Origin: Lytechinus pictus
Lineage: Eukaryota
Direction of reading: 5' to 3'
NCBI RefSeq assembly: GCF_037042905.1
Contig: NC_087248.1
Span: forward strand, 17,918,001-17,982,000
DNA length: 64,000 nucleotides
Part shown: positions 1 to 64,000 of the stretch, piece after piece
Position numbering within the stretch: position 1 is the stretch's first letter
How the letters are laid out: every line of letters starts with the position of its first letter
The notes under the pieces: model-generated
Database searches by the model: none
Told to the model about the DNA's origin: nothing
What the model saw: the letters and a program-made list of their open reading frames with translations, nothing else
Position numbers and translations under genes: made by a program

Positions 1-1012
1 GCTATAGATGCAACGAGCCTAATTCCAAAAGGGAGGCAAAAAATATTAATTCGACCAACACATTCCCCAAATTTTAATTTGATATAGAAGATTGACGATA
101 GTGTTTGCATATGATTAGCTATGTAACACTGATTCTATGAAGGCTGGGCAACAACTGAACTTCTTTTTCCCCAATGGGAAATTTACTTAACTTTTGGAAC
201 TCTTTGACTGGCGGAAGAATTTGGGCTGTTTTACTGTTTCAAGTGATGATTTTGTTCCCGTCAAGAGATGTCTTCATAAATGCAGATTTATTTTTAAAAT
301 GAAAAGGGTGTGGGACCCTTTTCAGGTCAATTGTGGAATACCAGATATATATCCTATCCGCCGGTAGTAAACAATCGACCCTCTAATTTCATCCTTAGTT
401 TTTTCAATGATTTTTTTTAACAGTTCCATTTTCACACACGAGTCTATGGGATATATTTTACGCGCGCGTGAAACCTATACTCAACCACGCCATCTCTCGG
501 TAGATATGTTAACTAAGCAAGTAAATAAAGAATGACAAAAATACCCAATATACATAATTATCTTGCTTATTTTGTATTTTCTCCTTTCTTTTTATTTTAA
601 AATATATTTATTGTCTACTTATCGTTATAAAAATACATTGTTGGAAATAGAAATAGAGATAGAAAAACGAATACCCGAACCCTAAAATTAAAATTACTTT
701 ATCGATGAGTTACATGCAGAAATGGCACCATGAGAATCAGCACAGGTGTAACTAAATTATTATGTTCGATAAAAAAACTAAATTTTCTGGAAATTCCGTT
801 ACCATGGTTAAACAACGGAATATCATGTATGTAAAAAAAAAAAAACATGATTGTTTGAATAGAGCAGTTCAGGTAATAGAACAATATTTTCCTCCAAATT
901 AATGGTAAAGGGAAGGGAATGTAAAAAAAAATGCACATAGAATAAAGTATTGGTAACCATGGATACATAATTAAATGTCATTCATAGATGCCCTCTTATG
1001 ATATTGACTTAC

Positions 1013-1505
1013 CGGCAAAGTAAATAACGAGACTGACGACGAGCAGGATAATGGTGACGACGAACATAGACATGCAAATTGTTAGCTCTCTTTCACGTAT
1101 CCGTTTTCCTTCAGCAGTGAGGTCGTGCCTCGTCGTGGGGAAATCGCCCGCCCGTTCGACGTCCATTCCGTTCGGTCGAGCAGGGATAGTTGGGATGGCT
1201 CCATTCATCATATCGTGACCTCGATGTTCGACCTCCGAAGACCTCTCGGACGACGTCTCGTTGTGTTCCACGGCTACGACATCGAGGACTGCTACCTCTT
1301 CTTGGTGGTCACTGACTTCAACGGGTTCATTGACATGATTGGTGTTCACATCGTCATCGTTCTCCACTTCATCTCGATCTACTCTGTCGGCTTGGACGTC
1401 GAGTTCGTAGGTCGGATTAGCGAACACTTCTTCCTCTTCCAAATGCGATGACGTATCGTTGCCGATTTCGTCCTCCAAATCGTAATCAGCATCGGGAATG
1501 TAAAC
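1013..1505 (-). CDS. Internal coding exon of a probable type II single-pass membrane protein (acidic cytoplasmic region with NPxY motif, then TM helix)
   Basis: ORF 996..1478 starts at TTG, not ATG. An in-frame acceptor (ttgtgatattag|GTT TAC ATT) at 1505 and a donor (GCC G|gtaagt) at 1013 define the exon. It encodes FANPTY, an acidic stretch, KRIRER and the hydrophobic LTICMSMFVVTIILLVVSLVIYFA. Other exons were not identified. Confidence 0.75.
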
Positions 1506-3896
1506 CTAATATCACAATGTACAGAAAAACAGAATGTCGAAAAGAAGACCTTTCGAAATAATTTTTGCAAAAAAGAAAAACAAACCCTAGTGTATTCTCG
1601 ATTCAAAGGCTTATACTTGACGTTTCAGATTCAAAATAGAGTTTCGTTTATATATATAATCTAATGTAACCATCACAGTCAAATGCAAATCTTGTAATCT
1701 TTAATGACATCAATGTCAGAATGTATCATAACAGAGATGTATAGTCAAATTATTGTAATTTTACAGAAAATTCTGTCTAGTAAGCAATTATCAAATCTGT
1801 AATTAATTAATTAATATTACCGGGAACTGTGAGTCCTCCATTTCCGAATAGTATTCACGTAAGCACAAATACACCAAATGCCTTTGCGTCTATTATCTGA
1901 TTTAATACTTAACATGGAGTCGTAAATGTTCGAACCTTTGGTATCAAACAATAATAAAAATCGTCCCAAGGCAATCCTCCAGACGTATCTTGTACGATAT
2001 AACTATGTAAAACGGTTTATGTTAGTTGCTCTATTTCATGGACAATTTTGCCATTTTCGATTTTTTTTTTTGTTTGTTTGTTTGTTTGTTGGTTTGTCTG
2101 TTTGATTGTTGTTTTTTTTTTTTTTTTTTTTTTTTGGAGGGGGGGGGGGTAACTCAGCTATACACACGGGTGACGATCAGCTTTACATATATTTGTATGC
2201 CCCTGTCCATGCTTCCTTTGTTATACATTATTCAGCTGTCCATCTATCGGAATCTATCCTGGTCAACAATAATTCATGATAATTTTTGAATGATTGAAGC
2301 GTTTTGAATGATTTTTTTCTTCAACTCCTGCTTGTGCTGGGCCAATATCTTCGATGACAGTATTACAAATAAACTGATCAAGAGTAAAAAGTCCAGTCAG
2401 TACGAGGTTTCCATGCAGCCCGTTGCACGTTTTATATACCTGTAACTTATGGCTGCATGTCTTGAATTTTATATCCGATTTTATGATGTTCATGAAAATA
2501 TGTTATAGTCTAAATTCAATAAATGGCTTGACGTAAAACTTTTGTGAAGTAAACAATATATTGAGATATGGAATGGAATAATATTTACTGAGATATTAAC
2601 AGTAAAACTATATATATATATATAGGCAAGATGATAAGAATAAAATTCTTCTGAAACTGTAAGCCGTTGTCATTTTCTTATGAATATTTCTTAGGGAATA
2701 ATATTTACTCGGCAGTCACCAGCAAGATTTTATGTATTACCAGGACATAATAGTCTCTTCTACAAACCTTAAAAAACGACAAGTTTCGTTTAAACTGTGA
2801 CGTAATAGGCTTATTAAAACAGATAGGAGGATGTGTCACAGGGCGAGATGCTGCTAAAATACCAGTGTAAAGATGGGGGACTTGCGGGCATGCCCCGCCC
2901 AAAAAAAATACGACCCCCCCTCAAAAAAAGGGGGGAAATTTCGGAAGACAAAATGAAAGAAAAGAAAGATGAGTTATTTTCTGAATATTATGTCAAATAT
3001 CTATCACAAAATTAGATTTTCGTTTTAAAAATCAAACAATTGTTGCTCACTCGCTTCGCTTTCTCGGGACTTCAAAAATAATTTGCCACGCGCGCCATCT
3101 TGTACCCCTCAATCTCTTTATGGCTAATTTCGATATTTGTTACCATTTAGATGGCGAGAAAACACGACAAACAAGTAAAAAGGTGAACATTTTCAAAATC
3201 TGAATAAATTATTTAGCAAGAAATGTATCCATACAGTGCCTCACTCAACCCGGGTGAGGGATAAACCAGGCAGGAATACCAGTTTCATTTAAGCTGCATT
3301 TATTTACGGTAGAGCGCTTCAGCAGTAATTGATTAAGTGCTATTAACAAGATAATGTGCCCTAATAGTGTACAACCAGCCGTTAATTAATTTAGTTGTTG
3401 CTACAGGATAAAGACTTGTATTCTTACTGCACTGTGCAATCTTACATTCATTTGGTAATATTTCAGAAAACTGGTATTTGGTGAATGAAACTTTAGGAAT
3501 TTCCTGAAATAAAACTGTATTTTCTTTTTTTTATATAATAGACCTGTTCTGTTGAATTTCAGAAAAGGTCCTGTTTTAGCGACTTACAGAATGATTCTGT
3601 TATTACTTTCTGTAAAACTCTGGGTTTTTATAATCTGTTTTATTTAACAGAGCAGCGTCGATTTTATACTTGATTTTATACCAATTACCTTTTTTTCACT
3701 CCGAACCTGCATTGATATGCATATAAATATGAATTGAAATATATACAATTAAGGACAGTAGATATCAATCAATGAGCCAAACAACTGAGTGGGTGCGCCA
3801 TCTCGTGACAGCTGATTAAAAGAACGAAGAAGAGCATATCCACAGTTTATATTAATCCAAGAACCAACGAGAAAATCCTTCAAAAGCAGTCAACGT

Positions 3897-4027
3897 NNNN
3901 NNNNNNNNNNNNNNNNNNNNNNNNNNNNNNNNNNNNNNNNNNNNNNNNNNNNNNNNNNNNNNNNNNNNNNNNNNNNNNNNNNNNNNNNNNNNNNNNNNNN
4001 NNNNNNNNNNNNNNNNNNNNNNNNNNN
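3897..4027. other. Assembly gap (N run)
   Basis: Run of N. Confidence 1.
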
Positions 4028-4302
4028 TAATTACACTCTTGATTACAATATGGTGTTGATCAATCTATTCTGGTGTTAGAGGTTTGACCAAAAGGGGAGT
4101 TTGATATAAGTTAAATAATACTCTTTAAGTTAAACGGATAGGCCCATGACATTTTACGCAACCAAGCCGTACCTCTCGGGGCCGAAGAAAATTTTTGAAA
4201 GTAGGGGGGGGGGGGGGCTAACTATGCAACAAAAAAATCACAATTTTTTTTGCCCACGTTTATTGAAAGAAAAGTGGGAGGGAGGGAGATATGAGTATAC
4301 CC

Positions 4303-4913
4303 TGAATGGACAAGTACACTCCAACAAAAACTTTACTAGAATAAAAAGAGAGAAGTCCAACAAGCATAACAATAAAAACATTCTCAAAATCGGATGGAAA
4401 ATAAGGAAGTTATGACATTTTAAAGTTTCGCTTACTAGTAATTTTCACAAATGATTTATATGCACATCCTGGTCTGTATGTAAATGGTGGGATTGATGAC
4501 ATCGCCCACTCACTATTTCTTTTGAATTTCATGATACGAAATAGTGTAATTTTCTCCTAATTGCCATGCGAAGCAAGCTTTATTCCTCCATGTACATGTG
4601 GAATTACCATTGTTTTAACATTCCGTGGTTCATTCAAGTTGGTCATTATTGTGAAATCTGTAGAAATTGAAATACTGTATAATTCAAACAGTGAAGAAAA
4701 AAGGGAAATGGTGAGTGAGGGATATCATTGACTCTCTTATTTGAATATTAGTAAGTTGTGCTCATAACCGTTTTGTCCAATTATAATAAATATAAAATGT
4801 CACTTCTTTCTTATTTCACAACCGAACTTGCTGAAATGTTCAGCTTTGTGCTTGTTTAATTTCAACCAATTGAGTCATATCGATATTTTTTCTGGGATGG
4901 ATTTGACCTTTAA
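4303..4913. mobile_element. Degenerate TTAA-type (Kolobok/T2-like) MITE, same family as 14715-15306
   Basis: Right end ...gatggatttgacctttaa. Shares blocks (aacaagcataac, aaaatcggatg, gttatgacatttt, cacatcctggtc) with 14715-15306. Confidence 0.75.
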
Positions 4914-5482
4914 TTTAGAAGATATGTCGATTATGATTTTGTTTCACATTGTTATTCTACCTGACACGCGGAAGTTGTTTGGCAGTGATCTTAGTATGCC
5001 ACATACCGACATGTACGAATGATGGGTGTGTATCCTTTTTATTCATTATCCTACCGAGTAAAGGGAGAAAAAACAGCAGTAGTTTCTTCTAAACCCTCTT
5101 TTCATTGTATCCTCGATTGTCCTCTGCTTGGCCGCACTGTACACACATGAGATGCATTTGTCAATTTGAAGAGAGAGAGAGAGATATTTCGTCACGAAAA
5201 GACGCAACCATTCCTAACTCGGGATCCCTTCCCTCGTCTTTAGCAAGTGGAAGGATATCGATTGGCTTTGATGGCGGAAGATGTGAAATTTTACGCTTGA
5301 CTATAAGTCAGTATAATATTCTATCAGTATACCAAGGACGACTGTAGTATGTATGCATGCATAAAGTCTTGCATTTAGTAGAGTGGTAGATAGATTGAAA
5401 ACTCGAGGAAAACCTGGTCACTCAGTGCGCTCAGCTATTGCTTCAGCGGAAGAGAGTTCGAATGCACCCCTCATATCGAATG

Positions 5483-5774
5483 GTATGTTCTTATTCAAAA
5501 GTTCGATGAGCAAGAGTGATTTTTGACAAGGACCGCACCCCGGTGTCTTTTATTTCCCCTTTCTTTAACCCGCCTCTCATTCCGATGGAGGGAACGTGTT
5601 TGGTTATTCATTCTTAAGTAAACAGTAGAAAAAAAGAAAATACCTTGCTTTTTTCTTATGGAGTCAACCTGCATTTCCTATGCAATTGCATAGACACAGA
5701 ATAACTCCCATTTGTTTTTAAATCGCATTTGATTAAGCATTCATCCATGGACAATGACTAGTTTTCGTATACAG
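5483..5774 (+). other. Possible 5'UTR intron of IgSF receptor 1
   Basis: Donor aatg|gtatgt and acceptor ttttcgtatacag| upstream of the ATG; no transcript evidence. Confidence 0.35.
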
Positions 5775-5905
5775 CGACAGACAAGCCCGTCTTTAGTGAT
5801 ACTTTATGACCTATTAATATCAGAAGCCGCATCAGCTTCAGAGGCTTTTTGAACCCGTGGCGCTAGTATTGGTTTTGGCGACATAGCGAAAGTTGGAAAG
5901 TTAAA

Positions 5906-7453
5906 ATGGCGCCTCGCTTTGGATCACTGTGCTATATTGTAGTTTTGATAGAGCTGTGTCTCGTTCATCACAGTCTCCAGCAGATCAATCCGATTGTAAT
6001 GGGGCCTGTGGACACCGAAGCCGCAGAAGGGACAGATGCAGTCTTCTACTGTAAGGTGCGAACAGGCCAGGGACTCATCGTCTACTGGATCGTTGACCGG
6101 TCCATCGCGGTAGGACCAAACGTGAACAGGAACAAAGCACTGCCGAAGTACGAGATATTCGGGAACCCCTCAAACGGATACTACAACCTGAGGATTAAAA
6201 ACGTCACGCTCGACGACGCTTTCCAGTACGATTGCCTGGTCGATGCTCAAGGTGGGGGATCGAACTTCGAAGCGGGGGCGACGTTGAGCGTCGTCAATCC
6301 AGCCGAAGCGCCAGCGGGCCCGTCATGTCTAGATACAACTGCTAATGAGATCGTGTTGGATGAGGGAGACGAGCTCGGAAACTACCGATGTCGGTCTAGT
6401 GGGGGTCGGCCTCTTGGGGAATTGAAATGGAGCTTGCTCCGCTCGGATCAAACCCTTGTTGATGTGAATTTTGATACGCAGGTGGACTCGTCGCCCTCAA
6501 TAACGGCGACGTCGAGCTCGTACACGATGACAGCGGCAGATCACGAGTCCCAGTTGGCGTGTTCGCTCACGCATCCGAGCCTCAACTCAGATGCTACATG
6601 TACTGTCCCATCGGGCTCGACGAAGCTCATCGTAAGGCACTTCCCCATCATCGACTTCGGTCCTCGTCTTGACGTCCACTACCTTGAGACTAAGAACGTT
6701 ACGATCAGGTGCACAGCTACCGCTTACCCTGGCTTAATCTCCAACGTCCCCGAGCTCACCTTCTCCGATCGTAGCATGCTTCTTGAAACAACACTCGTGG
6801 AGGAAGGGGCCATTGAAGCCGTCATTCGGATCTCCCAACGTTCCGACGTCGGCAAAAGCATCAACTGCTCCGCCACAAATGCGATGGGGACCACGACTAC
6901 GACGCTCGAGATCGAACTCACTCCCGTTCTCCCAGTCTGGCTTCTGGTGGTTCTTATGATCATAGCCTGTCTTATAGTTCTGCTGCTGTCCCTCTGCTGT
7001 TGCTACTGTTTCTGCAACGGCTGCAAACCAAAGCCAGCCGATGACCAACCTGACCTCGGCGACTTCAAGGCTGCCGGGTACGACGTCAGCGAATCTCGAT
7101 CAGCATCCGTGTTCCAGCCCAACGGTTTGAACGGCACCGACCTGCGTCCCATCAACAACGACGGCGACAGTTTCGATGATATGCCCTTGAACGATTACAC
7201 GGAGTATCCCCCGCCTCCTCCCGTCTCCGACACCACCACCGGGTTCAATGACCACGAAACCGGCGAGGTCAATGATGGTTACCTGTCACCGGATGCTGAA
7301 GACAGGTTTCCTCCTATGATCGAGGACGAGCATCTGATGGGTGAAAAGAGGATATCATCCTTCAAACCTGATGACATGAATCTGGCCCCATCTCCTCTGC
7401 CGTCTCTCGATCTAGCTCCGCCTAAACCTATACCAATCGTCGAAGACGAATGA
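5906..7453 (+). CDS. IgSF single-pass receptor 1 (signal peptide, V-type Ig, C2-like Ig, third Ig, TM, Cys-rich juxtamembrane, Pro/Tyr/acidic tail); Kirrel/nectin/CADM-like architecture; intronless CDS
   Basis: 515-aa ORF with good start context (aaaATGG) and a hydrophobic N-terminus. Ig motifs: FYC..YW..YNLRIKNVTLDDAFQYDC; YRC.SSGGRP...LKW..LAC; IRC..INCSATNAMG. TM VLPVWLLVVLMIIACLIVLLLSL is followed by CCCYCFCNGC. Confidence 0.93.
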   Translation: MAPRFGSLCYIVVLIELCLVHHSLQQINPIVMGPVDTEAAEGTDAVFYCKVRTGQGLIVYWIVDRSIAVGPNVNRNKALPKYEIFGNPSNGYYNLRIKNVTLDDAFQYDCLVDAQGGGSNFEAGATLSVVNPAEAPAGPSCLDTTANEIVLDEGDELGNYRCRSSGGRPLGELKWSLLRSDQTLVDVNFDTQVDSSPSITATSSSYTMTAADHESQLACSLTHPSLNSDATCTVPSGSTKLIVRHFPIIDFGPRLDVHYLETKNVTIRCTATAYPGLISNVPELTFSDRSMLLETTLVEEGAIEAVIRISQRSDVGKSINCSATNAMGTTTTTLEIELTPVLPVWLLVVLMIIACLIVLLLSLCCCYCFCNGCKPKPADDQPDLGDFKAAGYDVSESRSASVFQPNGLNGTDLRPINNDGDSFDDMPLNDYTEYPPPPPVSDTTTGFNDHETGEVNDGYLSPDAEDRFPPMIEDEHLMGEKRISSFKPDDMNLAPSPLPSLDLAPPKPIPIVEDE

Positions 7454-9709
7454 TGTCACAATGCTACTTTGTCATTTTGGAGTTCTTCACTCCTTAACAT
7501 TGTTTTTTTATGATTTTGGATAAACCAACAAATACTGGTTTTGTTAAGACGATTCTTTGAGTGTCCAATCAACAATAATTCTATGTAAAATCAAAATATA
7601 TATTCTATTGATGCGTTACACGAAAGTTGTTTAATAACAATGTAAAAATGCATTAATTAGCAGTTGATTTAGTCTCGGATATAACATTTTGTCGTCTCCC
7701 CATATTATCTTATTTTGAAGTTCAATTTCAATTATGCAGCAATAGAATTTCGTCATCACAGTTGATTGATCATTGTATTGATTGCAATTAGGAGATATTT
7801 GCATGATTGTTTTCCTTTCAAACTCAAAACAATACAAAGAATGTTTGTATAGTGTACACGGTCCCGCGTGGTTGTAGCATTGGCCTAGATTCTCACCAAG
7901 CAAAATTCACATTCACCTAATGTTTCATAATGAGGGGGAGGGGGCGTCAGCCGTTAGGTATAAATTCCAGAGAACTGATTACTCAAAAGTGCAACAACTA
8001 ACGCACTTTTTTTCCCTTCCGTTTGAGGTCCTCTTTCACTTTTATCTTGTCTTTCATTGTTATATTTTAGTACCTAATGTTTAAATGCCTTACGAACATT
8101 TAGGATTTTATCCACCATATAGGTATAATGTAATCATATCTCTTTAATGGGAAAATGATTACGCGTTATTGTTATCAACAAGGTTGAAGAGAAAAATGAA
8201 ATGTAACAGAGCGAGACAACACGCAAATATCAAAATGTTTCTCTGTCAAAAGAAGACATGTTAGGTTGAATCAGACTGAATTACATGGCAAAAGACTCGG
8301 TTGAACGAAATTAAATTCCCAAACCCTGTTTTTTTTTAGACAGTATTGCCGAAACGTTAAAAGAAAACAAGATTTAGGGTTGTTAAGATTTTTTGTAGTT
8401 ATCGGAAGAAAAATTATATCCGGGTACGATTCAACTACAATTAATTTCGTTCCAAATGCTTCAATCTGATTAATCACAGACATCAGATACGCAGCTCGAT
8501 CAACCCGATTTTCTGGGGGTGTTTTTCTTCAACTTTGTCTAGATTGATTCTTGTTTAGTCATGTTTCATAAAGGCAGCTTGTCTTTAAAAACATCATGTG
8601 TATTGATGTTTCTGCAAAGAATATATATCATCGATGTATAAATATCAAATTGTGAGAAGTCGTTTTTTTTTTCATTACCACTACTCACAACACGTACGTA
8701 TTATGTATGCCTATATCCCATACTACGCACCTTGAATGGTGAAAAAATGTACTGTTGTCAAGACATCAAAGATGCGTTGCCATATTAAATGTATTCATTA
8801 CGTAACCAACCCAGAAAGAATGATCGAATCATAAAAAGCTAATTTATAATCTGTCACGTGGCTGTGGGGCTTTGATCTATCTTTTTTTACAGCAAGCACG
8901 TGTCACAATGGTGATAGTAGTTTTGGAAAGTGTTGATGAATCCCATTGGAGCATTTTCATGAAATAAATAGTCGGTCATTTATGACAGCGGTTATAAGCT
9001 ACTGAAATCCTTGCATCTGATTGGCTCAGAACAAATTTGTCAGTAAAAACTAATGACTTGGCTTGAAGAAACACTTCAATGGTCTCCTTCAAGACATTGC
9101 ATTTTAGCATTGAATGCTTTACAAATAAAATAACACAGTACATCATTCATTTTCTATAGAAAAAAATTGTATCAATACTCGTTGAGTAATATTGACAATC
9201 AGATATGGTATACGGTATGAAATATGCTTTTTGAAATATATGTATATGAATTTTATTTGATTTATATTTTCTTAAAGATTTACTGTTATCTACGATGATA
9301 AAGCAGTAAGATAACCACGAGGTAAAAAGGCATAGTAAATAATTATCGTGATTTTTAGATAGCAGTGAGAGACAACAATTTCAGCACCAGAATTTTCTTT
9401 TATTTTCGTTGTGTTTTGTAGATAAAATTTATATGCTTGAATTAAGCATTCTGTATATTTCAACGTGTTTTATTAATGTGTTAATTCTCAAATTTATGCT
9501 TCAAAATTGCAATATTGATGTTTGTAATATTTTGAGTATACATTATGTTCATATTTTCAAAGTGGCCTTACAAGAAATTATTCATTAAATGTCGTAAATG
9601 TTTGGTCCAGAAGAAATGTTTGTCTTTTATTTGTTGTGGTTTTTAGGTGTCAATTTGTTAAATCACGTTCCTGATGATTAGCGAGTCAAGACGACAAAAC
9701 AAATATGGC

Positions 9710-10335
9710 AGTGGTGTTAGGGGTGGTGGTGATGGGAGTGGTGATGATGATCAGGATGACAACGGTAATGATGATGATGATGACTCTAGTGAGAATAATA
9801 GCGGAGACGATGTAAATAATTATGGTTACGACGGCAATGATGGTGAGAATGATAAAGACGATAATAATGATGATGATCTGATGATGATGATTATAATGAT
9901 GAAGATGGTGGTGGTGGTGGTGATGATGATGACGATGGCGATGATAGTGAGAGTGATGACTTTTTTTATTGATAAGGGTTATGATGGTGAGATTGATAAC
10001 GGTAATGATGAGACGATGATGATGGTAGTGATGATGATGACAAAGATGATGATGACGATGATGATGATGATGATGACGATGATGATGATGATGATGACGA
10101 TGATGGTGATGATGATGATGATTATAGTGAGAATGATGATGATGAGGAGGAGGATAGTGAGGATGATCGTGAAAAGGATCTTGATCATAAAAAGATAATG
10201 GTGATGATGATCATATTGAAAATGATGACGATGTTGATGATTATGATGGTGGTGGTGATGATGATGGTGGTCATGATCATAATGAGAATGGTAATGATGA
10301 GGATGAATATGATGATAACGATAATTACTATGGTT
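9710..10335 (+). repeat. Degenerate (GAT/GGT/GAC)n trinucleotide microsatellite
   Basis: Visible GAT repeats; the source of the spurious poly-D/M/I ORFs. Confidence 0.95.
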
Positions 10336-11086
10336 CTCGATATCCGATCTGAATCAACTGGCAATGAAAATGTTGGGGATGGACGTATGAAACTAAATTT
10401 AATATGAAGTGAATGATATCAACTATTGAAAAAAATTCAGAAAAATAAACATTTCATATTTCGTTCCTTAAAACAAAAGTTCCATAATTATGACGTGTGA
10501 TTACATATGCAATACACGAGCATTTAGACTCGTATCAATTACGAGGTCGCGACTTTTCCCTCTAAATTACTTATTTTTTTCTCCCTTGCTCTGCTCACTC
10601 GTAAAATCTAAAACAAGGTGGTTTGGGAAAGCAAGTGGTGTCCCCCAAAATATAAGACGAAATAACGCCCATGCGTGAACTTTGTTACATTGTTTTAAAC
10701 TGATTACAGTTTTGCAAGTCTGGAATAAAGTTTATTTCCGTAGATATTCATCCGTCTTATTCTGGCTTGTTTGAGGAATCTTATAAATTGTTTTTGACTA
10801 TGAACGAAATATTACTTCTCACCGATTCTCTCTTAAACATTAAAACCACTGTTGTTTATATTTACATATGGGTGGCTTGGACCTTCTACACTAGTGGAAT
10901 TCACTGTCTATGTAGATTTATTCAAGGTGGTTTACTCAGTCTATATTGACTAATTACAGAATAGGCCTACACCGTGGTTTGGGGGTAAGCATTGTGCAGT
11001 CCATAGAGGTGGATAAAATAAGCTCAACCTCTATGGTTCAGTCATACAAAAGAACTTGGAAGGTCTTCCATCAAGTTGGTTTTAAT

Positions 11087-11386
11087 GGCCCGTATTCTGA
11101 GCTCTGGTTTAACATAAACCGTAGTCTAAAGTTGTGGTTTAACTATGGAAAGCCAAATGTGACATCAACTTCTATACTTAGATGATCAATATATCATCAC
11201 ATTTGGCATTCAAATCGTAAAAAAAAATGAAATGATAATTACAAAAGACCTCTTCACCATTAAACCATGCAGTAAACACATTAAGAATTCAATTTTAAGC
11301 ATTTCTGACACTCATAGCTTCCCATAATTTTAAACCAGACTTTATAGTTTATGGTTTCAATTAAACCAGAGTTAAGAATATGGGCC
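11087..11386. mobile_element. MITE with GGCCC(G/A)TATTCT terminal inverted repeats
   Basis: ggcccgtattctgagctctggtttaa ... ttaaaccagagttaagaatatgggcc. Confidence 0.75.
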
Positions 11387-12399
11387 AATGAGAGCAGAAA
11401 CATTGAGATCAACAATGAAAGAAAGAAAGTATACGTAAGCGATGATAAAATCAAGAAACAGTCATTGATAATTATGAATAGGAAACGTTAAGTAGACGCG
11501 TCTTTAGGTCACGTTTAAATGTGTCTACGGCTCGACGGATCGTTTGGAACATGGGGAACTACTTATGCAGGAGTCTGACTGCGGCATTGGATATTACAGA
11601 GTTTTTTGCATTGCGATGGTGCCTAATTCTGCAACATAGAAAATCTATTGAAAATGCCCGTCAAATCCCAATGAACAGCTGAGAGGTCTTTGTCGCAAAT
11701 TCATGAACCGGCACAGTTGAGTGATCGTCGTAAGACTCTGGGTTGACGAAAAATTGCAAATATGTCTTTTGTCCAGATTCCAGGACAAAACTGCTGCAGA
11801 TTTACCAATTTTATGACAAAGACTGCTTTGTTATGAAGGGTTTGAGAATATATTTTCTAAGTTGTAGAATCCGTTACCGTCCCGATTGCAAAAAACCCTA
11901 GTTATTTTTAGGCGTACAGGCATGCCTGCCTGCCTTTATGTTGAGAGCTCTTTTTTTTATCAATGTTTACCAGAGATTGGTAAATTTGTGTTTAGTCAGG
12001 GGCGTTGTACATTGGTGAGAGTCAGGGTCATTCACAAACAAAAAGGTGTGACGAACAATGAAGAATAGAAAAATCACTGTGTGTGTGTGATACGATGGGA
12101 AATATGTATTTAGTAGGACAAGGAATGTAGCAGTCTGTTAAAGGGTTGCTAAAGGTATGGTGTTTTTTGTTTTGGTATGATGTTAAAAGTTAGTGCAGAG
12201 AGATTGTACCCCCCCCCCCCACACACACACATACCAAAAGAGATTGGGGTGCCCTGTATGAATGCATTAGCGTAATGGGCCCAAAAAGTTGAGATGCACA
12301 AATGACGTATGTAAAAAAAAAAGTTTTTCAAATCTTTAAAATCCCAAGCGAGCGATCAATATTGACCCTTTGAAAAAAAATTTACAATGCATTTTATTG

Positions 12400-12800
12400 A
12401 ATGCGAATCTGATTAATACCGTTTTAGAAAGAATCAGTCCACAGACTTAGCGCGTATAAATATTTAAGGCAAAATTACGAAAGCGATGGCTAATAAAGAA
12501 CATATTGTTGGAATATTTGTGGACCTGAACAAAGCTTTCGATACTTTTAATCACAAAATATTACTTCATAAACAACATATAAATATTCGGAAACGCATGC
12601 ACACCGCTGGTCAGAAGATTATTTATCACACACACATACAACAATGGGATAGATTCACCCTTTAAAATTGTCCGATGGGTAGTACCCCAGGGGTCAATTT
12701 TGGGGCCGCTCCTTTTCTTATCATATGTCAATAATATATCATATACCTCGCCCCTATCTTTTATCCTCTTTGCAAATGATACAAATATTTTTGTTTTATT
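12400..12800 (+). mobile_element. Decayed CR1/L2-type LINE reverse transcriptase fragment
   Basis: Frameshifted RT motifs: FRKNQST, IFVDLNKAFDT, VPQGSILGPLLFL, FANDTN (degenerate FADDT). Confidence 0.85.
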
Positions 12801-14714
12801 CTCTCACAGAACTAGAAATTGTAACATCTACTTTAAATACTTTAAAAAATAGCTTCTGTCATCTTATACATGAATATTTTCCATCATACGTTTCCTTTTG
12901 ACTTTAAGTTAACATGATATAAATTATGAACCATAGACAATTGTTGTTGCGGCATTTGTATTTTGCCCCCACTGATACATTTGTTAAGCATTCTATTTTT
13001 AAAATAGAATGCTTAACAAATGTATTAGTAAGTAGTCCATGTCCGCCTTCTCACTCTCGTCTCCCTCTCTCGTTCCCTTTCCTTCTCTTCTTTTCTCTGC
13101 CCTTTCCTTTGTATTGTTATTGTATTGTATTTTTGTCTATAGGCGTATCCCGCCACAAGCCTCAGCTTTTAGGGTAAACGCCTTCTTCTTTAAACCTAAC
13201 AGGTAAATATTCATCTTCTTCGTAACAAACTGATTTTTGTATTAATTTATGTTTATGAAAAATGTAATTAAATGGAAGAAAATAAATGTTTATTTGAATG
13301 AATGAATGATTGAATACTAAAGTGTGTAAAGTGTCAATTTGGAAATGCAAGAAGTTGACCTTAAATATGAACAAAACACATTATGCACTTTAAATATTAC
13401 AATATCCATTCAGTTAACAGTGTATATTATAACGATAAATAATTTTACCACAAATATGTGTGTGTGTATATAAATTATATGTATGTTAGTATTAAAAAAA
13501 TAGTAAAAATAACGATGTAGCGATGTAGTGCATAAATCATTAAACAACGTGGTTAGGCTCCCATTTAAAGCCGTAGCTTGGGCAGGGGCCAAAATTGAAG
13601 TCTTCTTTGTGTCATTGGAATGACATTCAGATAATAACACCATCAATTGATACACCTCTTTAAAAATCAAACACGCATACCTTTCCCAAAGTAGAGAAAG
13701 GCAGGGGAGGTGGAGTTAGACAGATAGAAGCAATGAGGAGTGGGGGGGGGGGGATGCAGACAATAGTAAAAATTGTAAAAGAGAAAGGCTGACACATGAG
13801 GATAGTGACGAAAGTGACGCCGGTCTGAATTGTACAGTGTACCACGGATGATACAGCACATTTTGGTGTATTACATTCTACTAATTTTTTTGCTTCAGAT
13901 ATTTTTTGAGAAGGGGAGAAATGACAAATACATGTGGGCGAGTTTAAAAAAAATAATGGATGGGCGGGGCGGGGGGTTTGGGTGTACCCCGTCTTTGGAT
14001 CCGTCATGTAATGACATTTTTGTGATTCTTTTGAGGATTGACCAAATTTGTTGTTAAGAGAAAATAAATGGTTGAAAAGATATATCGCATGAAATAAAAC
14101 TCCGTCCTTATCCTTACGTCTGTCTGGAAATCTTTTTTTAATTGAAACACGAAATGCACCATAATACCTAATTTTATCTAAAACTTACACTAGTGGTATT
14201 TTCACTCAGAGTTCCTGGTTGCTCATCAAAGGATTTTTCGTATACTGTTCACCTTGTTCAAGGTATCATTGACGTGAGCTACATTCAATTATTAACCTTG
14301 CTCGGTTCAGTAATTTTATTATCTATCAGTTCGTAAAATGTTTCATAGTCTAAAAAGAAATGTTGATGATAACAACCTTATTATTGTTGCCAGAGGCGTA
14401 ATGAGCAAAGAAAGACGAGACACACAGAAATTGCATATGTTCCTTGTCCATTATCATCCGTTAAAAGTCCGCTGTATCGTCTCTGCATCCTCTGGGCATC
14501 CTAGCAACTCAGATCCTCTGAAGCTGAACAACGAAAAGAGGGAGGAAAGATAAGTTACATGGAACGTCTATACATCGTTAGTATATCACGGAAATAGAAA
14601 GGATGTAAGCGTATGCTTCTCGTAAGTTAAGTTTTCAAAACCCCCGGTAACCCCTGCGGAGCTGTCGTCCACTTCCATCCATTTTCATCCGCAATGTTTC
14701 CGATGAACAACTGT

Positions 14715-15306
14715 TTAAATGACAAGTCCATCGCCAAAAAAAGTTGATTTGAAAAAAATGAGAAAAATCCAACAAGCATAACACTAAAAATTTCATCAAA
14801 ATCGGATGTAAAATAAGAAAGTTATGACATTTTAAGATTTCTCTTAATTTAACAAACCAGTTATAGGCACATCCTGGTCGGTATGCAAATGAAGAGACTG
14901 ATAACGTCATCCACTCACTCTTTTATTTTGTATTTAATCATATAAAATTTCTCCTCATTGTCAAATGAAACAACGATTAATTCCTCCCTGAACTGTGGAA
15001 TTACCATTGTTTAGTACTATTATGGTTCAGTCAAGTTGGTCTTTAATGCCAAATCTGAAAAGAAATATTGTATAATTCAAACAATAAAAAACAAAAGAAA
15101 AAGTGAGTAAGGGACAACATCGACTGTCTCATTTGCATGTCACTGAGTTGTGCATACCACTGTTTTGTGAAAAATAAGACAAACTTTAAAATGTCATAAC
15201 TTTTTTATTTTACATACGATTTTGATGAAATTTCCAGCGTTATGCTAGTTTGATTTTTCGCTATTTATTCAAATCAACATTTTTCTGGGATGAACTTGAC
15301 CTTCAA
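14715..15306. mobile_element. TTAA-type (Kolobok/T2-like) MITE
   Basis: ttaaatgacaagtccatc ... gatgaacttgaccttcaa, with long subterminal inverted repeats (ttcatcaaaatcggatgtaaaataa / ttattttacatacgattttgatgaa). Confidence 0.85.
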
Positions 15307-15544
15307 CATCCGCGCTACATACTACCCACGTCCGTTTCTTTTCCGTTATGTTTTCGCAAATTTTTCGCCAAGTTTGTCAATTTATGGAGCGGATGAAAAC
15401 GGATGTAATGGAGCAACCCGCCAAATTTTGCTCGTCCGATGTGTCCTTTATACCTTGGTCACATTGGCTCTACGGCGGCCGTACGGCGAGTCGAAAACAG
15501 CCGTTTTAACATTTTTTGTACCAACTACATATCGGTGGTTTGAA

Positions 15545-17661
15545 TTAAAGGAGAATGAAACTCTTGGAGCAAGTTAGCTTTTGTGAAAGCAGAAAAATCA
15601 AATAATAAGATCAACAAAAGTTTGAGTAAAATAGGACTAGAAATAGAAGAGTTATGAGCATTTGAATGTCGAGATCACTAATGCTATGGAGATCCTCCCA
15701 CTGGCAATGCGACCAAGATCTATGATGTCACAGATGAACAACTCTCCCCTTTTGGACACTGAAAATATACCTCAAAACATCTCTTTTTGCTCATTCTAAT
15801 CATATGACAAACGATTCATCAATGATATTTTTTTTTTTCTCTTTGCCTCTTCCTTGAGGATTTATTGTTTCAAAATATTTACATATATACATATTTACAT
15901 AGGAATAACTTTTTTTCAAGAGTCAAATGATATAATATTTATAACAGGAATTACAATATATCAATAATTTTCTTGACCTCTAATACACAAAATTGTTTAG
16001 ATCCGTAATGATTCAAATAAAACTTCAAATATGAAACAAATTCCGTGATCAATCTCGTATTGCTATGATTTAGATTCTGAAGGTTGCATTTTACATAATG
16101 ATTATAAACTACAAACTGAGCAACATTGATCGTCAAATTAATAAGTTCAAATTTTGGGTTTTCTATTTTATACCCAATTAACAATGTTTTCATAGTTATC
16201 ACCATTTCTTCTTTGAAAATGAAATAAATCATCCTCGATATGATTTTCCAATAAACTTTTATCTTTTTGCAAAAAAACAGAAAATGGCCAATGGTCTCGA
16301 TTTCATTACAGATTTCGCATTGATTTGTATTTACAATTTTCCACTTGAACAAATTGTCTCTAGAAGGTAATATTTTATGTAACAGTCTGAAATTGAATTG
16401 CTTAATTCTGTTATCTTTTATCTTTTTGAATTTAAAATGAAGGATATCTTTCCAAACTAAATTTTCTGGCAATTTTAGTTGTTTTCCCCAGATGTCCAAA
16501 ATATAAAAATCGACCTTCTTTTGTTGTAAAAACAACACATAATATTGTTTTGCTCTGGTGCAAGTTATATTAATACGTTCACCAACAGATGTATCAATTT
16601 CTTCTTGTTCTGAAGACTCATTTTGCTTTTCTTTCATCGTACTTATTTTTTCAAGCCAATGAGCAGGAAATGCTTTTTTTAATTTTAAAAATCTAAAACT
16701 AAATACTAAATTATCAACATCAAAAAAGTTTCTAAAAAATGATATATCTTTCCATTTACCTTTATATACAACTTGTTTAACATATAAAATACCAGCTTCT
16801 TTCCATTCCTGAAAATTTAAAGGTTGTCCATTTATTGTAATATTACTATTATTCCATAATGTTTCACGATATATATTTTCAACATTCTGCTCATCTAAAT
16901 ATCGTAATTGAGCCCATGTATATAGAAATTCAATATAAAACATTGGTAAACCCTTTTTTCGACAAAGCTTTAACATGTGTTTTGGATGACAATTCATTTG
17001 AAAACAGTAGGGGATTTCTCCTATGTAACTTAACCAAAACGAGAAAAGTGTTTTCCAGACTGCATCATAATTATTAAAAAAGGAATTTATCCAAGACAAT
17101 ATAAGTGATTTTGATTTCGAATATAGATCGATCATACCAAGACCACCTTCAACTATCGGTCTGACACAAATATTACGTTTAACTTTTTCACGCTTTGAAT
17201 TCCATAAAAAGCAATACATTATCTTATGTAAACCCTTGCATATATAGTCTGGCATTGGTATAACCGAACCAACATAAACGATTTGAGGCACAAGTAAACA
17301 TTTTATAATAATTATTTTACCATAGCATGTATATAGCATAGCATCAATGATATAATGTTGTGAAATCTCTGTACTTGTCCTCTCATAAAGAGAACACCTC
17401 ACCTTGTGATAGACTCTATAAAAGTGAGAATATAAGTGCAATAAGTACTAAAGAAATGAGGGAGTTGTACGTGTGTGACATCACATATCTTGGTCGCATT
17501 GTCAATGGGAGGATCTACATGGCATTAGGGATCTCAATATTCAAATGCTCATAACTTTCTTATTATTCATTCAATCTTCCTCAAACTTTCAACAATATGT
17601 TTCTTTGATTTTTCTCTTTGATATGGATTCAGCTGGTTTCAAGTGTTTCATTCTCCTTTAA
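15545..17661. mobile_element. TTAA-flanked Kolobok/T2-like MITE interrupted by a LINE
   Basis: TTAA|aggagaatgaaac ... gtttcattctcct|TTAA; related copy at 21012-21476. Confidence 0.9.
15829..17341 (-). mobile_element. 5'-truncated L1/Tx1-clade non-LTR retrotransposon (post-RT region plus C-terminal zf-RVT), with poly(A) tail and 12-bp TSD
   Basis: Uninterrupted frame of about 455 codons: GKIIIIKCLLVPQIVY, FLWNSKREKVK, EGGLGMIDL, LWNNSNI, CEICNEIETIGHFLFFC. AATAAA and poly(A) at the 3' end (15829-15866). TSD catcaatgatat at 15817-15828 and 17342-17353. Confidence 0.92.
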
Positions 17662-18005
17662 AATTAATAAAACGGCTGTTTTCGACTCGCCGTAGAGCAA
17701 ATGTGACCAAGGTGTAATGAATATGTTTTGTATTCGTCGGCCAGTGGGACCAGGCCTTAACATCTGAAGAGGGTAGCACTGTTGATTCTCGCTCCCTCTC
17801 CATTTTTTTTACACCAATTACGTCATGAGATTACTTTGAAAAAATGTTTCTCTTGTTTCCTTTTACACACTCTGTCCCTCTTTCCTTTCCTTTCCCCACC
17901 CCCTTCTCTTCATTTTTTTTTCATTCGCTTCCCCCTTTTCCCTCCCCTCCAATTTATGTATTTTGCACCCCTCATGGAGTGGCGCACAGATGGTCTGTCT
18001 CACTA

Positions 18006-18240
18006 CACTCTTGAAATGTTTTGGCAACATACTGTCCACACAACAATTGGTTAAAACTTTATCAAATTTTTGGTGTAGTTTTAAACCAATAATGTGTGCT
18101 TTGGGTGAAAACTACACAGTATTGGTTGAAAACTACCATCCAGAGTTGGATAGATTTTATGCTCGAAGGCTACGTATTTAAATTGTATAATAAGCTGTTT
18201 TTATTTCTGATAGGTACCAAAATTAACCCAAGTGTAAGAG
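18006..18240. mobile_element. CACT-ended palindromic MITE family (other copies 34077-34304, 58908-59120)
   Basis: Shared cactctt.aa.tgtt.ggcaacatactgtccacac start and taagag(tg) end; copies carry internal inverted repeats. Confidence 0.7.
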
Positions 18241-19877
18241 GATTGCGGGGGATGGTGGGTGGGTGGGTATTACGTGACTGAGTATCATGCAAGGAAAGGG
18301 TGGCTTTTATTTCATTCATCTGTTATCCTCTTAAATGTTAAACCTCTCTTACGGTAAATTGGGCTTAATAGCTGGCAAAGTTCACCAACCTTCCGCAGCT
18401 CCATTCGCTATCACTGGTAGTGGTAAAATGGGGCAGTGAGAGAAATAGGGAAGGAGAAAAAAAGAAAGTATATTAAAATAGGGAAGAAAATTTAAGAAAA
18501 GAGAAAGGAATTTACCACAAAAAAGAGAGGCCTGAATCGTCTAGCTCATTATTATTCGATTTCATGATATTTGAGTTTGAAAATATTAATGGCATCACTC
18601 CCATCACTGTGGATGGACGGAATGGCATTAGACTAAATGAAAGTAGACCATGTGGTGAGTGGAAGAGTTGGCAGTATCGACGAATTGGCAATTTACCGGC
18701 GCACGCCACCCTTCTAGCCGATCACAAGCCCAGTGTCGCAGATGGCGTCTTTCAAATACTAGTAATATAATAGTTATATTTTCTGATACATGTTTACAAA
18801 ATCATCATCGAGACCATTGGTAAGAATCACACACACACCAGGTCCTTTTTTAACAGTTCTCACACACCCGAGTCAGAGCTGAGGGCATTTGGAACCGTTA
18901 TAATGGTAGCAACTGTTTGTAATTGATCTTATGTCCGAACAAAATGATGCGTATTGAGATTATAGTGATATCCTTGTTATTTGACAAACCATCCTCATCT
19001 AAATACTATGACTGGTCAATACAACTATTACTCCCAGTCATTAATAAATATTATTGTCCTGTGAGGTGAAATAAATGACTGGTCATATGGCAGATTTCGG
19101 CCAAGTATTTAACTAGGATCCATGCTACCATTTACAACAATATGACAGATTATTATGTTTTCGGAACAGTGTGAGGTCTGCGTACATGGAGCTTTGCTCA
19201 GATAATACTCCTTTTCTCTGACCAAAGTCATACAATTCTCCCCTGCATGGGGTGTAAGGAATACAATGTCATTATGATTGATTGGCAATGATTAAAACGA
19301 AATTTGCTTCATCAAATACAGAAGACCGGTATACAAAGCCAATTGTACGACGAGCAATTACTGCACAGATTTACAGATCAAGTCTGTATAAATTGCATTC
19401 CTATAAAGCATTAACACATAGGATTTGATTTCACATGCATGGTTATTATGATTATACTGTCTGATCTGAGTGAAGATCTGTCTGTCCACGCGCATGCGTA
19501 CTCGTATTCCGAAGACGCAAGTCATGAATATTCATATGTTGGTCCAGAACTGTGGTGGGAAAAATAACTTCGCGGCCGGGACAGATGATGTGTATGAGCC
19601 ACAACAACTACAACATCAAATTCTTATCGACTTTTAAAATATATATACTGTGTATTGGGGCCACCAACTTATGCTGAGGAGCTCGGTTTTTATTCATTTT
19701 ATTGTAAGAAAGTAATTTCAATTTTGTCAAAAGAAAAAAGTTGCTTTCGTTAAATGCTTGTGATAATCATTTTATTTTTCTTTTTGCGTTTTTTGTGTTT
19801 TCTATTGGTAAATAAGATCAATCTCAATATTTTCAAGTATTTTCTTCCAACTACATGCAAATTACTGATTATTAAGT

Positions 19878-20190
19878 GGAGCGTTGTGGCCCAGTGGATC
19901 AGTCTCCGGACTTTGAAACAGAGGGTCGTGGGTTCAAATCCCAGCCATGGCGTAATTTCCTTCGGCAAGAAATTTATCCATATTGTGCTGCACTCAACCC
20001 AGGTGAGGTGAATGTGTACCTGGCAGGAATGTATTCCTTGAAATGCGTGTGCGCTGTAATCTTAGTAATTACGGCTGCCAAGCTACAGCTGGGGTAATAA
20101 TATCCAAGTCCTTTGGAAGCGCATAGAGACATTATTCATAATTGTGATATGCGCTATACAAGAACTGTTTATTATTATTATTATTATTAC
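19878..20190 (+). mobile_element. tRNA-derived SINE, near full length
   Basis: A box tggcccagtgg, B box ggttcaaatcc, central cactcaacccaggtg...tacctggcagga and (TTA)n tail. Related fragments near 3235-3350 and 49165-49300. Confidence 0.9.
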
Positions 20191-21011
20191 TAGTTTCTCA
20201 CTTTTAATGCACCATGTACACTGCATGAAATGGTATATTCATCTTCTGACATCGCGCCAGAAAATGAATAGATTTGGAGGGTAATATTTTACACTCGCTG
20301 GCCTGTGATTTAATTTAATTTTTAATCATTTGCCTGATATACATTGAAATGTGCGTTGGAATAAGCCAGAATGCGGAAACGAAATAACGAGTGATTTCAA
20401 TTTGCAAGTCAGATTTTTAAGGCTAATTCCTTCTTTTTTAGTCTATTCATAAGGCAGTATTGAGTGTTTGAGTGATTACCTGAGTTGGGGATTTTAAGGA
20501 AAGACTGGGAGGTGGGAAGTGGGGTTGGACACTGTATAACTGTATACTGCTGTTTTACCTTTGACATAATCCACGTTATATTTACCTTTCCTTGTGTTCA
20601 GATCATTTTGCTTCAATGTCATCTTTTGTATTCATTTTTTGTATTTAATTCCTTATAAGATAATTCTTTGTAATATTATCAAATAAAAAATGATTCCATT
20701 TCTTGCAACTATTATCAACACAATTTTTCTTTAGAATAGATATCATTATCAAGCATATCGATAACAATACCAACCAACATTACTGTTTATTTAACAATCT
20801 TTTGTATGGAATACATGCCATGAATGTTTCCCTCTTTCAATTCACCCCTATTTAATAGCTTTCGTTCGTTCGTTTTCTTTAAAAAGTATTATTTCATACA
20901 AATCCACTCTTTACAAAGTGAGAAACACATTGTTATTCTTTCAATATTGCTCAAATATATATTCATGTTAAAAATGTTCTTTATGTTAAAACATGGACCT
21001 AATGACATAAC

Positions 21012-21476
21012 TTAAAGGAGAATGAAACCTTTGGAACAAGATAGCTTGTGTGAAAACAGAAAAATCAAAGAAACAGATCAATGTGTGATGTCACTTGTGA
21101 ACAACTCTCCCCATTACTTTAGTATATATTTCACTTAAATTGCCTCTTTTATCACATCTATCAGTAGATCATGTGATCTTTCTATAGGAGGGCATGTAAT
21201 ACAGATTTTCAAAGAATACATCATGGATAAAGAGTTTGTATCACCATAAGAATAAGCAAAAAGAGACATTTTTGGGGTATTTTATAGTCCATCAAAGGGA
21301 AATCCTTGTCGCATTGTCAATGGGAGGATCTCCATGGCATTAGTGATTGCAATATTCAACTGCTCATAACTTTCTCATTATTTGTCCGATTTTTCTCAAA
21401 CTTTCTTTGTTCTTATTTTTTTATTTTTCTGTTTCGACACAAGCTTACTTGTTCCAAAGGTTTCATTCCCCTTTAA
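21012..21476. mobile_element. TTAA-flanked Kolobok/T2-like MITE (internally deleted relative of 15545-17661)
   Basis: TTAA|aggagaatgaaacctttggaacaag ... cttgttccaaaggtttcattcccct|TTAA. Confidence 0.9.
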
Positions 21477-23262
21477 GTCTACTCCTAATCTCTTCTCATT
21501 CTTCTTTCTGACATTACTTCTTCTTTTGCATACATTTCTCTCTGTATCCCCCTTCCATATATACATGGATATGCGTTGCTTGTTTGTATACTGACATTTT
21601 AGTCTATACAAATTCATGTAATTCGGCCTTTGGATGAGAATTGAATTTTATCATAATGAATACCATTTATCTATTTATTTATCTATCTATTTTTTTTATT
21701 TATTTATCTATCTATCTATTTTTGTACCAAGCCCCAATGATGAAATTATAGAATACTGTTCCACTTTTGATTGCTCGAATATCAATTAAATATTTCTTCA
21801 ATAAGCAGAGGACCAAACCTGACAAAAACAAAAACAGCGGACATAACGTGTTCATGTACGTCATCGCACAAAATTTCAAAACCATTTTTAATATTTAGCT
21901 AAATCATAAGACGAATTAGATAACCATGACAACAGGGTATACCTCTACAAATTTGTTGCAAAATATCCCACATCCCCAAAAGGGCCCCATTTTTACTAAT
22001 TGCTATGTTTTGATAAAAACTTCCATAGCTTCATTCGGATGAAACAGATTATAGGTGTTATACGAAAGAAAAGGAAATTCCTTACCTGTTGTTATGGTGT
22101 TTTTCTTTACATCTCGTGAAAGGAAATAAATAAATCTCAAATCTTTCTAATTCACTTTTGAATCTTGTTTTTGCTATGAATTCAGCTAAAAAATAAGAAT
22201 GGATTAAAAGTACCATACGATGAGGGGAATGAAGCCCCTCTGTTTTCTGGTTTTGATGTTCCGCTTAAATAAAGAAATAGTTAACAAAATAACCCTTTTT
22301 TTAATTGAGTCGCACGGAAACCATCACCATTGTCGTCTGATACAAAATGAATAAAGCTTTGAGAACTGTCTCTTTTTCGAATTATTATAATCGGCTGAGC
22401 GACATTTATCATGAAGGAAACGTATTTTTGATAATTATGTTCCATATTTGAAATATGTTATCTTTTTTTTCTTTTCAGATTTGAAAATGGATGCTTGGAT
22501 TTTGGGGTATTTTCAGATAAGAAGGGACGCCCCTCAACCCCACCTTACACCTGCAATTTCATAGCGATTTTTTTTACCCAGAGAAAAGAATATGGCAATT
22601 CTGTTTCACTTTCAAAGCCACCATGGGAAACTTGGATATTCTTCCATATTTCGCTTTTTTTTCTGCTCAAGCCAATCCTTGAAAGGTGAACCTGACTGTT
22701 TTTGTACTCCGCCACAAAAAACACAGTGACCTATATGATTTGCATATGAAACAAATCGAGTCTTGGAATCACACAAAAGAGAACAAATGCCAGGCATTGA
22801 GTCATGATATATCTCTGTTTGCGTGTGGCAAAGGCTCGGGATATCGATCGATCCTTTTGGGATCGGTCAGGCGTGTCGTCTGCGCTAAGACGCAAGTATT
22901 GTGTGGGCAACACAATGGATCATAATACACTTCCAACCAACGGACTGCCGTTTGGAGTACAATCGTGACAATAGAGCATGTTTTGGGTTAACGTTTAAAT
23001 TTCAGCAAGAAGATTTCCTTGCTTTTCGTCGGGAGGTGAAGATAACGATGGTCAAATATTCGTCAACATCAACCGAAAACATGACATGAATCATGTGAAT
23101 AGGAGAATAGCCACAGCATACAGGTAGACTGTGTTATCGTAGGTAGAAAGCAGATCGAAGCCGAAATACACAAGTTAATGAATGGAATAGCCGACGTAAA
23201 CGAGTGTGTATCATCGTCTACTTTCATTTTCTGCAGATGCACACGAAAAATTGAATCTTCAG

Positions 23263-24503
23263 GTTAGTAAGTATCAACATAATTATTGTTTAGATCATTA
23301 TTTTAGAAAAAAACCACGTGATTTTATGAAACTAATAAGGATATGATAGACTCGATGGGAATGTGTACATACAATAGTTTTATTGCCTTAGATACGTTCG
23401 AGTTATGTGATTGATATTGGCATTGAAATGATAATATAATATTCTTGATATTAATTGAAATATACTTGTTTAACAATTTAATAAGAAACTGTGTGAGTGC
23501 AATTACTTTTTTTAGTTGATACAGATTTGCATTCAATCAACTTTGATCGGAATCAAATCCATGGTTGAGGTGTATTTCGAGATAATAAAAATGGTTGTAT
23601 GTCCGGGGGGGAGGAGAGGGTTGACAACGAGGATGGATGATTGGGCGAGCTTTGTAGAATTATTGATTTGGTAACGAAAGAGAAGACGTTGGTGATGGTG
23701 GGGATGTTGACCTCCGCCATGGATAATGATGACGGTAAAGCCTATAGTGATGACTCTAGTGATGATGATGGAAATTTTGATGGTGATAGTTATGACGACG
23801 ACGACGATGATGCTGACGATGATGGTGACAGTGGTGATGATAGTGATCACGATGGTGATGGTGTAAATGTTGATTATGATGATGGAGGTATGGTGATGAT
23901 TATGAGGTTGATGGCGATGATGATAATTGTGATGTAAGTGGTGTTAGTAAAAGTGGCTAAAGTGGTGGTGGTGTTGGTGGTGGAGATGNNNNNNNNNNNN
24001 NNNNNNNNNNNNNNNNNNNNNNNNNNNNNNNNNNNNNNNNNNNNNNNNNNNNNNNNNNNNNNNNNNNNNNNNNNNNNNNNNNNNNNNNNNNNNNNNNNNN
24101 NNNNNNNNNNNNNNNNNNNNNNNNNNNNNNNNNNNNNNNNNNNNNNNNNNNNNNNNNNNNNNNNNNNNNNNNNNNNNNNNNNNNNNNNNNNNNNNNNNNN
24201 NNNNNNNNNNNNNNNNNNNNNNNATTGTGACGAGGGGTAATCGTGTTAATTGTGGTGATGACAGTGATGATGATGGTGATGAGATTGTGATGACGACGAT
24301 ATGCCGATTTTGGTGATGATCTTAATAGTGGTGATGATAACAAGAAATTATCATGACGATGATGATGTGGTGATGCCAATGATGCTGCTCTTAATGATTA
24401 TCACGATGTTAATGTCTATGCTGATTATAATGGCAATTTTCATGATTCCTTTATCTTTGATACTCATTATATCATACATCTTTTGTCTTTCATTTTGTTT
24501 CAG
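23263..24503 (+). other. Probable 5'UTR intron of IgSF receptor 2
   Basis: Donor cag|gttagt and strong acceptor ttttgtctttcattttgtttcag| 124 nt before the ATG; the intron contains the GAT array. Confidence 0.55.
23690..24420 (+). repeat. Degenerate (GAT/GGT)n microsatellite spanning an assembly gap (N 23989-24223)
   Basis: Visible trinucleotide repeats on both sides of the N run. Confidence 0.95.
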
Positions 24504-24627
24504 TCACTGGTACGCTAATCATGCCCATGGTCACAGGATAACATCAGCGAGGTCTCCATCGTTTCCACATCTTATGCGACTGGCAATACTTATGTGACTG
24601 ACAGGGATTATGAAAATATAAATCGCA

Positions 24628-26169
24628 ATGGATGCTTATAGCAGACCGTTTCATCTCGCATTGTTCTTGCTATCATGGTGGGATGTATCACTCGTGGCGA
24701 GCCAATTTGTTCTCCAGCCAACAGACGTAGCGGTTGTTTTTCCTCGAGCGGTAACACTTGACTGTGTCTTCGATGGGGACATAGTATCAAGGCCGGTTTT
24801 CTGGCACCGCTACACCGGCGATCCCCCGGTCAAGGAAGAACTCTACAACACGCGAGACAACCGCTTTTTCATTGCCGGTGACCGCAACGACGGTCATTAT
24901 AACCTCTTCATTAACGCGACGCGGTTAAGCGATAGCGGGCTCTACGGCTGCAGTTACGGAACCGCGTCAACGCGGAACGCGACGCTGACTGTGCTTCCAA
25001 CATCGTGGATACCCGTGTGCGAGAAGACACCGGAAAGTGAGCGGACGCTCGTGGGTGATAGTGTCGAACTTGGGTGCTCGTCTACGGGGTCGTCGTCGAC
25101 TTCGCTTCAATGGCTACGTAATGGTGCGCTAATTGGCCCGGGTAGTATAACACGCGATGACACCATGGTGAGTGTGTCACACTTTGAAATAGTACCCAGT
25201 GACTCCTCTATCACCTTCACGTGTAATGCCTCCCTACCAGGGCTCGACCAGCGCTACCAGTGCACGCTCGGTCCGTACCCCGAGAGCGATTCGAACTCGG
25301 GAACCACTGCCCTGATTCCGTTCATCATCGTCGGGATTCTTAGTGTCGTGGTCATCCTCCTCTTTGTCATCGTTCTCTTCATTCTCTTTCGACATCGACG
25401 GTGTCGTTTTTGTCAGGAACAACCAGTGGAGCCCCAGATGGTTCTCGATGCCGAGGCCATCGCAGCTGGTCGTGGCTTTACAACCATAATCCGAGATGAT
25501 GACGATGATGATGGCGATGGCGATGAGGCTGTCGGAGGGGATAGTGTTGACAATCCCACCCTGAGTGACAGCCAACCAGATCTCTTATCGTCCATTATCA
25601 GTCCTTCAACCATAGCTCAGAAATCCCCCAACAGCACCTTACGTCAAAACATGAACCACAACAGGGAATCGGTGGCGCCGAAGAAGCCATCCGATGTCGA
25701 AAAGCTTCGACCTTCTGAACTCAGAAGAATGAAGAAAAAACGCACGCTCTCTAGCAGATCGGGGCAATCTCAACGAGAACCATCACCTTCAGTCTCGTCA
25801 TCAACCTCTTCAAGCAGGGACGCACCAAAATCAACATCCCCGGTGAGTGTCGATCACAATATAACTCCACGCAGCACGTCTACGACATCAATCGACAATC
25901 AAATTGACCAGTCACAGCCCGGAACGTCACAGGGTACAAACCATTCCGGTATTAACAATCTCGATGCTTCGGTCGGGAGGAAAAACAGATTCACAAGAAA
26001 AAAGAACTCTAGGAAGTCGTCAAGTCCATCGGGCGCTTCATCTACTTCCCCTCGGAACATCTCCGAGCCAGGAAGCAGTGCGACGCGACAATCGGAATCG
26101 GTCATCTATGCCGAGCTAGACTTCAGCAAGAACGTTGGTATGAATATACTCGGTGATGAACATTTGTAA
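24628..26169 (+). CDS. IgSF single-pass receptor 2 (signal peptide, two Ig domains, TM, long Ser/Thr/basic disordered tail, C-terminal ITIM-like VIYAEL); intronless CDS
   Basis: 513-aa ORF. Ig motifs QFVLQP..VTLDC..FW..YNLFINATRLSDSGLYGC and VELGC..LQWLRNG..FTCNA. TM LIPFIIVGILSVVVILLFVIVLFILF followed by RHRR; ends ..ESVIYAELDFSK.. Confidence 0.93.
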   Translation: MDAYSRPFHLALFLLSWWDVSLVASQFVLQPTDVAVVFPRAVTLDCVFDGDIVSRPVFWHRYTGDPPVKEELYNTRDNRFFIAGDRNDGHYNLFINATRLSDSGLYGCSYGTASTRNATLTVLPTSWIPVCEKTPESERTLVGDSVELGCSSTGSSSTSLQWLRNGALIGPGSITRDDTMVSVSHFEIVPSDSSITFTCNASLPGLDQRYQCTLGPYPESDSNSGTTALIPFIIVGILSVVVILLFVIVLFILFRHRRCRFCQEQPVEPQMVLDAEAIAAGRGFTTIIRDDDDDDGDGDEAVGGDSVDNPTLSDSQPDLLSSIISPSTIAQKSPNSTLRQNMNHNRESVAPKKPSDVEKLRPSELRRMKKKRTLSSRSGQSQREPSPSVSSSTSSSRDAPKSTSPVSVDHNITPRSTSTTSIDNQIDQSQPGTSQGTNHSGINNLDASVGRKNRFTRKKNSRKSSSPSGASSTSPRNISEPGSSATRQSESVIYAELDFSKNVGMNILGDEHL

Positions 26170-26915
26170 TTATATTATTCTTTTATTCCAAAGGCAACTG
26201 AAGGACATCTTGTGCCATTATTGATCATGGTATTGAGGTACAGATGATTGTGTTAGTTTTTTTTATTGATAACCTTTTCTTTAATGAAAAAAAATGCTCA
26301 CACACCCACAGCACAGGTACAATGAGAAATTTGTGTCATTGTTAATATTTGTGGTAGTTTCAATTTCACAGTTCAGAATCAGATTGTCTGTGCACCCTTT
26401 CTCGGCAAATTTAGCTTATCAATATGTACCCTATTAACCTATTGCAAAGGTTTTATTCGCATACAAAAATATTTGCAAAAGCGATAGTAAATTGGATTAT
26501 CGAAATTTCATAGATAATATACATTTACCTCGATAAATAATTGTTTCAGGAAATGTTTAATCAACAATATGTCTGAATTGTGGCATTGCAAGAAAACATT
26601 TTATTCAAATCACTTGACAAGGATACATTCGTGTCTGATTAACCTCATGATGTATAGGCCTACTGTAATAGAATGGAGTGATCCTCAAAATCATTTGAGT
26701 TTCAGTAATTCTAAAATTTTATGTCACAGAATATGGGCATTGAAATTTATAAGATTAATTTATAATCTTATGTTTGTTATTGGTTTTAAGTTTTTGTGTT
26801 GTTATTCAACCGTATTCAACGTATTATTTACTTATTATTTGTGTCATTTTTACCCATTTTGTGTGTGCAAGCTCTGATTAATCCTTCCTCTTGAACTAAG
26901 CCGGGTTTTCCCTCA

Positions 26916-27158
26916 CACTCTAAATTACAGGGATTTAAAATAAGTCTAGATGGATTGTAGTTAGGGACCAATCGATTTCTGGATTTTGTTTTAATCCTAA
27001 AGACTTAAATTTAAATCTCAAATGATTTAAATTCAAATTAAATTTAAATCTTTCGAGATTTAAAAAAGGAATCTGAAGGATTCAATTAAATCCGGAATTC
27101 GATTGGTCCCTAACTACAGTCCATGTGGACTAATTTTAAATCCCTGTAATTTAGAGTG
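26916..27158. mobile_element. Near-perfect palindromic CACT-ended MITE
   Basis: cactctaaattacagggatttaaaat..tgtagttagggaccaatcga / tcgattggtccctaactaca..attttaaatccctgtaatttagagtg. Confidence 0.88.
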
Positions 27159-27220
27159 GCACAACACACACTAAAATCACGATTTATTTCTAATCCATTG
27201 TTGCGAGCTATTGAGTGAAG

Positions 27221-27815
27221 TTACAGGGATGCTCCGGATTGAAAATAATATGATGTAAACAGATAAAGAAGAATCGGATAAACAAAACACTAAAAATTTG
27301 ATCAAAATCGGATAAGGAATAACAAAGTTATGGCATTCTAAACATTTGCATTATTCCTGTGAAACAGTTCTAGGCATGCCATCATGAATATTCATTAAGC
27401 AAATTGATGATGTCATAATCCCCACTTGTTCTTTTGTATTTTATTATATGAAATTAGGTTAATTCAATTTATTTCTACCAAGAACTGAAAAATTTGGATT
27501 GACAACTGATTTAATGCACTAGATATTGATTGCTGCAACTTATTTCATTATGAAGGAGACACATTGTTCACACATGTATGGAAAAATGAAGCAATTATGA
27601 TTTAATGTAATAACATAAGAAAAAGGAAAGTTGAGATGTGACATCATCAGCCCACCTAATGAATATTCAGGATGACGTGCATATAACTATTTTCACAAAA
27701 TATTGCGTAACTTTAAAATTCAATAACTTCGTTATTTGTTATCCGATTTTGACGAAATTTTCAACATTTAGCTAAGTGTATTTTACTCTATTTATTTAGA
27801 TATGTATATCCCTAT
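27221..27815. mobile_element. Kolobok/T2-like MITE, same family as 35026-35753
   Basis: Long shared blocks (aaaatcggataa, catgaatattcatta, gtgacatcatcagcccacctaatgaatatt) and internal inverted repeats. Confidence 0.85.
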
Positions 27816-28239
27816 AAAAATACATAAAATTGGTACTTAGTAAACATATACATGTAATACGAAGAATTTCAATAGGATAAATGGGCACAATCATTCACTT
27901 TTTAAAAGTATATTAAGAGAAATCGATTGCAATGTTTGTGACAATTCATAATTTATCAATTTATATTCATTTTGTGTTTTTGTCTTTCAATATACACTGT
28001 CTTTCATTTGTATTTCCATCGTTATTTCGACAATCATTTTGTTCTAACCTGAAATCGACGCATTTTCTAGCACACACTCATGGCAGTACATGTATTTACC
28101 GTCGAGGAAAAGAGTTTTGCTAATATTACTATAAACTTCGTTTTCTATGATAATATTGTGTTGAGTTTAATAACTTAAGTCATGTTTGATAGCGATGTTA
28201 AACGGCGAATATGATGCCGAATATGATAACGCTACCAAT

Positions 28240-28640
28240 AGCACGATTGTGTTGATGATAAAATTAGTGATGGCGGTTGGAATGTCATTGTTCCAGTGGT
28301 AATGGGAATGGTCATGATGATGGTGATGATGAGGGAGACGCTGATGAACATTATGACGATGTTGCTAAGCGTGATGAAAGCAATGATGGAGATGGTTACG
28401 ATGATGACGATGATGAAATTGGTAGTGGTAATGATCATGCTTACGATTATGATGCCGAGATAGATTGAATGCATCGGTGATGATGATAGTGCTGATGATA
28501 GTGCTGATGATAATGATAATGGTGAAGTAGTTGATAATTATTTCATCATTGTTGGTGATCACGGTGTTGTTGATACCTTTGATGACGATGATGACGACGA
28601 CGATATTATTGATGGCGATGATGGTGAAATTAAGGTGATA
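28240..28640 (+). repeat. Degenerate (GAT)n microsatellite followed by an assembly gap (N 28702-28860)
   Basis: Visible trinucleotide repeats. Confidence 0.9.
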
Positions 28641-30648
28641 AAGTTGGTGAAAAAGAGAAAGAAAACAAAGAACAAGAGACGAAGATGATTTACTATAGGT
28701 GNNNNNNNNNNNNNNNNNNNNNNNNNNNNNNNNNNNNNNNNNNNNNNNNNNNNNNNNNNNNNNNNNNNNNNNNNNNNNNNNNNNNNNNNNNNNNNNNNNN
28801 NNNNNNNNNNNNNNNNNNNNNNNNNNNNNNNNNNNNNNNNNNNNNNNNNNNNNNNNNNNNCTTTCTCGGAAATAAGCAAAGAAACAAACGGGGGGAGGGT
28901 ACTTTGCGCCCACTTTATTGCAATATAGAACGATTGTCCCATTAATATTAGTTACCTTATATCACGCTTATTTGGTCAACTCTTACTTCGAAATACGATA
29001 TTAATCTGAAATCACAATTCAAAGTCGGTATATTAAGGCTTAAATGAACAGTTGTTAGCATAAATACAAATGTAAGTGCATTTGGAACGGGTATATTATG
29101 CAGACAATTTTATCCTGAATAAACAGAATCATTATCGTCCACTCTTTACAAAAGATCAGTCAATAATACACATTCCTAATAGAATAATTGAAACGTTTAA
29201 TATACCAAGGTCTGGTTTGTTATCAGAGAACAAATCATATTTACATATCGTTTAGCTGTGGTATTCATGGTGATATTCATCTCGGTATTTCCTCCCCCAT
29301 TTTTCTATATGTCTTGGTTTCTCTCTTTCCTCCCCTCTCTCTCCTCCCTGGCACATTCACACAACCAGGCACCCTCACACACACACACACACCCTCAACC
29401 ACCCACACCCATCCGTCACACCCTCAAACACAGTGGCGTAATGAGTCCAAATTTTTAGGGGGCTAGATTTGGCTGATGGAACATAGTTATAACAAGTTGC
29501 AAACAAACGAAGCGAGAGAGCAAAAAGAGGGGGAGATGGCGTGGGGACACAAAGAGCCGAAGAGAGGGAGAGAGTGAGAGGGGGAGGGGTGGAGGGAGTT
29601 ATTTTTTAAGTTTTGTGTTCAAGTTTCATATACTTACACCTATCATTTAATAATACAGATAATAATACTAAAACGCATATATATGATATCATCGACACAA
29701 AATGATTATGCCATTAGAGTGAGATGACAAGCTAAATATCAAATAAAAACTGGACGATAGTATATTTTACATCCCAAATAGATGATAATGATGACATTTA
29801 AATCAAAATTCGTTCTATTAGGAGTAAGAATCAACAAAATAATACAACATATATATAAAAAGAAAACGGAGGTGGTAATATATACCTATTAAATTCAGAG
29901 CTATTAATTCTACAGTGCTATAATAATCTACTTGCAAGAGAGTCCCTGAAAGTTTCAATAAAATAAAAGAGAGGAGTGTTCTATTGGGTGTGTCGATTTA
30001 TTCATTCCGGTCGTTACGACACAAAAGTCAGAACAGATAATCTACAGAGTAATTGACATGGTTGACTACCCCAAACCATTTTTTCCCCGCAGCTCAAACC
30101 TACACACACACGGTCTTTACTGATCGAGTGCATTCGCTCGTTTGCTTTCTTTATTCAAATTCAATTGTCCCATTGTAGAATCTCGTCTATTGTACAAAAG
30201 GGTGAGTCAATTGTATTGTTGAGAGAACGGTTGTGAGTGTATAATTGTGGGAGTGCGATCTACGTAAGACAGCCGGTGAATTTATGGGGAAATTGAGGGA
30301 AAATCTCGCGATGCGCGAGAAATGAGCTGGTGGTCTACTGTACACAAACATACACCGTGCATACAGGAGCGCCGAATGAAACCGGTGGATTGGCGTTGGA
30401 TTCGTGCTACCGCCACTTGTTGAGGACATTATGTGCGTTGTTTCTTCCAAGATACCAACAAAAAGGTGCAAATTTTACGTTTGGGATATCACTTTTCGAC
30501 TTACAATGGGAGGACTAAATGCAGAGATGTTCTAATGCGCATCTTAATATCTAGAAACGACTCATTCTTCGAGGAAAACGTCACATGTTGACATAATTTC
30601 CCCTATCACTTTCGTGTGTGGTGATTCTGACAGCTGCCTACATCAATC

Positions 30649-31557
30649 ATGGCGTCAACCAGTAATCATTTTTTGACGCTTTTATTTTCTGCTATGTGCT
30701 TTATAAGTTGTTCCTCAGGACAGTATTTCTCTGTGCAGCCACAAGATACAGAAGTCGTTGTCGGGAGCAAAGTTACGATGACATGTCGAGTGTTTAACCG
30801 TCCGGAAGGCTCGCTTGTGTATTGGATAACGCCGGCTGCTACCAACGACTTCATAGGACCCGATTATGATGTACCTTCCCGCTATATAAATAAATACGAG
30901 ATCATTGGTGATCCAAGAATCAACGACTATAATCTTGTGATCAATGATGTAACGGCTGAAGATGATGGAGACTATATATGTCTTTTGTTTCAGCCTGGAA
31001 GGGGAGATCTGAACGTCGCGCCGACGCAGATTGCCCAGACAAGAGAGGCTTCGTTGACGGTGGCGACGTTGAGCCCGACCGGCGCACCGGCTTGCTGGGC
31101 TTCCCCAAGGCGCACTGTCCATGTCGGGTCAGACATCACGATCTATTGCGCCTCTATCTTTACCAACAACTCCCTGACGTGGAATCAAGATTCGAGTTCG
31201 TTGACGTCGTCGTCTAACTCGACAGCGACGATCCCGACGTTAATCATGACGACGTTTACGGCTGAAGCTTCGATGAACGAGGCACGGTTCACCTGCGCGT
31301 CGGAGTCGGACCGCAACAGACAGTGTCAGATCGTCCTCGATGTTACCTTCCCTCCCGAAGTCACAATCGAACCTGTTGGCGAGATCAGGGCTGGTCATGA
31401 AGGGCGGTTTCGGTGCTCGGCTACGGGAAACCCTAATGTATTCGTCTATTTTTGGAAGTACAATGAGGAGGTCATCGAGTACAGATACCATCGTCGATTC
31501 AATAGGGCTATCCTTGAAGAGAGCAATACGATCTTGGCCCTCCCTGATATGGATGAG
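30649..31557 (+). CDS. IgSF receptor 3, coding exon 1 (signal peptide, Ig1, Ig2, first part of Ig3)
   Basis: ATG in atcATGG context. QYFSVQP..VTMTC..YW..YNLVINDVTAEDDGDYIC; ITIYC..LTW..FTC; FRCSATGNP..YFW. Phase-0 donor GATGAG|gtaata. Confidence 0.9.
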
Positions 31558-31999
31558 GTAATAATGACGAATTTAGACCGAATTATGTTATTCATAATTA
31601 TATCACGTGAATGTGATAATCCTCGCCTAGAGTCAGAGTGGTAACATGCAATGACTATGAGATGCATTAATTTGATGTTTTTTTAAAGCTCCCCTCCCCT
31701 AATTCATGTCAAGACTGCAATCATTAATTTTGATATTCATTTACAATTTTCATGTAGATCTACACAAGTCATGTAGGTCTACTCTCACAGACTACCGTGG
31801 GTGATTGTGGTATTGTTAAATATGAATACGAATGCCATAATGACGGGGGTTATTTCTATCTTTCTGTCCTATTCATTTTCGTCTGATGATATTGCTTACT
31901 GCTCATTGATCACATACAAATTTATCCCGCCATCATCACTCTAATTTTGACGATTTCAACTTGGCACATGTAGATCCCAGCCCAGAGTATCTTCCATGT

Positions 32000-32060
32000 G
32001 AAGAACTGGAACGGTCTACCAGCTGATGAAGTGGATGCTGCAACCCTTGACACATTTATT
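32000..32060 (+). mobile_element. Small CR1/L2 LINE ORF2 C-terminal remnant
   Basis: Translates WNGLPADEVDAATLDTF, like the WNxLP..V.A.SL..FK end motif of CR1/L2 ORF2. Confidence 0.55.
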
Positions 32061-32654
32061 CGTGATGAGGGTCAGCATATTAACGTCATAAGCAGCTCTG
32101 TCATAAGCGTATTGTCTTTATAAAAAAAAAGAACAACATCGATGCCTAGCTTTAAGGCAGCGCAGGAACATGAGAAATGCTCAAGTTAGGTTAACAGTTG
32201 TGTCATAGTTATCAGTTTTGGAACGTAGGACAACAATAAGAAATTCAAGACAAGTTAATCTTCCTCGCATTTATGTTGTTTGCCATAATTTATACGAAAG
32301 AGAAGAAAAGGCCATTGTAAGTTATATTTCATATTCTATACTCTCTTTTCTGGTGACTTGTAATAAAATAATACAATGATCACAAATTGTTATTTTCGAC
32401 GTCTGCATATTGATATTGTTTTATTTAATGTGGCAATTCTTCCATTACTGATATATATCTTTAAAATTTATCCCGTTACGTCGAGACCTAGCGTTACAAT
32501 AATTTCTAAGCTTTAGAATACATATTTGAATAACCTACTACTTTACTATTATCTTCGGACATGTTAGCCTTGGCGAGAAAATATTAGTTTCGTCTCCGAA
32601 AATGGAATGTTGACATAACGCTTCCATTGTCCGTTCTGCATGGGCATGGTGAAA

Positions 32655-32721
32655 CTTCTTCTTCTCCTTCTCCCCCTCCTTCTCCCTCTCCCCCTCCTCC
32701 TTCTTCTTCGTCACCTTCTGT

Positions 32722-32757
<36 letters not shown>

Positions 32758-32797
32758 CTCTTCTTCTTCATTATCATCATCATCATCTTCTTCTTCA
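32655..32797 (+). repeat. (CTT/CCT/CAT)n microsatellite in intron 1 of receptor 3
   Basis: Visible repeat. Confidence 0.95.
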
Positions 32798-34076
32798 ACA
32801 AAAAACCATAAAAGCCAAACGAAGTAAATATTTAATTGTACACAATTTTCCAAGTACATAATGATACAAAAAACCAAAGGAACTTGACAATATTTTCGTC
32901 AAAACACCCCCATAAATTGTATTTTCTCTGCAATAAAAGGGAAATGCAATTGAATACCTGTTTTGTGTTTGAAATTTAATGTATAACACGCAAACTATTG
33001 ATATCATTTTTCTAACAAATTTGGTTGAATACCCCCCATTCTTATTCTCCATTTTCAGTTCAAACTCTTTCTTCCTGTATCAATTCATGCTTGGTTTGAG
33101 CTGCCCGACTTCCTTTTATCAATATCAATCATTATCCATGTTATCGAAATGATTAGCAAATTTTATGGCCCAATTTTCCATATGCTAGATGAGTTTTCGT
33201 GTTCCTTGAAGGAATCGAACTAAGTTTTACACAACTGGAATAAAAATGTTCCTAGAAATAAAACTCAAAAGAAAGGCTGATTGCTTGACATCGTCAGTTC
33301 CATGATATGAATCGTCACCACGTGACAATTTCGTTAAAATGAATGAATGAAAAAAAAAATGCCATAACTGGTAATTTAATTTCGGAAGCAATTCCCAAAG
33401 ATTAGGCCCTATACTGCACAAATATCCAAGTAAACTTTTAGCTATGAAATCACGAAAAGTTTGTCCTCATACCATGTCATGCAGTTGATGCTAATATTTT
33501 TGTCTGATTCTGAAGTTAGTTTTCTTAGTAAATGTTTAAAGAGTACGTGATTGAATGACAAAAGAAAGTCGCTGTGAAAACGAGGGTGCCGCACGAGCTG
33601 AATAAATACCACCCTATTCTTTTGAAATATTTGGCCATGTGTATGGCCTTGTATGCAAGCGAGAATACGAAATTAGCTAAATAGGGCTAATATCAAAGTG
33701 AAATTAAACGTATGCTTTGTATATAATCTCAAATGATAAATCATAGTTTGTGCGCGACACACATGTGGTAGGTATAGGATTTCATATTGTTTTGAATTAA
33801 AAGTATTTGATGTAAATTACCACTGACCTCGCAAGTACCACTAGAATTGGCAAAATGGTGGTGAACTCCATGTGATTTCATTTAGATTAATTGTTTCTAA
33901 TCAAATATAAATACATAATCAAATCAAGCGAAAATCCCGTTCTTAAACAAGAGCTAACTTCATTTTATCCGACAAACATGATAATAATTATGGGGTGCAA
34001 TATCATATCTGTATATTCCCCGATGTATTATGACTTCAAGAATGGAAGTTAATGAACCATGCTTATTAAAGTTACA

Positions 34077-34304
34077 CACACTTAAAATGTTGGACAACAT
34101 ACTGTCCACTGTGTTGGGTAATGTATGTTGGTAAAAAATATTTATATTCGGGGTAATTATTACCCAATTGAGCAAATTTATAACCCAATTATTACCTTTT
34201 TATAACCCAATTTGGACAGATTTTAACCAATAGTTGTGTGGACAGTATGTTGCCCATGCAGTGATGGTTAAAAATTAGGGTTTTGCCCAACCTTTTTAAG
34301 AGTG
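34077..34304. mobile_element. CACT-type palindromic MITE
   Basis: caacatactgtccac ... gtggacagtatgttg ... ttttaagagtg. Confidence 0.75.
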
Positions 34305-34318
34305 CAGAGTATTAACTT

Positions 34319-34780
34319 CTGGGGCCCGTTTTATAATGTAAAGCGTTACAACTACTGTAATTTTGCCATTAGGGCAACTACTATGATAATGTTGCTCAAC
34401 CGCCAATAAAAATAAATGTTTGTATGGTAGTTTCTAGAATTAAAAAGTTACAATTGATATAGCTCTTTGTGAAACGGACCCCTGATTTTCCCTAAGAAAG
34501 ACCGAGATTCTGCGATTTAGCAAGCAAACAATGCACTCATTAAAAAGAATATTAAAGATCTCGTAGAAAAAAAAATCCTCTAAAACTTCTGGAAAGTTTT
34601 GAAAATCCAGAGAGATTGAGGTCAGTAATCTGGGTCCGATTTCATAAAGACTTGTTTTAATAACAAATGTACACTTTCTAAAACATATTTACCATCAGCC
34701 AATCAGATAGAAGGGTCTCAGTAGCTTTTAACTGTTATTGCAAATTTGTATTTGTAACAAGTTTTATGAAACGGACCCCC
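34319..34780. mobile_element. Two adjacent short MITEs with GG(G)(C/T)CCGTTTCATAAA-like TIRs (34319-34484, 34630-34780)
   Basis: ctggggcccgttttataa..tttgtgaaacggacccctg and ctgggtccgatttcataaa..ttttatgaaacggacccc; relative at 49934-50075. Confidence 0.7.
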
Positions 34781-35025
34781 TAGTGTGTATTTTCACAAGC
34801 AATTCCCCGAATTGAATGTCGATTTACATGTAAAAATATCCCAAATATCACGGTTTGCCCGACATACTGTCTCACATAGTAGCGCACCCATTCCCCAACC
34901 TAGGGGTGGAAAATGGGCCATCGCCCCTGTTATATTTCAAGTAGTGAGAAAAAAAAAGAAGAAAGACGTAAGATGAGTATAAAAAAAGATAGAAACGTGA
35001 AAGAAATGTGTCTCGTAACTCTGTA

Positions 35026-35753
35026 TTAAAGGGATGGTCCAGGCTGAAATTATTTACGACTTAATAAATAGAAAATAATTCACTGAGCAAAATGCCGAAA
35101 ATTTCATCGAAATCGGATAACAAATAACAAAGTTATTGAATTTTAAAGTTTAGCAATATTTTTGTGAAAACAGTCGTCATGAATATTCATTAGGTGGGCT
35201 GATGATGTCACATCCCCACTTGTTCTTTTGTTGTTTGTTGTTGTTGTTCATAGTTATCTTGACATGTATTTTAAACTGCAGGGCGCCTTTGTAAAGCAAT
35301 TTTAAGAACTGAACAGGCCTACCCTGCAGTATAAAATAAATAAAACAAAATAAATAAATAAATAAATAAATTTATTATATGAAATTAGGTTTATTCAATT
35401 GTTTTCCTCCAAGAACTAGAAAAATTGGATTGACAACTGATTCAGTGCATTAAATATTTATTGATGCAACTTATTTCATTATAAGGGAGACATATTATTC
35501 ACACAAGTATGGAATAATGAAAAAATTATGATTTTATGTAATAACATAAGAAAACAGAAAGTGGAGATGTGACATCATCAGCCCACCTAATGAATATTTA
35601 TGACGACTGTTTTCGCAAACTATTGCTAAACTTTAAACTTCAATAAATGTATTATTTGTTATCCGATTTTGATGAAACTTTCGGCATTTTGCTCAGTGAA
35701 TTCTATGCTATGTATTAAGATATAACTATTTTCAGCCCGGACCATCCCTTTAA
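35026..35753. mobile_element. TTAA-flanked Kolobok/T2-like MITE carrying an internal LINE-tail insertion
   Basis: TTAA|agggatggtccaggctgaaa ... tttcagcccggaccatccct|TTAA. Confidence 0.92.
35231..35370 (+). mobile_element. Short 3' end of a CR1/L2-type LINE or SINE with (AAAT)n tail, inserted into the MITE
   Basis: Absent from the sibling copy at about 27435 (cttttgtattttattatatg). Has stem ctgcaggg..ccctgcag and an (AAAT)n tail. Confidence 0.7.
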
Positions 35754-36342
35754 CTCGTTTTATTCCATTGAAAAAATTGGAAAAAAGTGATGTCAAATTT
35801 AGATCATGCCCCTCCTCACAAAAATAGCATGTAACTGCGCAGGTTTTTAGATGAACTTTTTTCTTTCGACAGGATTTAGCTTAAGTTTGAATGTCTTATT
35901 AATGTGTTCCGCGTTAATGTCGAGTTTAACAAAATATGGAGATGTTTCTGAAACAGGTATGCCTAAGTTTGGCGAATCTTCGACACATAAACAGGAAATG
36001 CTGGATTACGTCACCCTCCTAAACTCGCGGATTATTCTTGATTGCTATATAGAATGATTTTTTTTATCCGTGAAAACAGCTCCTTAAATCATCGGTTGAT
36101 TCCCGTATAATCAGGAGGAATGATGGATTTTAGTGGTCACGGAGATCATTTGCTGTTACCACAATGACCACGCAGAAAAGAGCGGTGATGATCGACGGAC
36201 ACGACCACCCCCTTCTCCATTTGTAAATTAATTTGTAAAAAATATTGCAATCAAGTCGGATTGCTTACATCTTTATATCTATCATGTCTATATCAGTATT
36301 ATGCATATAGCTAATAACATATTTTCGTTGAATGACGTGCAG

Positions 36343-36687
36343 GACGATGACGCCGCTCTCCTCGAATGCACGGCGGTCAACGAACACGGCCAGGGTGTCA
36401 GCACTTTCCCCATCCGCGTGGCCAGCAACAACACCACCTCCGTCATCGCCTGGAGCCTCTGCGCCATCATCGTCGCAATCATTCTCGTGCTCCTCATCAG
36501 TTTCTGCTTCTGGAGATCGAGGCAGCACAGGAAACTGGAGAAGCTCTCCGAGATTCGTCGAAGCACTCGACCACGCTCTGGTCCCATCGAGACGGAGATG
36601 AATGGCAATGTCAACCCTGCTTTTACTGGATTCTCTCATCTTGAAATAGACTCCGTCGGTTACGGACCGGACGTCCAACCATACCAG
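36343..36687 (+). CDS. IgSF receptor 3, coding exon 2 (end of Ig3, TM, proximal tail)
   Basis: Acceptor gtgcag|GAC. DDDAALLECTAVNEHGQG completes the Ig3 F strand; TM VIAWSLCAIIVAIILVLLISFCFW. Phase-0 donor TACCAG|gtaatt. Confidence 0.88.
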
Positions 36688-36754
36688 GTAATTACGCGTT
36701 GTTTTCAAACCATCTATAAAATCCAGTGGCATAATAATGAATCACACCAGAGGA

Positions 36755-36786
<32 letters not shown>

Positions 36787-37264
36787 GAACAAAGCGTAAG
36801 AAATAATTTTTCGAAAAAGTCGCAAGTGAGCGAGCAAAAACATAATCCCTTATAAAATGGACTTTACTGTTGTGACATGTTTTAACAAAATGTCGAGAAA
36901 ATAACTTAATATTTTACTTGTTTCCCCTAATTTGATTCCTCTCTTTTTCCTATCTCTTTTCCTTTTCCTTTTCGGTCGTGGAACCTTTTTTCGGGGGGGG
37001 GGGGGGGGGCAACTCCCAATGCCCTATCTGTATCCCAGTGATAAAATCAAATGTTAATTTGTGTCGATGGTGCCTTTTAACAGTTAGAAAAGGGACTTGA
37101 ATCCCGCACTCGATTCTCGAGCTAAAAAAAATCAAATATTTGAAATTTAGATAATTATCAATTCAGGGGGATAATGTAGGCCTACTCAACATATGCCATT
37201 TTTTATAAGATCGATCAAATGCGAAGGGGTCCGTTTTGTCATCTCTATCGTTTTCTTTCCCCAG

Positions 37265-37384
37265 TCGAGGCCCAGTGAGCGGGATTACGACACGGGCGAA
37301 CCCAAGCCTATCCCGGCAAGGCAGGGAAGTAAAAGTGTTGATACCGACAGCGATTACATCGCCATGGACGTCGACGAGGAAGTG
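37265..37384 (+). CDS. IgSF receptor 3, coding exon 3 (cytoplasmic, contains DYIAM)
   Basis: Acceptor ttttctttccccag|TCG and donor GTG|gtaagg; 120 nt, phase 0/0. Confidence 0.85.
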
Positions 37385-37549
37385 GTAAGGATCGTGGGTC
37401 GTTTTACGACTTCGACTCGATTATGACGACGACGTCGAGTCTCCAATCAGAGTTTAAGGTTATGTCAGAAATTGCCCAATAAGAGGCTACTACATGCAGA
37501 TCTTTACTTTTTTCAAGTGTGGTCCTGTTCATGAAGTGATAAATAGGCT

Positions 37550-37699
37550 CAGTGGCGCATCCCGGTAGGGGCATAACCGGCCCGTGCCCCCCTCCCTTTT
37601 AAGAGGCACACAAAAGATATTTGTCATGCACATGCAAGTGAAGAATTTCTACTGTACAGTATGCCCTCCCCCCTTTGGAAAATCCTTGATCTGCCCCTG
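37550..37699. mobile_element. hAT-like MITE (CAG..CTG ends, near 8-bp TSD)
   Basis: cagtggcgcatc ... gatctgcccctg; flanks aataggct / aatatgct. Confidence 0.7.
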
Positions 37700-39477
37700 A
37701 ATATGCTAAATCTGGGGATGATTTCATGTGAAGAGATTTGTTACTGAGCGATCTTGACAATTGTTATGAGCTACGTACTGCAAACTTCTTTGCACTCGGA
37801 CTGACTGAGAGCAAATTGGTCAGTGAAAGTCACAGGCAAACCTTTGCATGAAAAGCTCCCTCGGACACGCGGGTTTCATAAGCTCTTGATCTCAGATGCA
37901 ATAAGTTAAGTTATCTGATTGTAAACCTTTATTAACAATATACTAGGTCTACATGGTTAGTCATAGGCTTATGGAAGATATCAACCATAAGGTAGATCCT
38001 TCCGCGTTACAATTAATGTAAAGATAGGAAATGCGAGGGGGCAATAAATTCCTTTTGTAGCAATTGTAAATTTGACGCACGTATCTGATTCACGATCGTT
38101 TAGGCCCATCTCCACATAGCATTAGCTTGGACCTGTTTTACAAAGAGTTATCACTTTGGTAACATTATCATAACGATAATTACCATGGAAACAGGGCTCA
38201 ACAGCCAATCCAAAGTCGCCACCGGGTAGTTATGATTGCAAGAACGGCCATTTTTGTGTTAACATGATTAAGATCTTCTTCAATTATAAAAACACCATAT
38301 TTGTCAGTGACAGAACAAAAAAAAATCAAAACGTTTGTAAGATGATATAGGCATTCTATAAGCAAAGCAATTGTGTATGCCCCCCAAACCCCCCCCCAAA
38401 AAGTCCCGATGATACCTATTTACCGCGGTTCACATCATACAAGCCAGTGACAGTATTGAAATTAGCAGTAAAATGTACGTAGTACGTATACATTTTGATG
38501 AAATTATTTGTTTATGAATATGACACATCATTAGGCGTGTCCCTGTATTTTGAAAAATAAGGTAAGGTCGACAAATATCCGTGACTGTATATAGTTTGGC
38601 CTCCACAAATTTTTTTTTTACTTTACGCGTTGGAAGTCATGTTTGACAATATGAATATTATTTTGAAATGCAAACATATCCTCATTTTTCGTTTCCCGAT
38701 GGTGTGGGGGGGGGGGGGGGGGGGTCGGTCGGCATGCCCCCTGTGTCCATGAATTCCCCTCTTTGATACAAGGACTGGATTAAAGAAGTTGGCCCCTTTT
38801 GTTCCCCTATCAATTTAACCATGTTTTTTTTTTTGGGGGGTAGGGTAGGCTTGGTATTATCTCTGAGATTTGCATGAATGTTCCATCTATATATACGCAC
38901 GATATTTTCAGTCAATCTCAGAAGAGTGACACAATCTGGACTATTTCGTATATTGTGCATGAAAGGACACCATTGTCTTTCAAGTTACATTCATGTTTAG
39001 AATTATTATTGTTGCATGCATCAAGAATGCTTAGTACACTGTTGTGTGTTTGTGTCTTGATTTATATTTGTCGTGATGATTTTGTATGGTATGTGTCATT
39101 TACTTTCGTTGTTGTTTTTACGCATTTTGCTTGCATGATTAATTTTGTTTTTACCACAACCATATTTTCTTTTCTTTCTTTTTTTCCCTCGGTCCCTTCC
39201 ACTCGACAATTCTATTTCATATGTTATTACACCATCTATCAATGCCTCAATGTCCCCCAAACTTTCCTTTTGTGAATCTCGATTCATTTCTCCACATTAA
39301 AAAAAAAACTTTTTGCCCGATTTTCATCTTCCCTCTTGTGCCTTTCTCTGCACTCTTTTGTTCGATTCCTTCCTCTATATCTCTCTTTCCTTCTTTCCCT
39401 CCATCTTTCCTTTTTCTTTCCACCTTCACTTATTGCCGCCCTCGATCTCCACTTCCTTCTTCCTTGCCTGCACGCAG

Positions 39478-39711
39478 ACCCAAACCTACACCTACCAAGT
39501 CAATCCCAAGTTCGAGGAGTACAGAAACAAAGCCAGTTACGACGTCAGCTACGACGACGAAATCGATGCCGTGATCGAAGACAAGAAGCCCCTTCCCCAG
39601 AACGATCTCGACCTGGAGAAGGAGTTGGTTGGCGAGCTCAGCATGTTCTCTGACTACGATAAGAACTTCGATGAGGATGCGGAACCCGTGGTCGTGAGCA
39701 CGGAACTATGA
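39478..39711 (+). CDS. IgSF receptor 3, terminal coding exon (Tyr-rich, ends -STEL, class I PDZ-binding motif); full protein about 535 aa
   Basis: Long pyrimidine tract then cacgcag|ACC; GC3-rich codons; TGA at 39709-39711. Confidence 0.85.
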   Translation, partial: TQTYTYQVNPKFEEYRNKASYDVSYDDEIDAVIEDKKPLPQNDLDLEKELVGELSMFSDYDKNFDEDAEPVVVSTEL

Positions 39712-42700
39712 TGGCCCGAATGTCCATGCACGCATGCCTCAATCATGAGAACTTAATGAATATTCATGTCGGCGATAAAATAAATATTCATTTATCATAA
39801 AGGCATGGATATTCATACCACGATGGGTATAACATAAATGAATATTTCATATATCAAAATGTGCCTTTCTCCGACAATCAATACGTGTTTTTTCGTCTTT
39901 CAGCTTTATCGCTTTTAATGTGGTAAAATTTTATATCGATTTAACCATGGTTACGCTTTTTAAGCTTGGCAAAAAAAAAATTATCTTCGCTGCGATTCGC
40001 GAACATCTTGAAAATATTCATAGAGGAATTGCCTTCTAGTTTCATAAAAATTCAACCTCTTGGTTTATATCATACGGTATATAAGTTTTTGAACGAAATA
40101 CCAATGAACAATACTGTTAGTCGGTATATGACAAACACACGTACAACTTGTCTAAAAGAGACCAAACAAGGCAAAGATAACAATTTTAGATAAATTAGAC
40201 TATAAGTATGATGTGTAAGATGTAGTTTTTGTCGAAATGAAATATGAACAATCAGGTATAATGAGGGAGTTTCTAGTGTTTATTTTTTTAAATAATTTTA
40301 CTCTTTCAGTCTTTCTCCATTTGCTTTCAAGTTTCCATTTTCTTATGAGCTTTAACTCTTTCATCTTATCATTTGGAATGTTTGAGGTACGTTTTAAATA
40401 TATATGATCAAGGAAAGGCGGAAATAGGTTGTGGCATGTGCGTTTTCATGATATTATGTCTATTGCAATGAATTTTCACAGCAAGGGTATTCTTTTCAAA
40501 ACCATAATCTGGCTTCTAGCTCATAAGCTATTCTTTTAATCGCACTTGTAGAATGTGGGGTAAATGTTTAAATATTTTTCTATCTGTATTCAATGTTGCC
40601 AAATGAATGCATGTTGTTGCTTTAATGTTCTTCGTTCACCCAAAAATGGAGGGAGTGTGGTTTACCTTGCTCTGCATGTTTGTATGTATTCAATATCGTG
40701 CTAAACCCAATCTTTTTGTGAGAATTGAGACTGAATTAATCGAAAGAGGGCGTTTTCCAAACTATTATCATGATGCTGAACTTAATACCCCTCCCCTACA
40801 AAAAAAATCTGAACAATTTTATTTCCATCAGATTTTTGTTTTTTCCTATTTGCAATAACACTGAAGATAAACATGTATTTTCCTCAAAATCGATATTGAT
40901 TATTGTAATATATATCACATGTTGCAGATAAAATGAGAGAGGGATTGCATTATATTTTATCATTAGTTAAATGGTTTTATGTAAATTATGTAAAAGGAAT
41001 AAACTTTAGAGAATGAAGTTGATAGATATAGTTTTAACCATAGAATACCTTCGTATATAGATTCAATTAGTGTAACAAGTAAACTGGGCTTGCATTTGTA
41101 ATTCAGATTATCTAGTGCTACTTCCCTAAATTTTTATTTTAAAATAGGCAGATTAGCTTGTGATTTTAAAGATATTATTTTTATTACTTGTTTGTTTCAG
41201 ATGATACATCAATTTTCGCATTTCCAATTTTAAAAGTATTTTCAAATAGTCCTATTGTCTTATTTGTGATATATTGACTAGTTATGTAGCTTAACACAGA
41301 AATGTATATTATGTATATATACATATGTTCCTTTGTGTGGAGCTTTGTGTGGAGCTTGGGAATGTGTTTTTTTTCCTTCAACCAATTCCTCATGTTTCGA
41401 GATTATGCACAAATTTTATTATAATTGTACGGAAACAGAATAACATTCTTCCAATTGTACTTAAGACAGTCTTTCAATATAATGGTACTATGTGTATTTA
41501 AAAGCCAAAGGATGCCGACTTTTTGAGAAATATATTTTACTTGAAACATTATAAATGAATGTGAAACAGGGTATTGATTTAACTTCATTAAGCAATTTTA
41601 CAGCATCTAAATTACGAGTCATCATCATGACATCAGTGTTGTAAAAACAAATATATTGTTTTGCTCTAGCGTTTTAGTCATTCATGCGATTTTACTCCGA
41701 TGAGTGCACGTCGAAAAGCTTCAGTATGTCCGTTTTTAAGGCTTTTTTATGAAAAAAAAAATAAATGGAATCATGGCATATTCCATATTCAACATCATAC
41801 TGTGATAGAAATAATACAAATACTTCACATTTTATGTCATCCCCCCCTCCCTTCTCATATAAAGACAATGGTATATGCACTTCCACGAGAGTTTTTATCT
41901 TTATTCATGTTCCATTTTTTTTCCAAATGGATACTAGGCACGTATGTCTATCTTTACTATGGCCCTGTAACAAAGTTTAGCGATTGATCGTGGATATATT
42001 TTTACCATTGATTGCATTGATTACTGCACATGATAAATCATAAAACTCAGCCAAAGATGTAATTATTTAAAGGGAATATGCTAACCAAATACGGAACTGC
42101 ATGTAAATGTGAGGGAAATAAAGTGTCTTTCAGTCATTTGAAGCCGACAACATTGTGGCATGTTTGTTGCCATTTTACGTGAAGGAGAATAATGACAAAA
42201 TAATTTTGTACAATTCAACTCAATTTTTGAATGAGTGGCCCCTACAGTTTGATATGAAAAAAATATACTGATAGAAGGAAATTTATTGAAATAGTTGTGA
42301 TATTGTGTACATTGGCATTTGCTTTAGATAAGTAACATTTGATTTGTTCCTTTTTACAGAGATATGCTTAATAAAATTGTTTTTATATCACTGATCTATC
42401 ACCCAAGTCTAATTTGTTGGATCGTAATCTTCATCGTTTTCTGATGTTACACGAATGGTTGCTCCCACCCCCTGTAACTTACTTTCAATGGGAAGTCGAA
42501 TGCTAGTGCCCTTTGGAGAGGATGTTAAGCCATAGTTCCTCTGGGTAGTTACTGAGCATGCATGCTTTCTTAGCAGCAACGGTTGTAAGATGCCACCAGC
42601 AGGAGCAAGTAATTTTCCCTGAAGAGGTTATGGCAAATCCTGTCACCAACTCTTTTGGGAAAATCACGTTCTCTTGTGATTTTGTTTTTCTCCAGACTTG

Positions 42701-42713
42701 AAAAGGGCTAATG

Positions 42714-44716
42714 CAGAGCTGCCAACCTTGTGCAAGCAAAAAAAGGAATCATTATGGCCAAAAAAAGGAATTTCCAACAAAAAAAAGGAATGCGTTAAAA
42801 CGAACCTTAAAACCACACGCGACAAATATCCAATGCAAAAAGTACGTATGCAGTGGACAATTAAAAAAAAAAAATCTCTAGGCCTAGTCTGGGCTAAGTT
42901 ACCGAGTGTCACAAATTGGACCCTTAGTCTTGGGCCTGTTTTGACAAAATCTACCAACTTTAATTAAGTCAGTAGCAGGGCTCGAATTAAGAATTGAGAG
43001 GGGCAAGGCCATTTTTAAAAGGGCACTTTCAGCTTGGGGCAACCGGCAAAGTGGCCTTGGATGCCCCTAAATTTCAAAATGCAACCTACTCAGGCACTTC
43101 CTCATCAGAGTAAAGATCTGTCGAGAAAAAATTCTTTCAGGGGCACCAAAATCAGTTCTGGTGAACATTTTTAGGGCTCCATTTTTCTGGGGCTACCTTT
43201 CCACTTTTAAAATAATATATTGTTTTGTGTTGAGTTTCCTGACAAACTACCACATTGTTTACTAAGAGAAATAAAAAAAAGTTCACATCAATTCAGACTG
43301 CTCTTCCCAAGTAACATTGTTTTTGCCAAACAGTACCCTTTAAAAAAGTGTCATAAAATGGAAGTACATGTAACGGTTCCCCCATGTAACATTCCACAAA
43401 TATAAAAAATTATTCATAAATCAATCTAATCTAAAATTCAAATAGATCTAGAAGTTGAAATCATTCCACAAAAGTCCCATCGTAGATCACTTCACGATGT
43501 GCACAGCTCAGCCTCAATCACACTGCACGCACACTCAATCATCCCCAGCAGTGACAGCACTATAGAGCAGACATCTAGGCCGCCAGAACCGGGGAAGAAA
43601 TCTTCCCATTCCTGCTAAACTGAATGCTACATTGCCGACTTTTTTAAAGAATTCCAAAAGCAGTAGGACATCTCTCTAGTATAAATCATGTGAAACTATC
43701 AATAAATGTTGAATATCACCCAGAATTAGTACTTCAGGGGACAATGAAGAGCTTTCCAGGTCTTTTCAAAGCCGAATTTATCGTATTTGTTTGATACGAG
43801 TTGATGAAAATTAAGCAGACAGTACCATTATCCGAAGGGAATTTATGTTAATCATTTCAAGAAAATAGCCTCAAAATTTCATTTCTTTATCACCACAATT
43901 AATTTAAAAGTATATGAAAAATATTTTTAGATGATTTCATCTTTAATATATATGATGAGTATTTTTGTAAAATTTTGCAAATGGAATAATAATTTCCCTC
44001 AAACCTCCAAATCCCCCTCCATTATAAAATGGACTCTTCTCTTACTACATTTGGGGAATTACCCTACCCAATTCATCGTACTCCTCGCTTTACGCTGCAG
44101 AACGAACGTTGACTCCACTCCAAGAGTGTTGGCCCGTGCGTAAAGACAACGTATTAGCAGTAGCGTTAGATCTATCATTCGGCGGAAATCCGATTTTCAG
44201 ATCGTTTTTTTGTACATAAAACATCACTTTATAGGAAAGAAATTACATGCAAATTTAAGATAAGATATATAAAATTCAGAAATATCGTACCTTAGACCGC
44301 AGTTACAGCTATTTCCTTTCAAATGATGATCAAAACATAATCATCCTCGATCCTTTCGTTGGTCATCGTAAGTTGCCATCTTGGATGACATCATCATCCT
44401 CACAGACGTATTTACCAGTCGCTATACATCGCGATTCGTGCCATGCATGCCGCTCGCATGTTCAACAACAAACGTATATGTACGCGCGCGCTATCAAATT
44501 ATTAAAGTGCGTTGGAAAACCGGCCGGCGGGCGACTACGCACGCGCAAGTACCAGGCTCATCTCGGGCTCAACACGCACTATACACATACATACAATTAT
44601 GTACACACATTATCAAAATTGTCAAAAAACGTAATTTGAAAAGAAAAACCATAATGCCGTAATTTGAATGAAAAAACGTAATGATTACGGCAAAAACGTA
44701 ATGGTTGGCAGCTCTG
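42714..44716. mobile_element. 2-kb non-autonomous DNA transposon with perfect TIRs and TSD (hAT/P-like ends)
   Basis: CAGAGCTGCCAACC ... GGTTGGCAGCTCTG. Flanking duplication CTAATG (or GCTAATGC if the TIR starts at AG). Subterminal repeats (aaaaaaaggaat)n on the left and (aaaaacgtaat)n on the right. Confidence 0.88.
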
Positions 44717-47197
44717 CTAATGCTTTTGCGCATGTGTGTGTACTTGGTCTCTCGCTGGACCTTTCTATAGACAATGCATGCATAGACTGTTACATATTCG
44801 TACATGCGCATAAAAGGAATGATTCATTTTCAGATCTACACACATATTCAAATGGTACTCCAGGCTGAAAAAACAATCACCTCTATTCGTTGAATAATAA
44901 TAAAGATAAGGCATGAATGTGCAATGAGCAAGCTGATGATGTCATCAACCTGCTTTTTCATTTGGGTTCTCCTGATATCAAATTATTATAATTATTCAAA
45001 ATGCTCCTAGAATGCAAGCATATGATGTAACTTCTGAAGGTTTAGAATCTGTAGAATATGATTAATGAATGAGAGAGAGGGAGAGAGACCAGCAATGCTC
45101 TAACTCATTTTATAACAGAAATATTGTCATAAAAAATCATGAGATTAAAACAGAGGAAATGAAACCACGAGCTCACTCATTAAATTTTCATGATGAAAAA
45201 CATGGAACTGCTCTGAAATATTGTAAAACTTGAAAATTCCCTCTGATTTTGCCTGTTTGACTCCATTTTAAAATAATATTTTTAGCCTATTAGTACCCTG
45301 ATACTGGACACAATAAAGAAATGAAACTGCAAATGTTTTTCTTTTCTACAAAACTTGCAAGAAGGTTATATTTCTACTCACTGACAAACTTCAAGCAATA
45401 CTTGACTTTATTGTACACAATGTACAATGTTTACACACATTTATTCATCAAATTGAATAGCTGATCATACAATTTTGGCAGTTCATTATTAAAAAAAAAT
45501 TAATCCACATTATTCTTATTAGTTGAAAATGATGAAATTAAATCAATTTTGCATAAAGTAAACATTCACTAAGTACACAATGATAGCTTTTGTATTTTTC
45601 TTTGTTGTGTTTTTTGTCCCACGATCGACACAGGGTCTATATGAGCAATAACACTGCAGCTTTTGAGAATACTTTTCAATTGAAATCGAAAATTTTTTGG
45701 CATAATATATGTGGCTTTGTTATTGTAGAACAAATAGAACGCCTCTGACAGTCTTGCCTGCATAAGGCAGTTCAATAAAGCAGCAATGCAGACAATTAAA
45801 TAAGAGAAAAATATCAATTCATAATGAAATCTTACGTTTGTTGACCTCATAATGACCTTACACACCTGGACTTTTAAACATTTCATTCATTTCATATCAT
45901 TTGTGATATTCAATTAACAATCTCATAAATTTCATTTCATTTGATTTAATATCTTTTTGAAACAATGATCAAAATATTAATTCTCATTTAAGTTTATTGT
46001 AAATAGTCCGAAATAACCTTTGACCTTGACCAAATGCAAAATGGAATCCAAGTACTGTAGTTCAAAGAATACCTTGTTATGAGGAGAGAAACATCCGCAA
46101 ATCTCTTTATGAGCAAACCTATTAAGTAACATAATGTGTAAAGGCCATGCAAAAAAAAAAATGAATATGCAATGTAATCATAAAAAAAATAAAATGGTAA
46201 GAATTCATTCAAGCATAAAAATGCAGCATATCCTTAGCCTATAAATAATGAACATTTCTAAAAACTAGTGACATGGTTGATGTCAAAATGTCAGAGTTTA
46301 CACTCTTTTGGCAAGACCAAAAATAACACAATGCAGAGGGGAAAGTATAAGCAAAGAATTCCAAGAGGAGGAAAATCTAAAATTATCAAGTGATAAGTAT
46401 AGAAAGAAGTTGATCAATCAAATATGTAAAATTTAAATGGATTTAAATTCAACTTCAAATTCAATATTATTCCAACAGATTCCCAACTGCACAGCTGAAA
46501 TTTATGCATCCGCTATTACCAGATCAAGAATGTGTTACAAACCTTAATGCTAAAATGTTGAATGATGACCTTTTTGTTGATTACATGTGTGGGGATACAA
46601 GTAGTTTGTTACATGATTTACCAATTCTCATGTCAGAGCGCGAAGCCTAGCGTAGCATTGTTAATTCATTCTGGGATGAGTCCACTTTGAGGTGTAGTGT
46701 AGATGACCTCTGTGACCTTTGCCTAGTGACCTTGTGGCCCTAAAATCTAATGAGATCATTTTCATTCACATAGGCATACATGAGCCACGTTTGCTAGTAA
46801 TAACCCCAAAAGTCAATCCGTTATTACAAGAAAGAGATATTCTCAGGTATATAACTGAATCACTCCCATAAATGAGCAGAGTTTGAAGTATAAACCCTCA
46901 AACAATTCTTTAGTTATCATTCAATGTATATAATGCCCTAGAGCTCTGACCTCGTGGCCCAGATTATCGTCATTCTCATATGCTTGCATTACATGAGCCA
47001 AGTTTGAAGTTGAACCCTTGAATGGTTCTTTAATTGTGGCAATAACAAGAATGAGAACGGGATGGATGGAAGGAAGGACAATCTGTAATGCCTCTGGGAA
47101 CCACCTATGGTTGGCAGAAGAAGAAGAAATATGTTGTATTGCTGTCATGCTATGTAGCAACTTAACACTTGGGATGAGCTAATCTTCAAAGGAAGTC

Positions 47198-47623
47198 TTA
47201 GGAACATGAAAGAGTTGGAAGATCGATGTAGGAGTAGCTGGAACTGATGACCTGGGTCTCCACAGGGGCATGATCCGGGAACGCAGTTACAATGTTTTGG
47301 TTGACCGGTGGTGGACGGTGTGTCAGGTGTGACAGCACTGGATGTTGCGATAGATGAGTTGCTTGTCCGGGTTGGTGTGGTGGAGCAGCCGGTTGCCTGG
47401 CTCCCTGCTGTTGTTGCTGCTGCTGTGGTGGCTGTGGTTGATGTTGCTGGTGTTGATGGCGGGGTTGTGGTGCGGGCGGCGGTGGCAGCGGTGGTGGTAA
47501 TCTTAGGGGTGGTTGATGATGCTGCTGCTGCTGTTGTTGGTGTTGTGGCTGACTGGGTGGTACTAATTGTTGCCCGGATTGCTGATGTTGGTTTGGTGGC
47601 GAGTCTTGTTGCTGACCCTGAGT
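47198..47623 (-). CDS. GIN-like gene, terminal coding exon 6 (Gln/Pro/His-rich low-complexity tail)
   Basis: Acceptor cacttcctttaccag|ACT is in phase 0 with the preceding exon; open to TAA at 47198. Confidence 0.75.
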   Translation of the reverse strand, partial: TQGQQQDSPPNQHQQSGQQLVPPSQPQHQQQQQQHHQPPLRLPPPLPPPPAPQPRHQHQQHQPQPPQQQQQQQGARQPAAPPHQPGQATHLSQHPVLSHLTHRPPPVNQNIVTAFPDHAPVETQVISSSYSYIDLPTLSCS

Positions 47624-48480
47624 CTGGTAAAGGAAGTGGTAGAGCAATAAATTAACTACGTGCCTTAGGCTTAGCTACATTTAATACAAGTATCATCAGC
47701 TCGAACTGAACTGATCCAAAGTACAAGGGCTCATTTCAAAAAGAGTTGCAATCATAACCAACTCCAAAAATCAACGTACCAATCACAAGCACACATTCTT
47801 TTTTTGAGCTGTGTTTAAATGCAACCCTTTCTGCTATAGGCCTCTGGTTCTTAAGAATTCACCCACTTCACTCATACAACATTCAAACCACTAATTATGA
47901 CGCAAAGGATCATTTCCATTCACTGGTTAAGATCAAATGGCTATAGCAATTCAGCTCAATTTCACACCTCATTTTCTATTTTTTTGTAAAAAAAAATTAT
48001 TGAAGACCCTTATTTAGTGATTAATGATTTGAAATGAAATTCTCCCTTCATATACCAAGTTAATCTTAAGATCATGTAAATTTGAAGCAGGGTTACACAA
48101 CAATGCATATTGGATTATTGCCAGTTATAATACAATGATCTGACCTGATGTTTTATGCACAATATAAAAGAGTGATATCATAGCATAAGTTCTATTAACA
48201 GTATTGAACATTTGATATTAATAACTAAATGCGAACGGAATGGTGACAAACGACAGGCCATATCTCACTATTTCCTGTAAAAATCAGTAACTTGATCTCA
48301 TTTTAAATCCAATATTGATGGAATCCACATTCTCGTCGTCCAGCTTTTACAAATTTACCTCAAAAATCAAAATCACCATGATGGAGGTTTTGATTTGGCT
48401 TTTAATGAGGACAATATGGGTCCCCCAGGTGATAAACTTGAAACCATTCTACAAAGAAGATGAATATTTTATATACTTAC

Positions 48481-48661
48481 TGTACAAGTTGAATTGTTGG
48501 TTTCGTCGCCTCGCTTTATCCTCCTATGATGACGCAATCTTGCGTTGCCAAGGATACGCCTCGCGTCTTTGAGCAGAGTCCGCTTCCTTTCACCGGCCTC
48601 TTGGACGTGATCTTCGTATGTCTCACAGTTCTGATCTGTGTTGTTTGGATCATACGGTGCT
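48481..48661 (-). CDS. GIN-like gene, coding exon 5 (basic helical region)
   Basis: Acceptor ctacaaacag|A (phase 2) and donor ACA|gtaagt. Open frame RAPYDPNN...ERKRTLLKDARRILGNARLRHHRRIKR; not in the ORF track. Confidence 0.8.
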
Positions 48662-48824
48662 CTGTTTGTAGCAAAATTAAAAACAAGAAAACTTGCATAA
48701 CTTGACCTTTGTAATTTGAAAATTTGCCCAAATCATGGGGTCAAATACATGAGAAATGCTAAGCTATGAATGCACGTACTGTATTATGGTACTTTCCATT
48801 ACAGAGTATGCATTTTATGCTGTA

Positions 48825-49136
48825 TTAAAGGTATTGTTTAACTTTGTGAGCAGCCGATTTAAAAAATTCTCAAACCAAGATAAAACATGTGTACAAGTGC
48901 ATATATTAGAACTAATAAACCCTGAAAACAACCATTATTGAGAATGAAAAGCTAAACCTACAAGGCAAACCCCGATTTTGTAAATAGGCGTCTTATAGAC
49001 GCCTAATATTTCAATTTTTGAAGCACTAAATAATTATTTTCGAACCAATTTTTTCTGGGCTTCATTTTTGTAACATATCACAGACACAGGTGACAAAATT
49101 TTTAAAAGTCAAACCAATGTTAACCAATCACTTTAA
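48825..49136. mobile_element. TTAA-flanked Kolobok/T2-like MITE (intronic)
   Basis: TTAA|aggtattgtttaac ... gttaaccaatcact|TTAA. Confidence 0.7.
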
Positions 49137-49933
49137 GCCAAGCTGGAGTAAAGAGTTACCTAAAGCTTACAGGAGTATCTATTCCTTGGAATGCTTGTGC
49201 GCCGTGGGATGACCTACTGGGTAAAAGCTTGGGTAATAATGACAGCAGTGCCTTGAGCACTCTGACGAGTGGATATCTGTGCTAGATGAGCTTCACTATA
49301 TACGTGTATTTCTACATCTCATTGCAAGTTTAAATGTATACAATAAGTAGCCCTGCATTATATGCTTTTATGTAATATACAAAATATGATATTCCTCAAA
49401 CAATCAATTTTTGTTCATGACGAAAAACCTCCATTTGAGAACACTATACCCCAGTTTCCCTTGCAATAAATTCTCTTCTCCAAGTACGACAAACCCTACT
49501 GCCCCAAGCATGCAATGTAAGTATCAAAACACCTGTTTCTTGACCTCGGTCCGAAGATAACACAACAGCCCGGCATATACAGTCACAGCAGGGGGCCACA
49601 CACGATGGGATGCATGCGCAGCGCTGAGTGCGGACGACCCGGTATAAGCATGCCGTCATTTCTATTCGCTTACTTTCCTTATTTCGAGGTCAATTTTCTT
49701 CGTTCGAAATTAAAAATGGACTTAACATTGAATTTCTGAATACAATATGCCTTTGAAAACGTGATTAAATATCAAATACAATAATTTCATTCAGAAGGTC
49801 CTACTACAGGCAGAGAAGTCTTACGTAATAGCACAGCTGTTGTTTATCATTTCGTCCTTGGCTCAACGCTCATAATCTGGCCTGTGGAGGTGAAATTGAG
49901 ACAGCGGGGATTACCTGGCCAAGCGGGGTTGAT

Positions 49934-50075
49934 CAGGCGGGTGTTTCATAAAGCTGTTCGTAAGTTAAGAGCGTGATCCTGTCTTGCGGTAAATGGTACA
50001 CACCATTGGCGATAATCACCAGTCGCTCTTAAAGTCGCTCTTAACTTACGAACAGCTTTATGAAACGGCCCCCTG
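49934..50075. mobile_element. Short hairpin MITE (intronic)
   Basis: gtttcataaagctgttcgtaagttaagagcg / cgctcttaacttacgaacagctttatgaaac is a perfect inverted repeat. Confidence 0.88.
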
Positions 50076-50183
50076 GGCTTGGAAATGATGTTTTAGATTT
50101 TCAAATGCAAATGGGGTGAAATACCGCAGTTTGCAATCTGAACTGCGGTACGTTCTCAAACGGGGGTTTGACGTAATGTTTAC

Positions 50184-50474
50184 CTGTTAAACATGAGCTG
50201 GAACGGTGTGTAACCCATGATAGGGTGCTTGGTTGTTCTATACTGGTACATGGCCCAGTCTATGTGCTGGTCCCAATCATCTACATGGTTCCGCGTCAGG
50301 GCGAAGAGGGTCTCCATCACCGAGTTGCAGTAGGGTTCGTCCAGGGTGACGTCCTCTGGTTTGTCTGCGGCGTGGAATGTCTGGTTGGTCCGGCTTATGG
50401 AGGAGAAGTCCTCCTGGATCTCCTGGACGAAGTCGGAAGGCTCATCGTAGAACGTAAGCCGTACCCACCCTAGC
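50184..50474 (-). CDS. GIN-like gene, coding exon 4 (second half of integrase core)
   Basis: Acceptor aaaatgcag|G and donor AACAG|gtaaac (phase 2/2). WDQHIDWAMYQYRTTKHPIMGYTPFQLMFNR matches the Gypsy/GIN integrase WD..L....AY....H..TG.TPF.LMFGR motif. Confidence 0.9.
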
Positions 50475-51107
50475 CTGCATTTTGAAATATTGATAAATTG
50501 AAACATTGAAGTCATTGTACATTACTACAAATAACAGTGTATTCATTTAAGTTAGTCTACTGTTAGCAGACGGCCTATCTCTCAACACCATCATGGCTAA
50601 ACCCACTTGGTCTAATATTGATTTGGTCTATATGCCACTTGGTCCATTCTCCATATGGGCAAACTCTGATTAGTCTAATCTCATGCCAAGATGGTCCAAA
50701 GACTAATCCTCATTATACTTACTCCTTCACACTTTGCCAAATGAAACGTTGGTTACTAATCAGCTCATCTAATCATATCTATAGACTATTGATTATTAGA
50801 CCAAGTGGCTATTAGACGAAATGTGAATAACCTAACTGGAAATTACACAAAAAGGTAAAATTGTGTCGAGTAATCACAAATTACTTCACATGGGAGTATT
50901 ATATTGTGGAGTAACAATAAAGCATTCAGCTCCTGCCATTCCTTTCTTTGTTTTGAAGTTCAATTATTTGAGCCATTTCATATAAACTGTACACAAAATT
51001 TATACAACGAAATGAAATTTCCATGGCATTGCTTACTGCATTTACAGATAATAGAACTGCCAAATTAATAACTATTTTTAAAGATTGGCAGTCACATAAC
51101 CACATAC

Positions 51108-51265
51108 CTTGTCATCACAGAGTAGAGAAACCGAGCTATGAGGAGAGACGATGCATAAGGTAGGGGCATAGCTTCCGACCACTTGGTGAAGTAATCCCAT
51201 ATAACAAGCAAGAATTTGTTGTCTCTCACCGTCCGCTCAAACGGCCCTAGGATGGCGACCCCTGC
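51108..51265 (-). CDS. GIN-like gene, coding exon 3 (first half of rve integrase core)
   Basis: Acceptor ttttctacag|GCA and donor AAG|gtatgt. AGVAILGPF...NKFLLVIWDYFTKWSEAMPL. Confidence 0.9.
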
Positions 51266-51727
51266 CTGTAGAAAAACAGGAGAAAGAGCACTTATGAGAT
51301 TACTCTTCATTCATTAAAATAGGGTATTTGTGTAGCGCACATTCCCACCTTCGTATGTGCTCAAGCTGCTCCTATATCCCTGAAAAAGACTACTAGTATA
51401 ATAACATGAGCTTGTTTATTTATTAAAAACAGTAGCACAAAATTTTAATTGTAATACATGTAAATAATACTCATAATTATAATATAAAAAAACTTTTATA
51501 GGCTCCACTGTTTTCACACTGCATATTTCTCAAGATGCTGATTCGATTATAACCCAGACTTTTGATATAAAGGGGCGCAAATAGCAAGTTTGACAATAGA
51601 AGGGTGCAGATGGCAATTTTCTTAGATTTAGCTGCATTAATAGGGCAATTCTCAAAATATAAGGGGGGATGGGCATCCCTTGTGTCCCCACCCCCTGAAT
51701 CCCCCACTGGATATCCTGTTCAAATAC

Positions 51728-51933
51728 CTGTTTCCAGACCCCTGAACCATACTGGACCCTTCCCGTCTTTGGTGGACACCATCCAACCGACGTATTCTCC
51801 TTGGTTCTAGGAGCCGAGTTGGATTGACAAACAGCGCAATTCCGCACAAAATTGATGCAATCTTGCCCAACTGTCTGCCAGTAGTACTGCTCTGTGACTC
51901 TTTTGTGAGTGACATCACGGCCTAGATGGTGAC
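51728..51933 (-). CDS. GIN-like gene, coding exon 2 (HHCC integrase zinc finger)
   Basis: Acceptor tccattccag|GT (phase 1) and donor CAG|gtattt. HHLGRDVTHKRVTEQYYWQTVGQDCINFVRNCAVCQ. Confidence 0.9.
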
Positions 51934-52844
51934 CTGGAATGGACAAAATTAAAAAAAAGTTTAGCAAATGAAAATTCTTAATTTAATGATCAATTAGACA
52001 CTCAATTCTGCTTATAATTGCTTATTGTCTAAAGGTAGGTCAGGTCAAGGCTCTACGCAACACTGCCGTAATTGCATGGGCTCAAAACCTGCACTTGCCA
52101 TGCTTTCATAATAATACCCTTTTAAAAAATTCAAGATTCAAGATAATATTAATAAGATTTAATTGTTATTGGTAACAATAATGGACCAGACAATAATGAA
52201 TTTCAACAATAAAAGATTGACTAAATATTAATTGCCACCACTCATCTAGATCTATGTGGTGGCGGATAATGGAAGTTGCAAACTTGCATTAGCTATTGTT
52301 ACCTACAATAACAAATTTTCAGGTTTTAGGAAACCTCTATTTTAATGGTAAGGGTGGACGGTACACGCACACAGGCCTCAGTCTGGGGAACTGTAGATTT
52401 ATGACAAAAATATGAAAATGGCCATGTAACTTAGGAAATAGGGATCTCTTTATATTTTGTGCAGCCCCCCCCCCTTCAATTTTGAAAAACTGTGCAGCCC
52501 ACGCATAAGATATTTTGAAAAACTGCAGCCCACGCATAAGATAAGACAAAGCCTGAAATTGGAGTTTGGGTCTCGGAACTTGATGAACAGATGAATGTCT
52601 TTCCACAAACTACATGTATAGGCCTAGTATCATTAACATAATATTTGAAGCACTGTCCAACTTCTGGAAAGATTAGGGCAAGAGGTGACCCCCCCCCCTC
52701 CCATCACATCAGCATCAAGATCAAGTCTCAAGTCAAGACAATCAATCACTTGTCAGTCACATCAGTTATCAAAATCAGACAGGCCCACGCATCATTAATT
52801 GAACATTGATGAACATGATGACTGACCAACATGACGAAACATAC

Positions 52845-53268
52845 CATCTTCTTCACTGATATGATTCGTCATCATAAGATTCTTCTGTTCATCAGGGTCG
52901 CCAATGACCTCCAGCCATTTTGGTTTCGGCAGTCCATGTTCCAGTTTCCCATACTGCAAGCGGTCCTCTGTCTCGGGGTGCAGCCGAAACGTCTTCGTGC
53001 GACGTCGCAGACTCCTCCGAAAGCTCTGCGAGCATCCTTTCGGATACTCTCGATCCTTCAAATAACTCTTGATTAAAACAATCTGTTCCTTGAAACTAAG
53101 CTCACTGAGACCTCTTAATTTATATTCAACGGCTGATTTTGCTCGCTTTCGTTTGCGTTTATCTACCCGGACAGGACTTGGAGATGGCGACGAGGTGTCA
53201 TCCGCATCTGAACTCTCGTTGGAGTGATCATCATCGTCTTTGCTGGACAAATTCCGCTTGGGCGCCAT
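52845..53268 (-). CDS. GIN-like (Gypsy retrotransposon integrase-like) gene, coding exon 1 (acidic/Ser region, KRKRKR NLS, GIN-type N-terminal domain)
   Basis: Acceptor tttgacag|gaaatATGGCG and donor GAT G|gtatgt. YLKDREYPKG....RRSLRRRTKTF...LQY...EVIGDPDEQKNLMMTNH resembles the GIN1/Ginger N-terminus. Confidence 0.88.
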
Positions 53269-54739
53269 ATTTCCTGTCAAATGATACAACGGAGATTATG
53301 GTAAGCTACTTGCACAAATATGAACCGAGACCTATTTTTATTTTTGGTAGTTCTGGCCCGAGTTCTGGTTAATAAAGTAAACAATCCAAACGCAATTTCC
53401 ATTATTAATGTCATTCACTCGATGTTTTTTCTCTTTAGCTTGAATCAAACTATCAATTCAATCTTTTTTTACATCTTATCTATACAAGGTGACAATTTTT
53501 TTGTTTAACTGAAAAGTCTGTTTAAAATGACCGAGTTTAAATACAAATTCATTAAAATTACTAACTTAGTGTTTGTATGATTAGAAATACATGTATCTGC
53601 TAAACGATCCTGGCAGAAATGTGTGATTGCTGAGAAATTGGCCTAAATATAAATATGGCATTCCATTCAGCCAGGTCTTTCAGCCAATGTCCCACATGTG
53701 TTTATCTGTGTGAGTGACTTCAGCCGTGGTACTTTTTCACCTTAGATTTCATAATTTGATACAATAAGGTTGATGTAAATAGCCCATTCCAGATTCTTCA
53801 TGATATGGTACCAATCTAGCTTGATTTTAAAGACTCTGTCGTGAAATCATTGCTTGCTACAATTCTGAGTGCAGGATAGTGAGTTTTATTGCATAGATTA
53901 TTTTGCACCTCTATGGCGTACCATAGTAGCATGTTCATCAAATCTTTGTCCGTTTGATTCCTTTGTCTGTCTGTTGCTTTCACGCGCGGGCGCGGCGCAT
54001 ATTTCTAATTCGAGCTCTGCATGCTGAGTGGGGGTGGGGTCATGGAAATAGGGGGTGGGGTGCATGGTGGGGAAGGGAAGCCAGAAATGTGGGTTACAGA
54101 CCCTTTCTACTATTTTGGGGGAAAAACGTAAAGTTAGATTATTCTTCCAAAGTGATCTTCAGCGTGTTCAGTCAGTTGGCTTACCTCGCTTTTTTTCACA
54201 AAGTTCTTAAAATCTTGGGGCCTGGGGCGCTTGCCCCCCTAAATTTTTCATGACCTAGAAAAAAAAGGAAAAAGAGAAAAGTAAAATATGATATTAGGAT
54301 ATTATTTTCTGAAATAGTTTGTCAAAATCTATCACAAAATTTGATTTTTGTAATATAATTTTTGCTTGCTCGCTTCACTCACTCGCATTTTTTCGTGTGT
54401 AAAAAGTAAATTTTGCCCGATTTGCCATATCGGGCCCCTCAAAATCTTTGGCTCGTTACGCCACCGCACGCATGTGGCGCAGACAACAATTCAATCATTT
54501 TTGTAGGACCCTATTTTCTTCAGTGGAGCGAATATCAGAAATACAAGTAATGTTATAGCCATATTAGGATAATCATGCTTTTTTGAAGATGCACATTTTG
54601 ATTAAGTCTGATAAGCGATGGGGGGGGGGGGGGGGGGAGGGATACAGTAATTTATATAAACCACGATTTCCATGTTTATAAGTGATTTGGCTAAAGCGGA
54701 GGTAGTTAACGATCAATGCTTGTTTATTTCAACCCTGAA

Positions 54740-55485
54740 CCCTTTATTATTATTTCAAAAAAAAATAGCTAGAATAATGACGTTCAACCATTATACTTAT
54801 CACTCTGCTCCTTTATTTTATGATCTAATTATTTTCGATATTTTCAAACAATACCAATATTTGATAGGGGTATTTATGCACGATTTAATTGACAATCGGT
54901 TGCCGCATAGTTTTATTGATTATTTTTCATTAATAGACCATCCTTACAAAATACGAGAAATAGAGAAAAGCGAAATGTTAATCTTGACAAAAATAATACC
55001 AATTTGGAAAAACAATCAATTTCATTTTCTGGTCCTACTTTTATGGAATCATGTCAAGTATATTAGAAACATCCCCAGTCGCAAGATATTTTGCAAATTG
55101 TTAAAGCTAATGCTAATGGAAGATTATAATTGATTTGGTATGGTAAATACTGCCTGAAACAAATAATTCTATATAAAGATTTTGTGAATAATTAAGATAT
55201 TTTTTCTTGTAAATAGTGTAAATATATTCACTAAAAATTATCGCAATTTTCTGCAACAGTAATAAATAGAATTAGTACTGAATTTGATGTACAATATTGA
55301 GATTTTGTTAAAATTATTGTTTAAACTATGATAATGGCATTATTTGGGGCTAACCTCGATTAGCATCTTGCTATTATGTTAACTCCAATTACCAAATGTT
55401 TTGTTTATATGTGATGTACTATTCCATGTAATTGTACCTGACAGTGATATTATTTTGGTAATAAATTCAAGTCAAATCCAAATGC
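54740..55485 (+). mobile_element. Decayed CR1/L2-type LINE 3' portion
   Basis: LFQKKIARIMTF...HSAPLF..L.I.DI, later LWN; 3'UTR ends aataaattcaagtcaaatccaaa. Confidence 0.75.
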
Positions 55486-58400
55486 CCATTTTACTCTATA
55501 TTCGCTTTCTGCCTGGATCCCCCCAATTATTATCATTTTTAGTGCTTGCCACCAGACCTGCAGTATATTTACAAATCTAAAAGTGATACTCTGCCAAATT
55601 ATTTTTGCCTACCCATAACCTTATGATTTTATTAATCGAATTTTCATTATGATTAAGGCTGTGCTTGGCACGCGTTAATGGCCACTTTGGTCCATGGTCC
55701 GACTTTGGAACAAATTGCGTTCTGCTCATTTATTTTTCTGAAAATGTTTTTTTATTTCAGGTTCAAATTCTCTGTATGAATACTAATATAACAATTTTGG
55801 ATGATTGCAAGCTTTTATTTTGGAGTAAATGCCAAATTGGTGTCAAATCACTAGCCAATCGTGCGATTGCTATGACGTCATTATTCAATTCGCTTTTGTT
55901 TTGATAAGGATGCATAGTCACAAATTTGAACATACGTATTCGTATGATGATTTCCAACTTTAAACAGTAATGTTCCATGTCTCAATATTCGCGTTAAATT
56001 TTATTAGTTTTTTTTTTTTACCAATCGTAAGGTGTGTGGTTGCCTTTCAGGACACTGGGAATTATTATTTTTTTTTCTGAGGGGGGGGGGGTCAATAAAA
56101 AATAAAGGTCCCTTCGGTCCCGAGAAATTTGAAAGGAAAAAAAAAGGTTCACTACAAAATTGATGTCATTTCGGCTAAATTTCTCAATTTTTGAACACCT
56201 ACCACAATACCAGGGGGTGCTGCCGATGGAGAATAGCACCCCCGCTTCCCAGCAAGACCTCACTTCAGAACTCTGATCTCACGTCCACCAATGTAGCACA
56301 GCGCCATCTAGTGTTATAAAGGGAGATAACATCTGATAATTTTTAACGAATCAGTATGCTTTGGTGGTAAACGTCATGTCACTGGTGCTGCGGTTTTTTT
56401 CTTTTTAACATTCCTCCCCGAAATTGTCCAAAAATATGAAAAACAGAATCTATACTTCTCAGCTACCGCGTAAGATCATCATTATACTCTCAAGTTTTTG
56501 TTACAGGATATGTGTACACATGGACGACACATAGGCCTAATAATTTAAATTTCCGAACGACAAGAAAAAGAAAGAAATTGGGAAAAGACATCATCAGCTC
56601 ACTCATTGCAAAGTCGTGAATTGCATATTTTTGCAGGTAAAATGCATACAACTCTTTCCATAAAATAATGGAAAATCAGTTTCGCAGACTGGTCAATTTT
56701 AATTTTGTTTGTCTTAAGTTTGATTGTCAGAATCTTTAAAGGCGAAAAAATTCTGGCCAGAAATCCTTCCCGAGTCCCCGACTTCGGTAAATCTTGCTGG
56801 ATTCGCCCAAGATTTTTAGCACACACCCAATTTACTACTGTACTAGGTCTATATTGGTAAACTAAACATGTATATAAACATTATTGAAACATTTCCTTAC
56901 TTTGTTTGGTATCTTGACAGTATTATGCTTTTATTCTTGATTGTTGTTCCTTATCCTCAAATTTAGAATGTGACGTTTTGTTGGATCGAATTAAATAATC
57001 AACTATTTGAATTTGAACGCCTCGTATCATCACGATCATGATCGGAGAATCAATATCATGAAAATGGTGTGAAAAAATATAACCCCTTCTCGTTTCAGGC
57101 GATAAATAGCATTAGGGCCTAATGCGTGAATATGAAATACATCCTGAACAATGAAATTCGAAATTAGGGTTAGGCAGAAAGGATAGCCACTCAAATAGAG
57201 GAATGTATCAGCTACTGCGTACAGATGAGGATGGGGCCTCGGAACCCTCGGCAAAGTGTTCACGACTAAGAATTAAGAAAAAAGGACAAACAAAAAGAAA
57301 CGAACGCAAAAAAGGTGACATATACTATTTTCGGAATATCATTTTTTTGCTGGTTTGCTTCGCTCACTTTTTTTTCTTTAAGATATAAGCCGCCGTATAT
57401 AAGCTATATCTGACCCCCCCCCCCCTCTCAATTTTTTTGCTTATTACGCTATTGGTAACATCATCCTCAATATGCGAAGAAGCTTGGTGATCAAGCGATT
57501 AAAATTGATTGTCTTTGCAATGTTTTACCAGTGAAACTGAATATTTTACTTTACAATTAACGCCGTATATTGTCAATATTTTTCAGTGAAATGACGATTG
57601 TCTGTGTACTAGGCAGCGACCGATCAAAACATGTGTTCACTAGTGTTGGGATCCATATGACCATCCAAAATGGTAAAAAAAAGTAGGGCCCTGAATTATG
57701 TAAGTTTTCCAGAAGAGATGTTGTGGCAATTTTATGCTTAAGCGAGCGAGACAACGTAGCGACCGAGATAAACTATTTGCTGTATTCTCCAGTGATCGTT
57801 TTGAATCAACACACGGTATAGAATGACACACTTAAATGAAAAACTATTCGATTTTTTTTCACATTAGTGAAATTTTTTCTTTTAAATCCACATCATGGTA
57901 TTCATTGAATAAGACAGTACAATTGAGTGGTGCTTTTGTGGGAGCGAGCGTAACGATCGAGTAAGACAATGTGTTATTTTTACGTGTTTATTGAAACTAA
58001 TGGCGTCTTTGACTTAAATATGACATAAAAGAAGACAGTGTTGTGAAGGTATATACGAGTATATGCATGCACGATGGATAGCGACTGAGCGAGATAATTT
58101 ACTGTTTTCCCTAGCACAGTGAAACTCAGCATTTCTAACACATTCATTGATCCACATGGGACTACAAGCGAAAACTCGAATGTATATTTTAATCATGTAA
58201 CGTTGGCCTACTATAGCTTAAACTATAGTACAGAGGAGGCAGTGACAAACAAGTGTGTATTACAAATCAGTTACGCTAGATATTTTGAAACCACAACACA
58301 TTATATAGGCCCTATTCTTTTCTTGCATGATTTTCTTTTTCTTTCTTTCGTTTTCTTCTTTGTTCACATGTTAACAGGGTATAGGGCATAATGATCCCTG

Positions 58401-58907
58401 GCTCCCAGTGTTGATTAACTATCAGATGACTTATAAAAAAACAATATCCAGGGGGAAAAAATCTGGAAATACACGAAAATTACATTTTAAAAACCTTTTT
58501 TTACAACCTTCCCTTAATTTGTTTTGTGCTTACTCATACCATATACCAATGGTCGTGTGATGAATCTGATCGGGGGGGGGGGGGGGGGGGCACCTAACCA
58601 GCTGATGACGTCATATTGTTTTCTCAAGTGAATTACAGGGGTATATAGGGTTATATATCTCATGTTAGTCTTTTGGATTTGGATATGCCTATATTCTTCT
58701 TTATGTATTCTAATTTGTCTCCCCTTATTCAATCACTTTTCACTCCACTATTAATCATCGGGGGTCTTCACCCCTGCCCCGTAGCACGCACACTTACGAA
58801 GAAACGCCACGACCGAGTTGTTTTTCAATTATTAATTTCGTTCTATTAAAAGTCCAACCATTTTCATTAACACGAAAAGTGTTTTGTTTATCTATAAGCC
58901 TACAGAT

Positions 58908-59120
58908 AAACTCTTAAATTGTTGGGCAACATACTGTCCACACAACAATATTATTGGTTAAAAAAATCATCCAACTTTGGGTAGTTTTTAACCAATAATG
59001 TTTAGTTTTTACTTGGATATGTTGGAGCACACATTATTGGTTTAAAACTACCAATAATTTGATAAAGTTTTAACCAATTGTTGGGTGGACGGTATATGTT
59101 ACCCATCATTTTTAAGAGTG
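58908..59120. mobile_element. CACT-type palindromic MITE
   Basis: actcttaaattgttgggcaacatactgtccac ... gtggacggtatatgttaccca..ttttaagagtgta. Confidence 0.78.
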
Positions 59121-59399
59121 TACTACTCCCGAATTAATGGAATATTTTTATGAAAATTTAAAGTAAGGGATCTGAAGAAATGAATGCGATCAATTAGGAC
59201 CTGGTAGACTTATACACTTTGCGATATAACGTTGAAATTTGGTTTAAAAATTCACCCTTTTTTCATTTCTTTTCTCAAACATTGCACTTGTTAAATTAAA
59301 GAAACTCAAGAATACTCGGCTTAAACAACTTGATAAAAATAAACTAAGGCGTGTTGCCTCTGTGTCAAACATGTAGGGTTGCGTGTGGTTGCTCTTGTA

Positions 59400-60060
59400 T
59401 TTGATTTGGGTGCATTTATAGAAATGGCTCTTCCAATGTCACATTCAAAGACCTCCTCTCCGGGGACTTCGCAGCGACTCGCTCCCCTGGCGTCGCGGTG
59501 CTCGCGGGCTTTGATGCGTAGAAGGGGGCGCCGTGCAGGCTTCGTGACATGGCAAACCAAACTATATCAGAAATGTAACCGATATACCTTTAGTTTGCCT
59601 TTTCTAGGCATCGTACTATATGCCGTCGGAAATAAGCACCTTTCTCCATCGATTTCCAAAGGTAAATAATACGAAGTGAATTGTACAATCTCACGTACCC
59701 AGACAGGTGGGTTAGTTTAGCGCGCATAGTTAGAAATTGTTAAATTCAGACGAAATGAATTCGACGATTGAAACTCGGCGGAAGAGGCGCGCGAGTCCGG
59801 CGTTGAAAATGCACCACAACATTTTCTAATTTCGTTCAATTTGTTTTGGGGCTGGCTGTGTATATGCACAGGCGGTCCTGTGCAAAATACAGTCCAATTT
59901 CGGGTCAGAAATTCAATCTCTGAAGATAATTCTCGTTTTTAACTTTGCACGCTTGTACAAACGAATTTCAAACGTTGTTATGAGTCGCCCCAGGGGTCCG
60001 GAAAACGCTCATAAAAACCACTCCGTATCGGAGCGAGAACGACACGTAAAAAACTATTAT
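59400..60060. promoter_or_regulatory. CpG-rich island-like region (possible promoter or non-coding first exon, or repeat)
   Basis: Local CpG/GC enrichment (ggcgtcgcggtgctcgcgggc, cggcggaagaggcgcgcg) in an AT-rich background; donor-like sites on both strands. Confidence 0.3.
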
Positions 60061-63000
60061 CGATCAGCATTACATAACTTTAAAGATTCAAATAAAATTT
60101 AAGACTCGGCCAACATTCGTTCATCGTGGAGGTATTGCAAAAATATTGCTGTAACTAATATCCTGTCTCTTCAAATTTGCAAAGACACATTTATGAATAG
60201 GCCTATACTTTATTTGTGATCATACAGTTATATCACAGTGAATTAATTTTGAGGCAATATCATTATACTCCAGGTAAAAAAAAAAAAAAATCATAACAAT
60301 ATTTGTAATTGGATTCCAATTATTTTTCAATCATTATTTGTATCAATCTTAGCCCACCCTAAACAATGTTTCGAGATGCAATCGTTATTTTCCGGGTTTT
60401 ATGTATTGAATTTGAATATTGAAAATGATCATGTACTTGCTTTCGATTTAAAAATATTAACCTATTCCAAATCATAAGATACCAAATGATATTTATTGAA
60501 ATGTGAAGAATTAAAGCAGGCTATATGTGAGAGATTCTGTTAAAAAAGAATTGAGTAAATTTAAAATAATTGATTGAAAAATAACACCAACACAAGCATG
60601 ACAAGGATACAGCAATATTATTATAAAGATATCTGCTAATGATTATAAGCATTATCCAGAGAGACAATTAGAATGAATTTCAATGACAATATTAAAGGCA
60701 TATAGCATTTAGAAAGTTTCTAAACACTCTCACCAACGCCCTCTCAATATGCAATTTGAATAAAACATAATGCATATATATCTCTCCATCATGTTTCCAT
60801 AATTATTTTGAAAGTTTGCGCAATCACGGTTTCAGGCATGGAAAGGGGAATTTATCAGGGGCCATGCGCCCTCCCCCTTTTTTTGCTAACGTTGTACTCA
60901 TTTCGCGATTTCGTTAGATTTATGGTCCGGGGGAGGGGGAGGGGTGAGACGGCATTCTCCCATACGCTGATGTAAAAAAAAAAAAATTAAGGGGTAGGGC
61001 ACGTCCGCCTACCCTGCGCGGGGTTCCTAATTCATATACCTTGCGATTAGTAGTGCCCGGCCTCTTCTTTTCTATACCCCTTTGAAGGTAAGGATGGTAT
61101 TGGCAGCCCTTTTTGTCCAATTTATTATTTTATTTTTTATTTTTGGGAGATAAATTATCATAACGCCCTATATATCCCATTTTCGCAGCGAGAACTTTAT
61201 TCTTCATTACATTTTCTGTTGAATGCCAATTTGAAACAAAATGGATAATTTTTTCCCCTGAATTATGGAACCTTTGTCGTTTCTCGAGGACAAACTTTCA
61301 TCTTTGTAACACACACATACTAAAAAAACCCGGAATATATTTATGTGAAGAAGAAACGATACATTGTAATGATTCAGAATTGTCCGAAAAATAAGAAAGA
61401 GAAATGAAAACTGGTGGAAAAAAGGGTAATTAGTAATAACGTCGTGCCGCAGAACGCCCTCGGCACTTCCATCAATCATTATGTTAGCGCCACCCCCAAA
61501 ATTACGGATGACGAACTGGCGATGGGTCGCTATAAACACCCAACAACAGGCATACCACAGACAAAGACCATATAATACCCTTATTGACACAAGATTATTA
61601 TTTATTTGGTCTCCTAATTTGGCTTGAAATTTGCTGGGTGAGACCGTGTATGTCCTTTCAATATAGTTCAGTCAATGTTGAGCAAACATTCGATTTAATA
61701 TCATGGGCTTGTGGTCTGGTGGTGTTGGAGTGAAATTGGAGCTAATAAAACAATGTCGACTCCGATGGTGTGTTGATGGTGTTAAGTCTTGAAGTGGACG
61801 CTCATTAGCATGATTAGTATCAAATAAAATGTTAAATGATGAGTGACAGTTTGGTGGAGAAAAGACGACCTAAACAATATTTTGAATCGTTTTAAGAGAA
61901 TCAAGATTCAGGAATCAATTCAGCATTTAATTCCTGGTCGTTGTTCCCCGGCACTGTTCACGTTATGACATTCCTATTCCTTACGGTAATATTATACTGG
62001 TTATGACAACTCTAAAAGCGTTGCTTGCAAGGAGTGCACGGTATAGATGCATTAAAGAGGATATTAAACAAAAATAATGAAAATACTGGGAAGAAGTAAT
62101 TTCCATACAATCAGGCATATAGTAAAGAATAATGAAATAAAAAGAATAAAGAAAAAAAGGCAATGAAGAGATAGCAAAACGAAAAAAAAAATCATTATAC
62201 TTATAGCATGTATAGTGAAGAAGTGTCTGTGGACTGCAGAATCTCCGCAATTGAATACTGCGGAGAACTTAAATGACATAATAATTTTACTCAAAGTTTT
62301 ATTGAGAGATACCGACCTCTCATTCGGATAAAAAATTTGGATGGAAGTTCTAGAGTGTAACGTTTGTGTTCAAAATAATTTTGGGTGTCGAGACGCTTTC
62401 AAGTTTACACAGAATAATCATTCACATAAAAACTACACATAAACATGAAACGAGAAAATGGTCCCAATTAAAATATGGGTAAATCATAATTGATGGTGAG
62501 TTATCATGTGGAATGCCTTATTGTGTGAAAAGCTGTGCATTTGTTCAGTAATCATATTTGCATCCGTATGATTTCTTTTGTTCTCCTTTTCTTTCCTGTA
62601 ATACATATATGTACGCATATAAGAATAAGTCTACTATACTTTCTTCATTTCCAAGGGGGATCCACACTTTACAAGCTTTGCTTTTTAGTGGATCCCCCTC
62701 ATTTCCATTTATGCTCTATATTATGCTGTTTTTTCTGTGTTTTTTTTACGAAGTAAGAATGCCCTTCTGTAAAATTGTACTTGATTCGTATTACTTTATA
62801 TTACTTTGTATTATGTTTTGAATGGAAATGAAATAAAAGAATTGAAATTGAAATTGAAAAAAAAAAAAAAATAAATAAAAGATGAAACCTTAATAACAAA
62901 AATCTGAATATCAAACTATTGCTTGATCACATCGAAGAGAGTGTAAAATTTACTTTTTTTACCCTGGGATATTATGCTATTGCATATATTGAGAAGAATT

Positions 63001-64000
63001 CGGTAAATATTAGATTTTATATTAACACATTCTTTGATCGTAATTAGGATTTAATTGCGTGAGACCCGCGCATCTTTGTTGACAGAATCACACGTCTTTC
63101 ATTATAATATTGTGTCGAGGCCATCAAGGGATCGTTTTCATGAACAGTAACTTAATTATTGGCTTTTTGGACGTTTCATCCAACAAGTAAATCCTATATA
63201 AAGTTTAATTCACAAAATGTAAGTTTTGACTTGAAGAAATTATGAATGATCTTCAGATATGGGGACATTGATCAAAATTCTTCATAGTCATTTATTTATT
63301 TTATTTCGTTTTGTTCTTTGCATGGGAAAATAATTTGAACTCGGGAGATTGCATTTCTCGAATGTTTAACAACAAAAAAAGAAATTAAATGGCAGTTGCT
63401 TCAACATCTCGTGTGCACTTATTGGCAATATTGTGGTGAATATAGTAATATGATATTACTCGATTAAAGGAAAAGTTTTATTTGAATAGTTAACATAAGA
63501 ATATTCGTTTATTTAACTAATAAGATATCCTTAATGGACAAAATGTATTTTGCTAGTCAAAGTAAAATATGAGCTTACAAACAAATCATTATTTCGGCAC
63601 TTTGAAATGTTGATAGTGGATGAGACATTTACTTTAGGTTACCATTATGTGTGTTGGGATATTTTAAAATGTACATGGCACCAAAACCAATCTTCCCCAA
63701 GGTTTATTCATCAAAATGAGAATGAAATTAATTAATTTACTCATCCTTCCTCCCCTTTTTTACCGAAGGCCTGCCGTGTCTTGAAGAAAAAGAAACGTCT
63801 CAAGTTTTCCCCCAACTTTCAATTTACATTCGTAATTTAACGGGGATTCTGTGACCTTGCGTTTGTAAATTTGCAGTTTGTATTATAAGGGACAGTGAAC
63901 TGGGTTGTGTAGGCCATTCATTATCTATCGTAACCTTGTTTTGCTTGTTTCTGAAAAATGTTGTTCAAGCAAAATGACTTGGTAAGAGTTGAATTTTTCG

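Follow-up and report, generated by a model that had tools for sequence, protein, structure and literature searches.

Kirrel has five Ig domains, and nephrin has 8-9 together with an FN3 domain; in Drosophila, IRM paralogues that lie next to each other are duplicates of one type rather than binding partners. Among echinoderm genes, kirrelL reportedly belongs to a family of Kirrel-like genes that are intronless and expanded in echinoderms, and this founding member drives the fusion of skeleton-forming cells. A different kind of system, the paired-receptor or allorecognition-like locus, had been proposed in the initial annotation of the DNA analyzed here. Our analysis assigns three unnamed sea-urchin genes to the KirrelL family; probably they are anciently separated echinoderm Kirrel-like Ig-receptor paralogues that have lain side by side since before the crinoid split.

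The window (the whole 64,000-nucleotide stretch of Lytechinus pictus chromosome DNA that was analyzed) carries three Ig-receptor genes, which the initial annotation had recognized as co-oriented and which are here called R1, R2, and R3; all are intact and all lie on the + strand. L. pictus is a genetically tractable urchin, amenable to knockouts. The features are as follows.

5906-7453, + strand: R1 coding sequence, a single exon and one ORF of 515 aa (NCBI "nephrin-like")
6146-6235, + strand: R1 Ig1 signature KYEIFGNPSNGYYNLRIKNVTLDDAFQYDC, from the pattern search
23229-23263, + strand: 3′ part of the non-coding 5′ exon of R2, from RNA reads, with a GT donor after 23263
23989-24223, no strand: assembly gap in the R2 5′UTR intron, non-coding, with flanks collinear with L. 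variegatus
24628-26169, + strand: R2 coding sequence in one exon, one ORF of 513 aa (LOC129258908), with the acceptor at ~24503
26101-26118, + strand: ITIM-like VIYAEL of R2 (aa 492-497), within the conserved C-terminal peptide VIYAELDFSKNVGMNILGDEHL
28702-28860, no strand: assembly gap between R2 and R3, with flanks collinear with L. variegatus and ~680 bp apart there
30649-31557, + strand: R3 coding exon 1 (from the signal peptide through Ig1 and Ig2 into Ig3, of which it holds the first half)
36343-36687, + strand: R3 coding exon 2 (remaining Ig3, transmembrane segment, and start of the tail)
37265-37384, + strand: R3 coding exon 3 (tail)
39478-39711, + strand: R3 coding exon 4 (rest of the tail, including YTYQVNPKF and ending in the class I PDZ ligand VVSTEL, then the stop codon)

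The four R3 exons are phase 0 with GT-AG boundaries, span 30649-39711, and encode 535 aa, equal to NCBI LOC129258907. R2 is transcribed, with a strand-specific RNA depth of 50-100 in three runs; its 5′UTR intron is 23264-24503, and the first gap is placed within this intron because 23229-23263 supplies the letters carried by RNA reads that run into the exon at ~24499-24503. Coding sequence is untouched by either gap, and the gap flanks have the same orientation as in the L. variegatus locus. RNA reads of runs X19-X21 depart from the reference at 26175, the departing letters being absent from the window; no GT accompanies this departure, which is therefore tentatively read as a haplotype difference in the 3′UTR and not as splicing. 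A literature search found no mention of the LOC and XP identifiers of the genes.

R1 consists of a signal peptide, three Ig domains, a transmembrane segment, a juxtamembrane cysteine cluster (CCCYCFCNGC at aa 364), and a proline-rich tail (YTEYPPPPP at aa 431) in which a GY(L)SPD site is conserved. R2 has a signal peptide, two Ig domains, a transmembrane segment, and a 260-aa tail rich in Ser, Thr, and Lys; R3 has three Ig domains and a tail with ten tyrosines and a C-terminal STEL, and both its NPxF motif and its PDZ ligand are kept from crinoid to urchin. Every tail motif listed in the initial annotation was found, and its description of the tails as unrelated is borne out, there being no mutual similarity among them. 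A Pfam search of the three proteins gave Ig domains only (three, two, and three, so at most three), no FN3 domain, and no match to any tail.

An Ig1 signature common to the three genes, which the initial annotation had described, is present in each, but its pattern fails as written because the stretch from G[ND] to YNL is a residue too short. Lengthened to five residues there, it has exactly three matches in the six-frame window (6146, 24862, and 30892), one per gene; this strict pattern was derived from the same three genes, and a looser pattern fits eight of about 20 paralogues elsewhere in the L. pictus genome, so the signature is a family feature. Pairwise BLASTP gave 31% identity between R1 and R3 (E 1e-12, Ig1), 30% between R2 and R3 (E 5e-8), and 28% between R1 and R2 (E 7e-4, Ig1-Ig2). 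The "common ectodomain" is thus homologous, but only distantly so.

Six-frame searches of the organism's own genome detected the ~20 paralogues; most are complete ORFs in one piece, 500-1100 aa long, that encode a signal peptide, Ig domains, a transmembrane segment, and a tail. The N-terminal Ig1-Ig2 module of these paralogues matches the R1/R2/R3 profile over nearly all of the 208 profile positions (E 1e-16 to 1e-36), the matches including kirrelL (L009), kirrel2L (L007), hypp1164 (L025), and about 17 others; L009, L007, and L025 are the L. pictus genes of these names, with termini and Ig1 motifs near-identical to the L. variegatus sequences, which were taken from the supplement of PMC8903837. 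Kirrel2L is the best paralogue match both of R1 and of R2, and in these searches the three genes of the window are not mutual best matches; a lack of close relationship among the three is what the initial annotation had itself named as speaking against its proposal. Other family members lie within 170 kb of the trio on the same chromosome. Intronless coding sequences are found in R1, in R2 (with its 5′UTR intron), and in all three crinoid genes; echinoid R3 has four coding exons. The four published skeletogenic-cell genes (KirrelL, Kirrel2L, Hypp1164, and IgTM) were considered as identities for the trio, and R1-R3 match none of them; the crinoid trio locus does not contain the published Aj-kirrelL regulatory sequence, and the trio is therefore not kirrelL.

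R1, R2, and R3 have 1:1 orthologues across echinoids, with identities to the L. pictus proteins of 94-96% in L. variegatus, 76-80% in S. purpuratus, and 50-54% in Diadema (whose R1 orthologue is named "syg-1-like" by NCBI). The R1-R2-R3 row is kept in order and strand in L. variegatus, S. purpuratus, and the crinoid (feather star) Anneissia japonica, in which the whole trio lies inside 13 kb; crinoid orthology is supported by BLASTP (8e-31 and 9e-51) and by a tree (99/97, 95/86, and 91/90). R2 adjoins R3 in Diadema and in the sea cucumber Apostichopus, and R2 orthologues occur in all five echinoderm classes and in the hemichordate Saccoglossus; in Asterias (sea star), Amphiura (brittle star), and Saccoglossus, the 10 kb on either side of R2 showed no orthologue of R1 or R3. 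Word-indexed protein searches with the three proteins returned echinoid orthologues only, and giant multi-Ig proteins dominate the best 150 matches of an exhaustive R2-profile search; outside echinoids, R1 and R3 were traced via the crinoid and sea cucumber loci, not by sequence search. A grouping of R1 with R3 has support of 89/88 in one tree and is without resolution in a larger tree; the family backbone is poorly resolved, and an AU test of R1+R2+R3 as one clade gave p = 0.33. Outside the classic developmental clusters, it is rare for three genes to stay in one row with unchanged order and orientation, as these do between crinoids and sea urchins.

The R2 tail fits the ITIM consensus [SIVL]-x-Y-x-x-[ILV] with VIYAEL or VVYADL, kept in R2 of echinoids, crinoids, a sea star, brittle stars, and Saccoglossus and missing from that of the sea cucumber (Apostichopus). 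The terminal peptide VIYAELDFS.NVGMNI is conserved as far as Saccoglossus; an hYAxLD-type motif occurs once in R2 and is absent from R1 and R3. This ITIM-like peptide is among the most deeply conserved seen in an invertebrate deuterostome and offers an entry point for dating the origin of phosphatase-recruiting Ig receptors.

The three genes are predicted to encode type I membrane proteins with an outward V-like Ig1 and C2-like Ig2, as in D1-D2 of SYG-1, Rst, and Neph1; a third Ig domain comes next in R1 and R3, and all three proteins continue with a single transmembrane helix and a long tail. Ig1 would mediate trans contacts between cells, as Kirrel-type proteins do and as KirrelL is proposed to do, and the three tails would couple this contact to different machinery: the palmitoylatable cysteines, proline-rich stretches, and GY(L)SPD site of R1 may link it to actin or SH3-type adaptors; the single predicted phosphotyrosine site of R2 (VIYAELDF), which is MPZL1/PZR-ITIM-like, could recruit an SHP-2-type SH2-domain phosphatase; and the NPxF motif and C-terminal S-T-E/D-L PDZ ligand of R3 may anchor it to junctional scaffolds in the fashion of Neph/Kirrel. 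Binding partners, phosphorylation, and cell type are matters that we infer only.

The deep microsynteny hints at shared regulation. The trio might be a functionally coupled module held by selection, either through shared enhancers with co-expression or with R2 as an ITIM-bearing cis brake on adhesion signaling by R1 or R3; this reading complements the ancient-paralogue explanation and does not exclude it. The retention of order and orientation from crinoid to urchins, the adjacency of R2 and R3 in Diadema and sea cucumber, and collinear conserved non-coding blocks that L. pictus and S. purpuratus share within the trio and in its surroundings all argue for such a module, whereas R1 and R3 are not within 10 kb of R2 in sea star, brittle star, or hemichordate, and slow genome rearrangement can keep genes adjacent by chance; we consider it unlikely. 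A bolder proposal, which we regard as doubtful, is that R1-R2-R3 form a ~500-million-year cassette in which two Kirrel-like adhesion receptors with different scaffolding tails flank an ITIM co-receptor; the three would have stayed together because they share their regulation and work at the same contacts between cells, where an SHP-2-type phosphatase recruited by R2 would tune signaling by R1 or R3. If this were true, ITIM inhibitory signaling coupled to Kirrel-type adhesion would predate the echinoderm-hemichordate split.

The closest solved relatives of the R1 profile are SYG-1 D1-D2 (1e-12), Rst, and Neph1, and those of R3 are Rst, SYG-2, and Kirre; for a model of the R2 ectodomain (pLDDT 87), the top Foldseek match is Rst D1-D2, with SYG-1 and Neph1 among the top eight. 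Resemblance to SYG-1, Rst, and Kirrel is of modest degree, at 16-30% identity, and for R2 it barely exceeds that to SIRP or antibody folds, a small margin over other V-C2 folds. These relatives, the NCBI names given to R1 and its Diadema orthologue, and the PDZ-ligand end of R3, as in Neph/Kirrel, are consistent with R1 and/or R3 being urchin orthologues of bilaterian Kirrel/Neph or nephrin that act as a conserved heterophilic pair. However, R1 and R3 have three Ig domains, few or no introns interrupt the coding sequences, and IRM proteins (E 1e-9 to 1e-12) match no better than echinoderm paralogues such as Kirrel2L, making this orthology very unlikely.

The three genes are single-copy, evolve slowly, and are under purifying selection, with overall omega (dN/dS) values of 0.14-0.24. 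The values for Ig1, a comparison that the initial annotation had suggested, are 0.10-0.14 against S. purpuratus in all three genes; against L. variegatus, R1 and R3 give 0.06-0.07 and R2 gives 0.46, a value based on only ten substitutions. Ig1 thus ranks with the best conserved parts of the proteins. Between two R2 alleles there are ~10 differences in 513 residues, all outside Ig1, and two of the 31 best-supported variants in R2 RNA reads fall in Ig1 (just one of the two non-synonymous), in a sample of few individuals. ITAMs and charged transmembrane residues were sought in R1, R2, R3, and their orthologues, and none was found. The proposal of a paired-receptor or allorecognition-like locus, in which recently diverged copies would combine a common ligand-binding ectodomain with different signaling tails, can draw on the clustered, co-oriented genes with their common Ig1 motif and different tails, on the canonical ITIM-like site of R2, and on the further family members on the chromosome, but it is extremely improbable given ectodomains of just 28-31% identity, genes already separate in the echinoderm ancestor and in a row already present in the crinoid, the low omega values, R2 variants largely outside Ig1, and the lack of activating features. 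We regard it as refuted by the criterion that the initial annotation had itself set, each gene being a 1:1 orthologue across echinoids. The tempting immune or allorecognition reading of the locus is thereby removed.

The trio resembles KIR, LILR, SIRP, and Hydractinia Alr in being a cluster of Ig receptor genes with differing tails; it lacks their hallmarks, namely near-identical ectodomains, charged-transmembrane activating partners, rapid lineage-specific turnover, and hypervariable N-terminal domains. The IRM proteins (Kirrel/Neph, SYG-1, Rst/Kirre, and nephrin/SYG-2) include the closest solved structures to the Ig1-Ig2 modules of R1 and R3 and to the R2 model, have the Ig1 signature RY.I.G....G.Y.L.I......D...Y.C in common with R1-R3, and share a PDZ-ligand C-terminus with R3. 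They differ in having five or 8-9 Ig domains plus FN3, in contrast to two or three Ig domains in R1-R3, in an identity of only ~16-30%, and in gene structure, R1-R3 differing as single-exon or nearly single-exon genes; the likeness is one of sequence and fold.

In its near-C-terminal motif on an Ig-domain type I protein, R2 is like the SHP-2 recruiters MPZL1/PZR, SIRP-alpha, and PECAM-1, although in these a tandem motif pair engages both SH2 domains, whereas R2 has a single motif. The R2 sequence VIYAELDFS resembles the MPZL1 peptide (VIYAQLDHS / SESVVYADI), which was the best match in the whole PDB for the last 29 residues of R2, at a non-significant E of 0.81; the ectodomains of MPZL1 and R2 are related by the Ig fold only.

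The KirrelL family (KirrelL, Kirrel2L, Hypp1164, and IgTM; Khor and Ettensohn 2022, PMC8903837) is like R1-R3 in that the signal peptide leads straight into an Ig1-Ig2 module and the protein is of type I with a long tail. The one-exon coding sequence of the family is also found in R1, R2, and crinoid R3, echinoid R3 differing by three introns. The hYAxLD motif of R2 recurs at the C-termini of Kirrel2L (LVYADLDL), Hypp1164 (LVYAQLD), and IgTM (LHYAEIDW; LVYVELDF in brittle star); R2 differs in its two Ig domains and its one tyrosine motif in place of a tandem pair, and R1 and R3 differ in lacking this motif. The suggestion that these might be uncharacterized recognition or adhesion receptors stands as far as the Ig superfamily and three different conserved tails are concerned, and falls in its paired-receptor and allorecognition specifics: R1, R2, and R3 are uncharacterized members of a known family, with a microsynteny that is unexpectedly deep.

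NCBI entries for identical or 98%-identical proteins bear out Lytechinus pictus as the source of the window (contig C4, 17918001-17982000). R1, R2, and R3, three Ig-receptor genes on the forward strand, each encode a protein with a signal peptide, a single transmembrane helix, and a cytoplasmic tail (150-260 residues); Pfam recognizes three Ig domains in R1, three in R3, and two in R2, and no domain other than Ig in any of them. Two of the three N runs in the window fall inside the region of the trio, as follows.

R1: 5906-7453, plus strand; single ORF of 515 aa, NCBI "nephrin-like" (XP_054753122)
Gap: 23989-24223; N run in the intron of the R2 5′UTR
R2: 24628-26169, plus strand; single ORF of 513 aa (LOC129258908)
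Gap: 28702-28860; N run between R2 and R3
R3: 30649-31557, 36343-36687, 37265-37384, and 39478-39711, plus strand; four coding exons, 535 aa (LOC129258907)

All coding-exon borders of R3 are GT-AG and phase 0. Neither gap touches coding sequence, and comparison of their flanks found both collinear with, and in the same orientation as, the L. variegatus locus. Stranded RNA reads joining the R2 exon at 24499-24503 match 23229-23263 further upstream, directly followed by a GT donor. Between R1 and R2, a 496-codon minus-strand ORF (15951-17441) with a zf-RVT domain (E 3e-8) is a retrotransposon fragment. A high-copy repeat at 27374-27800 (contig word depth up to about 19,000), with reads from both strands and opposite-strand joints, suggests an inverted-repeat mobile element.

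The initial annotation had suggested that the trio could be a paired-receptor or allorecognition-like locus, in which diverged receptors share an ectodomain and differ in their tails. Its Ig1 pattern fails by one residue as literally written; with five residues from G[ND] to YNL it has exactly three matches in the six-frame translation of the window, one in each receptor. Loosened, the pattern fits eight of the paralogues sampled from other parts of the genome, which makes the signature a family trait. Pairwise identity across Ig1 or Ig1-Ig2 is 28-31% (E 7e-4 to 1e-12). The tails show no similarity in pairwise comparison, and the motifs described are present: CCCYCFCNGC and YTEYPPPPP in R1, VIYAEL 17 residues before the end of R2, and ten tyrosines with a terminal STEL in R3.

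Whole-genome six-frame searches with each ectodomain found 14-22 places each, mostly uninterrupted frames of 500-1100 codons. The top non-self matches of R1 lie on contig C5, with R3 fifth (E 1e-7) and R2 missing from the matches; those of R3 lie on contig C2, with R1 twelfth; and neither R1 nor R3 is among the matches of R2. By these searches, the three are not one another's nearest relatives. Most of 23 loci taken from these matches encode the full protein (signal peptide, Ig domains, transmembrane segment, and tail) in one ORF, and an R1/R2/R3 Ig1-Ig2 profile matches 20 of them, 17 along nearly the entire length. The gene kirrelL reportedly belongs to an intronless Kirrel-like family expanded in echinoderms. 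It has no introns in any echinoderm examined, and skeletogenic cells require it for fusion (PMC8903837). KirrelL, Kirrel2L, Hypp1164, and IgTM sequences from several echinoderms (supplement of Khor and Ettensohn 2022; PMC8903837) allowed three L. pictus loci to be named by near-identity to L. variegatus in N-termini, C-termini, and Ig1 motifs.

kirrelL (locus L009): contig C5, 12.37 Mb
kirrel2L (locus L007): contig C5, 8.47 Mb
hypp1164 (locus L025): contig C4, 17.75 Mb, 170 kb upstream of the window

For R1 as well as R2, Kirrel2L is the top paralogue match. The crinoid trio locus lacks the regulatory sequence published for crinoid kirrelL, so the trio and kirrelL are distinct. Family members also flank the window on contig C4, between 17.75 and 18.05 Mb: besides hypp1164, these are L011, a partial Ig1-Ig2 exon (17.89 Mb), and L026, a gene for a 565-aa protein (18.05 Mb). 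With the trio they make a loose cluster of six family members within 300 kb.

Each of R1, R2, and R3 is an old one-to-one orthologue, and the tails are conserved to the same degree as the ectodomains.

Identity of orthologues to the L. pictus receptors
R1: L. variegatus 96%; S. purpuratus 76%; Diadema 54%
R2: L. variegatus 95%; S. purpuratus 78-80%; Diadema 53-54%
R3: L. variegatus 94% (exon 1); S. purpuratus 78%; Diadema 50% (exon 1)

The R1 tail keeps its Cys cluster, KAAGYDV, NDGYLSPDA..FPPMIEDEHLMGEK, and proline runs, and the YTEY tyrosines are not conserved; from crinoid to urchin the juxtamembrane cysteines persist, as do the motifs (G/R)Y(D/Q)V..SR and (G/A)Y(L)SPD. R2 keeps FRHRRCRFC, PQMVLD, KSPNSTLR, and an invariant VIYAELDFSK.V.MNI.GDE.L. 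The final 80 residues of R3 are near-identical in S. purpuratus, and SDYI, Y.YQVNP.F, and a class I PDZ ligand, S-T-(E/D)-L, persist from crinoid to urchin. Three introns interrupt R3 in the echinoids L. pictus and S. purpuratus, and Diadema shares at least the first of them. The orthologue in the crinoid (L031:15161-16681) is one 506-codon exon, as in most of the KirrelL family, which suggests that echinoid R3 gained introns in a formerly intronless gene. Just before the exon 2 acceptor (intron 31558-36342), an open frame at 36301-36342 reads NNIFSLNDVQ, like the exon 1 end SNTILALPDMDE.

The order and strand of the trio are the same in L. variegatus (spacing about 15 kb and about 5 kb). In S. 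purpuratus, R1 and R3 lie on the same strand with about 27 kb between gene end and gene start, and an intact 514-codon R2 ORF lies between them (L003:1918-3459, AAGJ06000021.1; 78% identity, ending VIYAELDFSKNVGMNILGDEHL), missing from the called genes of that locus. Diadema setosum has R2 and then R3 9 kb downstream, and in the sea cucumber Apostichopus R2 is followed, after 3.2 kb, by an R3-like gene. In the crinoid Anneissia japonica, three genes of one exon each lie on the same strand within 13 kb.

Anneissia gene 1: R1-like (8e-31 to R1 versus 2e-13 to R3)
Anneissia gene 2 (middle): R2 orthologue
Anneissia gene 3: R3-like (9e-51 to R3 versus 0.01 to R1)

In a maximum-likelihood tree of Ig1-Ig2, the crinoid genes fall in the R1 (99/97), R3 (95/86), and R2 (91/90) clades. 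Crinoids branch before the split of sea stars and echinoids; the trio is therefore older than the echinoderm crown group. The sea star-echinoid split is itself dated to 450-500 million years ago (PMC8903837). The tree backbone lacks resolution: R1 and R3 group (89/88) in a smaller tree and not in a larger one, and an AU test did not reject the three as one clade (p 0.33). An ancient local duplication is a possible origin of the trio. On the minus strand at 996-1478, a 160-codon ORF whose C-terminal segment is hydrophobic has about 125 bp conserved with the R1-neighbour gene of S. purpuratus (L004:1-3992), whose product matches Amidase_2 (PGRP-like); downstream of R3, S. purpuratus has an Integrase_H2C2 gene corresponding to the GIN-like integrase gene at 47198-53273 of the window. 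Synteny thus reaches past the trio.

Three RNA-seq runs of L. pictus show plus-strand transcription of R2, at a depth of 50-100 over 24500-26173 (about 6% of each run sampled). From 26175, just past the R2 stop, reads of three runs depart from the reference into sequence that the window lacks, and depth drops to near zero; contigs of another run follow the reference as far as about 27100. The departure is probably a haplotype structural difference in the R2 3′UTR. An exhaustive profile search for R2 orthologues outside echinoids recovered these C-terminal peptides.

Brittle star Amphiura: KVIYAELDFKKPVGLNILPDV
Sea star Asterias: RVIYAELDFSKDVGPNII
Crinoid Anneissia: TVVYADLNFARSLGLNITKDEHL

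The tyrosine motif is also found in the crinoid Antedon and a second brittle-star-like sequence (P0033), and is absent from the Apostichopus orthologue. In an R2-like gene of the hemichordate Saccoglossus kowalevskii, the annotated C-terminus crosses an A-rich tract (L032:11380-11525, GL013066.1), where an alternative frame reads DDPVIYAELDFSRNVGMNIM and then stop, near-identical to the urchin peptide; a frameshift, either of the assembly or of the gene model, likely conceals a conserved ITIM-like end, and the motif is therefore probably older than the split between echinoderms and hemichordates. Kirrel2L, Hypp1164, and IgTM also end in the h-Y-A-x-L-D motif of R2, mostly as a tandem, so that the R2 "ITIM" was inherited in the family and is not a novelty of the locus. 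The tails of several L. pictus paralogues (among L007, L009, L017, L020, and L025) bear between one and three ITIM-like motifs, such as LVYADL and VAYAKL in kirrel2L and VLYENI, LKYVEL, and VVYTEL in L020. Judged from such motifs, tyrosine-motif signalling may be general to the KirrelL family.

Selection and polymorphism in Ig1, which the initial annotation had proposed as checks, both speak against its reading. Whole-gene omega is 0.14-0.24 for the three genes (Nei-Gojobori, in comparisons with L. variegatus and S. purpuratus). Within Ig1, the S. purpuratus comparison gives an omega of 0.10-0.14 for each of the three; the L. variegatus comparison gives 0.06-0.07 for R1 and R3 and 0.46 for R2, the last from ten substitutions only. 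Between two R2 alleles of L. pictus, about 10 of the 513 residues differ, all outside Ig1. Among the 31 best-supported RNA-read variant sites in R2 (92 weaker differences occur over the whole stretch compared), 19 are synonymous and two lie in Ig1, one of them protein-changing (I52V); in the few individuals sampled, variation largely spares Ig1. The sequence observation is sound. Its interpretation as a paired-receptor or allorecognition locus fails on one-to-one orthology, purifying omega, sparse Ig1 variation, and the lack of an ITAM or charged transmembrane residue in R1, R2, and R3, which together amount to the refutation that the initial annotation itself had defined.

R1, R2, and R3 are best read as uncharacterised, long-separated genes of the Kirrel-like receptor family of echinoderms; what they do, what they bind, and in which cells is a matter of inference. 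The unusual features are how deep the microsynteny reaches and how deeply the R2 terminal peptide is conserved. The three tails are distinct and strongly conserved, which suggests that each couples differently inside the cell. The top match of the last 29 residues of R2 among all PDB sequences, not significant (E 0.81), is MPZL1 (PZR), VIYAQLDHS...SESVVYADI, the ITIM pair to which SHP-2 binds. For an AlphaFold model of the R2 ectodomain (pLDDT 87), the top Foldseek match is Rst D1-D2, closely followed by SYG-1 and Neph1 D1-D2; SIRP and antibody chains score nearly as high. SYG-1, Rst, and Neph1 are the top solved structures for R1 in profile and single-sequence searches, and Rst, SYG-2, and Kirre are near the top for R3.

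Follow-up and report, generated by a model that had tools for sequence, protein, structure and literature searches.

The transposases of Ginger1/GIN transposons from Hydra, sponges and the Tara metagenome (P0029 type) have a YPYY region, as defined in PMC2836005, an HHCC zinc-binding domain and an integrase core, and their coding sequences contain introns. These elements have 40-270 bp TIRs with TGTNR ends and CCGG/CCGT duplications; their DDE triad is intact, and they carry a GPY/F motif and in many cases OTU, Ulp1 or PHD domains. GIN2, known from jawed vertebrates and with tunicate relatives that are candidates only, is a multi-exon host gene that keeps the HHCC and YPYY regions, lacks GPY/F and has a degenerate catalytic site. 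GIN1 of amniotes is a single-copy, Ginger1-derived, intron-containing integrase gene with an HHCC domain, is reported to retain the DDE residues and groups with different Hydra elements (GINO / Ginger1-5-like). In Ciona intestinalis, GIN-like gene 1 (XM_002130131.1) has been proposed to be a host gene that came from a Ginger1-5_HM-like element without TIRs (Bao et al. 2010). In malacostracan crustaceans, a Ginger1 transposase was tamed into the multi-exon, single-copy gene Imagin, which sits in an intron of MMUT and whose protein is cytosolic in oocytes (PMC12863088).

Here we describe an integrase-derived locus on Lytechinus pictus chromosome CM073229.1, within a 64-kb window (the whole stretch of DNA that was analysed). 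With good confidence we regard it as a domesticated GIN-type gene. The fuller reading that we favour, and hold to be probable, is that of a host gene, now fixed at a single locus, which derives from the transposase gene of a Ginger1/GIN DNA transposon with introns. The closest sampled relatives are vertebrate GIN2 proteins, and the gene therefore extends a known kind of tamed transposon gene to the echinoderms rather than representing a new kind of system.

Gene structure

Joining six minus-strand segments reproduced the gene model of the earlier note in full: all five introns are GT..AG with phases 1,0,2,2,0, and the CDS of 1686 nt (561 aa) has a single, terminal stop. Exon 1 (52845-53268; codons 1-141 plus 1 nt) starts with an ATG (53268-53266) that has A at -3 and G at +4 and is preceded, 27 nt upstream, by an in-frame stop. 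It encodes an acidic/Ser-rich N-terminus, the NLS-like stretch KRKRKRAK (residues 37-44, 53160-53137), a YPYY-type region (Y75-P76 ... F ... Y) and H136, the first histidine of the finger, and from residue 61 or 66 on it can be aligned to the GIN1-like protein of Hydra and to GIN2 of amphibians. Exon 2 (51728-51933; codons 142-210) carries the remaining zinc-binding domain and the core linker, and the RNase H-like core is divided between exon 3 (51108-51265; codons 211-262 plus 2 nt) and exon 4 (50184-50474; codons 263-359), the latter with the conserved DDWDQH...YTPFQLMF block. Exon 5 (48481-48661; codons 360-420) encodes a post-core linker/helix region (…ERKRTLLKDARRILGNARLRHHRRIKR…), which beyond residue 365 was placed by multiple alignment against the post-core helix of the Hydra and GIN2 proteins.

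The best pairwise match of the urchin protein was the Pelobates GIN protein (31% identity over residues 66-360, E=2e-48), and these alignments span junctions 1-2, 2-3 and 3-4 without gaps. Junction 4-5 is spanned by a collinear match to the Hydra GIN1-like protein (30-31% identity over residues 61-365, E=5e-43), and GIN/Ginger1 homology is thus unbroken over exons 1-5. Exon 6 (47198-47623; codons 421-561 and the stop) is predicted only. It encodes a tail rich in Q (26%), P (21%) and H (9%), low-complexity sequence (CAG/CAA/CCN-like) built on a (CAG/CAA)-like repeat, apart from a non-repetitive stretch of 54 residues at the end, and no homologue of it was found. The exon 5-6 junction and the tail are predicted from the open frame in this low-complexity sequence and a CAG acceptor; retention of intron 5 would lead to a stop after 9 nt. 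A pattern scan gave a candidate polyadenylation hexamer on the same strand at 47029-47034, ~164 nt past the stop codon. Of the MITE and SINE insertions that had been described in the introns, a single one could be confirmed, a MITE-like palindrome within intron 4 (49934-50075; 40-nt arms, 93% complementary, with a 62-nt loop).

Integrase domains and catalytic residues

The Pfam domain Integrase_H2C2 matched exon 2 (E=1.6e-10), and all four finger positions were located (H136, H143/H144, C174 and C177), in agreement with an intact HHCC finger. Alignments with a canonical Gypsy integrase and with the Hydra and Pelobates proteins placed Ala214 (codon GCC at 51256-51254, exon 3) at the position of the first catalytic Asp (D1), a replacement that takes a single A-to-C change and that the earlier note had also seen. 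D234, which is kept in exon 3, is the conserved non-catalytic Asp of vDyFTKW. The second catalytic Asp, D273 (50446-50444), and the catalytic glutamate, E309 (50338-50336, in TLDEPY), are both retained in exon 4 with the canonical 35-residue spacing. The D, D and E columns were anchored to PFV integrase via Hydra P0068, which matches the integrases of both PFV (E=1e-34) and Ty3 (E=1e-27). Next to E309 only the R and N of the motif are altered, and the sequence P0001 from a related species has EPFNN. The glutamate motif had been called not recognisable; this statement was therefore too strong.

The active-site loop in exon 4 is degenerate (YHPQTNG to ADKPEDV). The description of the gene as catalytically degenerate thus holds for D1 and the loop, but is overstated with respect to D2 and E. 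Because these two residues are intact, we only infer a loss of activity, on the basis of integrase biochemistry: the urchin protein would no longer be capable of DDE strand transfer. The HHCC N-terminal domain and RNase H-like core are shared with the PFV (3L2Q) and Ty3 (7Q5B) integrases, whereas in the urchin protein Ala replaces the first carboxylate, the loop is altered and the C-terminal SH3-like domain is missing. GIN2 shows a different pattern of loss, since D2 is gone and E usually so, while the urchin protein has lost D1 only. Imagin likewise retains YPYY, the H2C2 domain and the fold of the core, its DDE is defunct, it lacks inverted repeats and part of it is disordered, but it has lost the D and E residues and belongs to a separate lineage and host phylum (PMC12863088).

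Transposon features in the window

The earlier note had reported no GPY/F module, RT/RNase H, LTRs or Ginger-type TIRs. Likewise, we found no GPY/F domain or remnant, LTR, Ginger1-type TIR/TSD or second gene copy in the 64-kb window, no CCGG/CCGT plus TGTNR termini near the gene, where a check of the flanks had been proposed, and no OTU, Ulp1 or PHD domain in the urchin protein. The canonical spacing of D2 and E, together with the intact HHCC and YPYY regions, could be taken to indicate a still-mobile Ginger1/GIN copy with a working transposase. This is extremely improbable in view of the Ala at D1, the failure to find termini or accessory domains, the 6-kb gene span with long introns, the one copy in the window and the one 50%-identity cluster among 1.84 billion representatives (see below).

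When Gypsy Pol queries were used, only the integrase part matched the window, at exons 2-4, and neither RT nor RNase H was found in the 64 kb. The match, and 29% identity to a canonical Gypsy integrase, would fit a gene that arose directly from a Gypsy/Ty3 LTR retrotransposon integrase and gained its introns later. We consider this origin very unlikely. The urchin protein fell within a Ginger1/GIN clade that also includes Hydra GIN1-like, sponge PHD-bearing and OTU-bearing Ginger1-like proteins and is split from the Pol-linked integrases (97/85), it has the YPYY region, and GIN proteins are its best pairwise matches. Together with the missing RT and LTRs, the tree and these matches bear out the earlier view of a spliced gene of Ginger1/GIN type rather than a Gypsy Pol fragment.

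Conservation of exon 4

A search with exon 4 of 1.84 billion cluster representatives returned one close match, P0001, an ORF from another species with 72-73% identity and 90% positives. The similarity ends within one or two residues of both exon 4 splice sites, which supports the boundaries of this exon independently, and the flanking intron sequence of that species has no similarity in translation. P0001, the sole related sequence found, spans this one exon only. Conservative changes made up 17 of the 27 replacements between the two sequences, compared with 7.8±2.3 under neutral simulation, and none of 5000 runs reached 17. A stop arose in 75% of the neutral runs for exon 4 alone, and extrapolation from this simulation gives a probability of ~3e-4 for a stop-free full CDS. 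These comparisons support purifying selection on at least exon 4.

The locus might instead be an immobile relic, that is, a dead single Ginger1/GIN copy whose frame is open by chance and which is no functional gene. Consistent with this, neither an annotated protein of the gene nor an annotated echinoderm orthologue was found in the searched collections, which include NCBI nr proteins, D1 is gone, the active-site loop is degenerate and the tail is low-complexity sequence. However, a frame of 561 codons is intact across six exons and five canonical introns, transposon termini were not found, and the exon-bounded similarity and the simulations speak against neutral decay. We therefore regard a relic as improbable and retain the reading of a host gene.

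Relationship to GIN2

In every tree, amphibian GIN2 was the sister of the urchin protein (100/99), and the stem that the two share is long (0.9 changes per column). Both are long branches in these trees, GIN2 is represented by amphibian proteins only (P0193 from Pelobates and P0194 from Leptobrachium, both annotated 'GIN1') and GIN1 and Ciona GIN-like gene 1 are left out. Analysed singly, each of the two fell in the same neighbourhood. The grouping recurred in two of three alignment partitions, the non-catalytic N-terminal one (97/91) and the distal core (99/97). Urchin intron 3 coincides exactly with the fourth intron of the Pelobates gene, in both position and phase (phase 2, splitting an Arg codon as AG|G; ~0.03 by chance), and has no counterpart in the Hydra or P0029 elements. 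In the published alignment, compared by eye, the urchin protein and Gin-2 share DF instead of EF after D2, the Pro in RTxx[NH]P and GHHLG, motifs that GIN1 lacks there. By the same comparison, made via that alignment only, the urchin protein and Ciona GIN-like gene 1 share DEPS[DE]F at D2, RT.KHP and an xxET insertion in the YPYY region, but the Ciona protein carries E in place of D1 and D in place of the catalytic E. At D1, GIN2 itself shows D, E, A or V, so that Ala there is no synapomorphy of GIN2.

The earlier note had suggested a possibly independent domestication in echinoderms, and some data fit an echinoderm or echinoid taming of a GIN/Ginger1 transposon near the GIN2 progenitor, with the likeness due to related sources and parallel relaxation. 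The literature treats GIN1, GIN2 and Imagin as three separate domestications of Ginger1 elements, and repeated taming is therefore the norm. Four of the five urchin introns have no counterpart in the Pelobates gene, and intron 1 is only a codon away from an intron in the P0029-type transposon. The urchin protein also retains the D2 and E residues that GIN2 lacks wholly or usually, and the annotated proteomes of other invertebrate deuterostomes yielded no orthologue. An alternative grouping of the urchin protein with the P0029 transposon group was not rejected by the AU test (p=0.069). The sister grouping, its recurrence, the exact shared intron and the derived motifs that the urchin protein shares with GIN2 and with Ciona nevertheless make an independent origin the less favoured explanation, and we consider it rather unlikely.

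Because the grouping, its two partitions and the shared intron agree, we consider a common origin with GIN2 no less likely than separate domestication; taken by itself, it is given an even chance. Orthology to GIN2, which had been named as a limit on novelty, is likely on this sequence evidence and would reduce the novelty of the gene; it is kept at this strength in view of the thin sampling and of the AU result for the alternative. The urchin gene may thus be grouped with vertebrate GIN2 and probably also with the Ciona gene, and one domestication before the split of echinoderms and chordates would be most likely.

Possible function

From its transposase the gene would have kept the YPYY region, the zinc-binding domain and the RNase H-like core, and it would have lost or altered the transposon termini, the C-terminal GPY/F, the first metal-binding Asp and the active-site loop. 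A non-catalytic protein of this kind may bind nucleic acids or assemble complexes through its zinc domain and core fold, and KRKRKRAK may direct it to the nucleus. A role as chromatin regulator or transposon inhibitor is speculation, drawn from this basic patch and the retained finger. If exon 6 is real, its disordered tail could provide protein contacts. The acidic N-terminus with its NLS-like stretch and the predicted 141-residue Q/P tail are extra to GIN2, and the urchin protein has 561 aa compared with ~410 aa in GIN2.

Structure of the urchin gene

The earlier note had joined six segments of the - strand of the Lytechinus pictus window (53268-52845, 51933-51728, 51265-51108, 50474-50184, 48661-48481 and 47623-47198) into one integrase-derived gene, and the joints were reproduced as claimed. 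All five introns are bounded by GT..AG in phases 1,0,2,2,0, and the joined CDS of 1686 nt encodes 561 residues and contains no stop other than the terminal one. A 515-aa ORF of the window recurs without change on CM073229.1 of assembly GCA_037042905.1, near 17.92 Mb, and PMC12154441 lists GCF_037042905.1 under Lytechinus pictus, so the earlier assignment to an echinoderm is right. The acceptors of all five introns are CAG. The ATG start at 53268 is preceded by A at -3 and followed by G at +4, and an in-frame stop lies 27 nt upstream. Around each exon, the open frame continues for only 1-195 nt past the proposed donor sites. Alignments to GIN proteins are gapless over exon junctions 1-2, 2-3, 3-4 and 4-5, which supports the splice sites independently and indicates that no exon is missing between exons 1 and 5.

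Over residues 1-56 the protein is acidic and rich in Ser. KRKRKRAK comes next and has the form of a classical basic nuclear-localisation motif; this N-terminal segment is lacking in the Hydra and GIN2 proteins. Exon 5 was aligned with the post-core helical segment of the Hydra and GIN2 proteins. Exon 6 is a predicted exon of 141 residues (26% Q, 21% P and 9% H) that lies over a CAG/CAA-type repeat, and repeat sequence of this type is by nature open in several frames. A homologue of exon 6 was not found. If intron 5 were retained, the protein would stop three codons past exon 5. MITE and SINE insertions had been described in the introns; one MITE-like palindrome was found in intron 4 (49934-50075, with 40-nt arms that are 93% complementary), and the window by itself allowed no other insertion to be verified.

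Homology to Ginger1 and GIN proteins

Pfam was run on the separate exon pieces and found a sole domain, Integrase_H2C2 on exon 2 (E=1.6e-10). The rve domain gave no match on these pieces, and the core is divided between exons 3 and 4. The spliced protein was aligned by script to proteins that had been retrieved with other queries. The best match was 'gypsy retrotransposon integrase 1' of Pelobates cultripes (160 bits, 31% identity, residues 66-360, E=2e-48), and the Leptobrachium orthologue of this protein was also among the best matches. 'Gypsy retrotransposon integrase-like protein 1' of Hydra vulgaris gave 146 bits over residues 61-365. The HHCC finger is intact, as had been noticed before (H136, H143/H144, C174 and C177), and the region of about 40 residues upstream of it carries the Y-P...F...Y pattern that was named YPYY by Bao et al. 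(PMC2836005). The urchin protein is collinear with its GIN counterparts in Hydra and Pelobates from the YPYY region through the end of the core, and its homology to the Ginger1 integrase region includes the YPYY region, the HHCC finger and the RNase H-like core.

GIN1 has been reported from amniotes only, and GIN2 from fish, amphibians, birds, reptiles and marsupials (PMC3424704). We therefore infer from the literature that the Pelobates and Leptobrachium proteins are GIN2, despite the database name. L003 (the Pelobates cultripes locus on OW240916.1) and the proteins P0015 and P0193 are all amphibian GIN2 under the name 'gypsy retrotransposon integrase 1', and P0015 appears to be a faulty model of a paralogue in which a C-terminal block is duplicated. 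A search seeded with the Hydra protein, P0068, returned Ginger1-like and Gypsy proteins and no vertebrate GIN, and a Pelobates-seeded search returned only three further amphibian proteins. The scan of JGI metagenomes gave a sole match, L010 (positions 10001-10150 of contig Ga0115555_1001790), a remote integrase relative with 34% identity to the end of exon 4.

Catalytic site

The columns of the catalytic triad were anchored to PFV integrase (E=1e-34) and Ty3 via the Hydra protein, and also via a canonical Gypsy integrase. D1 is occupied by Ala214 (codon GCC, 51256-51254) in the context AGVAILGPF, in agreement with the earlier reading that the first catalytic Asp is replaced by Ala. D2 is kept as Asp273 (50446-50444) in the context FYDEPSDF. 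The glutamate had been called unrecognisable, but it is kept as Glu309 (50338-50336) in the context TLDEPY, with exactly 35 residues between D2 and E, and P0001, an ORF from another species that resembles exon 4, even reads EPFNN. The loop that precedes the glutamate has changed, the conserved YHPQTNG reading ADKPEDV and sDnG reading YDEP. The DDE triad of an active Ginger1 transposon is therefore not intact in the urchin protein, in which D273 and E309 are kept and D1 is Ala214. Because metal-dependent integrase catalysis needs all three carboxylates, the urchin protein is probably not an active recombinase, as judged from one A-to-C difference together with the loop changes.

Conservation of exon 4

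Exon 4 was queried against 1.84 billion cluster representatives, among which P0001 was its sole close relative; the other matches were at most 49% identical and scored below 50 bits. Owing to its length filter, a word-indexed search with exon 4 yielded P0001 and nothing else. P0001, an ORF of 148 aa, lies on an 18-kb contig of an ENA metagenome assembly and shows 72-73% identity and 90% positives to exon 4. The similarity stops within one or two residues of both exon 4 splice sites, the CAG|G and AG|GT splice contexts are retained in the contig, and no similarity to the urchin was seen in the translated flanks of the match. A spliced product spanning exon 4 was not found in the protein collections searched.

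In a neutral simulation, exon 4 was mutated at random to the amino-acid divergence of P0001 in 5000 runs. Conservative replacements numbered 17/27 in the observed pair against 7.8±2.3/27 in the simulation, and none of the 5000 runs reached 17. A stop codon was gained in this exon alone in 75% of the runs, and extrapolation from exon 4 gives a chance of about 3e-4 for a stop-free full CDS under neutrality. Exon 4 therefore appears to have been under purifying selection since the split of the two species, a result that concerns one exon and one other species. It is mainly for this reason that we regard the locus as a gene and not a relic.

Absence of transposon components

No second copy of the gene was found within the 64-kb window. 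RT, RNase H and protease were likewise not found in the 64 kb: 15 Pol queries met exons 2-4 only, by their integrase parts, which bears out the earlier observation that RT and RNase H are not nearby. The arrangement typical of Gypsy/Ty3 elements, an integrase next to RT/RNase H within LTRs, was not seen at the urchin locus. The GPY/F module had also been described as missing, and 69 C-terminal query regions gave no match, not even a remnant, outside the core exons. Pfam on exons 5 and 6 found no OTU, Ulp1 or GPY/F domain, so the combination of a GPY/F motif with an OTU or Ulp1 C-terminal domain that characterizes active transposons was not found in the urchin gene.

The flanks gave a similar result. 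Long direct repeats flanking the gene were not found in the window, flanking inverted repeats were limited to one 32-nt, 84% match, and CCGG/CCGT+TGTNR termini did not occur close to the gene. LTRs and Ginger-type TIRs were thus not detected nearby, as the first inspection had suggested, and like domesticated genes the locus is without transposon termini (TIRs, target-site duplication). The members of the 32-nt inverted pair (44912-44943 and 56587-56618) bracket the gene with a spacing of 11.6 kb and are unique in the window; a third, weaker copy in direct orientation lies at 45155-45181. The pair was rejected as a TIR because the match does not extend, has no TGT ends and is marginal (E=0.001). 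Scans for tRNA and Rfam families gave no matches.

Phylogenetic placement

A tree was calculated from 75 rows of finger and core (240 columns, LG+C20), in which GIN was sampled from two amphibians, without fish, bird, reptile or Ciona GIN, and with few Hydra families. The urchin protein fell within a clade of 20 rows (97/85), together with sponge proteins (one of which carries a PHD finger), the GIN1-like protein of Hydra and a protein that bears an OTU domain. This clade is the Ginger1/GIN lineage and stands apart from the Pol-linked Gypsy integrases, among which the urchin protein was not placed. Within the clade, the urchin protein is sister to both amphibian GIN2 proteins (100/99), and the shared stem is 0.9 changes per column.

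Because the urchin and GIN2 proteins are both long branches, three controls were run on their pairing. When one partner was removed, the urchin or GIN2 alone still adjoined the same subclade, which consists of elements of the P0029 type, a Ginger1/GIN transposon type from Tara metagenomes, and an OTU-bearing group. The N-terminal, non-catalytic partition supported urchin plus GIN2 at 97/91 and the distal core at 99/97; the short proximal-core partition gave no support for the pair, and the amphibian proteins were still the nearest rows. When the urchin protein was forced with the P0029 group, the likelihood was 15 log units worse (AU test, p=0.069), and this grouping is disfavoured, though the test did not reject it. 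The P0029 family is the nearest transposon lineage to urchin plus GIN2 in the trees. On L004-L008, which are Tara and Logan marine contigs, the family is a GIN/Ginger1-type element with an intact DDE triad, and the same 254-aa exon is found on five contigs; its acceptor, in phase 1, falls just ahead of GGHFG, and its donor, in phase 0, follows PIELK. The element probably represents a transposon still active in a marine animal.

Introns, motifs and gene neighbours compared with GIN2

Exon structures were rebuilt from the loci, giving seven introns for the Pelobates gene and five for the Hydra gene. Urchin intron 3 and Pelobates intron 4 occupy exactly the same position, in phase 2 within the AG|G codon for Arg in [TY]R[LF]G, and under a uniform model the probability of at least one such coincidence by chance is about 0.03. 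Three codons from this site, the Hydra gene carries an intron in phase 0, and the P0029 element has no intron at the site. Counterparts of the other four urchin introns are lacking in Pelobates GIN2. Urchin intron 1 lies one codon from a phase-1 intron of the P0029 element, and Pelobates intron 2, which equals Hydra intron 2, is missing in the urchin. Bao et al. term three introns universal. The intron positions are compatible with a common origin with GIN2 but do not settle the question.

The published GIN/Ginger1 alignment (Additional file 3, Bao et al.), whose sequences are outside our trees, was compared by eye. Its D1 column contains D, E, A and V in the GIN2 proteins of lizard, fish, chicken and frog. 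Because GIN2 proteins vary in this way at D1, the Ala found there in both the urchin and Pelobates appears to be parallel, as is also implied in PMC3424704. By the same comparison by eye, the urchin and all four GIN2 proteins have three derived states in common, namely DF, not EF, four or five residues past D2, a proline within RTxx[NH]P, and either GHHLG or GNHLG. The urchin also shares DEPS[DE]F, RT.KHP and an xxET insertion in the YPYY region with the Ciona intestinalis_1 gene. These motifs shared with GIN2 and Ciona intestinalis_1 may serve as leads.

The neighbours of fish GIN2 include ABCB9 and VPS37B (PMC3424704). Neither was seen in the window by ORF-based detection, which is weak for spliced genes, and the only neighbours recognisable in this way were Ig-domain ORFs and a non-LTR remnant. 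Pfam on the neighbouring ORFs gave nothing usable for synteny.

Possible function and origin

As a putatively non-catalytic protein, the urchin product may bind nucleic acids or build assemblies via its N-terminal domain and core. It would probably be located in the nucleus, and its C-terminus might form a disordered interaction tail. The analysis itself shows that the finger residues and the core are kept, the core lacking one carboxylate, that the C-terminal domain and the termini are lost, and that exon 4 appears to be under selection. The same non-catalytic reasoning has been applied to GIN2 (PMC3424704) and Imagin (PMC12863088).

The known tamed Ginger1/GIN transposases are GIN1, GIN2, candidate Ciona genes and Imagin (Bao et al.; PMC3424704; PMC12863088), and the urchin gene is probably an echinoderm addition to them. 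An echinoderm member was not mentioned in the GIN, Ginger1 and Imagin literature surveyed, which did not include Marin 2010 (MBE). GIN1 and GIN2 are old and conserved, their origin has been placed in vertebrates, and tunicate relatives are only tentative (PMC3424704; Bao et al.). An echinoderm member that is nearest to GIN2 would mean either that the GIN2 domestication predates the echinoderm-chordate split, or that a Ginger1 transposase was independently tamed for a fourth time, after GIN1, GIN2 and Imagin. The chance that the urchin gene extends GIN2 to the base of deuterostomes is close to even. A further independent domestication is less likely. A wider reading is tentative and falls a little short of an even chance: domestication would have happened once, in the ancestor of deuterostomes and more than about 550 million years ago, and its descendants would be the orthologous genes of the urchin, of Ciona (GIN-like) and of vertebrates (GIN2).

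If there was a single deuterostome domestication, GIN2 would rank with the most ancient domesticated transposase genes known from animals. In the urchin copy an earlier state would then be preserved, with D2 and E intact at the canonical D-35-E spacing and D1 alone lost, and an ordered series for the decay of the DDE site following domestication would be available. The partly kept A-D-E site can be compared with the more decayed sites of GIN2 and Imagin. Since Lytechinus pictus is a tractable laboratory urchin, tests of expression, localisation and knockout are practical.

Other features of the window

Upstream of the integrase gene, three + strand ORFs with Ig, V-set, I-set and C2-set domains (5906-7453, 24628-26169 and 30649-31644; 515, 513 and 331 aa) look like an immunoglobulin-superfamily gene cluster or large exons. 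An ORF of 496 aa on the - strand (15951-17441) carries a zf-RVT domain; it is probably what is left of a reverse transcriptase from a non-LTR retrotransposon and has no relation to the integrase gene. Three N runs, assembly gaps or masked sequence (3897-4027, 23989-24223 and 28702-28860), are all distant from the gene. A stretch of 84-94 nt that occurs at 54302-54385 and again at 2974-3066, with 77% identity, is probably a dispersed repeat.
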